A stretch of 64,000 nucleotides of DNA. Source: Phyllobates terribilis (Eukaryota). Below, piece by piece: positions 1 to 64,000 of this stretch; positions within the stretch are counted from its first letter, which is position 1, and the number at the start of each line of letters is the position of its first letter. Position numbers and translations under genes: made by a program. Where the stretch lies: contig NW_027362764.1 of the NCBI RefSeq assembly GCF_046119375.1, positions 664,144,001 to 664,208,000 on the forward strand. The letters are read 5' to 3'. The notes under the pieces are model-generated. The model saw only the letters and a program-made list of their open reading frames with translations. It searched no databases and had not been told where the DNA came from.

Positions 1-252
1 ACTTTTTGTCAGTTTGTCTTTTGTGCTCTGCAACAACTTCTGTTTAGGAGATGTCCCTTTTTTGTCCTAGTCCTTAGTTCATTTAGGGACCCCTCCCTTA
101 ATTCTATAGGTCTTCGTTCAGACTAGCCGAGGAATAAGGCGGGTCGGTTCACAAAGAACAGGCAGCCCGCTACATCGTAGGAATTCAGCTTAGTCTTACT
201 GTAGGGACAGCTTTCCCCTATCTTTCCTTAGTTCATGTTGCAGATCATAACA
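1..252 (+). mobile_element. 3' part of a Gypsy LTR related to the LTR at 31641-32063 (runs off the window start)
   Basis: Ends ...CAGATCATAACA like 31641-32063 and shares CAGACTAGCCGAGGA, TACATCGTAGG and TGTAGGGACAG. It is followed directly by the 52-bp minisatellite, not by a PBS. Confidence 0.8.
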
Positions 253-745
253 CCACCATTCTTCCAAGGGGCATTAAAACCATCTTGTTAAGCTACTGCG
301 ACCTCCACCACTTTACCAAGGGGCATTAAAACCGTCTTGTTAAGCTACTGCGACCTCCACCACTTTTCCAAGGGGCATTGATATTGTCTTTTTATTCCAC
401 TGCGACCTCCACGTCTCTGCCAAGGGGCATTAAAACCGTCTTGTTGAGCTACTGTGACCTCCACCACTTTTCCAAGGGGCATTGATATTGTCTTTTTATT
501 CCACTGCGACCTCCACGTCTCTTCCAAGGGGCATTAAAACCATCTTGTTAAGCTACTGCGACCTCCACCACTTTTCCAAGAAGCATTAAAACCGTCTTGT
601 TAAGCTAATGCGACCTCCACGTCTCTTCCAAGGGGCATTAAAACCGTCTTGTTAAGCTATTGTGACCTCCACCACTTTTTCAAGGGGCATTGATATTGTC
701 TTTTTATTCCACTGCGACCTCCACCATTCTTCCAATGAGCATTGC
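253..745. repeat. 52-bp minisatellite, about 9 units, two unit variants
   Basis: The CCAAGGGGCATT core recurs (two copies with substitutions) at 264, 316, 368, 420, 472, 524, 576, 628 and 680, with degenerate echoes near 732, 860 and 995. Confidence 0.95.
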
Positions 746-3421
746 ATTTCCTCCTAATTTTAGTCAGCTTTTGCTTTTCAATGCATAGGCGAACACTAAG
801 GGAGACCCACTCCCAATAATGGGTAGAAGGTTTTTAGTATGCTGTAATCCACATCTGTTTCAAGGGGCATTGCAGTTTCTCATAATTTTTGGAAAGCCTT
901 CCATTTACTGCTTAGGCCAACAGTGCACAGGAGACCCAGTTGCTATAAATGGAAAAAATGATTTAGTTAAGGCCCTCTGACCTCCATGTCACTTCCAAGG
1001 GGCATTGGAGTGCCTCGAAATTTTTGGTAGGCATTGCACTCACTGCATGCCCTATAACTGTGTTGCCGAACTGCTCCTTTTGGTACAGAAACATTTCCTA
1101 CAAGACATGCGTGGTTGACTGGCCTGATATTGATGTGAATGGTCCCTGTTCCTCCTACTCTTTCTCCTTTGCACCACCTCATCCATCATTCATCACCTGA
1201 AGCTTTGTTTTAACGGGAGTCACAGAACTGGGATAGTAGCAGGAAAACATCCAGCAATCCTCGGAGGAGGTAGGATATGCGCCAAAACGCTGACCACCCC
1301 AGGCCTAGCCGCTACTACATACATGCGCTTGCATTTCAAGAAAACAAAGCAGATGCTAACTTCTATCATCATGATCATGCTCCTCACTTTGGCACTCTCA
1401 AGTCTCCTGATGGAGAAGCCAGGGCCCACCGGAGGAGTCTCTGGTGGGCTCGTCCAATGCTGCCCTAAAGCTGACCGGGCTAAGAAAAGTGTGGGGGAAG
1501 TTCCAAGGAGAAATAGGGGCGGCTGGGGACCGAGTATGGACACCCGGCCGCCCCCTGGCAGCTGGGGACCGAGCGTGGACATGTGGCGCCCCTGAGGGTT
1601 CAGTCGCCACAGAGGTACTGCACCTCTCCCAGAGGTGTGGTGTCTCCTTCTCTCAGGTAAGGCGGGAGTGCTGCCCGGAACCCCAACACCTGCATCCAAC
1701 ACTACACTACTCCAGGCCGGCTGGAGGGGCAAGATGCAATGTGTTTTTCTGCTGAGCCCTGTCCCTGGCTGGAGTGGGGGGAACCCAAAGGTAGGGGGAA
1801 CCAGTAGTGGGTGTGGGTGGAGGAAGCAGTTTAGGGGAGCACTATATAGTGAGATATAAAAAGGGCAGTTCAGTCAGTAAGAGGAGAGTGTGCAGACAGT
1901 CAGGGAGCAGAATCTCTTTAGGAGCTCTGCTCCACAAGTAGGGCCCAGTCCTAGAGGCCCAGGTGGGGAGCAGAGGGGTAGGCTTCGATCTAAAGATGGG
2001 ATCCCAGGGGGTACGGCGAGTGCAGGACGGCACCCATACGCCCGGAATCTGTCAGAAGACAGTGGGATCGTAGGCCGCAAGAAGGGGACCGGCCCCTGGA
2101 CCAGTCGTGTAACTCCAAGTCTTGGCTGGAAAAACCGGAGGCTTCTGGCTTTTATAGACCAGTTGCCGCAGCCTTATTCTAATCTCCGTGAGGGTCAGGC
2201 AGGTCTGGCAACTCCAGCAAGACAGGAGGGATTTCAGAGAACCCGAGCGGGATTGAGAGTGGGGAAGCGCAGGGCAGGAGGAAGAAGACCCAGCGTGAAG
2301 ACGGTCTAGCTAGGAACACAAGAAAGTGGGGTTCCGTCAGGTGCTCCTAATATGCCTCAGGAAGAGCTGAATGCCTGCCTGGTGAACGCAGCGCGACGTG
2401 GGAGGCTGGCACCCGTACAGTGCACCAGTGGAACTGTCATAAGAACTGTGAGTAAAAACTCGGATGACTGCACCGTACTGCCTCCGTCCATTCTTTTATC
2501 TGTGCCCTCTTGCCTCCCGGCACTACAACGCCCAGCGCAACTTACACTACCTACACTGCCCTGGAGCTAGCTCTACCTGTGGAGAGCCACACCATCCCAG
2601 CTGCCCTAACACCAGCTCCAGAGGACTGCTCCGCAGCAGCGGCACCCTTTAGCCGCATTCCACAGGTGGCGTCACGAACTTTATAAATCCCCTATAAATA
2701 GAAAACCCCATTATATTGACCGCCCTGGGTCACGGACCGGGCCAGCCACCGTGATATCCCCCACCAGCATCCATAGGCCCGGATGCCGAGTACCTGTCAC
2801 GGGTGTGTCGCCACGAAGATCGTCACGAGTACACAGCCTGACTTCTCGCAGCTGACTTGTTGGTGCTTTGTGTTTTTCGGCAGTGAGGGAGTTAATTCTC
2901 TCTCTCTCTGTGCTAGACGAGGTCCAGCCTCGCCCAGCTGCAATCAATACTTCTGTAGTGAGACTCCTTCAAATGCCTGCTGGTCTGTTTGGGAAGTGTC
3001 GGTGAAAGCATTTCATTCAGACTTACAGAGCGGATCGTGGTGTTTGGAGTTTCTGAGATAAGTGTTTTTGGAGTGTTTCTTCCCTTCCTCGCTTTATCAT
3101 TTATCTCCTTTCCCGTTGGTGTTCCCTCTGTTGTAGTTGTGTAGTTGTTGTATGCAAGGTGGTTTTGGTTTTTCCCTTGTACTGTCTCGTTCGTCTAAGT
3201 ACTGTGTGTGGGCATATTATTTCTTGTTCCCTTTTGTAGTGATCGGGGTCCTTCTCAGGACTAGATTACTTTGGTGCAGGGATCCTCAGGAGGTAGGGGT
3301 TACGCTGGCGGCCTGGACCTCTGTACCTTTAACAGTACCTCCAGGTTGAGGGATTAGTCAGGGCCCCAGCTTAGGGTCAGCTTAGGCCCCCTACCTCCAG
3401 TATACTGAGACAGCGTGACAT

Positions 3422-3431
3422 TTTCACCGAC
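3422..3431 (+). promoter_or_regulatory. Non-tRNA primer binding site, candidate self-priming
   Basis: TTTCACCGAC is the reverse complement of GTCGGTGAAA at 2998-3007 in the 5' LTR. There is no TGG-type tRNA PBS. Confidence 0.7.
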
Positions 3432-3455
3432 CTGCTTAGTTTTTCTCCAGCTACC

Positions 3456-4295
3456 ATGGATCCAGTAGCCGGTCTAGCTCGGCAGTTGCAGAGTTTGTCC
3501 ATGGAGCTGGCGGACGTTAGGTCCAAGGTTTTGCATCCTCAGGAGCAAGCCAGACCAGAACCTAAAGTAGCTCTCCCTGACAGGTTCACTGGGGGGCAGG
3601 ACAAGTTTTTTGTTTTCCGGGAGGCATGCAAGTTGTACTTTCGGCTGCGGCCTCGGTCATCGGGGAGTGAAGAACAAAGGGTGGGAATTGTCATCTCGCT
3701 CCTACAAGGGGACCCACAATCTTGGGCGTTCTCTCTTCCCCCGGGCTCCCCGGCTCTCCAGTCAGTGGATAGGTTTTTCGCTGCTCTGGGACTCGTATAT
3801 GATGACCCAGATCGGATCTCCCTTGCTGAGTCTAAGTTACGTAGGATCCAGCAGGGAGATCGTCCGGCGGAGGAATTCTGTTCGGAGTTCCGTAGGTGGG
3901 CCACGGACACCCAGTGGAATGACCCGGCTCTTAGGAGCCAGTTTTGTCATGGTTTATCCGACAAATTACAGGATGTGTTGGCACAGTATGACTCTCCCGC
4001 GTCACTGGAGGCCGCTATGGCCCTTGCTATTCGCGTTGACAGACGGCTTCGGGAGAGGTGCGGGATAACTCTACCCCCTGTGATGACTCCACCTCCTACA
4101 AGGTCCCCTCATATGGTGGTTCCCCTGGTCAGTCCAGAGGAGCCTATGCAATTAGGAGGGACATCATTTCGGGGGAGGGGACCGGTGGTGCGCCATAAGA
4201 CAGGAAGGTGTTTCTTCTGCGGGAGAAAGGGACATTTTATTGGGGGGTGTCCATCCCGTCCCTTGCAGAGTGAAAAGTCGTCGGAAAACTGTTGA
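3456..4295 (+). CDS. gag: Gag with CCHC zinc knuckle (279 aa)
   Basis: PEPKVALPDRFTG and LLQGDPQSWA motifs typical of sushi-like Gag; knuckle CFFCGRKGHFIGGC. Confidence 0.95.
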   Translation: MDPVAGLARQLQSLSMELADVRSKVLHPQEQARPEPKVALPDRFTGGQDKFFVFREACKLYFRLRPRSSGSEEQRVGIVISLLQGDPQSWAFSLPPGSPALQSVDRFFAALGLVYDDPDRISLAESKLRRIQQGDRPAEEFCSEFRRWATDTQWNDPALRSQFCHGLSDKLQDVLAQYDSPASLEAAMALAIRVDRRLRERCGITLPPVMTPPPTRSPHMVVPLVSPEEPMQLGGTSFRGRGPVVRHKTGRCFFCGRKGHFIGGCPSRPLQSEKSSENC

Positions 4296-4327
4296 TCCCA
4301 GGTTGTGTGGTGGACGGCAATCTGGGA
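4283..4327 (+). promoter_or_regulatory. Candidate -1 ribosomal frameshift signal (G GAA AAC plus downstream stem-loop)
   Basis: Heptamer at 4283-4289 in the gag frame, 6-nt spacer, stem 4296-4306 pairing with 4317-4327. Pol lies in the -1 frame. Confidence 0.65.
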
Positions 4328-7300
4328 GTAGGTATTTCGTCCCTAGGTTCGTCTCAGTTTCTCGTACCGGCGGAGGTGGTGGTGGGTACGAGAACTGAGA
4401 GGATATCTGTTCTTCTGGATAGTGGGGCCGGGGCTAATCTGGTTGATGCTCGGTTTGCCCGGGTTCAAGGTATGCGATTGAGTGAGTTGGCTAAACCCAT
4501 CCCCATATTCTCGATCGATGCCAGGCCTCTCGGTCAGGGAAGTTTTTTGCAAGCTGTGCATGACGTAAAACTTCAAGTGGGGGCGATACATAAAGAACTG
4601 TTGTCTTGCTACGTGTTGGAGGGTCTTCCCACTCCTATAGTGTTGGGCCTTCCTTGGTTAGCTAAGCATAACCCGGTTATTAATTGGCAAACCAGAGAGA
4701 TAAGCCAATGGAGTAAATTCTGTAATTAAAACTGCATGAACACGGTCATCGGTGCGGTTACTCCTTGGGTCTTACCTCCATTTCTGGCGGACTTTGAGGA
4801 TGTATTCTCGGAGAAAGGGTGTCAGGAACTACCTCCTCATCGCGAGTATGACTGTTCTGTAAAACTGCTCCCTGAGGCCAAGTTACCTAAAGCTAGGTTG
4901 TATAACCTTTCTGGTCCTGAGAGGCAGGCCATGAAGGATTATATTTCAGAAAGTCTGGCTAAGGGGCATATTAGACCTTCATCTTCACCGGTGGCTGCGG
5001 GGTTCTTCTTTCTTAAGAAGAAAGATGGAGGCCTACGCCCTTGCCTGGATTTCCGTGAACTTAATCGGATTACGGTCCGAGATCCGTATCCGCTCCCACT
5101 TATTCCCGATCTCTTTAATCAGATCGTGGGTGCCAAATGGTTCTCTAAGTTGGATTTCAGGGGGGCGTACAATCTGATTAGGATGAAGGAGGGGGATGAG
5201 TGGAAGACGGCGTTTAACACTCCGGAGGGGCATTATGAGAACCTTGTCATGCCATTCGGTCTGACTAATGCCCCGGCGGTGTTCCAACACTTTGTTAATG
5301 ACATTTTTCGCCGCCTGGTGGGACAGTTTGTTGTCATATATCTGGATGATATCTTAATTTACTCGCCGGATCTGGTGTCTCATCAGGAGCACGTTAGGCA
5401 GGTGTTACAGATCTTGCGGGATAATAAACTGTATGCCAAATGGGAAAAGTGTGTGTTCGCCGTACAGGAACTCCAGTTTTTAGGCTTCCTGGTTTCAGCA
5501 TCCGGTTTTCGTATGGACCCTGGGAAAGTGCGGGCAGTTCTTGAGTGGGATCGGCCAGAGAATCTTAAGGCACTACAACGTTTCCTGGGGTTTGCTAATT
5601 ATTACCGGAAGTTCATTCGTAATTTCTCGTCCATGGTTAAGCCTCTCACAGACATGACTAAAAAGGGGACGGATTTTTCTAGGTGGTCTGACAAGGCTTG
5701 TCAAGCATTCTCCTCCTTGAAAAAATGTTTTGCCTCGGCACCCATACTCATTCAACCTGATGCGTCACAGCCATTCATTGTAGAGGTAGACGCTTCCGAG
5801 GTAGGGGTGGGAGCAGTATTGTCACAGGGTTCGTCCCCTGGTAAGTGGCATCCGTGCGCCTTTTTCTCTAAAAAATTTTCATCCGCTGAGAGGAATTACG
5901 ATGTCGGCAATAGGGAACTCTTGGCCATTAAGTTAGCTTTTGAGGAGTGGCGCCATTTTTTGGAGGGGGCAGTCCATCCGGTCACCGTCATCACCGATCA
6001 CAAGAACCTGCTATATCTGGAGTCCGCGAAACGTCTGAATCCCAGACAAGCTAGGTGGTCATTGTGTTTTACCAGGTTTAATTTTGTCGTTACATATCGT
6101 CCTGGGTCAAAAAATGTAAAGGCGGATGCCTTATCTCGTAGTTTCCCTGGGGCCGGGAATACGGACGACCCGATTCCTATCCTTCAGGAGGGGGTGGTGG
6201 TTTCGGCAGTATGCTCTGAGCTGGAGGAGGAGGTATTGGAGGCTCAGGGGGACGCCCCTGTTGGACCTCCGGGGAGACTGTTTGTTCCAGATCAGTTGCG
6301 ACAAAAGGTGATCGAGGCACACCATAACTCAGTTTTTGCAGGACACCCGGGGAGTAAAGCAACTGTGGATCTCCTCTCGCGTCGGTTTTGGTGGCCTAAC
6401 TTACATAAGGAGGTGGTAACTTTTGTCGCGTCTTGTGGGGTTTGTGCGCGCTCTAAGACCTCACATACCCGTCCGTCTGGGGCCCTCTTACCTTTGAAGA
6501 TCCCGGAGCGTCCTTGGACTCATCTGTCTATGGACTTTATTACGGACCTCCCTCCGTCTTCGGGTAAAACGGTCATACTCGTTGTAGTGGACAGGTTCAG
6601 CAAGATGGCACATTTTATCGCTCTTCCGGCTCTCCCTAATGCTAAAACTCTTGCGCAGGTGTTCATTGGGGAGATTGTGAGGCTTCACGGGGTACCCTCC
6701 GAGGTGGTGTCTGATCGGGGGTCTCAGTTTGTGTCCAAGTTCTGGAAGGCGTTTTGTGCACGGCGGGGGATGCATTTGTCATTCTCATCGGCTTTTCATC
6801 CTCAGACCAATGGTCAGACGGAACGTATGAACCAGAGCTTGGAGACATATCTCCGGTGTTTTGTGTCAGAGAACCAGGAGGACTGGGCTTCTTTCTTACC
6901 TCTGGCAGAGTTTGCTCTTAATAATAGGTGGAGCGAGTCCACTGGTAAGTCCCCGTTTTTTGGGGCATATGGTTTTCACCCCCAGTTTTGTACTTTCAGT
7001 AGGGGGGGCTCTTCGGGGGTTCCTGAGGAGGAACGATTTTCCTCATCACTCGCTTCAGTATGGAGAGGGGTGCTGAAGAATCTGAATACTATGGGGAACC
7101 GATACAAACGTATGGCTGATAGGAGGAGAGTGTCTGGTCCGGACCTAAGTGTGAACGATCGGGTATGGTTGTCTACCAGGAATATTAAACTTAAGGTTCC
7201 CTCCTGGAAACTGGGTCCCAGGTTCATCGGGCCATACAGAATCAGTTCTATTATTAATCCGGTGGCATTCCGTCTTGACCTCCCCCCTACGTTTAAAATT

Positions 7301-7666
7301 CACAACGTGTTCCACAGATCATTGCTTAAGAGGTATGTGGCGCCGGTGGTACCGTCACCTTTACCTCCCCCTCCAGTGGTGGTCAATGGTAACTTGGAGT
7401 TCCAGGTATCGAGGGTCATCGATTCACGCTTTAATCGCCGGTCCCTTCAGTACCTGGTTCATTGGAAAGGGTATGGTCCTGAGGAGAGGATGTGGGTTCC
7501 TGCGTCGGATATTAACGCAGACCGATTAGTTCGGGCCTTCCACACGACTCACCCGGATAAACCTGGCCCTGAGGGTCCGGAGGCCCCTCATAGAAGGGGG
7601 GGTACTGTCACGGGTGTGTCGCCACGAAGATCGTCACGAGTACACAGCCTGACTTCTCGCAGCTGA
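4292..7666 (+). pseudogene. pol: Pol (PR-RT-RNase H-integrase-chromodomain) with one in-frame TAA at 4727-4729
   Basis: ORFs 4292-4729 and 4736-7666 share a frame. Motifs: LLDSGA (protease), YLDD (RT), VDASEVGVGAVL (RNase H), HH-CC, MDFITDLP and SDRGSQF (integrase), GPRFIGPY, and YLVHWKGYGPEERMW (chromodomain). Confidence 0.95.
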
Positions 7667-8809
7667 CTTGTTGGTGCTTTGTGTTTTTCGGCAGTGAGGG
7701 AGTTAATTCTCTCTCTCTCTGTGCTAGACGAGGTCCAGCCTCGCCCAGCTGCAATCAATACTTCTGTAGTGAGACTCCTTCAAATGCCTGCTGGTCTGTT
7801 TGGGAAGTGTCGGTGAAAGCATTTCATTCAGACTTACAGAGCGGATCGTGGTGTTTGGAGTTTCTGAGATAAGTGTTTTTGGAGTGTTTCTTCCCTTCCT
7901 CGCTTTATCATTTATCTCCTTTCCCGTTGGTGTTCCCTCTGTTGTAGTTGTGTAGTTGTTGTATGCAAGGTGGTTTTGGTTTTTCCCTTGTACTGTCTCG
8001 TTCGTCTAAGTACTGTGTGTGGGCATATTATTTCTTGTTCCCTTTTGTAGTGATTGGGGTCCTTCTCAGGACTAGATTACTTTGGTGCAGGGATCCTCAG
8101 GAGGTAGGGGTTACGCTGGCGGCCTGGACCTCTGTACCTTTAACAGTACCTCCAGGTTGAGGGATTAGTCAGGGCCCCAGCTTAGGGTCAGCTTAGGCCC
8201 CCTACCTCCAGTATACTGAGACAGCGTGACAGTACCCCACGGCCCTGGGGGCACGTCAGACTGGGGACTGAGTATGGATACCTCGCTGCCGAAGCAGCCA
8301 TGAGGTAGTGGCCAGCTTCGGCCTCCTCCAAACTAAAAGGCCCCATTTCAAGTGCAAGCTAGCAGTATGGTATTGCAGCCTGGGGGTGGGTGGGTGGCAG
8401 GTTGCACACTTACACTTGCATTCCAAGAAAACAAAGCAGACGCTAACTTCTATCATCATCATCATGCTCCTCACCTTGGCACTCTCAACTCCCCTGATGG
8501 AGAAGCCAGGGCCCACCGGAGGAGTCTGGTTCTCTGGTGGGCTCGTCCAATGCTGCCCTAAAGCAGGCCAGCCTAAGAAAAGTGTGGGGGAAGTTCCAAG
8601 GAGAAATACTGGCGGCTGGGGACCGAGCGTGGACACCCGGCTGCCGGGCGGCTGGGGTCTGAGTATGGATACCTCGTTGCCGAAGCAGCCATGAGGTTGT
8701 TGCCAGCTTCGGCCTCCTCCAAACTAAAAGGCCCCATTTCAAGTGCAAGTTAGCAGTATGGTATTGCAGCCTGGGGGTGAGTGGGTGACAGGTTGCACAC
8801 TTACGCTTG

Positions 8810-9818
8810 TGTGTCACCCTACCTGGATGCCAAAAGTGTAATTAAAGCTGTGTCTGAGAGCAAGGGGGAGGTTCTCTGGTCAGGGGAACATTAGCATGCA
8901 ATGCCTCCTGTCTCAGGCCAGTAGGGGGAGCAGGCTGCCCCTATAAAAGCTGGTACTGGGGACAGGGTTAGGGGGAACTGGATTGCCTGTCTCAGCTCTG
9001 AGACGTGTCCCAGAGTGGAGCAGGGACAGAAAGTTGATTGCACCTAAGAGGAAGTGTGGCAGTAGGAGAGAGCCACCAGCCAGAGACAAGAGGCGAAGAG
9101 AGCCTGTCTTGGCAGAGAAAAGACTTAATTTTACCAGACTTTGGTGTCTGAGGCTGGAAGGATTCCACATCCCCCAGTAGAGAACCAGTCCGCAAGGGAC
9201 TGTACATTCCTTGGCCTAAGAAGCCTGGAGGCCCTGCCACAACCGAAGGGACCAGTAAAGCCGTACAAGGCTGGGAGCAGAAAGGAACCCACGTCGCAAG
9301 CCATACAGGCGAGAAAGCACGAAAGCTCGGAAACGTGGGCTGTTATCCTATCAGGAGGAGATAGTCAGAAGGAGCGCAGAAAGCACGGTAGGCCTACACC
9401 CTCACCCTGACCAGGGCCAATTTCCCCGTTGCTCTCAGACATCCAGGTCCCCTCCTAGCTGGGACTGTTTGTGGGTCAGTTTACCTGTTTAGTAAAGACC
9501 CTGGACTGCAACCTGTTTGTGTGCTCCTTGCTCCTCCAGCACTACCATCACTCCCACCATCCACTATACTGCCCTGGGGCCGCACTCTTCCCGTGGGGAG
9601 TCACACTACCATAGCTTCACACCTCATCAGCCCCAGCGGTCTGCATGCAGCGGCGGTTCCTAATAATCGCAATCCACGGGTGGCGTAGTCGGACATAATC
9701 AATATAACGGACTACCACTGGCCTGACCACCCTGAGCCACGGAACCGGGTTGCCACTACTACTCCCATCATTCCCTATTGCCCGGATCCGAGTGCCCCAC
9801 GGCCCAGGGGGCGAGTTA
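8810..9818 (+). mobile_element. Solo LTR B (diverged subfamily)
   Basis: Starts TGTGTCACC and ends GGGGGCGAGTTA. 4-bp TSD CTTG at 8806-8809 and 9819-9822. TATAAAA at 8943, AGTAAA at 9491. Confidence 0.85.
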
Positions 9819-10869
9819 CTTGCATTCCAAGAAAACAAAGCAGATGCTAACTTCTATCATCATCATCATGCTCCTCACCTTGGCACTCTCAACTTTCCTG
9901 ATGGAGAAGCCAGGGCCCACCGGAGGAGTCTTATTCTCTGGTGGGCTCGTCCAATGCTGCCCTAAAGCAGGCCAGGCTTAGAAAAGTGTGGGGGAAGTTC
10001 CAAGGAGAAATAGGGGCGGCTGGGGACCGTTTATAGACACCCGGCTGCCCCCAGACGGCTCGGGACCGTGTGTGGACACCCGGTATGGCTGAGTATGGAT
10101 ACCAGGCCGCCGACGCAGCCATGACATGGTGGCCGGCGTCTGCCTCCACATGCCTAAAAGGCCCAATTTCAGGTGCAAGCAAGCTAGCAGTATGGTGTTG
10201 CAGCCTGTGGGTGGGAGGGTGGCAGGTTGCACACTTACGCTTGCATTGCAATGAATGGGAGAGGTACAATTGAACACTGCCCTGGTACAAGGACTTGCAC
10301 GGGGATAGTTGCAAGTCTGCATCTTCTGATGCAGCAAGGATCACTTCTGATGGGCACACTTTTAGGCAGTGACCTGGGTGTCAGAGATGTTTCCAGGGAT
10401 CTTCCCCATGCTGTTCCCATGTCTTTTCAGCACTGTATGCATGTGTCACACAGCACATGGCCAGATAAGGTTGTAAAATGTTAAAATGACATTTCCCGGT
10501 GAATGCATTTGTCACGGTTGAAAGCAATACAAAAGTGCAAAAACGCATAAAAAATGCTACTTGTGAACATAGCCCAAGGTGTGGAGGAGTATTTTTGTTT
10601 TTGGTTATTTATTTTACCTTGTACACAAGTCTTTACCCTGGAAAGGAAGTTCCTTAACATATTTCACAGGAAAACCGTTTCAGTTTTGCTTTTGAACGTT
10701 TTATTGTGAGCCCGTAAAAGTGGCTTAATACCTCTGACCACGTTGTTGACAGCAGTGACCTGGGGGTCAGAAATGCTTCCTGGGGTGATGCCCATGCTGT
10801 CCCCATGTCTTTTGATCACTGTCACTATCGTTTTGGGCAGTTTTTAAGCTTTCTACAGACTGCCGGGGG

Positions 10870-11001
10870 TGCCGCCGCAAAAATGCTCGGGTCTCCCATA
10901 GACTAACATTGGGCTCGTTGCTCGGGTCGAGCACTCGAGTATCACGGTGAGCTCGGCCAGACCTTCGAGCACCAGAGCATTTTAGTGCTCGCTCAACACT
11001 A
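10870..11001. mobile_element. Terminus of an older hAT-family element; 253-11001 is probably its interior
   Basis: Ends GCTCGCTCAACACTA, the same terminal 11-mer as 17993-18003, with clustered subterminal CTCGAG/TGCTCG motifs. Confidence 0.7.
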
Positions 11002-11165
11002 GTGGTAATATGTGGTCTGGTCATGGTGTGGTGGTATTTCTCCCTTGTATGTAGTATTATTCGGTCACTATGTGGTGGTAATATGTAGTCCAGTCATGGT
11101 GTGGCAGTATTTCTCCCTTGTATGTGGTACTATTGGTGTTGGTATAGTGGATTGTGCTGTGTATG
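11002..11165. repeat. About 72-bp tandem repeat, about 2 units
   Basis: GTGGTAATATGT(G/A)GTC...CATGGTGTGG...TATTTCTCCCTTGTATGT occurs twice. Confidence 0.75.
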
Positions 11166-11244
11166 GCGGTCATTTGTTCTCTCTGATATTAATTAGGAGA
11201 AGATTCTTTATTTCCATTAGTGATTAAATACTTGGAACAAGATG

Positions 11245-11625
11245 CACTTACAGGGGTTCTCCGGGGAAAACAAGTAATCACCTCTCCACAGGATAAGTGA
11301 TACATTATTGATTAGTGGGGGTCTGACTGCTGGGACACGCACTGATTGGTAGAATGTGGAGCTTTTATCCCCATTAGACTGGAGCTTATGTGCGACTTGG
11401 CCACTGATCCATTCATTCTCTCAGTGGCTGCTCTTGTTTTTTTTCTGGAAGCCCCAAAGAGAATGAATGGAGCTGCGGTCAGACGTCCCACCTGCCGCTG
11501 CATTTTAAAATGGGGATAAGTGTCCTGTCAGGGATAAAACTTCCCCATTCTTCCGATCGGTGTGGTTTCCAATATTCGGACCCAAATGATCAGTAAGTTA
11601 TTACCTATCCTGTGGAGCCCTCGGA
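11245..11625. mobile_element. Degenerate palindromic MITE (Kolobok/T2-like)
   Basis: AGGGGTTCTCC-type left end and the inverted pair TCCACAGGATAAGTGATA / TTATTACCTATCCTGTGGA. Confidence 0.5.
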
Positions 11626-12239
11626 TCAATGACAACTTGTTTTAACCAAAGGACCCCTTTACTGCAAACTACCGTAATTGTACATCCCAGTTATAGCATG
11701 CACACAGTAGATGTGCCGGAGCCGCCTGTGATTTACAGCAGACGCTCCACTATAACGGGGATATTGGCTATCAGGTATTTGCATAAAGCTGTAGGGTGGG
11801 CCCTGAGGATCAATTCCTCCTGTGGGCCCCAGACACCCCAGTCCAACACTGGTTACAGCTCTCCATAGAACCTTATAAGCAGCAAGTGTCATCTCCTATC
11901 TCAGTAATGGGAAAATCTGTTTTCACTGAAGACAAATCTTACCTGTGAATAGAGATGAGCGGTGTTCGACTAGAACTGTTCGCCAATCTCAAATTCGAGC
12001 TGTTTTGGGCGGTGTTCGAGTTGTTCGACGAACCCGAACGATTTGCAAAAAATTCGGCTGTTCGAGGTTATGTTCGTTAACTGTTCGTGCACCAAAAGCG
12101 TGTCCTGCATGTCTGGCGCTATTTAGAGCACCAATCATGCAGGGATTGTCTGCCACTCACTGTAATGCCACAGCCATGGTGGTTGTGGCATTACAGTGGT
12201 TGCCCAAATCGATGGGAACAGTGCCAACAGTGAAACATG

Positions 12240-12795
12240 AAAAGCCGGCAATTCAGCAGCGGCCTTCCCCCTTTACCCGACAATTTAGAACCGAAAGAAT
12301 AGGGCATCACACATAGATTAGATAGATAGAAACATGTCAGCCACATATATACGAAGTACAGTGAAAGTGTTGCTTACTGTACTTGTCATTTAGTGTAAAG
12401 GATTTATCAAAAAAAATAATAGTGTTTTCATGCACCTTCTCTTTAAAAAAGCCGGCCGGCAATTCAGCATCTGTACCCGACAATTTATAACAGACAGAAT
12501 AGAGCTTCACACATAGATTAGATAGATAGAAACATGTCAGCCACATATATACGAAGTACAGTGATAGTGTTGCTTACTGTACTTGTCATTTAGCGTAAAG
12601 GATTTATCAAAAAAAATAATAGTGTTTTCATGCACTGTCTCTTTAAAAAAGCCGGCCGGCAATTCAGCAGCGGTACCCGACAATTTATAACAGACAGAAT
12701 AGAGCTTCACACATAGATTAGATAGATAGAAACATGTCAGTCACATATATATGAAGTACAGTGATAGTGTTGGTTACTGTACTTGTCATTTAGTA
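12240..12795 (+). repeat. 200-bp tandem repeat, mirrored in inverted orientation at 17230-17790
   Basis: CGACAATTTA at 12278, 12478 and 12678; reverse-complement copies (TAAATTGTCGGGTAC) at about 17334, 17534 and 17734. Confidence 0.9.
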
Positions 12796-14404
12796 TTAAA
12801 ATAAAGGATTTATTATTAAAAAAATTGGCGTGGGGTTCCCCTTAATTTTAGGCTCTAGCGGAGGTTAAGCAGACGGCTGGGGCAGATGTTTGAAGCCTGG
12901 GAAGGGGGTAATACCCACGGAGCTTCCCAGGCTACTAATATCAGCCCCCAGCTGAATACATAGCCTTTACTAGCTATTAAAATGGGGGACACCCCAAAAA
13001 AAATGACGTGGGGTCCCCCCTAATTTAATAGCTAGCAAAGGCTAGGCAGACAGCTGGGGGCTGATATTAATAGCCCAGGAAGGGAGCCATGAATATTGGC
13101 CCCCTCCCAGGCTAGAAACACCAGCCGTCAGCCGCCCCAGAAATGGCGCATTCATAGGATGCGCCAATTCTGGCACTTAGCCTCGCTCTTCCACGCTGCC
13201 CTGGTGCGGTGGCAGGGGGTAATAGGGTTGGGGTTGATGTCAGCTTATAATGCCAGCTGACATCAAGCCCAGGTTAGTAATGGAGAGGCGTCTATAAGAC
13301 ACCCCCATTACTAACCCCATAGTCAAAGTTAAAAAAAACACAAACACCCAGAATAAAGTCCTTTAATTGAAATAAAGACACAATCCTTTATTGTTCTAAA
13401 TTAAACCATACTTACTGTCACGCCCATTCCAGCTGAAGCCAACGATCTCCTGCAATAAAAGAAAAATAATAAAGCAACCTCATCCTTACCTTTCCATGGT
13501 TCCCACGACAGCTTCAGCTCTGCTACATCGAGATGACAGGCTGGACCGCAGCAGAACGCCGCCATCCAGCCTGTCATCCCGCAGACACTGAGAAGCGCAG
13601 GCTTGCTTGCGCTGCTCAGCGTCTCTCTGTGACGACATCCAGATGAGCCGAGTTCATGTCCAATGAACTCGGCTCACCTCATGCACGTCACTGACAGCGT
13701 GGGAAAATTCTCACGCTGAAGCGGTGAGTGCAGGAGAATTCTCCCACGCTGTCAGTGACGTGCATAAGGTGAGCTCATGTCCAATGAACTCAGCTCACCT
13801 CCTGCACTTCACTGACAGCGTGGGAGAATTCTCCTGCACTCAGCGCTTCAGCGTGAGAATTCTCCCACGCTGAAGCGCTGAGTGCAGGAGAATTTTCCCA
13901 CGCTGTCAGTGACGTGCATAAGGTGAGCTCATGTCCAATGAACTCAGCTCACCTCCTGCACGTCACTGACAGCGTGGGAGAATTCTCCTGCACTCAGCGC
14001 TTCAGTGTGAGAATTCTCCCACGCTGAAGCGCTGAGTGCAGGAGAATTTTCCCACGCTGTCAGTGACGTGCATGAGGTGAGCCGAGTTCATTGGACATTA
14101 ACTCGGCTCATCTGGATGCCCTCACAGAGAGACACTGTGGAGCGCAAGCAAGCCTGCGCTTCTCAGTGTCTGCGGGATGAGAGGCTGGATGGCAGCGTTC
14201 TGCTGCGGTCCAGCCTGTCATCTCGATGTAGCAGAGCTGAAGCTGTCATGGGAACCATGGAAAGGTAAGGATGATGTTGCTTTATTATTTTTCTTTTATT
14301 TCAGGAGATCGTTGGCTTCAGCTGGAATGGGCGTGATGGTAAGTATGGTTTAATTTAGAACAATAAAGAATTGTGTGTTTATTTCAATTAAAGGACTTTT
14401 TTCT

Positions 14405-15800
14405 GGGTGTTGTGTTTTTTTTAAATACTTTACTAGAAATTCATGGTGGTCATGTCTAATATTGGCGTGACCCCATGAATTTCGGGCTTAGGGCCAGCTG
14501 ATAATGCCAAGCTGGCCCTAACCCCTTTATTACCCAGTGAGCCACCGCACCAGGGCCCTGGATGAGTTGGGTACAGCGCCAGAAGATGGCGCTTCTATGA
14601 ACGCGCCATTTTCCGGGGTGGCTGCGGACTGCAATTTGTAGCGGGGGGGGGCCCAGAAAGCTTGGGCCTCCCTGCGCTGCAGATTCCAGCCCCCAGCTGC
14701 CTAGTTGTACCTGGCTGGACACAAAAATAGGGCGAAGCCCCACGTACTTTTTTTTTAATTATTTCATGAATTTCATGAAATAATTAAGAAAAAAAGGCCT
14801 TCCCTATATTGTTGTGTCCGGCCAGGTACAAATAGGCAGCTGGTGGTTGGGGGCAGCCCGTTCCTGCCTGCTGTACCTGGCTGGACACAAATATAGTGCG
14901 AAGCCCCACGTCAATTTTTTTTAAATTATTTCATGAATTTCCTGAAATAATTTAAAAAAATTGAAGTGGGGCTTCGCACTATATTTGTGTCCAGCCAGGT
15001 ACAGCAGGCAGGAACGGGCTGCCCCCATCCACCAGCTGCCTATTTGTACCTGGCCGGACACAACAATATAGGGAAGCCCTTTTTTTCTTAATTATTTCAT
15101 GAATTTCATGAAATAATTAAAAAAAATTGAAGTGGGGCTTCGCACTATATTTGTGTCCAGCCAGGTACAGCAGGCAGGAACGGGCTGCCCCCAACCACCA
15201 GCTGCCTATTTGTACCTGGCCGGACACAACAATATAGGGAAGGCCTTTTTTTCTTAATTATTTCATGAAATTCATGAAATAATTAAAAAAAATTGAAGTG
15301 GGGCTTCGCACTATATTTGTGTCCAGCCAGGTACAGCAGGCAGGAACGGGCTGCCCCCAACCACCAGCTGCCTATTTGTACCTGGCCGGACACAACAATA
15401 TAGGGAAGGCCTTTTTTTCTTTATTATTTCATGAAATTCATGAAATAATTAAAAAAAAAGTACGTGGGGCTTCGCCCTATTTTTGTGTCCAGCCAGGTAC
15501 AACTAGGCAGCTGGGGGCTGGAATCTGCAGCGCAGGGAGGCCCAAGCTTTCTGGGCCCCCCCCCGCTACAAATTGCAGTCTGCAGCCACCCCGGAAAATG
15601 GCGCGTTCATAGAAGCGCCATCTTCTGGCGCTGTACCCAACTCATCCAGGGCCCTGGTGCGGTGGCTCACTGGGTAATAAAGGGGTTAGGGCCAGCTTGG
15701 TATTATCAGCTGGCCCCAAGCCCAAAATTCATGGGGTCACGCCAGTATTAGACATGACCGCCATGAATTTCTAGTAAAGTATTTAAAAAAAAACACAACA
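14405..15800. repeat. Central palindrome with 166-bp units joined by perfect TAATTATTTCATGAA/TTCATGAAATAATTA hairpins
   Basis: AAGTGGGGCTTCG at 14964, 15130 and 15296, with an inverted unit at 14750-14940. The outer arms 14405-14750 and 15460-15800 are reverse complements. Confidence 0.9.
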
Positions 15801-18011
15801 CCCAGAATAAAGTCCTTTAATTGAAATAAAGACACAATTCTTTATTGTTCTAAATTAAACCATACTTACCATCACACCCATTCCAGCTGAAGCCAACGAT
15901 CTCCTGCAATAAAAGAAAAATAATAAACCAACCTCATCCTTACCTTTCCATGGTTCCCACGACAGCTTCAGCTCTGCTACATCGAGATGACTGGCTGGAC
16001 CGCAGCAGAACGCTGCCATCCAGCCTGTCATGCCGCAGACACTGAGAAGCGCAGGCTTGCTTGCGCTCCTCACTGTCTCGCTGTGACGGCATCCAGATGA
16101 GCCGAGGTCATGTCCAATGAACTCGGCTCACCTCATGCACGTCACTGACAGCGTGGGAAAATTCTCACGCTGAAGTGCTGAGTGCAGGAGAATTCTCCCA
16201 CGCTGTCAGTGATGTGCATGAGGTGAGCTCATGTCCAATGAACTCAGCTCACCTCCTGCACGTCACTGACAGCGTGGGAAAATTCTCCTGCAATCAGCGC
16301 TTCAGCGTGAGAATTTTCCCACGCTGTCAGTGACGTGCATGAGGTGAGCCGAGTTCATTGGACATGAACTCGGCTCATCTGGATGTCGTCACAGAGAGAC
16401 GCTGAGCAGCGCAAGCAAGCCTGCGCTTCTCAGTGTCTGCGGGATGACAGGCTGGATGGCGGCGTTCTGCTGCGGTCCAGCCTGTCATCTCGATGTAGCA
16501 GAGCTGAAGCTGTCGTGGGAACCATGGAAAGGTAAGGATGAGGTTGCTTTATTATTTTTCTTTTATTGCAGGAGATCGTTGGCTTCAGCTGGAATGGGCG
16601 TGATGGTAGGTATGGTTTAATTTAGAACAATAAAGGATTGTGTCTTTATTTCAATTAAAGGACTTTATTCTGGGTGTTTGTGTTTTTTTTAACTTTGACT
16701 ATGGGGTTAGTAATGGGGGTGTCTTATAGACGCCTCTCCATTACTAACCTGGGCTTGATGTCAGCTGGCATTATAAGCTGACATCAACCCCAACCCTATT
16801 ACCCCCTGCCACCGCACCAGGGCAGCGTGGAAGAGCGAGGCTAAGTGCCAGAATTGGCGCATCCTATGAATGCGCCATTTCTGGGGCGGCTGACGGCTGG
16901 TGTTTCTAGCCTGGGAGGGGGCCAATATTCATGGCTCCCTTCCTGGGCTATTAATATCAGCCCCCAGCTGTCTGCCTAGCCTTTGCTAGCTATTAAATTA
17001 GGGGGGACCCCACGTCATTTTTTTTGGGGGGTCCCCCATTTTAATAGCTAGTAAAGGCTATGTATTCAGCTGGGGGCTGATATTAGTAGCCTGGGAAGCT
17101 CCGTGGGTATTACCCCCTTCCCAGGCTTCAAACATCTGCCCCAGCCGTCTGCTTAACCTCCGCTAGAGCCTAACATTAAGGGGAACCCCACGCCAATTTT
17201 TTTAATAATAAATCCTTTATTTTAATACTAAATGACAAGTACAGTAACCAACACTATCACTGTACTTCATATATATGTGACTGACATGTTTCTATCTATC
17301 TAATCTATGTGTGATGCTCTATCTTTCTGTTCTAAATTGTCGGGTACCGCTGCTGAATTGCCGGCCGGCTTTTTTAAAGAGACAGTGCATGAAAACACTA
17401 TTATTTTTTAAAATAAATCCTTTACACTAAATGACAAGTACAGTAAGCAACACTATCACTGTACTTATTATATATGTGACTGACATGTTTCTATCTATCT
17501 AATCTATGTGTGAAGCTCTATTCTTTCTGTTCTAAATTGTCGGGTACAGATGCTGAATTGCCGGCCGGCTTTTTTAAAGAGACGGTGCATGAAAACACTA
17601 ATATTTTTTTTAATAAATCCTTTACACTAAATGACAAATGCAGTAACCAACACTGTCACTGTGCTTCTTATATGTGTGACTGACATGTTTCTATCTATCT
17701 AATCTATGTGTGATGCTCTATTCCTTCTTGTCTAAATTGTCGGGTACCGGTGTATGCCGCTGCTGAATTTGCCGGCCGGCTTTTTTAAACAGAGTGTCTT
17801 CTGAGCAGTTTGTCAGCTTTTGGACACCTTTGCAGGTGTTTTCTATGTGTTTCTATGTGTTTTTGTTTGCCTGCCATTGGTTTTAACGGTGTTCGACGGT
17901 GTTCTAAGGTGTTCGACGAACAGTTCGACGAACAGTTCCTCGAACATCCCGGTGTTCGACGAACCGAACCGAACCCGAACACTACGGGGGTGGCTCAACA
18001 CTACCTGTGAA

Positions 18012-18455
18012 TTAATGAGTTGTTCACTACTTGGACAACCCATTTCCAATCATTACATTTCCCCCAAGTAAGATAATAATAGCAGCTTTACTCACCCTTG
18101 GTGCGGGCATCATCCAGCAGTTTCGGCACAGGCTCTTCCGGGGCTTGCGTGACTTTGTTATGTCATGCAATCCCTGCAGCCAGTCAGCAGCCATTTGACT
18201 TTCTTCTCCTACGGACTTAACTGACATCCGGAGTAAGTCACAGCTGTGGCTGCTCTCTCACTTCCTCCAGATCAACTGATTTGTCCGAAGGAGGGGAGAG
18301 TAAAGCAGCCACTGATTGGCTGCAGGGATCGCATTACATCACGGGGGAGCCAGTGCTCTTTCCTGCACTGGAGGTGAATATAGCTGCTATTATTTTACTT
18401 GGGGGAAACAAAGTGATTGAGAAGGGGTTGTCAGAGTAGTGGACAATCCCTTTAA
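18012..18455. mobile_element. TTAA-flanked palindromic MITE (Kolobok/T2-like)
   Basis: TTAA at both ends; inverted arms CACTACTTGGACAACCC...CCCCAAGTAAGATAATAATAGCAGCT / AGCTGCTATTATTTTACTTGGGGG...GTAGTGGACAATCCCTTTAA. Confidence 0.7.
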
Positions 18456-19866
18456 GAATTTTGAGAGAGAAAGATCAGTCCAGGAGGAGAAAAAATCCGG
18501 ATTTCCCTAATCAGATACATATAAAAAAAATCTTATTTTCATATGTAAAATTGATTTATGAAAATAAATAAAATAAATGTTTACTCTTTAAATGTGAAAG
18601 GTTGGGGTATTGCAGTGTTGGTAAATTTGGAAATTGCCTCTCGAGTTATTAGTCTTGCACCTTGAAGCCATTATGTATTACATTTTAAGTATAAATATTG
18701 CATAATTTGTAACCAGTCTTGGTTTCCTTTTCAACCCGAGCTCCAGCAGCTTCCTGCACCAAATAGAAGTGTTCAACTCCGGGCACAGTTCACACTGGAC
18801 AGGCTGTAGTTTCCACACGGTACTCTGCAGCTCCAACACATAGACTGCTCAGCTTTCCTAGCTGACCCATGCAGCCTCCATTCAGAGAGAGACCCTGGCA
18901 TGTCTCTCTCCTAGCTATAGCTCACATTTTGGCTTGTCACTCACCAGCAGCACACTCGACTCTGCTTCATTCAGCAGACTGACACACCTCTACTGAACAC
19001 AAGCCCTGGTTCTTAGTCAAAGCAAATCAGGTGCATCTAATCAAGATCTGCAGTGCTAGGATTCAACACAGTTCTACCTGGTTTTGCTACACTGTATTCT
19101 TGCAATGTTTCCAGTGATTAGCGACTATTGGCCTAGTGCATTCATTTCCTCCAATTTGACACTGGTGATTCATTTGTACTGATTGTCTAGTGAATCTTAT
19201 TAGTTATTTGATTCTCAGTAAAGGTTACATTACACATATCTTTGTATATCAGGGCAACCCCTTATTTCTTGTCATATGTCTTCTAGATAGCATCACTTCT
19301 TCTACATTCACCTAACTTGTAACGATTAGCATTTTCTAGTTTTCACATGGGATTTTGTGTTTCTATACAGCAATTTCTTATCTGTTCCCCAAGTTTCAAA
19401 TGTGATGTCTTACTAGCATTTAATTAGCAATGTACCAATTAAGATTACTTATCATCCATAGTGCTCATGCACACGGCAGAGGCCCTAGCACAGAGTTTGT
19501 ACATCAGGGAGATAGAAATGGTGATTGATGAATCTGATGGGAAAAGTTTCTGTGTCTTTGTATGAAATGGGAGGAAAAGGGAGAGAAAGTCAAGGCATTT
19601 TTGGAAGCCTAATTATAGCTTCATACAGAAATGAGTATGTATGTAGCCACATGGATGAACCCTAAGTATAATGTTGGTCTTTCAGTGTTCATTTAACATA
19701 AGCTTTCATCCTCACATAAATATCCGTACACTGTTCCTTATAGGATGGCAGTAAAGGGGATACATGTAGGCCAGAGCATTCGCTATTGCAAACAAGAAAA
19801 TGATTTAGATTTGAGAGTCCTCAGTGGTTGATACCTTTTAATGGCTAACTGAATAGATTGTAACAA

Positions 19867-19907
19867 ATTGCAAGCTTTCAAGGCTACTCAGACCTCTTCA
19901 TCAGGCA
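19867..19907 (-). ncRNA. Minimal hammerhead-ribozyme-like motif in the Penelope terminal repeat
   Basis: Minus strand reads TGC-CTGATGA-A-GAGGT ctgagta GCCTT-GAAA-GCTT-GCA: catalytic boxes, 5-bp stem II, palindromic AAGCTT stem III, 3-bp stem I. Confidence 0.55.
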
Positions 19908-20428
19908 TAGTATAACACAAAATGTGAAGAGTCACATATTTATACACAGCAAGACACAGAAATAATGCAATACATGAGACAATTGATGTAAAGCAGAAGT
20001 TTTACTATGGGAGAGGGATAAACAGTTGTGGCCATAAGTATTGGAATAGTTCATAGATAAGGATTGTAAAATTGTTATTATCCTGTGATTAAAGTCTGGT
20101 CCAAGGCTGTGATGCCCCCACAGGTCTGAGGAGTACATTCCTTAGTTGATGTAGAATGACATAAATCCATGTGACACATTCATTCCTGCACTGAAGGTGT
20201 CAAAGGTCATCATGAATTTATATTCCCAAACTTTTTGGTCTCTCTAAGATTTGAAATGATGCTTTAATACCAGTAATTTCATGTCCTTGATGCTGTGATC
20301 AGGGATACAAAAATGTTTTGCCACAGGTAGATTTATTCTTTTTTCCTTGTCTCCCCTACATATAGACCCCCTGCTAGACATTTGGTACATATAATTAAGT
20401 ATACCACATTAGATGTGATGCAGATAAA

Positions 20429-20690
20429 AATAATAATAATCTTTATTTTTATATAGCGCCAACATATTCTGCAGCGCTTTACAGACATTATGATCGCTGT
20501 TCCCATTGGGGCTCACAATCTAAGTTCCCTATCAGTATGTCTTTGGAGTGTGGGAGGAAACCGAAGAACCCGGAGGAAACCCACGCAAACACGGGGAGAA
20601 CATACAAACTCCTTTCAGATGTTGTCCTTGGTGGGATTTGAACCCAGGACCCCAGTGCTGCAAGTGCAGTGCTAACCACTGAGCCACCAT
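20429..20690 (-). mobile_element. tRNA-headed V-SINE-like element
   Basis: A box TGGCTCAGTGG, B box GGTTCAAATCC, V-domain GTTTGTATGTTCTCCCCGTGTTTGCGTGGG, and an L2-type tail GCGCTATATAAAAATAAAG(ATT)n. Confidence 0.9.
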
Positions 20691-21175
20691 GATCAAAGCA
20701 CCTGGGATCTTGTAGTCGTGATGTGAGCTGGGAATCTTTACCTTGTCCATGGTCATTATAAATGGACAGGTTTTACACTTTTTCTGGTTGCAAGAAAACG
20801 TTCCTGTGTCTGGTGGAGATGACAGGGAGCTTCTGGAAATGATGCTTCTTAGATTTGGGGGCTGCCTGAAACACAGATGTTGGGGGGTTTGGAAATATGG
20901 ATTTTAATCGGGCATCTTTTTGTAGTTAAAGTTGTAAAGGATTTTGGGAAGCATATAGAATGTCCCTATTCTTGGACTCTCTTGTATCAGGTCATCGGCT
21001 CTTATGGATTTGTCAGGCAGCCAAGATGCCAACTTGTTTACAGTAGTTCCTTGTAATAGTCCTGTGTAGGGTCAGACTCTAATTTTTTGTAGTAGCGTGT
21101 GTCCATCAGTTGTCTGTTTTCTTCCATTATGTAGTTGTCGCGCCCCTGGGGACCTTACTGTTTGGGGACAGTATA

Positions 21176-22810
<1,635 letters not shown>

Positions 22811-24072
22811 TATATATATCACGGTGGCTGGCCCAGGGCGGACAGTGCACAAAAGGGGTAGCGATTACTAATAAAGTTCAGAGAAATTTGTGACGCCACC
22901 TGTGGTGTCTGGTGAAGGTCACCAGTGCTGCAGCAGTCCTCTGAGGCAGGTGACAAGGCAGCTAAAGATGGTACAGCTCCCCACAGGTGGAGTGGGCCTC
23001 AGGGCAGTGTAGATAGATAGATGGTGGGTGCGCTGGGCGTTGTTGTGCAGGTAGAGAACGCAGCAGGAGTAACGGACAGAGACAGGGGGTTTTGCTCCAT
23101 TACCTTTACTGGTACAGCTGGTAGATACGGTGCAGGGTACTCTAGGTGAAAGGCGCACTTTTGGACTTCTCCCCAGGGAGCGGGTATAAGGCCTCCTGAT
23201 CTGTGTCTGCCTCTGTGTAAGCTCCTGACCTGCCTGGAGCTAGGCCTGGCTTCTATGCTAGATCTCTCCTTCACCTGCTGACTTGGTAGTAGCACATTCT
23301 TTTGGCAATCACTCTCCCTGGACGCTGGGGCCTTCGTGATTCCTAGTCCTGTATATGAGTTCAGCTTGGTGTTCCTGGGACCTGTAGTTCTCCAGGGGTT
23401 CCGGTTGTCCCTACTGGGTGTAAAGGGTCCCTGTAGGCTCGGACCCGGTGTCCGGTATATATATCGGGGTGAGCTTATTATGCTCCTCTGCCCCCTTTAT
23501 CACTCCTTCCTTCCTCTCGCCTTTGGCCATGCTCGGGGCCCTCACTAGGCTTCAGGGCTGCTGGAGGCCTAGCTTGCCTCACACAGCAGCCTGCGTGCTG
23601 CTACATCCTGAGCACACTCTAAACTCTCTGTCGTCTCACTGAGCTGCCTGGCTCCACCTTCCCTTTATATGTCCCTAACGGGCTGCCTCTGCTGGTCTGA
23701 GGTGAAAGATGGAGGTGTATGAATGTAGTCAGGGCCTCTTGTGGAGAAATCCATCCGTGCACCCTTCTGGGTTCTGTGGCACCGTGCGCAGCAGGGCGCC
23801 ACATAGTCTCATGCGTTCATCATCACCATTGCACCACCCTTGTCAGCAGGTTTAATGATGATTTCTCTGTTGGTTTTCAAAGATTGTATGGCCTGATGTT
23901 AGATGCTTGTCTCCTGTTTGTGTCTATGATGGTGGATTTTATCAAATGTCTGAAGGATTCTATATATTTATCCAAATGAGGGATGCGTCCAGGTGGAGGT
24001 GTCCAGTCTGACCTCTTCATGGTAGTCAAAATTCCTCTTCCTTCAGTTCGGGTGGGTTCTGAATCTTCTGTA

Positions 24073-24238
24073 TCATTATTATTATTATTTATTGTTATAG
24101 CACCATTTATTGCATGGCGCTTTACATGTGAAAAAGGGGTATACATACAAAAACAATTACAATAATCTTGAACAAAACATGACGGCGACTGGTACAGGAG
24201 GAGCAAGGACCCTGCCCGCGAGGGCTCACAGACTACCA
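24073..24238 (-). mobile_element. L2-type 3' tail fragment (LINE/SINE)
   Basis: (TTA)n tail plus TATAGCACC...GGCGCTTTAC and CCCTGCCCGCGAGGGCTCACA, inserted into the Penelope ORF. Confidence 0.7.
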
Positions 24239-24674
24239 AACTGTACAAGACTCATTTCAGGAGACTGCGCCTGAAATAATTTTCCATATCAATGCAGAGT
24301 TTAGTTTTATCTTGGGGCTTAGAAGGACAAAATGAGAGTCCTCTAGAAAGCATGACCAACTCCACTTTGTTGGGTTTAAAATTCTGAGAGATTGATGACA
24401 CAGTTAGATGCTTTTGTGTCTGGAATGTATAAGTTGTCCAAGTTGTCAGGTTTTGGATTTGTTTTGTAACTGTTTGTATAGAGTCCTGAATTGAGGCGCA
24501 ATCTATATAGTTCCTTTTCCTTGTTATGAATCAGAAGAGTCAGTAGTTTGTTGTAGTATTGTTGTAATTTTTGCTCTATGTTCTCTGTAAGTGTTTTCCT
24601 CCGAGTTTCAAATTGCCCTTGCCATTGCAAACAATAATCTTGCTGGAAGACAATCAGGTGCATGGAGATGCATG

Positions 24675-25899
24675 TGACGCCCCCCTCGGCCATGGGGTAC
24701 TCGGTGCCAGGCCGGCCGTTGCTAGGGGAGATGTCACAGTGGCGGTGACCCAGGACAGTCAATCCAAAAGGGGGATATTTACAGGTGATTTATAGTTTTT
24801 TATATACAGTTCGTGACGCCACCTGTGGTATGCGGCTATTTGGAGCCGCCTCTGCGGAGCAGGTCCTCTGGAGCTGGTGTGAATACAGCAGAGTTGGTTC
24901 AGCTCCCCGCAGGTAGAGCTTAGCTCCAAAGCAGTGTAGATGTTGCTGTTATGAAGTAGCACTAGGGGTGCAGTGTAGTGCAGGGATTGAAGGCGCAGCA
25001 GCAATAACTGACAGAGACGGTGAGGTGCAGTCTTCAGGGTTTTACTCACGATTTTCAGACCCCAAGTTACCGGGGCCAGGGTAACTTCCCACGTCATCCT
25101 GTGCTTACTCAGGGAGGGGTTCAGCCAACTCTCAGGTACCTCCAGAGTACATAGCAGGACCCCCTTCTGTGTATTCCTTCTGGCTGTCTCCCTGCACCTC
25201 ACACCTAGTGTCCCAATCCAGTGCTTGCGGACCTTGTCGGGCGACGTCTTCTCTGTCTCCGTCGGGCGACGTCTTCTCTGTCCCCTGGATCCTCTATGGC
25301 TACCTTCTTGGTGAGACAGATGTGGATTGTGGCTGCAGTACCTGAAATACTGCAGCTTCCGGTTTCCTTGTTGAGACTTGAGGAACTCTGCTAGTTTAGG
25401 GACCGGTCCCCTCTGTGCGACCTGACCCCTCCTCCGCCTGGCAGATTCGGGCGTACGGGTGGCCTCCAGCACTACCCGTACCCCTGGGGTCCCTTCCTCA
25501 TTCCTGGAGCCTTTCTCCTGCTCCTCTCCTCCTCAGTCTGTCCTGGCCACTCTTTAGGCCCTCCTCCTGAGCAGAGCTCCTACAGAGCTCCTACTGCCAA
25601 CTCTTCCTCTCACTGAAGAACCCTTCTAGATTGTTCCACCCTCCTTTATATCACTTCTCTCAATGCTCTCCTGATTTACTTCCTCCACCAACACCCACTA
25701 CATGGTTCCCCCCACTCCAACCAGGGACAGGGCTCAGCAGGAAGCACAACGCATCTTGCCCCTCCTGCTGGAGTAGTGTAGTGTTGGATACAGGTGTTAG
25801 GGTCCGGGGCTGTACTCCTTCCTTACCTGAGAGTGAGATACCACACCTCTGGGTGATATGCAGTACCTCTGTGGTGACTGAACCCGCAGGGGCGCCACA
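24675..25899 (-). mobile_element. Solo LTR D
   Basis: TGACGCCCCC...GGGGCGCCACA with 4-bp TSD CATG at 24671-24674 and 25900-25903. Confidence 0.92.
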
Positions 25900-26116
25900 C
25901 ATGCCCTTGTGGTGTCCACTGCCAGGGATCATCACCAAATCCAATGTAGCATGAAAAGTCCAAAGCCAACACAAACAAACACAACTCCAAATAGTTTCTT
26001 GGAACTTCAATGTCACCAGGACAAAAGTTAGCATCATTTAAGACAAAAATGTCCTCTTTGAAGCTGACAATGGATGTGGGGGTAAGAAGACCACATCTGG
26101 GGCCTCTAGTCCATTA

Positions 26117-27684
26117 CACTGTGTTCCAAATTATTATGCAAATAATATTGTCTCAGATTTACCCAAATTACCTATATGAATTGCAGTCATTGTAATTTTC
26201 CAGTCAAATAACTATTAGAGTACAATTGAAAGGTTTTTGTACAAACTGCCTATGATAACAGTATATTTTTAAGAAAAATAAAAAACTCAAACTGCACTCA
26301 AAATGAATGTTCCAAATTATTATGCACAGCAGAGTTTTCAACCTTTTAATTTTAATAAAGAACAAAAAATGGTCATTTTTGAAATTATAAGCATTAGCAG
26401 GTTATTACAAACTGAAAACAAACAATTTTCAACTCAAAACTTTATTCTAGGTGATGTTACATTTGCACATAGGACCCCTTGTTCAAAAGGAGCTTCTGAA
26501 CTCTCTCGTCCATTGAATCTGTCAGGTTTTGGATGGTTTCTGCTTTAATTGTTTTACATGAGGACAGAATACCCTCCCAGAGCTGTTGCTTAGATGTGAA
26601 CTGCCTCCCGCCATCATAGACACTCCTTTTGATGATGCTCCAGAGGTTCTCAATGGGGTTGAGGTCAGGGGAACATGGGTGCCACACCATAAGTTCGTCC
26701 CCTTTTATGCCCATAGCAGCCAGAGATGCAGATGTGTTATGTGCAGCATGAGACGGGGCATTATCATGCATGAAAATGATCTTGCTGCGGAATGCACAGT
26801 TCTTCTTCTTGAACCATGGAAGGAAGTGCTGTTTGAGAAACTCAACATACATTATGGAGTTCATCTTTACCCCTTCAGGGATCCTAAAAGGGCTGACAAT
26901 CTCTCTCCCCATGATTCCAGCCCAAAACATTACTCCACCTCCTCCTTGTTAGCGCCGTAGCCGTGTTTGCATGGGGTGTCCATCAACCAGCCATCCTCCA
27001 CTCCATCCATCTGGACCATCGAGATCATTTCATGCATGATAATGCCCCGTCTCATGCTGCACATAACACATCTGATTCTCTGGCTGCTATGGGCATAAAA
27101 GGGGACAAACTTATGGTGTGGCACCCATGCTCCCCTGACCTCAACCCCATTGAGAACCTCTGGAGCATCATCAAAAGGAGTGTCTATGATGGAGGGAGGC
27201 AGTTCACATTTAAGAAACAGCTCTGGGAAGATATTCTGTCCTCATGCAAAACAATTAAAGCAGAAACCATCCAAAACCTGACAGATTCAATGGACGAGAG
27301 AGTTCAGAAGCTCCTTTCGAACAAGGGGTCCTATGTGCAAATGTAACATCACCTAGAATAAAGTTTTGAGTTGAAAACTGTTTGATTTCAGTTTGTAATA
27401 ACCTGCTAATGCTTATAATTTCAAAAATGACCATCTTTTTGTTCTTTATTAAAATGAAAAGGTTGAAAACTCTGCTGTGCATAATAATTTGGAACATGCA
27501 TTTTGAGTGCAGTTTGAGTTTTTATTTTTTTTAAATATACTGTTATCATAGGCAGTTTGTACAAAAACCTTTCAATTGTACTCTAATAGTTATTTGACTG
27601 GAAAATTACAATGACTGCAATTCATATAGGTAATTTGGGAAAATCTGAGAAAATATTATTTGCATAATAATTTGGAACACAGTG
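26117..27684. mobile_element. Palindromic non-autonomous Tc1/DD37E (TRT-like) derivative made of two right ends
   Basis: TA TSD and termini CACTGTGTTCCAAATTATTATGCA. The transposase C-terminal half is on the minus strand (26457-27012) and again on the plus strand (27013-27346), with 37 residues between HDNAP and PIE. Confidence 0.92.
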
Positions 27685-27789
27685 TAGATTTACCACCAGT
27701 ATCATGTTGATAAAGAACATGACTGCCCAAATTGTTGGTATCTTCTTTATAGGTTACAATGGAGTCTCAATAAAATGTGTACTTCTTAA

Positions 27790-29573
27790 AGGGAACCTGT
27801 CACCAGTTTTTGAGCCTATGAACCTTTAACTGCTCCTGCTCCTTTAACTGCTCCCACAAACGCTTCTATCAGCTCCCAACTCCCCCTGTATACACCAAAA
27901 AATACTATTTGATATGCTCCTGTGGTGCCTCTGCGGGTTCAGTCACCACAGAGGTACTGCATCTCACCTAGAGTTGTGGTATCTCACTTTCAGGTAAGGA
28001 AGGAGTACTGACCGGGACCCTAACACCTGCATCCAACACTACACTACTCCAGACCAGCAGGAGGGGCAAGATGCATCGCTTCCTGCTGAGCCCTGTCCCT
28101 GGTTGGAGTGGGGGGAAACAAAGTAGGGGGAACCATGTAATGGGTGTGGGTGGAGGAAGAAGTTCAGGGGAGCACTTGTTAGAAATAGTATAAAGAGGGA
28201 AGCCATCTTGGGAGTTGAGGTTCAGTCAGGGGAGTCTGAGAGGAGAAGTAGAGGGAGCAGAAGCTCTGTAGGAGCACTGCTCAGGAGGAGGAGGGCCTAG
28301 CCAGGGAGGCCCAAGACAGAAGAGAGAGAGAGGATCAGGAAAGGCTCCAGGAACGTGGAAGGGACCCCAGGGGTATGGGTAGTGCTGGAGGCCACCCGTA
28401 CGCCCGAATCTACCAGGAGGTGGAGGAGTCAGGTCGCACAGAGGGGACCGGTCCCTAAACTAGCAGAGTTCTTTAAGCCTCAACTAGGAAACCGGAGGCT
28501 GCAGTATTTCACGTACTGCAGCCACAAGCCACATCTAGTCACCGGAAAGGTGGCCATAGAGGACCCATGGGACAGATAAGACGTCAACCGGCAAGATCCG
28601 CGGCCACTGGCCTGAGACACTGGGTGTGAGGTGCAGGGAGACGACCAGAGGGAATACACAGAAGGGGGTCCCGTTACGTACTCTGGAGAGACCTGGGAGT
28701 TTGCTAAACCCCTCCCTGAGTAAGTACAGGACGCCGTGGGAAGTTACTCTAGTACTGGTAACTGGAAGTCTAAGAAACTGTAAGTAAACCCTGAGGACTG
28801 CACCTTACTGTCTCTGTGATCATTATCTGTGCCATCCTCTGCACTACACCATAACAGCAACATCTACACTGCCCTGGAGCTAAGCTCTACCTGTGGAGAG
28901 CTATATCAACTCTGCTGCATCCACACTATCTCCAGAGGACCTGCTCCGCAGCGGCGGCCCTATATAGCCGCATACCACAGGTGGCGTCACAAACTGTATA
29001 TAAAACCTATAAATCCCCTGTAAATATTCCCTTTTATTCACCGCCCTGGGTCACGGACCAGGTCACCACCACTGTGACATCTCCCCTAGCAACGACCGGC
29101 CCGGAACCGAGTACGCCACGGGCCCAGTGGGCGCATCACTCCTGCGCTGTATGTACATAAGGGTGGTCCAGTTCGATAGGCGTTCTCGTTGTGGCATCTG
29201 TGCCTCCTCTCTGTTCCTAATCGCTTCCTCCAGCTTTGATTGATATGGATGACGCATCCTGCATCATCCACATTGTGAACCGAGATATCACGCCTGTGCA
29301 GTAGCCCCACAGGACCACACAGGCACACTCTGCTCTTCCCTACTGTGAGCAAAGCATAAAACAGCACTGTGCAAGCGCGTAGCGACGTCATCGATGTCAT
29401 TCACATCAATCAAAGCTAGGTGCTTGCGCAGTGCTGTTTTATGCTTTTGAGCAGAGTATGCCTGTACGGTCCTGTGAGACTACTGCGCAGGCGCAATATC
29501 TCAGTTTGCAATGTGGATCACTATTCTGTCCCCATGGCTGTGCTGTAAATATATGGCTCTGTGAGACGCTGTC
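27790..29573. mobile_element. Kolobok/T2-like MITE, interrupted by solo LTR E and truncated by the BEL LTR
   Basis: Left end TTAA|AGGGAACCTGTCACC and an internal imperfect inverted repeat at 29266-29519. Confidence 0.65.
27921..29138 (+). mobile_element. Solo LTR E
   Basis: TGTGGTGCC...GGGCGCATCA with 4-bp TSD CTCC at 27917-27920 and 29139-29142. TATAAA near 28188, AGTAAA at 28783. Confidence 0.92.
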
Positions 29574-32112
29574 TGTTCAACCTGTACTTACAATGGCAAT
29601 GGTCGCAGATAGCTTCAACTCAGCAGCAGGCACACACGTTGTGAAGTATCCAGAAGTAGGTTTATTTTTCTTGAGAAATCTTGTGAAATGCATACAACAG
29701 CAACAGGTAAAAAGAAACTTTTCCTCAGACATGCTGTGAGCACATGAGCTCCTAATAGTGACAAGATGGTGAATGAGGAAAGGCAGGGAAAAAGAAGGGA
29801 GGGGTAAGCTACATTAGAGTCACATGAGAGGGAGACAGAGAGAGAGAAGGGACAAAAATCATGGAAAGTAAACCTTACTGTATAGCAACAACCGGGAATA
29901 CATGGGAACTGAAAGACATGCAATACAGTATGTAAAATGTCCAGGATATTCTGTAAATTTCCCATTCATGGGACATACCACTCCCCGTCTGAAATCTTTA
30001 GATTTCAATAATTCTTTGACGTGGTATTTTTTGGGAATGTCACAGTAGACCTGAAAGACAAAAGAAATAAACATACATACAACAATAACAGTAACAGTTA
30101 CAGTCCAATTTTCCGTTGGAGGCCTGAAGTCCTCAACAGCCAGATAATCCGAGTCCAAAAGAAACCCATCTTCAGATTGGGAAAGCCGCAATGTGCGAAC
30201 ACTTCCACCAACCCAACAATCCGCTGGAGAAAGTTCAAACATCCCAACACAGCTGGGGAATATGGCAGTAGGCTCCCCGCTGTAAGCTGTGTCCAGAAGC
30301 AATGTCTTTCATGTGATGCCTTCTTCCATGAAGCACTTGGTGGTATTCGTCAGGTGAATACCAGCCTGCACAACCCGTGACCAGCTCAATAAGCATCCAG
30401 AGAGATGAGGCCTCAGCTTCAACTTTGGAGTCACAGGTATGCTGCGTGTAGAGATGAGGGGAATGGTCTCTCTGTCAGTGACAGGTTTGTCAAATTCAAA
30501 TGTGCTGCCAGCATTGACTGAACAAGAGTCCTCAGGAACAAAACTTGGAAACAACAGCCAGGTGTTGTCACAAAGGCTGAGTGCAGCCATGAGTCCTGTT
30601 TCTGGGTGAGTTGGATGCAGGTCAGTGGGGATGTGGTGCCATTGTTCAGGGGCAACTTCTGTAACCTCCACCACTAAAACAGCAGCACAAAGACCAAGTC
30701 TTGGTGCAGTGTGAGCAGGCCTTGATGCTAGTTTGGTCCTGTCTAGGGCAAATTCACAATGTACCTTGTTGAAGACTTCTGAGGTCTTCAGGTAGGCTTC
30801 TGCAGCTATGACCCTTGTGGATGAGTCAGAGAGAACGTGGACTTCTCTTTTAGTGGCGGCTGAAAGAGAGCTTAAGGCAGAACCAGATAGGAATGAGCTG
30901 GGATGATCTAAGATCCTTGGAGACGTTTTCTATGTTTCCCACCTTTGTGTTTTCTGGGACGGAAGTGGAGTGTTCCAATTCATGTTCTCAGCGGTCAACT
31001 GTCTCAAAAAAATCTTGCCTTGTATGGTGATGGATGCTATAAACCTGAGAGGATCGTAGATGCTGTTCACAACAGGTAAGACTCCTCGTTTGGTGAAGGG
31101 TTTAGTGCAGACTGAAAACGTGTCCCGTTTAATGTCCTACAGCAGACCAAGCCTGCGTTGCATAAAAGGAATGTCAGAACCCAGATCAAGATCCTTTAAG
31201 CTCATTGTACGGTCCTCAGATGGAAATGCCTTCATTACCTCCTGGATGCTGGAGATGGTCTTGTTAGGTCTGAGGTTTGCTGCTAACAACATTTCCTGTG
31301 CTTCAGAGAGCGGATCAATAGTCTCTTTACTTGTGGGTAGAGATTTAAGCCCATCATCTACATAGTAGTTCTTCTCCACAGATAGAGGAGCATCAGATCC
31401 ATACTCTCTCTCACCTTCCTGGGCTGTATGACTCAGTCCACAGATTGCTGCAGCAGATGAGGGGCTGTTCCCGAAGACATGTACCTGCGTCCGGTAGTCT
31501 ATGACCTCGTTATGGATGTCCTTGTCCTAGTGCCATAAGAACCTGAAGTAGTTTTCACTGTCTTCTCTAGCAGGTACCAGCCAGTTGTCTTCACTTGAAG
31601 AGTTGAACACTGTTGACCCGAGGTTGTCATCACAGGACGGTGTTAGAACTCTCCTGTTAGGTTTTTTTTATCTTGCTGGTCACATGACCATTTTTGCCTA
31701 TTTAATCCTGCTCCGCCCTCCTGGCCTAGCTGGACTTCATTGTAATTTCTACTCTTAAGTTAGCCTGGTGCTTAGTTACCTTTCTCAGTCAGTTTAGCTA
31801 GGTCTTCAGACCTTTATGTTCTATGTTGTGTGTTTGTCTTTTACTGCTACAATTTCTGCTAGGAGGTGTCCAACTTTATCCCAGTCCCTAGTTCTTGTAG
31901 GGATCCCTCCCTTGCATCTATAGCTCTTCGTACAGACTAGCCGAGGACTTTAGCGGGTCTGATCGCAGGATCAGGTTCCCCGTTACATCGTAGGGATCTA
32001 GCTTAGTTCTATTGTAGGGACAGATCTCCTTTCTTTCCTTAGTGCTTGTAGCAGATCATAACAGTAAGTCCAGCCCAAAAATATCTCTAAGGAAAGACTT
32101 CCAGTTTCCATC

Positions 32113-32949
32113 ATGGTGTCGGTTCAGGATTTGGCTCAACGCCTGCAGGGACTCTCTCTGGAGGTGGCCGAGCTCCAACAACACGTGAGTAGCTGTTCTG
32201 GAGCACATTTTGTGGAGCCAAAGGTACGTTTGCCTGATTTATTTTTTGGTGATCAACAAGAATTTTTTTCCTTTAAAAATGCTAGTTTGTTGTATTTTTG
32301 TTTGAGACCCAGATCCTCTAGTGATGAATCACAGCGCATAGGGTTCATAATGTCACTTTTGCGCAAAGAACCTCAGGGATGGGCCTTTTCTCTCCAACCT
32401 AGTGATCCATGCTTTAGATCAGTGGATAGTTTTTTTTCTGCTTTGGGGTTGTTGTATGATGATCCTGATCGTGTCTCATCAGCTGAGACGGAATTGAGAC
32501 ATTTGAGGCAGGGATCAGGTAATGTGGAAAATTATTGTACTCACTTCCGTCGGTGGTCTGCCCCATTGGGGTGGAACGATTCAGCTCTGAAAAGTTTGTT
32601 TCTTGCTGGGCTAGGTGAAAGCGTTAAGGATCTGCTGATTGCTTATCCCACACCTGGAAACTTGCAGGAGGCAATGCAATTAGCTATACGGGTGGACAGG
32701 AGACTGCGTGCAACGGTTAATGAGAGTAAATCCTCTGTCATGTCAGCTCTGAGTCTTGAGAGGGTCTGTACTAACATTGGAGAGCCGATGGAGATTTGGG
32801 CGAAGGCACCCCGCTCTCAGGAAAAAGACCGCAGATCTTCTGAAGGTTTGTGCTTTTATTGTGGGAAATCTGACCATTTTATTAAGAACTGTGTGCTTCG
32901 TATGAACAAAAAAAAAAAAAGGTCAGTTACGCCCGTATTGCCTGTTTAA
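32113..32949 (+). CDS. gag: Gag with CCHC knuckle (278 aa)
   Basis: [12 protein letters not shown] and [14 protein letters not shown]; homologous to 3456-4295. Confidence 0.9.
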
Positions 32950-35900
32950 ATACTAAGGGGGTATTTCTTTCTGCTACTACTGCTGCTCAGGAAGAATTAA
33001 TTGAATTTCGGATATTTGTGGATTGTGGTTCTACTCTGAATGTGATTGATGGGGGATTCTTGGAAAAACTTAAATTAAAACTCAAACCTTTGTCATCCCC
33101 TATTGCTGTGGTTTCTGTCAATGGCTCCCCCTTGAAGAGTGTTACTCACAAGGTCTGTGAATTTCCCCTCACTATTAATGGTATTCACCAAGAAAATTTG
33201 GATTTGGTGGTATTAAATAATTTGCCTTCTCCAGTAATTTTGGGGTTACCCTGGTTAAAATTGCACAATCCTGTACTGGATTGGTCTACCAATGAAATTA
33301 AGTCCTGGAGCCCTAAGTGTTATGACAAGTGTTGTAACGGACGTATTGCTGTGGTGGAAAAGGGGGAATTACCTGTACCTATTCAGGATTTTTGGAGAGT
33401 TTTTTCTGAGGTGGAGTCACAAATTTTGCCTCCCCATAGAGACTATGATTGTACCATTGAATTTGTCCCTGGAGCGACTCTTCCTAAAAGTCGTTTATTT
33501 AATCTTACTATTCCTGAGAGAAAGGCTTTGGAGGAATACATACAGACAAGCTTAGCCGCCGGTCACATTAGGCCTTCCAAGTCTCCTGTGGCTGTTGGAT
33601 TTTTTTTGTTAAAAAAAAGGACGGCGGTTTAAGTCCTTGTCTGGATTTTCATGAGATTAATAAAATTACTGTACGCAATCCTTACCCACTGCCATTGATT
33701 CCTGATTTGTTTAACAAGTTAGTGGGGGCCAAGTGGTTCTCTAAAATTGATCTCCGGGGGGCATACAATTTGTTGCGCATGAAGGAGGGTGATGAATGGA
33801 AGACTGCTTTTAACACTCCTGTGGGTCATTTTGAGAACCTGGTTATGCCTTTTGGTCTTACCAATGCTCCAGCATTTTTTCAGAATCTTATTAATGACAT
33901 CCTTAGACCTTTGATCGGCAAAAGTGTGGTTGTGTATTTGGATGACATTTTGATTTATTCACCGGATCTGGAGTCTCATTGGCGGAGCGTACGTGAGGTA
34001 TTACAGTCATTAATTGACAATTTGCTTTTTGCTAAGCTGGAGAAATGTGAGTTCGCTGTACAGAGAATTAGTTTTTTGGGCTACATTTATCTCCAGCGAG
34101 GGCTTTGAGATGGACCCTGTGAAGGTTCAGGCGGTTCAGGAATGGCCTAGGCCTATTGGTTTTAAATTGATACAGAGGATTTTGGGTTTCGCCAATTATT
34201 GCAGAAAATTCATTAAAAATGTTTCTATTATTGTCAAACCACTGACCGATCTCACCAGGAAAGGTGCTAATGCGGTTCAGTGGACTACTGAGGCCATTGA
34301 AGCTTTTGTGTATCTAAAGGAGAAGTTCAGCTCTGCTCCCATCCTTATGCAGCCTGATGTGACTAAGCCGTTTTTGGTTGAGGTTGATGCTTCTTCGGTG
34401 GGGGTCGGTGCGGTGTTGTCTCAGAAAAACAAGGATGGAGTACATCCCTGTGCTTTTTTTTCAAAAAATTTTTCTGAGACTGAACTTAATAACGATATTG
34501 GTAATCGGAAATTGCTGGCTATTAAACTCGCATTTGAACACTGGCGTCATCTCTTGGAAGGTGCTGAATTTCCCATTCAGGTTTTCACTGATCATAAAAA
34601 TCTGATCTATCTTGATGCTGTCAAGCGCTTGAATGCCCGTCAGGCTAGGTGGGCACTTTTTTTCTCGCGGTTTAATTTTTCCGTTACTTACATCCCGGGT
34701 ACCAAGAATGTTAAAGCTGATGCTTTGTCTCGCAGCTTTTCTCCCATGGTCGGTGCTGAGGAGGAGGGGAGCATTTTACAAGAAGGTGTTGTGATTGCTG
34801 CATTGGACTCCGTTTTGGAAGATGAGATTCTTAAAGCACAGGAGAATGCCCCATCTAACACTCCCCATGGGAGGTTGTTTGTGCCTAGGACCTTTAGGAG
34901 AGATTTGTTTGTTGAGTGTCATGAGTCTCGGTTGGCAGGTCATCCAGGAATTTCTGAGACCAAGAGACTTGTGGGTCGCAGTTTTTGGTGACCTGCATGG
35001 CAGAAGGAAGTCATTAAGTGGGTGCGTCAATGTACAGTGTGTGCTAGATCTAAGTCTTCACATACTCCTGCAGCGGGGCTGCTTTGCCCTCTGGAGGTTC
35101 CTAGTGCACCTTGGACACATCTGGCTATGGACTTTATTACTGACCTTCCCCCCTCTGAGGGTTTCACAGTCATCTGGGTGGTCGTGGACCGTTTTAGCAA
35201 GATGTGTCACTTGGTTCCTTTCATCAAACTGCCCTGCGCTAACACACTCGCTAAGGCCTTTGTCAAGGAAATTGTCAGACTACATGGCGTTCCTACTGAC
35301 ATTGTTTCGGATAGGGGACCTCAGTTCGTGGCTCGTTTTTGGCGTGCTTTTTGTGACAGGTTGGGTGTTCATTTGTCGTTTTCATCCGGATATCATCCTG
35401 AGTCTAATGGCCAGACAGAAAGGAAGAATCAGGATGTTGAGCAGTTCTTGCGTTGTTTTGTGGCAGACAATCAGGAGGGGTGGTCTGAGTTTCTGCCACT
35501 TCCTGAATTTACTCTTAACAACCATACATCCTCTTCTGCTGGTTGTTCGCCTTTTTTTTGTTGTTCTGGGAGACATCCGTCTTTTGGGTCATTCTCCAAA
35601 TTGGTATCGGCTGTGCCTGAGGAGGAGAGTTTTTCCGGTGATTTGGAGAGAGTTTGAACGGATGTGCGTGGTAATCTTCAGGAGGCTAGCAAAAAATCTA
35701 AGAGGTACTTTGATAGGAAACGGCAAGAGGTTTTGTTTGCTATTAGTGACATGGTTTGGTTGTCCTCTAAGAATCTGCGGTTGAGGATTCCTTCTAAAAA
35801 ATTGGGTCCCAAGTTTGTAGGGCCCTTTAAGGTGCTTCAGGTAGTTAACCAATCAGCTGTTAGGTTGGAGGTTCCTACCTCCTGGAAGATTAATCCGGTG

Positions 35901-36179
35901 TTTCATGTTTCTCTGTTGAAAAGAGCTTATGTGTCGGATGGAGACGCCTCTGCCACTGTTCCTCCGGTGGTGGAGGACGGGGAATACGAAATTTCCCGCA
36001 TCCTAAATTCTAGACGATATAGAGGGAGTTTGCAGTATTTCGTCGCTTGGAAGGGTTTCGGACCCGAGGATAACTCATGGGTGAGGGCGGATGATGTTTC
36101 TGCTTCCAGACTTGTCAGAGCGTTTCACAAGAGGTTTCCTGATAAGCCTGGGCCTAGGGGATCCGGAGGATCCTCATAA
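32920..36179 (+). pseudogene. pol: Pol with several frameshifts and a stop (PR-RT-RH-IN-chromodomain)
   Basis: VDCGS, YLDD, VDASSVGVGAVL, MDFITDLP, SDRGPQF and YFVAWKGFGPEDNSW are spread over ORFs 33018, 33695, 34014, 35022 and 35664. Confidence 0.93.
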
Positions 36180-37200
36180 AAGAGGGGGTACTGTTAGAAT
36201 TCTCCTGTTAGGTTTTTTCTATCTTGCTGGTCACATGACCTTTTTTGCCTATTTAATCCTGCTCCGCCCTCCTGGCCTAGCTGGACTTCATTGTAATTTC
36301 TACTCTTAAGTTAGCCTGGTACTTAGTTACCTTTCTCAGTCAGTTTAGCTAGGTCTTCGGACCTTTATGTTCTATGTTGTGTGTTTGTCTTTTACTGCTA
36401 CAATTTCTTCTAGGAGGTGTCCAACTTTATCCCAGTCCCTAGTTCTTGTAGGGATCCTTCCCTTGCATCTATAGGTCATCGTACAGACTAGCCGAGGACT
36501 TTAGCGGGTCTGATCGCAGGATCAGGTTCCCCGTTACATCGTAGGGATCTAGCTTAGTTCTATTGTAGGGACAGATCTCCTTTCTTTCCTTAGTGCTTGT
36601 AGCAGATCATAACAGACGGGAACGTGTTCATGTTATCGGGTTTTTCGCTGCCACTCACTGTTACTCGGCTTCTCTTTCTCCCAATAATGATGTGGGCATT
36701 AGTGTTGAGCCACCCCCGTAGTGTTCGAGTTCGGTTCGGTTCGTTGAACACCCGTGTGTTCGCCGAACTGTTCGTTGAACTGTTCGTCGAACACCTTCGA
36801 ACACCGTTAAAACCAATGGCAGGCAAACAAAAACACATAGAAACACATAGAAAACACCTTCAAAGGTGTCCAAAAGCTGACAAACTGCTCAGAAGACACA
36901 ACTAACACATGGAAAAGTGACAAGTACATATAGTCATGCGAAAAGAAAAGAGGTGGAGGAGTAAAAGGAGGGGGAGACACAAATATAGGCATGTCATGCC
37001 CTTCTAAAATCCAAAAAGTGAGAAGCCGAGACTGCCAGTCCGCTCCTGCCCGTGCCACCTCCGTGTCGCCGGGTTTGTGCCAGAGCCGCGGTGAACCCTG
37101 ACGGCCAGCCCCCCTCTCCCAATACTGGTGCCTGTCCGCTGGTGGGTCGAGAGAGCCCCCCTGTGGTGGAGGCAGCTCTAAGCTTTTTAATTTAAATTGT

Positions 37201-37476
37201 CCCTCTAATTTGAATGAATACACTTTAAATCCATTTACAAGGATCTATTGGAGGGCAAGTCTCATGCCAGCAGCCACGTAATTCCAGCTCCAGTAGCGTC
37301 CACTAAAGCTGCTGCAGTTAAAAAGCTTTTATAAGGATCGAGCTCGGCTGTCCACCGCAAGGCATCCTAGTGCCAGTCCCAGCCCCTATGCCTTGGGGTG
37401 CCTCCTGATGCTCTTCACTGAGTATCCCGTGGTCCCGAAGCATTTCCTTTGAAAAAATTAAGTGTCCAAACTACAG
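37201..37476 (+). pseudogene. Degenerate 18S rRNA fragment (helix 18 region into V4), about 275 bp
   Basis: TTGGAGGGCAAGTCT..TGCCAGCAGCC..GTAATTCCAGCTCCA.TAGCG...AAAG.TGCTGCAGTTAAAAAGCT...GATGCTCTT.ACTGAGT.TCCCG..G.CCCGAAGC.TTT.CTTTGAAAAAATTA matches vertebrate 18S. Confidence 0.9.
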
Positions 37477-37741
37477 GTGGTGTAGCTTGCTTAACAGCCG
37501 GGATAATCCGCTGACTAGCAGACACTGCTACTAGGCACAAAGTATTTCCTGGGCTAGATGCAGTTAAAAATTTGTAAGTAGATACTCTCGTTGGATGCTG
37601 AGAAAGCATTCCATAGAGTCTCCTGGCACGCCATATATGATTCTCTTAAAAAGCTTGGGGTAGGGGTCTAGGGGACCCTTTTATAGCCAAAATCACGGCC
37701 CTGTATCACAATACGTCACCTAGGCTGAAGATAAATGGAAC

Positions 37742-38952
37742 TGTAGCACCGAGGGCTCGGTTGCTACAGACGTATTGCACCTCACCCAGAGGTGTGATAT
37801 CTCACTCTCAGATAAGGATGGAGTGTGGATCAGGACCCGACACCTGCATGCATTACACCACATTGCCGTGGGGCAGGGCGACCAATATGCCCCTGAGATG
37901 GGCACGACAGTCCCTGTCCCTGGCTGGAGTGGGGGGAGGGAACACTGAGGAAGGGGAACCCTGCAGTGCAGGAGCAGGGAGGAAGCAGTTCCTGGGTGCA
38001 TTGAGAAGGGAGTATAAAAGGTGGGCACCATCTTAGTTCAGTGCAGAGAAGTCTGAGCAGAAGTGGCAGGGAGCAGGGGCTCTGCATGAGCTCTGCTCCG
38101 GAGGCGGGCCTAGTAACAGAGGCCCAGGCCTGCAAGAGGGAGAAGGAAGGAAGAGGAGCGGAGAAGGCTCCAGGAACGAGGAATGAAGGGATCCCAGGGG
38201 TGCGGACGGGCGAGTCGCCACCGCACGCCCGAATCCACCTGCGTGGAGGGGTCAGGCCAAAGGGGGAGACCGGTCCCCGAACTAGTGGAGGCAGGAAACG
38301 ACCCTCAGCTAGAAACCGGAGGCTCTGACATTTTATGTGGCGCAGCCCCTTGCTCCACCCGCTAGGAAGGCACCACATAGGGTCAGGGAAACTGGCGCCA
38401 AGTTTACCAAGAGGAGGCCCGAGGCAGCCGGACAGAAGTGTTGGTAAGAAAGGCCAGACAAAGGACACACAAAGAGGGTCCTGTGAAGCGCTCCAAAGTT
38501 ATCTGGGAGTTGTCTGAGCCCCTCACCTGGTGAGCACAGTACGACGTGGGCAGCCGTTACCTGCAGACGTGGTCTTGATAATAAGAAATGTGAGTAAAGG
38601 CCCTGAACTGCATCACTGACTCCGTGTCGTTACTGCTGCTGCCCTGCACCATCACCCCCATCCTCCGCATACACTGCCCTGAGGCTATACTCCTCCCGTG
38701 GGGAGTTATGCTACGCTCTGCTGCACCCACAACACCAGCCTTAGCGGTCTGCCCTGTAGCGGCGGTTCACTCTGACCGCAATCCACGGGTGGCGTAGTCG
38801 GACATTTAAACATCAAAACCACATAAATAGTTCCGCCACTGGTTTGACCGCCCTGAGCCATGGAACCGGATCGCCGCCACGAAGACTACAACCACCAGCA
38901 TCCACCAAAAAGGGTCCGGCTCCGGGTGTCCCAAGGCCCAGGGGGTGCGTCA
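37742..38952 (+). mobile_element. Solo LTR F
   Basis: TGTAGCACC...GGGGGTGCGTCA with imperfect TSD GAAC/TAAC. TATAAAA at 38013, AGTAAA at 38593. Confidence 0.85.
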
Positions 38953-38954
38953 TA

Positions 38955-39405
38955 ACATTTTCATCACCTTTCACAATCACCAATGGGACAAGGCAGGGAT
39001 GTCCTCTGTCCCCTCTCTTATACATCCTAGTGACGGAGCACCTGCTCTCATCAATTCGCCATAACCCCAATATTAGGTGGATTGAGGTGGGAGGCACCGA
39101 GTACAAGTGCTCTCTATTTGCTGATGATGTCCTAGTATATATCACTCAATCACATATATCCATCCATGCTGTTATGGCTGAAATAGATCACTTTGTTACA
39201 TGGTAAAATTTTAAAATCAATGCAGCGAAGTCTGAGGCCCTCGATGTCTCCCTCCCTAAATCCATATAGGATTCCATCCAGTCCAACTTTCCCTTTGCCT
39301 GGCCCTCACAGGGTATCAAATACTTAGGAATTCCTATTCATAGAGACCTCTCCCATCTATGTTATCTTAATTTTGGGCCCTTTATTGAACAATTCCATAC
39401 AGACC
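38955..39405 (+). pseudogene. L1-clade LINE reverse transcriptase fragment
   Basis: NGTRQGCPLSPLLY...KCSLFADDVLVYIT (RT domains 4-5), followed by stops. Confidence 0.88.
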
Positions 39406-39474
39406 ACGGTTGGCAAGTTAGAACTGTAAGATTCACTACGTGAACCACTGGTGTTTTGTGGAAAAGCACATGTA

Positions 39475-40834
39475 CACCGCGTTCCAAATTATTATGCAAA
39501 AAGTGTTTAGGAGTGATAAGGGAAGAATTTGTTTGTTTGTCAGTTAAACTCATTGATGGTGATGTGTGTCAGGGCTCTTTATATCACTGTAAGCAATTGC
39601 AGACACCTGTGCTAATTAGTTTGGCAGGTGTGTCCAATGAAAGGCAAGACTACTTAAGAAGGCTCTCTCACATTATTAAGCAGCCTACATTTTCTGCCAA
39701 AATGGGAAAGAAAAAGGATGTGTCGGCTGCTGAGAAGCAACAAATTGTGGAGTGTTTAGGTAAAGATGACTACAATCAACATTGTGCGATGATCAGGATG
39801 AAGTGTCTTGGCAATCAAGAAGTATGTAGCTGATTCACAGTACACACGTGTGCGTGCTGATAAGGGCAAATTGAGGACTCTTTCCTACAGGCAATTACGT
39901 CAGGTTGAAAGAGCAGCGGCAAAAAAGCCTTGTCATAGCAGCAGACAAGTTTTTGAAGCTGCTTGTGCCTCCAACGTCCCCCGAACAACAAGATGCAGGG
40001 TCCTTCAGAGGTTTGCAGCTGTGCATACGCCATCCTGTCGACCTCCTCTATCCACTTCACACAAGCAGAAACGGCTCCAGTGGGCCAAACATTACATGAA
40101 GACTGATTTCAAAACTGTTTTGTTCACGGATGAGTGCCGTGCAGCGCTCGATGGTCCAGATGAATGGAGTGGAGGATGGCTGGTTGATGGACACCCCACG
40201 CAAACACGGCTACAGCGCCAACAAGGAGGAGGTGGAGTAATGTTTTGGGCTGGAATCATGGGGAGAGAGATTGTCGGCCCCTTTAGGATCCCTGAAGGCG
40301 CTAAAGATGAACTTCATAATGTATGTGGATTTTCTCAAACAGCACTTCCTGCCATGGTTCAAGAAGAAGAACCGTGTATTTCACAGCAAGATCATTTTTC
40401 TGCATGATAATGCACCATCTCATGCTGCACATAAAACATCTGCATCTCTGGCTGATATGGGCATAAAAGGGGACAAACTTATGGTGTGACCCCCATGCTC
40501 CCCTGACCTCTACCCCATTCAGAACCTTTGGAGCATCATTAAAAGGAGTGTCTATGATGGCGGGAGGCAGTTCACATCTAAGCAACAGCTCTGGGAGGGT
40601 ATTCTGTCCTCATGCAAAACAATTGAAGCAGAAACCATCCAAAACCTGACAAATTCAATGGACGAGAGAGTTCAGAAGCTCCTTTCGAACAAGGGGTCCT
40701 ATGTGAAAATGTAACATCACCTAGAATAAAGTTTTGAGTTGAAAACTGTTTGATTTCAGTTTCTAACAACCTGCTAATGCTTACAATTTCAAAAATGACC
40801 ATTTTTTTGGTCTTTATTAAAATGAAAAGGTTGA
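39475..40834 (+). mobile_element. Tc1/DD37E (TRT-like) element with frameshifted transposase and missing right end
   Basis: Left end TA|CACCGCGTTCCAAATTATTATGCA; FTDECRAALDGPD and HDNAPSH motifs; same family as 26117-27684. Confidence 0.9.
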
Positions 40835-41171
40835 TCGAAAAGTTTGGGGGATCTAAGAGTGTGGCAACCCAGTAGTCATGATTACTTCGAATTCTGACAA
40901 TATGAGGGTCATGCTGCAGGTAGTGCAGCAAGAAGGCACTTATGTGTCTTGCGCATCTCGGAGCCCCAAAATTATTTTCCGGGCTAGATGCAGCTAAAAA
41001 TTATTTTTAATTTTAAATCTGGTGAAGCTTATTATAGATGGCCTAATAGTATCAGTGCTGCACACTGCTACAAAGCCCAAATTATTTTCCAGTCAAGATA
41101 CAGATAAACATGATTAGTAATTTGAAAGCTTAAAACGGTTGGTAGGGTGATTTTAACCAATCATCAAGCTT

Positions 41172-44100
41172 TTACTCTCCCCAGGATGACACAGGGGTAG
41201 AAAAGTCGTTTCGGATCCATGATTTGTTCATCTTTATGAACGTGAGTCTGTCTACATTATCAGTGGAGAGCCGCGTGCGCTTATCTGTCAGCACACCACC
41301 AGCAGCGCTGAACACACGTTCAGACAGAACGCTGGCTGCGGGGCATGACAAGATCTCCAAGGCGTAAGTGGCTAGCTCCGGCCATTTATCCAGATTGGAA
41401 GCCCAAAAAGAGCAAGGGTCCAGTGACACAGTCGTGGCTTCAATGTTTACTTGGAGATACTCCTGTACCATCGTCTCTAGGCGTTGACTATGTGTCAGAC
41501 TTCTTGTCTCCTGTGGCCTTGCAAAGGATGGGCTAAAAAAGTGGTGAAATGATTCCGCAAAATTGATGTTACCAGCAGATACTGTGGTTCTGTTACGGTT
41601 TGAGTGCTGAACACTTGACGGTCCCACGGTTGGCAAGTTGGAACTGTGAGATTCACTACGTGCACCACTGGTATTTTGTGGAAAAGCACATGTAAGATTC
41701 TGCAACAGTCTCTGCTGATACTCCTGCATGCGTGCATCCCTTTCTATGGCAGGAATAATTTCTGCAAATTTACTTTTGTACTGGGGATCTAACAGTGTGG
41801 CAACCCAGTAGTCAGGATTATTTCTAATTCTCACAATTCGAGGGTCATGTTGCAGGTAGTGCAGCAAGAAGGCACTCATGTGTGTTGCGCATCCAGGAGC
41901 ACCAAGTCCCTGTTGTGTTGGTGGCGAGGTAACAATCATGCTTCCTTCCTCTGTCCTCTCCCCCCAACCTCGCACAACAGAAATGTGATCAAGGTCTCCC
42001 TCATCTGATGAGTCTTCCATCAGTTCGTCCTCCACTTCTTCCTGGGCTCCTGCACCTTCCTCACTAGTTTGGCTGCTACCATGCGCCCTGGTAAAATCAT
42101 CTCCCCCACCCTCACATGCCTGCCGCCTTGGTGCTGCCGACCGTCTGGACCTTGCAGATGTTAGCCCTTCCGCATACAACTCCTCCTCCTCTACTTCCTC
42201 CACCTCCTCTTGTGCCACCACCTGACTCCGAATTCTGTTTAACATGTGCTCCAGCATGTAAATCACCGGAATAGTCATGCTGATAATGGCATCGTCAGCA
42301 CTAAACATCTTCGTCGCCATTTCAAAACTGTGCAGAAGGGTGCATAGGTCCCTGATCTGAGACCACTCCTCCAGCGTGATTTGCCCCACCTCTGAATCTC
42401 GTTGGCCCAGGCTATACGTCAGAACGTATTGCACCAGGGCTTGTCGGTGCTGCCACAGTCGCTGCAACATGTGCAGAGTTGAATTCCACCGGGTAGGCAC
42501 ATCGCATTTTAGCCGGTGAAGTGGCAGGCCCAACGACTTCTGTAGAGATGTAAGTCGCTGAGCTGCGGGATGCGAACGGCGGAAGTGAGCACACAGCGAC
42601 CGTGCCCTCTGCAGAAGGCCATCTAGTCTGGGATAGTGGGCTAAAAATTGCTGGACAACCAGGTTCAACACGTGAGCCATACAAGGCACGTGTGTGACAT
42701 TGCCCCGGCGAAGGGCCGCACCCAGGTTTGCAGCATTGTCGCACACGGCCTTCCCTGGTTTCAGGTCCAGTGGAGACAACCATTCATGAAATTGGTTCTC
42801 CAGAGCTGACCACAACTCCTCAGCTGTGTGACTCACATTTCCCAGACATTTCAATGTAAAAACCGCCTGATGACGTTGAGCCCTACTGCCAGCATAGTAA
42901 GGAGGTGTGCAGGATCCCTTCTGCGCAGTTAGAAAGCTTGTGGCATGACCAGACAGGCTTTGGGTGCAGGTGGAAGACCGAGAGGAGGTTGAGGAGGCAG
43001 AAGCAGTGGAGGAACTTTGACATAAAGAGGATTGACGCACAACTCGTGGGGACGGCAAGACTTGGACAGCAGCCCCTTGTCCTGCTGTCACCATAGTTAC
43101 CCAGTGCCCAGTCAGCGACATGTAACGCCCCTGTCCATGTCTACTCGTCCAAGTGTCTGTGGTGAAATGCACCCTGTCACACACAGAGTTTCTCAAAGAA
43201 GCGGTGATGTTGTGTGCGACATGCTGGTGGAGCGCAGGCACACCTTTCTTTGAGAAGTAGTGCCGACTGGGCATCTGGTACTGGGGCACTGCGACGGACA
43301 TAAGGTCTCGAAAATCCTCTGTGTCCACCAGGCGGAAAGGCAGCATTTCTGTAGCCAAGAGCTTGCAGATGGTGAAATTCAACCTCTTAGCTTTCTCATG
43401 GCTAGGAGGAAATGGTCTTTTACTTGTCCACATCTGAGGGACCGAGGGCTGGCTATTGTGCTTAGACGAGGTTGATAAGGGTGTCCCCGGCAAACTGCCG
43501 GTCTGTGAGGAAGATGCAGGCGGACATGTTAGGTTGCCTTGATCCAAAGGTGGTGCTATCGATGTCGGACAGCGCTCAAGACCAGCTGGTGTTACCACCT
43601 CCAAAGAAAATGATGACCTGCCAATCACGCTGGCTGTTGCGGGTAAAGAGGTGGCAGGTCTGCGCCCCAAAACAGGTGTGACTGCTGTCCCCCCAGTCAC
43701 AGAGGATGAAGAGGCCACGGATGCACAAGATATGGCAGACGGTGGTTGGCCCGGCCGGCTAGGCCGCATTGTAGCACACTGAGCTTCCCACTGCAACTTA
43801 TGCTTCATGTCCATGTGCCGGTTCATGCATGAAGTACACAAACTATGTATTTTTTGGCCTCTACTTAGCTTTTGCTGACAAATGTTACAGATAACACGAG
43901 TTGGGTCATCTTTATCGATCTGAAAAAATGCCCAGGCTATGCAAGGCTTAGCACCCATGCGACCTGAAGAGCCACCACGACTTGTGGTGAGAGGCAGAGT
44001 TGTGTTTGAGGATGCAGTTGTTGACGTGCTTCCAGTACTACGTCTCTGTCCAGGAAGGCGCAACCTGACCTCGTCGTCACTAGCATCTTCCTCCACCTCC

Positions 44101-44852
44101 TCTGCTGACCTCATCTCTTGGCTGACTGTGGGTTGACAGTAAGTGGGATCTCCGACCTCATCATCATCACCCTGTGCGTTATCACACCCGTCGTCCTCAG
44201 AGCCAACCTGTTCCTGCCCTGACAAAAAACTAAAGTTGTCGCTCCAATCAGGTATTTGAGTCTTATCATCGTCTTCCTCATTGTCTCCACCAACAGGAGT
44301 TACAGTTTGGGAATGAGGGTCTACATTATGGTCAGAACCTTCTGCGTCTGGTCCTGGATCCGACTCATAAAGATTCTGGGCATCAGTGCAGATCATTTCC
44401 TCGTCTGGATTCACAGAAGCGCTGGAGTCGACCTCTGATTCCCAGGCTATAGTATGAGTAAACAGCTCTGCAGACTCAACCATCTGTTCTACCTCATACT
44501 CAGACGGGCAGCTGGAGATTTGGGAGCTGTGAGGAAGCAAGTGCGATTTGGGTGACACCTTTGAGGACTGGAGTATTTGTGATGTTGAAGTTGATGTGGA
44601 GGAGAGCCCACTTAAAGGAGCACTTGATATCCGTTGAAGCACCTGCTGTTTTTGTGCCTCATCTGGAATTTGTAGCGATTGGCGTGGCCGTAAGAAAGGG
44701 ATCTTATCACATTGTCCGCTAAAAGAAGTAGACATTTTAGTTTGGCTGGAAGATGGTCTTTCTTCTGCACCTACCCCACGGACACAACCTTTTTTCCCCT
44801 TCCCAACACGCCTATTCCCCTTTCCACCAGCAGCAGGCCTTTTTCCACTCAT
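41172..44852 (-). CDS. Intact hAT transposase with BED zinc finger (ZBED-like), 1226 aa
   Basis: BED finger AWAFF..CNIC..L..MNRHMDMKH; catalytic region TTDTWTS, CDNAAN, CMAHVLNL, DVPTRWNST; dimerisation domain WPELA..ALEILSCPAASVLSERVFS. Single uninterrupted ORF. Confidence 0.96.
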   Translation of the reverse strand: MSGKRPAAGGKGNRRVGKGKKGCVRGVGAEERPSSSQTKMSTSFSGQCDKIPFLRPRQSLQIPDEAQKQQVLQRISSAPLSGLSSTSTSTSQILQSSKVSPKSHLLPHSSQISSCPSEYEVEQMVESAELFTHTIAWESEVDSSASVNPDEEMICTDAQNLYESDPGPDAEGSDHNVDPHSQTVTPVGGDNEEDDDKTQIPDWSDNFSFLSGQEQVGSEDDGCDNAQGDDDEVGDPTYCQPTVSQEMRSAEEVEEDASDDEVRLRLPGQRRSTGSTSTTASSNTTLPLTTSRGGSSGRMGAKPCIAWAFFQIDKDDPTRVICNICQQKLSRGQKIHSLCTSCMNRHMDMKHKLQWEAQCATMRPSRPGQPPSAISCASVASSSSVTGGTAVTPVLGRRPATSLPATASVIGRSSFSLEVVTPAGLERCPTSIAPPLDQGNLTCPPASSSQTGSLPGTPLSTSSKHNSQPSVPQMWTSKRPFPPSHEKAKRLNFTICKLLATEMLPFRLVDTEDFRDLMSVAVPQYQMPSRHYFSKKGVPALHQHVAHNITASLRNSVCDRVHFTTDTWTSRHGQGRYMSLTGHWVTMVTAGQGAAVQVLPSPRVVRQSSLCQSSSTASASSTSSRSSTCTQSLSGHATSFLTAQKGSCTPPYYAGSRAQRHQAVFTLKCLGNVSHTAEELWSALENQFHEWLSPLDLKPGKAVCDNAANLGAALRRGNVTHVPCMAHVLNLVVQQFLAHYPRLDGLLQRARSLCAHFRRSHPAAQRLTSLQKSLGLPLHRLKCDVPTRWNSTLHMLQRLWQHRQALVQYVLTYSLGQRDSEVGQITLEEWSQIRDLCTLLHSFEMATKMFSADDAIISMTIPVIYMLEHMLNRIRSQVVAQEEVEEVEEEELYAEGLTSARSRRSAAPRRQACEGGGDDFTRAHGSSQTSEEGAGAQEEVEDELMEDSSDEGDLDHISVVRGWGERTEEGSMIVTSPPTQQGLGAPGCATHMSAFLLHYLQHDPRIVRIRNNPDYWVATLLDPQYKSKFAEIIPAIERDARMQEYQQRLLQNLTCAFPQNTSGARSESHSSNLPTVGPSSVQHSNRNRTTVSAGNINFAESFHHFFSPSFARPQETRSLTHSQRLETMVQEYLQVNIEATTVSLDPCSFWASNLDKWPELATYALEILSCPAASVLSERVFSAAGGVLTDKRTRLSTDNVDRLTFIKMNKSWIRNDFSTPVSSWGE

Positions 44853-44877
44853 TTTGGTGGTTAACTAATTCACAACT

Positions 44878-44905
44878 CTGGAGTTGTTTGCACAAAAAAA
44901 CAATG
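44878..44905 (-). promoter_or_regulatory. Candidate splice acceptor just upstream of the transposase ATG
   Basis: The minus strand reads TTGTTTTTTTGTGCAAACAACTCCAG|AGTTG..., about 25 nt before ACCAAAATG. A TATAAG and a CCAAT lie near 47080-47115. Confidence 0.4.
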
Positions 44906-44964
44906 GATGGTAACCGAGCAGAGCTGAGTGGCCAAACTGTGGTATTAGGCCAAAACTATTGGCT

Positions 44965-46575
44965 GGGTTAGATGCAGAAAAAAATTATTTTTAATTTGCA
45001 ACCTGATGGAGGTCAGTATAGATGGACTAATAGACCAAGTCCCACACACCGCTAGAAGCCCAAATATTTTTTCAGAGCTAGATGCAGAAAATTTTTTTAT
45101 TCAATTTGCAACCTGATGGAGGTCAGTATAGATGGACTAATAGACCAAGTCCCACACACTGCTAGAAGCCCAAATATTTTTTCAGAGCTAGATGCAGAAA
45201 AAAATTATTTTTAATTTGCAACCTGATGGAGGTCAGTATAGATGGACTAATAGACCAAGTCCCACACACCGCTAGAAGCCCAAATATTTTTTCAGAGCTA
45301 GATGCAGAAAAAAATTATATTCAATTTGCAACCTGCTGGAGGTCAGTATAGAAGGACTAATAGAACAAGTCCCACACACTGCTAGAAGCCCAAATATTTT
45401 TTCAGAGCTAAATGAAGAAAAAAATTATTTTTAATTTGCAACCTGATGGAGGTCAGTATAGATGGACTAATAGACCAAGTCCCACACACTGCTAGAAGCC
45501 CAAATATTTTTTCAGAGCTAGATGCAGAAAAAAATTATTTTTAATTTGCAACCTGATGGAGGTCAGTATAGATGGACTAATAGAACAAGTCCCACACGCT
45601 GCTAGAAGCCCAAATATTTTTTCAGAGATAAATGAAGAAAAAAATTATTTTTAATTTGCAACCTGATGGAGGTCAGTATAGATGGACTAATAGACCAAGT
45701 CCCACACACTGCTAGAAGCCCAAATATTTTTTCAGAGCTAGATGCAGAAAAAAATTATTTTTAATTTGCAACCTGATGGAGGTCAGTATAGATGGACTAA
45801 TAGACCAAGTCCCACACACCGCTAGAAGCCCAAATATTTTTTCAGAGCTAGATGCAGAAAATTTTTTTATTCAATTTGCAACCTGATGGAGGTCAGTATA
45901 GATGGACTAATAGACCAAGTCCCACACACTGCTAGAAGCCCAAATATTTTTTCAGAGCTAGATGCAGAAAAAAATTATTTTTAATTTGCAACCTGATGGA
46001 GGTCAGTATAGATGGACTAATAGACCAAGTCCCACACACTGCTAGAAGCCCAAATATTTTTTCAGAGCTAGATGCAGAAAAAAATTATTTTTAATTTGCA
46101 ACCTGATGGAGGTCAGTATAGATGGACTAATAGACCAAGTCCCACACACCGCTAGAAGCCCAAATATTTTTTCAGAGCTAGATGCAGAAAAAAATTATAT
46201 TCAATTTGCAACCTGCTGGAGGTCAGTATAGAAGGACTAATAGAACAAGTCCCACACACTGCTAGAAGCCCAAATATTTTTTCAGAGCTAGATGCAGAAA
46301 AAAATTATTTTTAATTTGCAACCTGATGGAGGTCAGTATAGATGGACTAATAGAACAAGTCCCACACGCTGCTAGAAGCCCAAATATTTTTTCAGAGATA
46401 AATGGAGAAAAAAATTATTTTTAATTTGCAACCTGATGGAGGTCAGTATAGATGGACTAATAGACCAAGTCCCATACACTGCTAGAAGCCCAAATATTTT
46501 TTCAGAGCTAGATGCAGAAAAAAAATATTTTTAATTTGCAACCTGATGGAGGTCAGTATAGATGGACTAATAGAA
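44965..46575. repeat. 110-bp tandem array, 15 units, with a 7-unit higher-order duplication
   Basis: ACCTG(A/C)TGGAGGTCAG recurs every 110 bp from 45001 to 46541. Confidence 0.97.
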
Positions 46576-47893
46576 TGACGCTATGCCCAAAAGATTTTAC
46601 TTCACTAGGTGCAGTAAAAAAATTGGTATTCTATACACAGGTGGTATATCTTGCAACACAGATAGGCTACTCCACTGACTAACACACTCTGCAATAGGCC
46701 AAAAAGGATTAGCTTTGCTAGATTCAGCCAAATGCTGTGAAAAAAACTTGCACAGCACTGGCACAGACCTGCCTGGCAAAAACTGATAGGAACTGATGTA
46801 ACCTAGTCCTGAAAAGGACTCCAATTACAATTAGTCTTTACTCCCACAATCTATCTATTTAAGAGCACAGACCTGCTTGATAAAAGTCGTAGGAAATGCT
46901 GTAACCTAGTCCTTAAAATGACTGCAATCACAACTATTCCCTACTTCCAAGCTATCTGTATATTTGTGCGAAAATTGGCTTGAAATTAACAAGGTATAGC
47001 GCACACAGCAACAGCGGTGCCGTCTAACACGCAGCTGCAGCAGTGAGAAAATGTTGGCGACGGGGAAAATGGCTTGGTCTTATAGGGCAAGGACATGTGA
47101 CATACACTGCCAATCACACATGCCCTTGCTTGTGTGAAAAAAAGCACTTCGCTCCGTGTGTGCGCTGCTTATAGGCTGACAGATTGCACCTCCCCACTGC
47201 AAATGCGGGAAAGAGAAAAAAAAATGGAGATCTTCATTGTTCCTGCAGAGATCCATCCCCTGCCCCTCCCCCCGCCCCGCTGTACACTCAAACTGCGTAT
47301 TAACATTAATTTTCATCATTACTGAGAAAAAATCCAGTTATGATTTTGGTGCACGAACAGTTATCGAACATAACCTCGAACAGCCGAATTTTTCTCAAAT
47401 TGTTCGTGTTCGCCGACCGGCTCGAACACCGCCCAAAACAGCTCGAATTTGAGATTGGCGAACAGTTCGAGTAGAACAACGCTCATCTCTAATTCTGAAG
47501 TAAAGCCTTAGTAGTGATTGATTTAAGAACAAGAGGAATATACAGTAACTAATTACTCAAGTAAGTTCCAGTCAGGACCGGGGTAAGATGGGGGCCATGT
47601 TTTGGTGACTGTAAGTGGATTCTGGCAACTCTCACCACCATGCTCACCACCTAATGCAAGAGGGAGTAGGGCAAAATAACCCTGTTATTGGCCGGTCAAC
47701 AAAACCTAATTTAGGAAGGGTACTCATTATGTTTGTGCCCATTGCTGGACACATTCTCAGGAGGTATGCACCCAATAGTGGCCACAGTCAGAATGAATGC
47801 CAAGACCTACACCCAACGTAGGGACTCACTGTAAAAATATATACTGCATGGTTTATGTGTCTTTGCAGGTTTCGGCACTTTCCTATACAGTCA

Positions 47894-48847
47894 GGCTATG
47901 TGCCCACGATGCAGAAATGCTCTGGATTTTTCCTGAGCATTTCTGCATCTCCCTGGCAGAAAAAACGCATGCGGATTTTACATGCATTTTTTCAGCCAGG
48001 GACAAGCGGAAGTGAAGCGTTTTTAGCATGCGAATTCACATGCGGGTTGTCAAGTGCTTTCCAAGCGATTTTAGCATCACTTGGAAAAGTGCTTGACAAC
48101 TTGGTCACACTATATAAATCCATGCAACCGGCATGGATTTATATAGTGTGACCAAGTTAGTTAAAAAAAAGAATAGAAATGGTAACAAATAAAAAAAAAA
48201 CATATACTCACCTTCCGATGGCCCCCCCTTCCTAAAATAAAAAAAATTAATTCTACTTACCTTCTGATGCGTCTGGTCTCCCCGGTGTCTCGCGGTGGTG
48301 TAAAAGGACCTTCCATGACATCATTTAGTCATGTGACAGGTCACGCCACCACCGACGTCAGTGGTTGCATGACCCGTCACATGACTAAATGACGTCATGG
48401 AAGGTCCTTTTAGACCATCGCGAGCTGGCGGGGAGCCAGGACGCATCAGAAGGTAAGTATAATTTATTTTTTTTATTTTAAATTCTTTTTTTTACAGGTA
48501 CTATGGTACCCGGGTCTGGAGGAGAGTCTCCTCTTCTCCAGACCCGGGTACCATCCGCACATTGAATCGCTTAATATCCACATGTGCACATGTAGTGATG
48601 CGGATATTAAGCGATTCAATGCAAGTCAATGGTGGCAAAATCGACACGATTCCGCAAAATAATTGGTAGTGCTGCGTATTTTTCTGCAATGATAATCCGC
48701 AGCGGAAATTTCCGCAGCATGTGCACAGCACATGCGGATTATCATTGGGGAATATTGCAGACCTTCTACCAAGCGTTTTTTTAAGCGTTTCTGCGGCGGA
48801 ATTGCCGCTGCGGAAATGCTTAAAAAACGCATAGTGGGCACACAGCC
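47894..48847. mobile_element. PIF/Harbinger-type MITE
   Basis: TIRs GGCTATGTGCCCAC / GTGGGCACACAGCC, 3-bp TSD TCA, internal palindrome at 48230-48480 and perfect hairpin at 48503-48554. Confidence 0.85.
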
Positions 48848-49152
48848 TCAAACAAACATTATGCAGGCAAACACAATTTTTGCTTCCATTCGAATGCGGG
48901 GGCCTGCGGCATCTTTACAGTATACGTTGGGAAAAGCTGGGGCGCAGTGTGCACCTGGCCTTACATGAATTAAAATACTGAATGAAGCTGGGCAGTAATC
49001 ATGCTGCCTGCAAAAGTACAGACCTTTCAATAGTTCAGTTTAGATTTAACCCTTATTTCCCATCATTGACCTACGGTGATAATTGCTACATATATATTTT
49101 ATTTTGACACATACACATTTGGATTATCTTTATTTTTATTTTTTCACATAGT

Positions 49153-49192
49153 TTATCTGACGAAGGTCAGAGCTTTGATCGAAATATTATGA
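49153..49192 (+). ncRNA. Minimal hammerhead-like motif (probable isolated Penelope terminal-repeat remnant)
   Basis: TTAT-CTGACGA-A-GGTCA gagctt TGATC-GAAA-TATT-ATGA, with palindromic AATATT stem III. Confidence 0.45.
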
Positions 49193-49695
49193 TTTGATGT
49201 GGATTACACTTATTAATGAAACCATAAGCTTGCATCTCCTATTCAGTGCCAAGTTCTTACCATAAATTTACGTAAAAGGTGGTGGGACCCTACTTGAGCA
49301 CCCTCTTCACAAGAGTGTCTTGAGCTGTTTATGACTGTGTTTAGTAGTACTACTGCCCGGACTGCTGGTGCCAGTGATGGTACTGCTTTTGCTGCTAGTG
49401 TCTACCACAATCTTAACCAAGTTATGATGTATTTTTTCTTTAACATTGCCCCGTCCATTGCAATTGTCACTTTTTCTTTCACCGTGCATTTTGTACAAAA
49501 CTGTAATTAACTTTTGACAATTTTTTTCAACCCCAATTATTCAACCCTTGATAAAAAAAAGAACATAATAAGAAATGCTACGTAGGTATGTACACATACA
49601 GAAAGCAAAATGTGGCAGAAAGCTGCAGTAGGTGTGGAGGTAGTGGTTGTCAAATTGGACTAGTAAAACAGGTGTGCAAAAACTGACAAGCCTAG

Positions 49696-50045
49696 TTAAA
49701 GAGAGAATCTGTCATCATGTTTTTGACACCTAATCTGAGAGCAGTATGATGTAGGGGCAGACACCCTTATCCCATCAATGTGTCACTTACTGAGTAGCTC
49801 GCTGTAGTTTTGATAAAATGATAGCTTTATCAGCAGGAAATTATCACTTGAAGACTAATTAACCTGCTGCCATTTAGTCCTCCGTATTCATAAGCTCTGC
49901 ATTACCTGCCCCCACCACTGATTGGCAGCTTTCAGTGTACACTATCTACAAGGAGAAAGCTGCCAATCAGGGGTGTGGGCGGGGTTATATAGAGCTCAGC
50001 ATTCAGAATACTGCTAGATCTGCAGTAGTGATTTTATCCAAACTT
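49696..50045. mobile_element. Truncated Kolobok/T2-like MITE
   Basis: Left end TTAAAGAGAGAATCTGTCA and internal inverted motif TGATTGGCAGCTT / AAGCTGCCAATCA. Confidence 0.55.
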
Positions 50046-52816
50046 CAACTTCAACAAAGTTCTGTATTGGTGTGACATGAACTGATGTAAAATTTGACTT
50101 GTAAAACAGATCTGCAAATAAAAAAGTTGTTTGAGACACACACTCTTTCTCAGGTGGACATTGGCAGTTAAATGTCTAAATTTTAGAGAATTTTTCTGTT
50201 GGATTTTTTAAAAATTAATTATTCCCTCTCTACCAAAACGATTGCACAAGAAATGAAACAACTCAATACAGCTGCTTGTCTGACACTTATTTCAGATTTT
50301 TTTCAGTAAAAAAGATATTTTACTGTTTTGATTCTCTTTTCTAATGCATTAAAAATGAAGAAAAAATGTGTAATTGTTATTCAAATGCAGCAGGACACAT
50401 GTCAGCTACATCATATCCCTGATCAATCACATTGAATGCGTCACTGCTGCTGGCACCTCTCCTCTCTCTCTCCCCCTTCTCATTTTAATTTCTTTATTAT
50501 TCACAGACCACTATTCTCTTCTTCTTCTTTGTTGCAGTTGTTCAACATCTTGCTGTTTGTAGTATTTGTGAAATGCTTTAAAGCTTTATCATCAGCTATC
50601 CTAAAATAACCCTAAAAAGGGTGCTGCAATTAATGGTTTGGCTTTAATACAGGCTATAAAATTACTGATTGGCTGCACTATATCATGTGCTGCAAAGCAT
50701 TATTGGGAAGTCCACGCAGTCGCTTCTGAGGTCAAGTCAGTCTTCTGTGACTGATGCAGTATTCTTCAATGTATAAAAAAGCAGCAGGCATTTATTTTGT
50801 GATTTGAGACTCACCCTTGCAGCATGGGTTCCGTGAGGCACCAAGTCACTCACCCTGCTGGTACACTGCCGCTGGGATGGTGGTTGTGCACGGTGACGCA
50901 ACTTACAGGTTATAAAAAGTTAGGACCCACTGAGAGGTTCTCTGTCATGTGGTAGTGGGCTTGATACCGTCTGATCAGAATGTTAAACAAAGAACCTCAT
51001 GTTCAGTTTTGTAAATTTTTGCCTAGCGGCATTAGATCAATGTATGCTTTTTGGGTGGCGGTCCATGTGTTTTTCTACAATATTGGTACAAACGGGAGAA
51101 GTGATACTGATAATTTCCTCTGTGTGCTACATCCCCCTATAGTTCTGGTCAATATCATGCATTGTATTGTTCTTCTCTGTGACTTTGTTCTTACAGTGTG
51201 GAAAATAAGTATTTGATACACTGGCTATTTTGCAAATTTTCCCACCTACAAAAAATGGAGAGGTCTGTAATATTTATCGTAGGTACAAATCAACTGTGAG
51301 AGACAGAATCTAAAAAGAAAAACAAGAAAATCACATTGTATGATTTTTAAATAATTTAATTAATTGCATTTTATTGCATGAAAAAAGTGATTGATCATCT
51401 ACCAACCAGATAGTTTGTGACGCCACTTGTGGTACCTGGTAAGGATTACCAGCGCTGCTGCAGACCTCTGGTGGGTGATGGAATGGATGGCAGCTGAGGT
51501 GTTTCTGCTCCCCACAGGTGGAGCGGGCCCCCGGGGCAGTGTGAAGTTTGATGGTGGTGATGCTGGGACCTGTAGTGCAGGTGGTTAGCGCAGCAGGAGT
51601 AACTGACAGAGACAGGGGATTTGCTTCAATACCTTTACTGGTGCAGATGTCAGGTATGGTCCAGGGTACTCAGTAGGATGGGTGCACTTCAGGACTTCTC
51701 CGCAGTGAGCGGGTATAGGGCCTCCTGGTCCGTGTCTGCCTCTCTGTATGCTCCTGGCCAGCCAGCAACTGGGCCTAGCTTATGTGTCGTGCTGTTCCTT
51801 CACCTGTCGCTTGGTAGTAGGACCTTCTGTTGGCAACCACTATCCCTGGTGAAGCTGGGGCCTTCGTGGTTCCTTGTCTTGTAATGGGTCTAGCTTCAGG
51901 TCAGCCAAGGACTTGTAGTCCTCCTGGGATGCCGGTGATCCCTACTGGGTATAAAGGGACCCTGTAGGCGCAGACCCGGTGTCCGGTTTGTATATCGGGG
52001 TGAGCCTATGATGCTCCTCTGCTCCCCCAACTCCTCTCTCCTTTCTCCTCTTGCCGTCGGCCACACTTGGGGCCCTCAGAACTCAACTCATGCTGTAGGC
52101 CTTGGCTCGCCTAAGCACAGCAGCCAGCGTGCTGCGTCTTCACTGGTCTAAGTGCCAGCAAACTCTCTCTCTGACTGAGAGACTGACTAACTGCCTGGCT
52201 CCACCCTCCATATATATATATATATCAGTAACGGGCTCCCTCTGGTGGTATGAGGTGGAAGGGTGGAGGTGTTTGTATGTAATGAGGGCCTCTGGTGGAG
52301 AAGTCCATCCATGCACCCTGGGTCCTGTGGTACCTGTGCGCAGCAGGGTGCCACATTCCCCCCTAGTACAATTCAGTACTCCTGGACTGAAGCATTTTGT
52401 AACAGGTTACAACAATAATAACAATTATAATAATAACAATAAGTATAATAACATTAATAAAGTTACAGTAAGTCCGGTAACCAGGTGTCCATTTCACCTA
52501 AGAAAGAACATGAGAAACATGAGGGACCCGTCTGAAAACCCTCAACATAGGCCCTGGGCATGGCTACAGGGCATAAGTGATCCAGGTGCTGGACCACGTC
52601 TTCGGCCACGCCAAACGGGTTTTTGTTCTGTGGTCAATTAAGGAGCACTTTTATAAGTGCAACTATTTACAAGTAAAGTTTTTGGCTGCTCACAGTCCTC
52701 AGCCTACGAGTCTTTATACCCTTACGGGTAACTAAATGCACATATATTTTCATTTTACATAATAAACAATATGCAATACCCTCTGGGTAACTATTTACAA
52801 TTTAGGCACTTCACGC

Positions 52817-55800
52817 TTATTCCCTAAACCTGGCAGGGATTTGTCCTTGTGTGCTGCGTGTGGACCTTCGTAGCACTGGGGTGATACTAGTGTCTGTGCA
52901 TGCACTCTCTGGTAATCTAGCAGGTGTACGTGCTGGTAGATTGTAAAACTGCCTCAATCTCTCTATGGGACTGGCAAGTGCACTGTTCACTGGGCCTTCA
53001 GGCTCTGTTTCAACTGGTGCTTCTCTTCTTTCTGGGGACTCTTCCTGTTCCTGAGCAGGCTCTTCCGGAACGCTTAAAGGTTCTTCTGGTTGTTGATAGA
53101 AGTGTATCACTGGTACTATAACTGCTCCATCAAGTTGAGGCCAGTCTGCAGGGAAATCGCCTAGAACTGTGTGAAGCACTTCTTCCTTGGGTTCTTCCGG
53201 TGCTATAGGAGGTACTTCTTCCTCCGTTGTCTTCAGTAGACCTGGGCACACTTTCAGATGGTCTTTTGAGACTGTAGCAGTTGTTTTTCCTCCATCTTTG
53301 CTAATCAGGCAGGTTTTACTGTTATCAAACTTTGAGTTCAACACTGTGTAGGGCTCTCTTTCCCACTGGTCATCGAGCTTGTGACTTCTTCTCTTCCGCT
53401 TTAGCACTATCTCTCCAGGTGCCAAGGGTTCTGCTGGCGCATGTTTATTGTACTGTTCTTCCTGTCTTTCCCTTACTCTGTTCAGACTGTATTCGACACA
53501 GGCCTGTATTCTCCTGTACTGCTCTTGCCGATTTGTATCCCAGTCTTCAGTGGACATATCTGCTTCCGGTTCTACCACTCCGAGTTCCAGGTCCATGGGC
53601 TATTTTCCAGGTCTTGCTCTCATGAGGTACACTGGAGTACAATTTGTAGAACTCACAGGTATGTGATTGTACAGATCTACCAGGTCAGGTAGTTTGTTTG
53701 GCCACTGATTTCTTTCTTCCAAGGGTAAGGTTTTCAGCAGGTCTATGACGATGTTGTTCATTTTCTCACACAAACCATTGGTCTGAGGGTGGTACGGCCA
53801 CCTGTATGGTGCCACCATACAGGTGGCAGAATTCTTTAAACAGCTCAGCTTCAAAGGCAGGGCCTTGATCCGTCAGCACTTTGTCCGGGTATCCATGGGG
53901 TCTGCAGAAGTAGGCTTGGAACGTCCTTGCTGCAGTTTCTGCTGTCAGGTCCTTGACAGGGGCTACCACCAGGAACCGGGAATAATGATCCACCATGGTC
54001 AGTGCATAGGAATAGCCTGACCTGCTGGGTGACAACTTGACGTGATCCAGATCGACGATCTCCAGGGGCTGGGTTGTTTTGATGGACTGCAAGGGTGCTT
54101 TCTGGCTGCCGTAGTCTTTCCTTCTGAGGCTACAGGGCCCACAATTCCGGCACCACCTCTCTATGGAGCTCCACATTCCAACCCATTAGAACCGGTCCTT
54201 CCGCAGGGTTTCCAGCTTCTACCAGCCAAAGTGACCTGCTTGATCGTGGTAGGCTTCCAACACCATCTTGATATCCGTTCTGGGTACAACAATCTGCCAC
54301 ACCATTTCAAGGGTCTTGGGGTTGACATATCTTCTGCACAGCTTCTCTCTATAGATGAACAGCCGGCTTCTCTCATTTCACAGTTGCTTGGCTTGTCCAC
54401 CATGGTCAGTGGATAGGAATAGCCTGACCTGCTGGGTGACAACTTGACATGATCCAGAGCGACGATCTCCAGGGGCTGGGTTGTTTTGATGGACTGCAAG
54501 GGTGCTTTCTGGCTTCCGTAGTCTTTCCTTCTGAGGCTACAGGGCCCACAATTCCGGCACCACCTCTCTATGGAGCTCCGCATTCCAACCCAGTAGAACC
54601 GGTCCTTCAGCAGGGTTTCCAGCTTCTACCAGCCAAAGTGACCTGCTTGATCGTGGTAGGCTTCCAACACCATCTTGATATCCGTTCTGGGTACAACAAT
54701 CTGCCACACCATTTCATGGGTCTTGGGGTTGACATATCTTCTGCACAGCTTCTCTCTATAGATGAACAGCCGGCTTCTCTCATTCCACAGTTGCTTGGCT
54801 TGTGGAGGAGCATTCTTCTCCAGGTGAGAACCTTCCTGGGTGATCAGTCTTTTGATAAGGCTGACAACTGGGTCACTGTCCTGGGTCTCCTTCCAATTGT
54901 GGTGGGGTAGAGGATTCAGCGTCCTTCCCTGATGTCTTCTGGTGACGTGTTGCTCACGGACCATTCAGCTTCGGTGGAAAGCAGGTAATTCAACTTCCTC
55001 TAAATCATCCACTTCATCCTCGGTGTCTGACTGGTGGGACATCCTTGACAGGGCATCAGCATTGGTGTTCTTGTGACCTGCCCGGTACTTGATGGTGAAC
55101 TGATAATTCGACAGTCTGGCCACCCAACGCTGTTCCATGGCTCCCAACCTGGCTGTCTCCAGGTGTGTCAAGGGATTGTTGTCAGTAAAGGCTGTGAATT
55201 TCGTTGAGGCTAGGTAATGCTTGAACCTTTCAGTGATAGCCCAGACCAAGGCCAGGAACTCCAGCTTGAAGGAACTGTAGTTCTCCGGGTTCCTCTCGGT
55301 AGGACGTAGATTACTGTTGGCATATGCAATTACCTTCTCTCGTCCATTCTGCTTCTGGGACAACACAGCTCCCAGTCCCTCGTTGCTGGCGTCGGTGTAC
55401 AGCAGGAAAGGCTGGCTGTAGTCAGGGTAAGCCAGGATTTCTTCACCAGTCAGGATTTTCTTCATTACTGCAAAGGATTCAGTCTGTTCTTTGCCCCACT
55501 CGAATGGAGGACTCTTTCCTATTTTGGACAGTCCTACCAGGAGGTCTTGTAGAGGTGCTACCTTTTGGTATAGTCCTTTATGAACCTCCTGTAGTACCCG
55601 ACCAGTCCCAGGAATTGCCGTACTTCTTTAATGCTTCTCGGCTCAGGCCACTTCTGGACGGCAGTGACCTTCTCCAGGTCTGGTGCTATCCCTTCTGAGC
55701 TGACTACGTGCCACAGGTACTGAACCTTCTGCTTGAGCAAGTGGCATTTACAAGGCTTTAGTTTCATCCCATACCGGGACAATGCTTCAAATACCTCCGC

Positions 55801-56100
55801 CAGGTGCTTCAGATGGTCCTCATATGTCCTCGAGTACACGATAACGTCATCCAGGTACAGCAGCACTGTCTCGAAGTTCCGATGTCCCAAGCAACACTCC
55901 ATCAGCCTCTGGAACGTTCTGGGTGCATTGCAGAGTCCAAAGGGCATACTGTTGTACTCGCACAGTCCCATCGGGGTAGTGAAGGCCGTCTTCTCCCGGT
56001 CTTCCTCAGCAACAGAGACTTGGCAGTACCCACTAGTGAGATCCAGTGTAGAGAAGTAATTGGCAGATTTTAGTGCAGCCAGGGATTCCTCTATACGGGC
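52817..56100 (-). pseudogene. pol: Pol remnant: RT (N-terminus and protease deleted), RNase H, integrase with a 407-bp internal duplication
   Basis: LDLTSGY, MPFGLCNAP, LYLDD, YTDASNEGLGAVL, YHDQAGH..CGPC, DHVKL, TDQGPAFE and a C-terminal LRRSTR, with multiple frameshifts. Confidence 0.92.
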
Positions 56101-56273
56101 TCCGTCTGTAGCTTCAGGGTGCTCAGGACAGTGGCCAGGGTTTTACTCAGCTGACGCACTTCAGAGCACAGGTTGTCCAGATCGCTAGGGAGCACTGTTT
56201 GCATCTTTGTTTCAGCCGTTAATGAAGGAGCAGTGGGTGCTGGGGGCACTGGGGTGGCCCCACCCTGGTAACG

Positions 56274-56948
56274 CTAGATAGCAGTCCCTGATGTTTCCAG
56301 GGGCTGTAGACCCTTAATAGCCATGTCCTTCAGGGTGTCAAAGGTGGCGTCTGGATGATCTAAAGCCCACCACCGTACAGTTTTGCTCTCCTCCTGGGAC
56401 CTCAACCCCCGGATGAACTGTTCCGTCAGCATTTTATTCTCATCTTGTATGCTGGCTGGACTAACCTGTTTCAGGGCCCGCAGGGCTTCCTGTAAGTGCC
56501 AGGCGTAGTCCCGGACACTGTCCTCAGGTTTCTGGGTACAGTGGTAGAACCTCATCCGGAGATCTGTCTCAGTGCAGCTTTCAAAGACAGTTTGCAGTCT
56601 CTTAAAGATAATGGATACTGATTCCTGGTCTGCGGCTGGCCAGGTTTCAACTTCCCGCTCTGTGGCACCAGTCAATTGTCCCAGCACAACAGCGGCTTTC
56701 TGCTTACCAGTCATAGAAAACATGTCCAGTACACCGCATATTTTTCTCTTGAACCCAGACAGGGTGTCTGGTTTGCCATCATACTGGGGAAGCCATTTCG
56801 CTCCAGGGATATACGTCAGGGCCATGGGTATCAACGGAGTCACGACCCCTGCTGGTGGGGCGGCCGCCCAGGCTTGTGCAGCGCCAGGCGCAAGTTGGGC
56901 ATCAGGGGCGTTAACCGGTGCTCCGGCGGCTTGCTGGTTGTCGGCCAT
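56274..56948 (-). CDS. gag: Gag (PNMA-like capsid domain), prematurely terminated
   Basis: LPQYDGKP, LGQLTG and RFYHCTQKPEDSVRDY motifs, located between the PBS and pol. Confidence 0.8.
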   Translation of the reverse strand: MADNQQAAGAPVNAPDAQLAPGAAQAWAAAPPAGVVTPLIPMALTYIPGAKWLPQYDGKPDTLSGFKRKICGVLDMFSMTGKQKAAVVLGQLTGATEREVETWPAADQESVSIIFKRLQTVFESCTETDLRMRFYHCTQKPEDSVRDYAWHLQEALRALKQVSPASIQDENKMLTEQFIRGLRSQEESKTVRWWALDHPDATFDTLKDMAIKGLQPLETSGTAI

Positions 56949-57350
56949 GATTGCGCCCCCCTAGTAAACCGTAGCCTACCTTCTTTACTTGGATCAGGTA
57001 GGCCGCAGCTCCGCAGGCGACGGTCTCCTTCCAGGACCTTGCGTCTCCCTCGCGGCAGACGTCAGAGCGTGCGCTTGACAATGATCTCCTTCTAGGACAT
57101 GACGCTTCCTGGTTCGGCGTCAAGGCGCGAGGCGGGGCCTGGGCTTCGCGCGTTTCCAGTGGTTACGCCTCTCCGATTCCCATGGTTACGCCCCTCTTCT
57201 TCCCAAGCGGCGACAGGAAAATGGCGGATAATGGCTGGAAACCTCGGGAATTGCGGGAAATCTTCACCACAGTAAGTGTTACAGTCTTTTAAGGCGCACA
57301 GTACCCGGTGGCAACGGGCATGCAATCCTGTTCATTGCAACGGGCACGAA

Positions 57351-57368
57351 ATCCTGTTCGTGATGCCA
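57351..57368 (-). promoter_or_regulatory. Primer binding site complementary to the tRNA-Ser(CGA) 3' end
   Basis: TGGCATCACGAACAGGAT, 5 nt after the LTR end, matches 17/18 to the complement of ...AUCCUGUUCGUGACGCCA (tRNA sequence recalled from vertebrate tRNA sets). Confidence 0.85.
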
Positions 57369-59624
57369 GAAGTTGACGCGCCCCCAGATCAATGGTGTAC
57401 TCGGCAGCCGGGCCTATGGATGCTAGTGGGGGATATCACGGTGGCTGGCCCGGTCCATGGCCCAGAGCGGTCAACCAAAAAGGGGATTATAGCTTGGAGA
57501 AAAAAATAAAAATAAAGTAAATAGTTTGTGACGCCACCTGTGGTACCTGGTAAGGATTACCAGCGCTTCTGCAGACCTCCGGGGGGTGATGGGATGGCAG
57601 CTGAGGTGTTTCTGCTCCCCACAGGTGGAGCGGGCCCCTGGGGCAGTGTGGAGTTTGATGGTGGTGATGCTGGGACCTGTAGTGCAAGTGGTTGGTGCAG
57701 CAGGAGTAACTGACAGAGACAGGGGATTCGCTTCAATACCTTTACTGGTGCAGATGTCAGGTACGGTCCAGGGTACTCAGTAGTATGAGTGCACTTCAGG
57801 ACTTCTCCCCAGTGAGCGGGTATAGGGCCTCCTGTATGCTCCTGGCCGGCCTGCAATTGGGCCTAGCTTATGTGTCGTGCTGTTCCTTCACCTGTCGCTC
57901 GGTAGTAGGACCTTCTGTTGGCAACCACTATCCCTGGTGACGCTGGGGCCTTCGTGGTTCCTGGTCTTGTAATGGGTCAAGCTTCAGGTCAGCCAGGGAC
58001 TTGTAGTCCTCCTGGGATGCCGGTGATCCCTACTGGGTATAAAGGGACCCTGTAGGCGCGGACCCGGTGTCCAGTTTGTATATTCGGGGTTAGCCTATGA
58101 TGCTCCTCTGCCCCCTCAACTCCTCTCTCCTTTCTCCTCTTGCCGTCGGCCACACTCGGGGCCCTCAGAACTCAACTCGTGCTGTAGGCCCCAGCATGCT
58201 GCGTCTTCACTGGTCTAAGTGCCAGCACTCTCTCTCTCTGACTGAGAGACTGACTAACTGCCTGGCTTCCACCCTCCATATAAATATCCCTAACGGGCTC
58301 CCTCTGGTGGTATGAGGTGGAAGGGTGGAGGTGTTTGTATGTTATGAGGGCCTCTTGTGGAGAAGTCCGTCCATGCACCCTGGGTCCTGTGGTACCTGTG
58401 CGCAGCAGGGTGCCACATGTAAAAGACCAAAGAGATGACTAAGGACACCAGGGAGAAAATTGTTGACCTGTACAAGCCTGGGATGGGCTACAGGACAATA
58501 GGCAATCAGCTTGGTGAGAAGGAAACAACTGTTGGTACAATTATTAGAAAATGGAAGAAATGCAATATGACTGTCAATCTTCCTCGGTCTTGGGCTCCAT
58601 GCAATATCTCGCCTCGTGGGGTAAGCATGATTCTGAGAAAGGTCAGGAATCAGCCAAGACCTACACTGGAGGACCTAGTCAATAACTTGAAGATAGCTGG
58701 GTATCAAACATTACCATTAGTAACACTACGCCGCCATGGATTAAAATCCTACAGGGCACGCAAGGTCCCCCTGCTTACACCAGCACATGTCCAGGCCTGT
58801 TTGAAGGTTGCCAATGACCATCTGGATGATCCAGAGGAGGCATGGGAGAAGGTCATGTGGTCAGATGAGACTAAAATACAACTTTTTGGTATAAACTCCA
58901 CTCACCGTGTTTGGAGGAAGAAGAAGGATGAGTGCAACCCCAAGAACACCGTCCCAACCGTGAAGCATGGTGAGGGAAACATCATACTTTGGGGGTGATT
59001 TTCTGCAAAGGGGACAGGATGACTGCATTGTATTGAAGGTAAGATGGATGGGGTCATGTATCGCGAGATTTTGGCCAATAACCCCCTTCCCTCAGTAAGA
59101 GCATTGAAGATGGATCGTGGTTGGGTCTTCCAGCATGACAATTACCCAAACACACAGCCAGGGCTACTAAGGAGTGGCTCTGTAAGAAGCATTTCAAGGT
59201 CCTAGCGTGGCCTAGCCAGTCTCCAGACCTGAACCCAATAGAAAATCTTTGGAGGGAGCTGAAACCCAATGTTGCCCAGCAACAGTCCTGAAACCTGAAA
59301 GATCTGGAGAAGATCTGTATGTAGGAGTGGGCCAAAATCCCCACTGCAGTGTGTGCAAACTCGGTCAAGAACTACAGGAAATGTCTGACCTCTGTAATTG
59401 CAAACAAAGGTTTCTGTATCAAATATTAAGTTCTGTTTTTCTATTGTGTCAAATACTTATTTCATGCAATAAAATGCAAACTAATTATGCAAAAATCATA
59501 CAATGTGATTTTCTGGATTTTATTTTTAGATTCTGTCTCTCACAGCTGAAGTGTACCTAAGATTAAAATTACAGACCTCTCCATTCTTTGTAGGTGGGAA
59601 AACTTGCAAAATCGGCAGTGTATC

Positions 59625-60872
59625 TGACGCGCCCCCTGGGCCGTGGGGTACTCGGTAGCTGGGCCGGTCAATGCTGGGGGATGTCACAGTGGCAGTGACC
59701 CGGTCCGTGCCCCAGGGCGGTCAATAAAAGGGGAAAAGTAAAAGGGGAATAAAGTTTTTAGGACCTGTGGTATACGGCTATATGGAGCCGCCGCTGTGGT
59801 GCAGATCCTCTGGAGCTGATGGTGACGCAGCAGAGTTGGTTCAGCTCTCCACAGGCAGAGCTTAGTTCCAGGGTAGGATATAGTGATGCTATGAGGTAGA
59901 TGTTGTTGGTGCTGTGTAGTTCAGAGCTGGTGATGGCGCAGCAATAATTCCAGGACACAGTGGGGTGCAGTCTTCAATCTTTACTCACAGTTGTTCAAAA
60001 CTCCAGGTTACCAGGGCCAGTGTGTAACCTCCCACGTCGTCCTGAGTTCACCAGGGAAGGGGTTCAGCAAACTCTCAAGTCTCTCAGGAGTACATAAACG
60101 GGACCCCGTTCTATATGCCTTTCTGGGTCATCTTCCCTGTTCTGGCTCTCGGCCTCCTGCCCTGCGACTCACAATCAGTGTCCCAAGCCAGTAGCCTCTG
60201 ATCTTGTCGGGCCACATGCAGTCCCTGGACCCTACGTGGCCACCTTTTCAGCGATGTAATTGTGGTGGTTGGCCGCTGTACCTTGCAAGTACAGCAGCCT
60301 CTGGTTATCTAGCTGAGCCTGGTTGTTCTCCACTAGTTTAGGGGTCGGTCCCCTCTGCGGCCTGATCCCTCCACGTCCGTATAGATTTGGGCACACGGAT
60401 GGCTTCTTGCACTCACCGTGCCCCTGGGATCCCCTCTGTCTCTGGAGCCTTCCCTCTGCTCCCGTCCCTTCTCACTCTCTCTCCTGGGCCTCTCAGACAA
60501 GGCCCGACTCCTCTCTCAACTCAACTCCTGCTCCAAACACTGAAGCCAGGAGCCTGGACCCTTCTGCACTGCTCTTCTGAGCAGGACTGGACCCTTCTAG
60601 ATGGTTCTCTCTGTCTTTTTATACTCTTCCTGTCTGTGCTCCCCTGATCTATTTCCTCCACCCACACCCACTACATGGTCTACCCTCCAGCTAGGGACCA
60701 GGGACTGTGCTCTCCCTTAGGAGTAATCTCGCCCTTCCCTACTGAGGTGGAGTGTGTTGGATGCGGGTTTGTGGGTCTCGGGTAGTACTCTCTCCTTACC
60801 TGAGAGTGGGGTACCACACCTCTGGGTGAGATGCAGTATCTTTGTGGCGACTGAACCCGCAGGGGTGTCACA
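59625..60872 (-). mobile_element. Solo LTR G, inserted into the right TIR of the Tc1 element
   Basis: TGACGCGCCCCC...GGGGTGTCACA with 4-bp TSD TATC at 59621-59624 and 60873-60876. Confidence 0.93.
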
Positions 60873-62977
60873 TATCAAATACTTATTTTCCCCACTGTAG
60901 GTTGGATGAGTACACATAGAACATAGACTCAGTGTGTTCACAAAAACATAGGCAAAGTTCAAGGGTGCTGGGGTTTGATATTAAATCACACACAGAACAG
61001 GAAATCAGTGCTTTAAGCTCCATTCTATGGGGAATTGCAGGGAATGTTGCCTGGTCGCTGGGGAGAGACATACGTAACATGAAGTTCTTTGACCCCAATA
61101 GAAAATTTGTAAAAGGGCCTTAAACCAAAAAGTGACATTTTTAACACTGATGCCACCTCATGTCGTGGATGGCCTTTTACGCCCCATCAAGCATTAGCAC
61201 CATACCACAATGATGCAGTATGCCACAGTGGAGAAATAAGAATCCATACTTTGCCTTGGCCAAGGTATTTAGATACAAGACTATAACTGCAAATTGGTTA
61301 AAGGAAAATCTAGTTATGAGTCTTCGATCTAGTTTAGGAAGTCACTTTTCAAAGATGACTGTAATGTCCCACGACTTGGGAATTATACAGTATTGTATTG
61401 TGACAAAGGAGAAAACATGAGTATAGCGGTATAAAAAGCATTATTTTATTCAATAAAGATTACATAACAACGTATACAATAGTCACATCACAGGATGGGA
61501 GATATAAAGTGCAAGGTGCTATGCATAGGAGGGTCACAAATGGTGGGTCATAACAAATATACTGTAAAATAATGTATTGTCATTGTATGGTTGCTGTTTC
61601 ACTGCTATGCAATCAGGTTTGCCTTTTAGAGGTATGTCCTGTTTCTTTCCCCTGTCTGTCTCCCCAGCTCTGATGTCAGTAACCCCGAACTTCTTCCTTT
61701 TTTCCCAGTCAGTGTTTGTCATCCATTTTGCTAACATCATTTCTACACAGCTCTGATTCAGAATTGTCATTTTACCTACTGTAATTGTTCATAACTACAA
61801 GAATTCAGCTTGAAAATAAAGCTTCTTCTGGAATCTTCATAAGTGCCTCTGCAGTCGAGTTAAGCTATCTGATGAAATCACTTTGTGTGAGTACTGTTCC
61901 ATACTGACATCCATAGAAATGGTGTCTCAAAAGCCCCACACTCACAGCCCAGCTATGGAGTCAGAATAATGACAATCGTCTATCAAGTTGTAATGATAGC
62001 CTGTGTTGTCAAAAAAAAAAAGTTTTCATTTTGTCATTGTACCAATAGCCCATTTTATTAAAATAAATAAAACTTACATTTAACAATATAGAGGTGATCA
62101 CAAGTCCTTATCAGCATCTACCTGGTAAGTTTGCATTGAATAAATAGAAATGATCTTAATGTATTGCTGTAAATTCCCTCTTAATATGAATGTGTACATA
62201 GGGATGCTGTCTGTGACTTTCTGTAGCCATTATTTCCTAGAGATTATATTTTCTCTCTGGCACCCCTGAATTAATCTGCACATATTCAGCTGCTAAATTC
62301 CATATTGTTAACAGACCAGGATTACCTCTTATTACAGGACATGCTGAGTTAATCTCTTTAGCAAGCTTTCCAGCATCAGCCTGCACAGGCACACATTAAA
62401 ATGGCCTCATAAAAATGCAGCAATAAAGCATGACATTTACAGGAATACTGGAACACAATCCATCAAATCATTCTTTTCTTTTGTACTGCACTATATTCTG
62501 CAATAAATACATCATCATTTTTGTTGTGTCGTGTTTATTGAATTCATAATGGAATTTTCACTTTAGAAATGACTAATATTATTTTATTCCACTGATTTAA
62601 GATATTAATATTTATATTACTAATTTTGCTAATTGTAAAGAAAAAGGACACAAATATATAATTACCACATTATCTGTAAACTGTAAACATTGGGTCGTTC
62701 TGTTGAAATCTAAAATGCCAAACATAATAAAATAGTAGTATGTATGTGCTGTTTTTATTTCTTTTTTAGCTACTACAGTATTTTCATTAAATTCCTTGTG
62801 AACTTGTGAGAAGCTTGTGCCAATATGTAGCCGCCAATCAGAAGAAACAGAACTGCAGCGTAAATTATTGGGAAAAGCAGAATAGTGGACTGAGAAAGGA
62901 GATCATTTAGGACAGCCATAGACTCCCTTTAGACAATGCAACTAAAAGCCCCCATATACATTAAAATAAACTACTGA

Positions 62978-63240
62978 TTTATTATGCTTCCTTATATAGA
63001 GCCATTAATTCCACAGTGCTTTACAGACATTATCATCACTGTCCCCACCGGGGTCACAATCTACATTTCCTATCAGAATGTCTTTGGAGTGTGGGAGGAA
63101 ACTGGAGAATCCGGGGGGAACCCACGCAAACCCGAGGAGAACATACAAACTCCTTGCAGATGTTGTCCTTGGTGGGATTTGAACCCAGGACCCCAGTGCT
63201 ACAAAGTAACAGTGCTAACCACTGAGCAACCGTGCTGCCC
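62978..63240 (-). mobile_element. V-SINE-like element
   Basis: Homologous to 20429-20690, with full head GGGCAGCACGGT.GCTCAGTGGTTAGCAC. Confidence 0.9.
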
Positions 63241-63533
63241 TAAGAAAAATGTACAGATATTGGCAGGACTAAAGAGGATAGAGGGCTTCCAATTGATTAT
63301 GTTCAGGGATAGAACGATCCGGCATTTTGAATTTAGATGTCTGATTCTTCTCTCCAAAAACAAACCACCTTCAGAGGTGTCTAGGTATGGCTTTCTTTTC
63401 CTTCCCCATACAAAACATATGTATGCTTCCCCAATATGAGTGTTCATGTGTATGGGAGATTTGGAGAGATAGCTGACCAAAGAAGCATTAGACCAACTGC
63501 TATCTAATGTACCTACCTCAACCTCTAGCCAGC

Positions 63534-63772
63534 CAGGATGGTGGCTCAGTGATCAGCACTGTAGACTTAGGTTCTACTCCCACCAAGAACAACTCTGCAA
63601 GGAATTCTATGTTCTCCTTGTATTTTCTTTGTTTCTGTGGCTTCCTTCCATACTTCAAAGACATACTGATAAGGAATATACATTGTGAGCAACAATGGGT
63701 ACAGTGATAAAGAAGATGTTTGTAAAGCACTATGGTACCTAAAGACACTAAATGTGGGTAAAATAAATAAAT
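63534..63772 (+). mobile_element. Older, degenerate V-SINE-like element
   Basis: GTGGCTCAGTG head, TATGTTCTCC V-domain remnant and AAATAAATAA tail. Confidence 0.7.
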
Positions 63773-64000
63773 AGCCACTGACCATAATCCTGCCTTAATA
63801 GAACAGAGCTAAAACCAGCTGTGTACAATATTCAAGGAAAAAATGGGACCTAAACATAAGGTACTTCAAGTTTTACATACAGACGTTTAATGGTTTAGGT
63901 GTGGATCCCATTACTGTAAGTATTAGGACCTATGGATACAAGCCCTACCTATATGAGGTAATACATCTTCAGATCTAGCACTTGTCACATATTCAGGGTC

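Follow-up and report, generated by a model that had tools for sequence, protein, structure and literature searches.

Why should a Ty3/Gypsy family carry, inside the U5 region of its LTRs, a second match to the tRNA that primes its reverse transcription, and why should this match follow the isoacceptor of the primer? The question is raised by a window of 64,000 nt from Phyllobates terribilis (GCF_046119375.1, contig NW_027362764.1, 664,144,001-664,208,000, forward strand), which contains seven solo LTRs of the family and one element with both LTRs. All seven solo LTRs have TG...CA termini and 4-bp target-site duplications, two of them with one mismatch, and full elements of the family also bear 4-bp duplications. 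The element lies on the minus strand. Its 5′ LTR (57374-58417, CGA type, TG...CA) is separated by a 5-nt spacer from the true primer-binding site (PBS, 57351-57368), which is 18 nt long and complementary to tRNA-Ser(CGA) with one mismatch. A broken PNMA-like gag and pol (52817-56960), a polypurine tract (PPT, 52356-52363) and the 3′ LTR (51410-52355) follow. The order of gag and pol (RT, RNase H, integrase), the PPT and a PBS located 3′ of the 5′ LTR place the family in Ty3/Gypsy, with Pfam matches and a CCHC knuckle backing the gene order. Related elements exist in frogs and fish, where the pol clade gives matches at 67-82% identity. The reading preferred here, to which we give roughly even chances, is that the inner site, a further site (X) and a pseudoknot form a clamp, which would open the primer tRNA-Ser, park it and then pass it to the PBS.

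The inner site is an 11-nt complement of the acceptor-stem 3′ strand of the primer tRNA-Ser, located in U5 about 150 nt 5′ of the PBS, and it matches tRNA nucleotides 66-76 (CCA, the discriminator and the acceptor 3′ strand). As the sequence-only reading had reported, it is present in six of the seven solo LTRs and in both LTRs of the element, and at every coordinate given in that reading the sequence is as described. In the 5′ LTR it lies at 57524-57536, with G>A at position 10, and in the 3′ LTR at 51413-51425 (both minus). The solo LTRs of CGA type are A (1582-8258, plus, with a chromovirus insertion at 2794-8228; inner site 2667-2679), C (21136-23803, minus, with an inserted Tc1 element; 22887-22898), D (24675-25899, minus; 24809-24821) and E (27921-29138, plus; 28982-28994), and those of AGA/TGA type are B (8810-9818, plus; 9681-9692) and F (37742-38952, plus; 38790-38801). 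The distance to the LTR end is 138 nt in B, 147 in D, 157 in E, 163 in F and 163 in the 5′ LTR, again as first given. Copy G (59625-60872, minus) has indeed lost the motif, through a short deletion after 59764. The 3′ LTR is cut at 51410, 3 nt past the motif as noted before, but this is a junction to Tc1-like sequence and does not mark a common break point.

Genome-wide there are more than 150,000 exact motifs (34,568 of CGA type and 117,047 of AGA/TGA type), while reversed-pattern controls give none, and host genes for tRNA-Ser(CGA), (AGA) and (TGA) with matching 3′ ends are present. The match to the tRNA is real, but its conserved length is 11 nt, not the 12-13 nt first proposed; the CACAAA read in the CGA-type site is present as well and differs from CACGAA by G>A. 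This change at position 10 occurs in excess, for which a tRNA-Ser(CGA) isodecoder of the host might account. The 11-mer stands out from flanking U5, being its most conserved window across divergent subfamilies (0.97-0.99, against 0.57-0.59 just downstream). Two details speak for the clamp. The tRNA match stops sharply at the acceptor stem, from 0.90-1.0 at positions 1-11 to 0.31 or less at positions 14-16, and position 11 of the CGA-type site is A in 20 of 20 cases, which pairs with tRNA U66 and not with X. Other readings, as a CTCF or CRE-like DNA motif or as a splice site, were dropped, since none explains switching with the tRNA.

The idea that the inner-site isoacceptor covaries with the outer PBS holds across the genome, with 3 discordant cases among 39,015 pairs of inner site and PBS. 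Concordance is also found when elements are picked by the PBS alone (10 or 11 of 11 positions in 29 of 30) and when pseudoknot hairpins come from loci picked without the motif (45 of 48), both in favour of the clamp. A search for other tRNA-Ser isoacceptors at inner site and PBS gave 2 matches, neither a new type, versus 13 in the reversed control. The switch itself happened once or twice. The isoacceptor changed once on an RT tree of 24 copies, and in AU tests that left out copies L036, L054, L055 and L085 a single AGA-type origin is not rejected in either U5 segment (p-AU 0.49 and 0.50). It is rejected only for the leader 3′ of the PBS (p 4e-9), a result that recombination can explain; no proof of several independent primer switches was obtained. 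Because a single AGA-type origin stands unrejected and the RT tree has one change, one or two events underlie the 39,015 pairs, which counts against the clamp.

Site X and the pseudoknot are features beyond those of the sequence-only reading. Site X consists of 11-12 nt complementary to nucleotides 1-12 of the same primer tRNA-Ser, and it switches with the PBS isoacceptor. In the 5′ LTR (57434-57446, minus) it is complementary to nucleotides 1-11 of tRNA-Ser(CGA), with a predicted energy of -21.9 kcal/mol. It lies at 2744-2756 in A, 9751-9763 in B and 29068-29079 in E (plus), at 22817-22829 in C and 24732-24744 in D (minus), and in bulged form at 38875-38890 in F (plus); copy G retains a CGA-type X at about 59682-59694 (minus). 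The own tRNA is predicted to pair better with X in 27 of 29 AGA and 18 of 21 CGA representatives, and tRNA nucleotides 1-12 are the window most enriched relative to shuffles (-18.1 versus -12.8 and -19.2 versus -13.1). When cofolding is done with the PBS removed, the own tRNA is preferred in 48 of 49 cases, and both tRNA strands are captured in 38 of 49. These three results favour the clamp. The shuffle test is passed by 16 of the 29 AGA representatives. In a scan from the inner site to the LTR end, windows for the T, D and anticodon arms are not clearly enriched, apart from a modest signal at tRNA nucleotides 31-42 in CGA types only. On the other side, the largest AGA lineage has a weak X with a bulge, and its inner site is predicted to pair with a neighbouring stretch of the RNA; X may also serve only the tRNA bound at the PBS.

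A predicted H-type pseudoknot ends directly at the inner site, with 0-nt spacing. Judged from aligned copies, its hairpin loop pairs with a downstream strand and both helices covary. In the 5′ LTR (minus) the hairpin at 57614-57631 comprises stem 1, with the 5′ strand of stem 2 inside the loop, and the 3′ strand of stem 2, CCACAGG, occupies 57537-57543, immediately 5′ of the inner site. The corresponding hairpins are at 51507-51524 in the 3′ LTR, 22976-22993 in C, 24902-24919 in D and 59844-59861 in G (minus), and at 2570-2587 in A, 9584-9601 in B, 28884-28901 in E and 38689-38706 in F (plus), with stem-2 strands at 2660-2666 in A and 9674-9680 in B. Of 372 alignment cells 99.2% are paired, compared with 43-56% in slid controls, a result in keeping with the clamp. 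Both sides have changed in 5 of 12 pairs (3 of 5 in one helix and 2 of 7 in the other), and these changes are compensatory. The CCAC(A/G)GG sequence, taken earlier for a captured LTR end, belongs rather to an RNA helix, where its changes are matched by those of the opposite strand; in some subfamilies the sequence is CCACGGG or CAACGGG. Single-sequence folding gave inconsistent structures, since it cannot model pseudoknots, and an Rfam search with one LTR returned two weak, unrelated matches, neither near threshold.

The proposed capture of an LTR end, PBS and leader is right in that U5 is extended when compared with that of a sister clade: the distance from AGTAAA (57741-57746 in the 5′ LTR, minus; AATAAA in one subfamily) to the PBS is 84-99 nt there and roughly 350-390 nt in this family. 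The sister clade uses the same tRNA-Ser(AGA) primer, yet six LTRs scanned have neither inner site nor X, and 16 loci contain no 11-mer within one mismatch. The module is therefore not required for priming with tRNA-Ser(AGA), an argument against the clamp. No relatives of the family appear in viral contigs, and 78 metagenome loci are distant (40-48% identity) with no clear duplicated PBS.

If the clamp operates, the RNA would start near the 5′ end of the LTR and AGTAAA would probably be the poly(A) signal, so that the module would lie inside the 5′ leader. The inner site would take up the 3′ strand of the tRNA, and X the 5′ strand. The tRNA 3′ end would stack on stem 2 of the pseudoknot, where reverse transcriptase would rarely extend it. 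The 3′ strand would then move to the 18-nt PBS, which is predicted to bind the tRNA 10-13 kcal/mol more stably, while X would keep the 5′ strand from re-closing the acceptor stem during the transfer. Rare strand-transfer errors would overwrite the inner site with tRNA sequence, a possible route both for its origin and for the isoacceptor switch. Against the clamp, folding predicts the inner site to be no more open than the PBS.

Rare copies bear on several other explanations. An in-register 18-nt PBS is found at the inner position in L036 and L026, which suits the clamp; L036 has tRNA sequence copied into the site, that is, an overwriting, and L026 is evidence that PBS duplications occur. Such copies, together with a sister clade that manages without the module, would fit a neutral relic of PBS duplication refreshed occasionally by reverse-transcription errors. 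This is very improbable and largely refuted, since overwriting has a single example among at least 39,015 elements and yields 18 nt rather than 11, and the 11-mer is the best conserved part of U5. A second working PBS with an alternative, shorter LTR end, as in the earlier proposal of dual priming, is refuted as a regular route and has the slightest chance of all. The succession of CA, 4 nt and then TGG is similar to the outer junction and L036 may stem from one inner-primed strand, but a full PBS at the inner position occurs in just three copies genome-wide (L036, L037 and L038), the conserved complement is 11 nt rather than about 18, and LTRs searched for ends at the inner site extend to the outer CA. 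The 3′ LTR is long and normal in both L036 and L037; none was found for L038. Among 68 copies without the motif after CCA in the lineage searched, normal U5 continues in 29 of 30 inspected. A decoy that keeps 3′ tRNA fragments from blocking the PBS, also suggested before, is scarcely credible. Such fragments act through PBS complementarity and are reported to require no seed match in some contexts (PMC12853362); the inner site binds 10-13 kcal/mol more weakly than the PBS, however, and X and the 0-nt spacing are left unexplained.

The inner site may also act within the RNA only, as partner of X or of the stem-1 strand, following the primer through X and never binding tRNA. A helix of 6-7 bp can form between inner site and X, and in one AGA lineage a further complementary stretch lies 3′ of the inner site. 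We consider this improbable, because inner site and X bind each other weakly (-9 to -10.5 kcal/mol, compared with -22 to -23 for the tRNA), CGA position 11 suits U66 and not X, and L036 has tRNA sequence at the site. A possible but doubtful alternative is that a second tRNA-Ser stays at the inner site as the ligand of a T-box-like switch: binding would free the 5′ strand of stem 1, and the pseudoknot would form and route the RNA between translation, dimerisation and packaging. An alternative RNAalifold structure pairs that strand with the inner UGGCGU, keeping four pairs in 31 of 31 rows, and with the covariation of stem 1 this points to two folds. The inner site starts with the complement of the NCCA end, and the module is retained in non-coding copies, whose packaging has to occur in trans. 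However, changes in the four alternative pairs are restricted to one side, no regulatory output is known, and AGA types yielded no element that reads the anticodon, the nucleotide 31-42 signal being confined to CGA types.

Bacterial T-box riboswitches bind the NCCA end of a tRNA and stack the tRNA on a helix; 4 nt are paired, the acceptor stem stays closed and the anticodon is read. The UGGC directly 3′ of stem 2 resembles, by sequence only, this UGGN-type pairing. The frog family differs in pairing 11 nt, and neither a specifier nor, in AGA types, an enriched anticodon window was found. A eukaryotic counterpart of the T-box, in which the pseudoknot and two acceptor-stem grips bind uncharged tRNA-Ser and time the passage from translation to reverse transcription, seems unlikely. 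The closest match to site X is the U5-IR loop of FIV, which pairs with the 5′ end of tRNA-Lys3; FIV is not known to have a duplicate 3′-end site or abutting pseudoknot.

In yeast Ty1 and Ty3, the RNA of the element contacts its primer tRNA through several separate pairing segments, and the Ty1 5′ pseudoknot matters for retrotransposition; in Ty1 the additional segments are located 3′ of the PBS and bind the T and D arms, and in Ty3 two segments are at the 3′ end of the RNA (PMC4974528). The frog family likewise has extra segments complementary to the same primer, but they lie in U5 and bind both acceptor-stem strands, one in competition with the PBS, and between inner site and LTR end windows for the T, D or anticodon arms are not clearly enriched. 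Drosophila Gypsy also has a second 11-nt primer-tRNA site that is not used for priming, located near the RNA 3′ end and binding the anticodon and T stems, so that one tRNA bridges the ends (PMC1635307). In the frog family the second site lies about 150 nt from the PBS and is complementary to the CCA end itself. HIV-1 is similar in that U5 pairing outside the PBS adapts to a change of primer and annealing displaces the tRNA 5′ strand; its PAS and A-rich loop bind the T arm and anticodon loop, and a second CCA-end site is not described in the available parts of these sources (PMC11181671, PMC3185550, PMC8473020). No description of this U5 layout came up in searches of the full-text literature.

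How a primer tRNA is opened and how the start of reverse transcription is timed are known in detail for only a few models (HIV-1, Ty1 and Ty3). This family provides a natural swap experiment, in which three separate sites changed with the primer, and it predicts exact contacts on a 350-nt RNA. The errors in L026 and L036 illustrate how LTRs grow and how cis-sites follow a primer change, and the family that carries the module ranks among the most successful elements in a 10.6-Gb genome.

The seven solo LTRs in the window (A-G), identified by self-comparison and inspection, are each flanked by a 4-bp target-site duplication; the window also has a gag-pol element of the same Ty3/Gypsy family, on the minus strand. 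All complete LTRs here terminate in CA at an outer position, 138-163 nt 3′ of the U5 motif which a sequence-only reading had described as a second PBS-like site and whose coordinates are all confirmed on re-reading. The spacer between the terminal CA and the PBS, the true outer primer site after the 5′ LTR, is 3-8 nt across the family and specific to the subfamily. The nearest named pol proteins are those of poison frogs, followed by other frogs and fish. The host genome (10.6 Gb) contains 34,568 exact CGA-type motifs and 117,047 of the AGA/TGA type, named for the matching tRNA-Ser isoacceptor, with reversed controls at 0. Near-identical AGA-type copies occur in a long array (G000:C1:438.86-440.55 Mb), dozens of them within 1.7 Mb, and many copies (L093-L117) are non-coding: their LTRs are full, and the PBS lies 2-2.6 kb or less from the 3′ LTR start.

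The window has other occupants. A chromovirus-type Gypsy element with gag and a chromodomain-bearing pol (2794-8228, plus strand) is inserted in LTR A; no tRNA-type PBS was found 3′ of its 5′ LTR. A second Gypsy element has a broken gag-pol (31641-36491, plus), a 1230-codon open frame encodes a BED finger and a hAT dimerisation domain (41172-44864, minus) and adjoins a 110-bp tandem array (44822-46661), and inverted and direct repeats of up to 1174 nt at 98% are nested at 12271-17752. Two Tc1-type transposase frames (21394-22485, minus; 58423-58998, plus) and a Pao/BEL protease fragment (30309-30929, minus) are also present.

The inner site is an 11-nt match comprising CCA, the discriminator and the acceptor 3′ strand of the primer tRNA-Ser. 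In 49 representatives, which are pairwise less than about 86% alike and many of which come from motif-chosen loci, positions 1-11 match the tRNA at 0.90-1.0, and the match drops beyond them. Set against flanking U5, a comparison proposed with the motif, the 11-mer stands out as the best-conserved window, at 0.97-0.99 versus 0.57-0.59 just downstream and 0.75-0.77 in the remainder (49 representatives). With the motif ignored, 10 or 11 of the 11 positions are present in 29 of 30 elements picked by PBS and in 45 of 48 hairpin-anchored copies. The claim that the inner motif tracks the primer isoacceptor of the PBS holds genome-wide, with 39,015 concordant pairs and three discordant ones (one AGA inner site with a CGA PBS, two CGA inner sites with an AGA PBS). 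Among the discordant loci inspected, L033 is truly discordant, the inner site of L034 is damaged and the PBS of L035 is compound. Twenty stretches fetched around motif pairs agree in 10/10 AGA-type and 5/5 CGA-type elements having a PBS, the remaining five not being single elements. G10A is 10-fold commoner than C9T in inner sites of the CGA type, the one at window 57527 among them, and L017 has it in both inner site and PBS; the excess may reflect an isodecoder or strand-biased mutation.

ARAGORN confirms host tRNA-Ser genes for CGA (L027), AGA (L041) and TGA (L042, L043, L045). Since 22 of the 27 loci fetched with the tRNA pattern are elements with a PBS reaching 24-52 nt into the tRNA, these tRNA-Ser prime at the outer PBS. 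The same 22 elements (among L021-L053) show read-through beyond the usual stop. At L035:1656-1669 (minus-strand count) a full AGA PBS comes directly after a partial CGA one, which may represent a primer switch under way.

Site X, about 75-95 nt 5′ of the PBS in a U5 hairpin loop, is complementary to tRNA nucleotides 1-11/12, and nucleotides 1-12 are the most enriched tRNA window. It follows the isoacceptor, pairing better with its own tRNA in 27/29 AGA and 18/21 CGA representatives, and passes the shuffle test in 32 of 50. The arrangement of the two halves of X agrees with the tRNA 5′ end and not with a mimic of the 3′ end. In the large AGA lineage (window 9681-9720; L001, L003) X is bulged, and a stretch 20-30 nt past the inner site folds back onto that site in predictions. 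The CCAC(A/G)GG 5′ of the inner site is predicted to pair with loop nucleotides of a hairpin that has a 5-bp stem and is situated about 90 nt upstream, with the strands co-occurring as CCTGTGG/CCACAGG, CCCGTGG/CCACGGG and CCCGTTG/CAACGGG. In this pseudoknot 99.2% of cells are paired and 5 of 12 pairs are altered on both sides (31 of 49 representatives); slid controls give 43-56%, and the shuffle control is inflated by sequence relatedness. RNAalifold offers an alternative fold, with the inner site paired to the 5′ strand of the hairpin. Since AGTAAA lies 189-229 nt 5′ of the inner site in most copies (AATAAA in L009 and L105) and a TATA-like box is close to the LTR 5′ end, we infer that the module of inner site, X and pseudoknot is located in U5. 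The same genome contains a sister Gypsy clade, whose RT is about 60-65% identical and which shares the tRNA-Ser(AGA) PBS; its U5 is short, and neither inner site nor X was found in it. The module is an addition of the present LTR lineage, retained in coding and non-coding copies.

A single isoacceptor change accounts for the RT tree of 24 coding copies. A second AGA group, made up of non-coding copies, differs in its upstream hairpin (933 matches; AGA PBS at 17 of 20 loci). For the leader alone a single AGA origin is rejected; the U5 segments do not reject it (p-AU 0.49 and 0.50), so the covariation rests on one or two events, of three sites each. No third primer type was found in the genome search.

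Dual priming or an alternative LTR end at the inner site, as originally proposed, is not upheld, and a regular second primer site is rejected: the inner context with a full PBS occurs in only three copies genome-wide, and LTRs end at the outer CA. In the lineage searched, the motif is absent after CCA in 68 copies; among 30 inspected, downstream U5 is kept in 28 and the LTR end in one, and one runs into a simple repeat. Copy G belongs to a short-deletion class lacking the motif. Of the three copies with a full PBS at the inner context, L037 and L038 have 5′ LTRs without the stretch between the two repeats; the 3′ LTR of L037 is normal, and that of L038 was not found. Two single cases, L036 and L026, fit a plus strand ending in an 18-nt tRNA copy annealed at the inner site. 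L036 has, at the inner position of its 5′ LTR, an in-register PBS of the full 18 nt, together with a deletion that stops inside the pseudoknot hairpin, while its 3′ LTR is normal; in L026 the segment between inner site and LTR end is duplicated, the second copy beginning after a full 18-nt in-register PBS. Both structures may instead have arisen by changes after insertion.

The tRNA is predicted to bind the inner site at -22 to -23 kcal/mol, X at -18 to -19 and the PBS at -33 to -35; inner site:X pairing is predicted at -9 to -10.5 kcal/mol. When U5 is cofolded with the PBS left out, in a fold model without the pseudoknot, the own tRNA is preferred in 48/49 and both strands are captured in 38/49. 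There is perhaps an even chance that the module is a clamp that would open the primer tRNA-Ser, park it with its 3′ end stacked against pseudoknot stem 2 and then hand it to the PBS. The main rival, a second tRNA held as the ligand of a switch, seems rather unlikely. The T-box riboswitch is a comparison system, and FIV has a contact with the primer tRNA 5′ end. In the sources consulted, the extended primer contacts of Ty1 and Ty3 (PMC4974528), Drosophila Gypsy (PMC1635307) and HIV-1 (PMC11181671, PMC3185550, PMC8473020) involve the T, D or anticodon arms of the tRNA. Full-text literature searches brought up no description of a U5 in which a second CCA-end site is combined with a 5′-end site and a pseudoknot. 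The layout of this family is well supported at the level of sequence and would add a new form to the known multipartite primer-binding sites.
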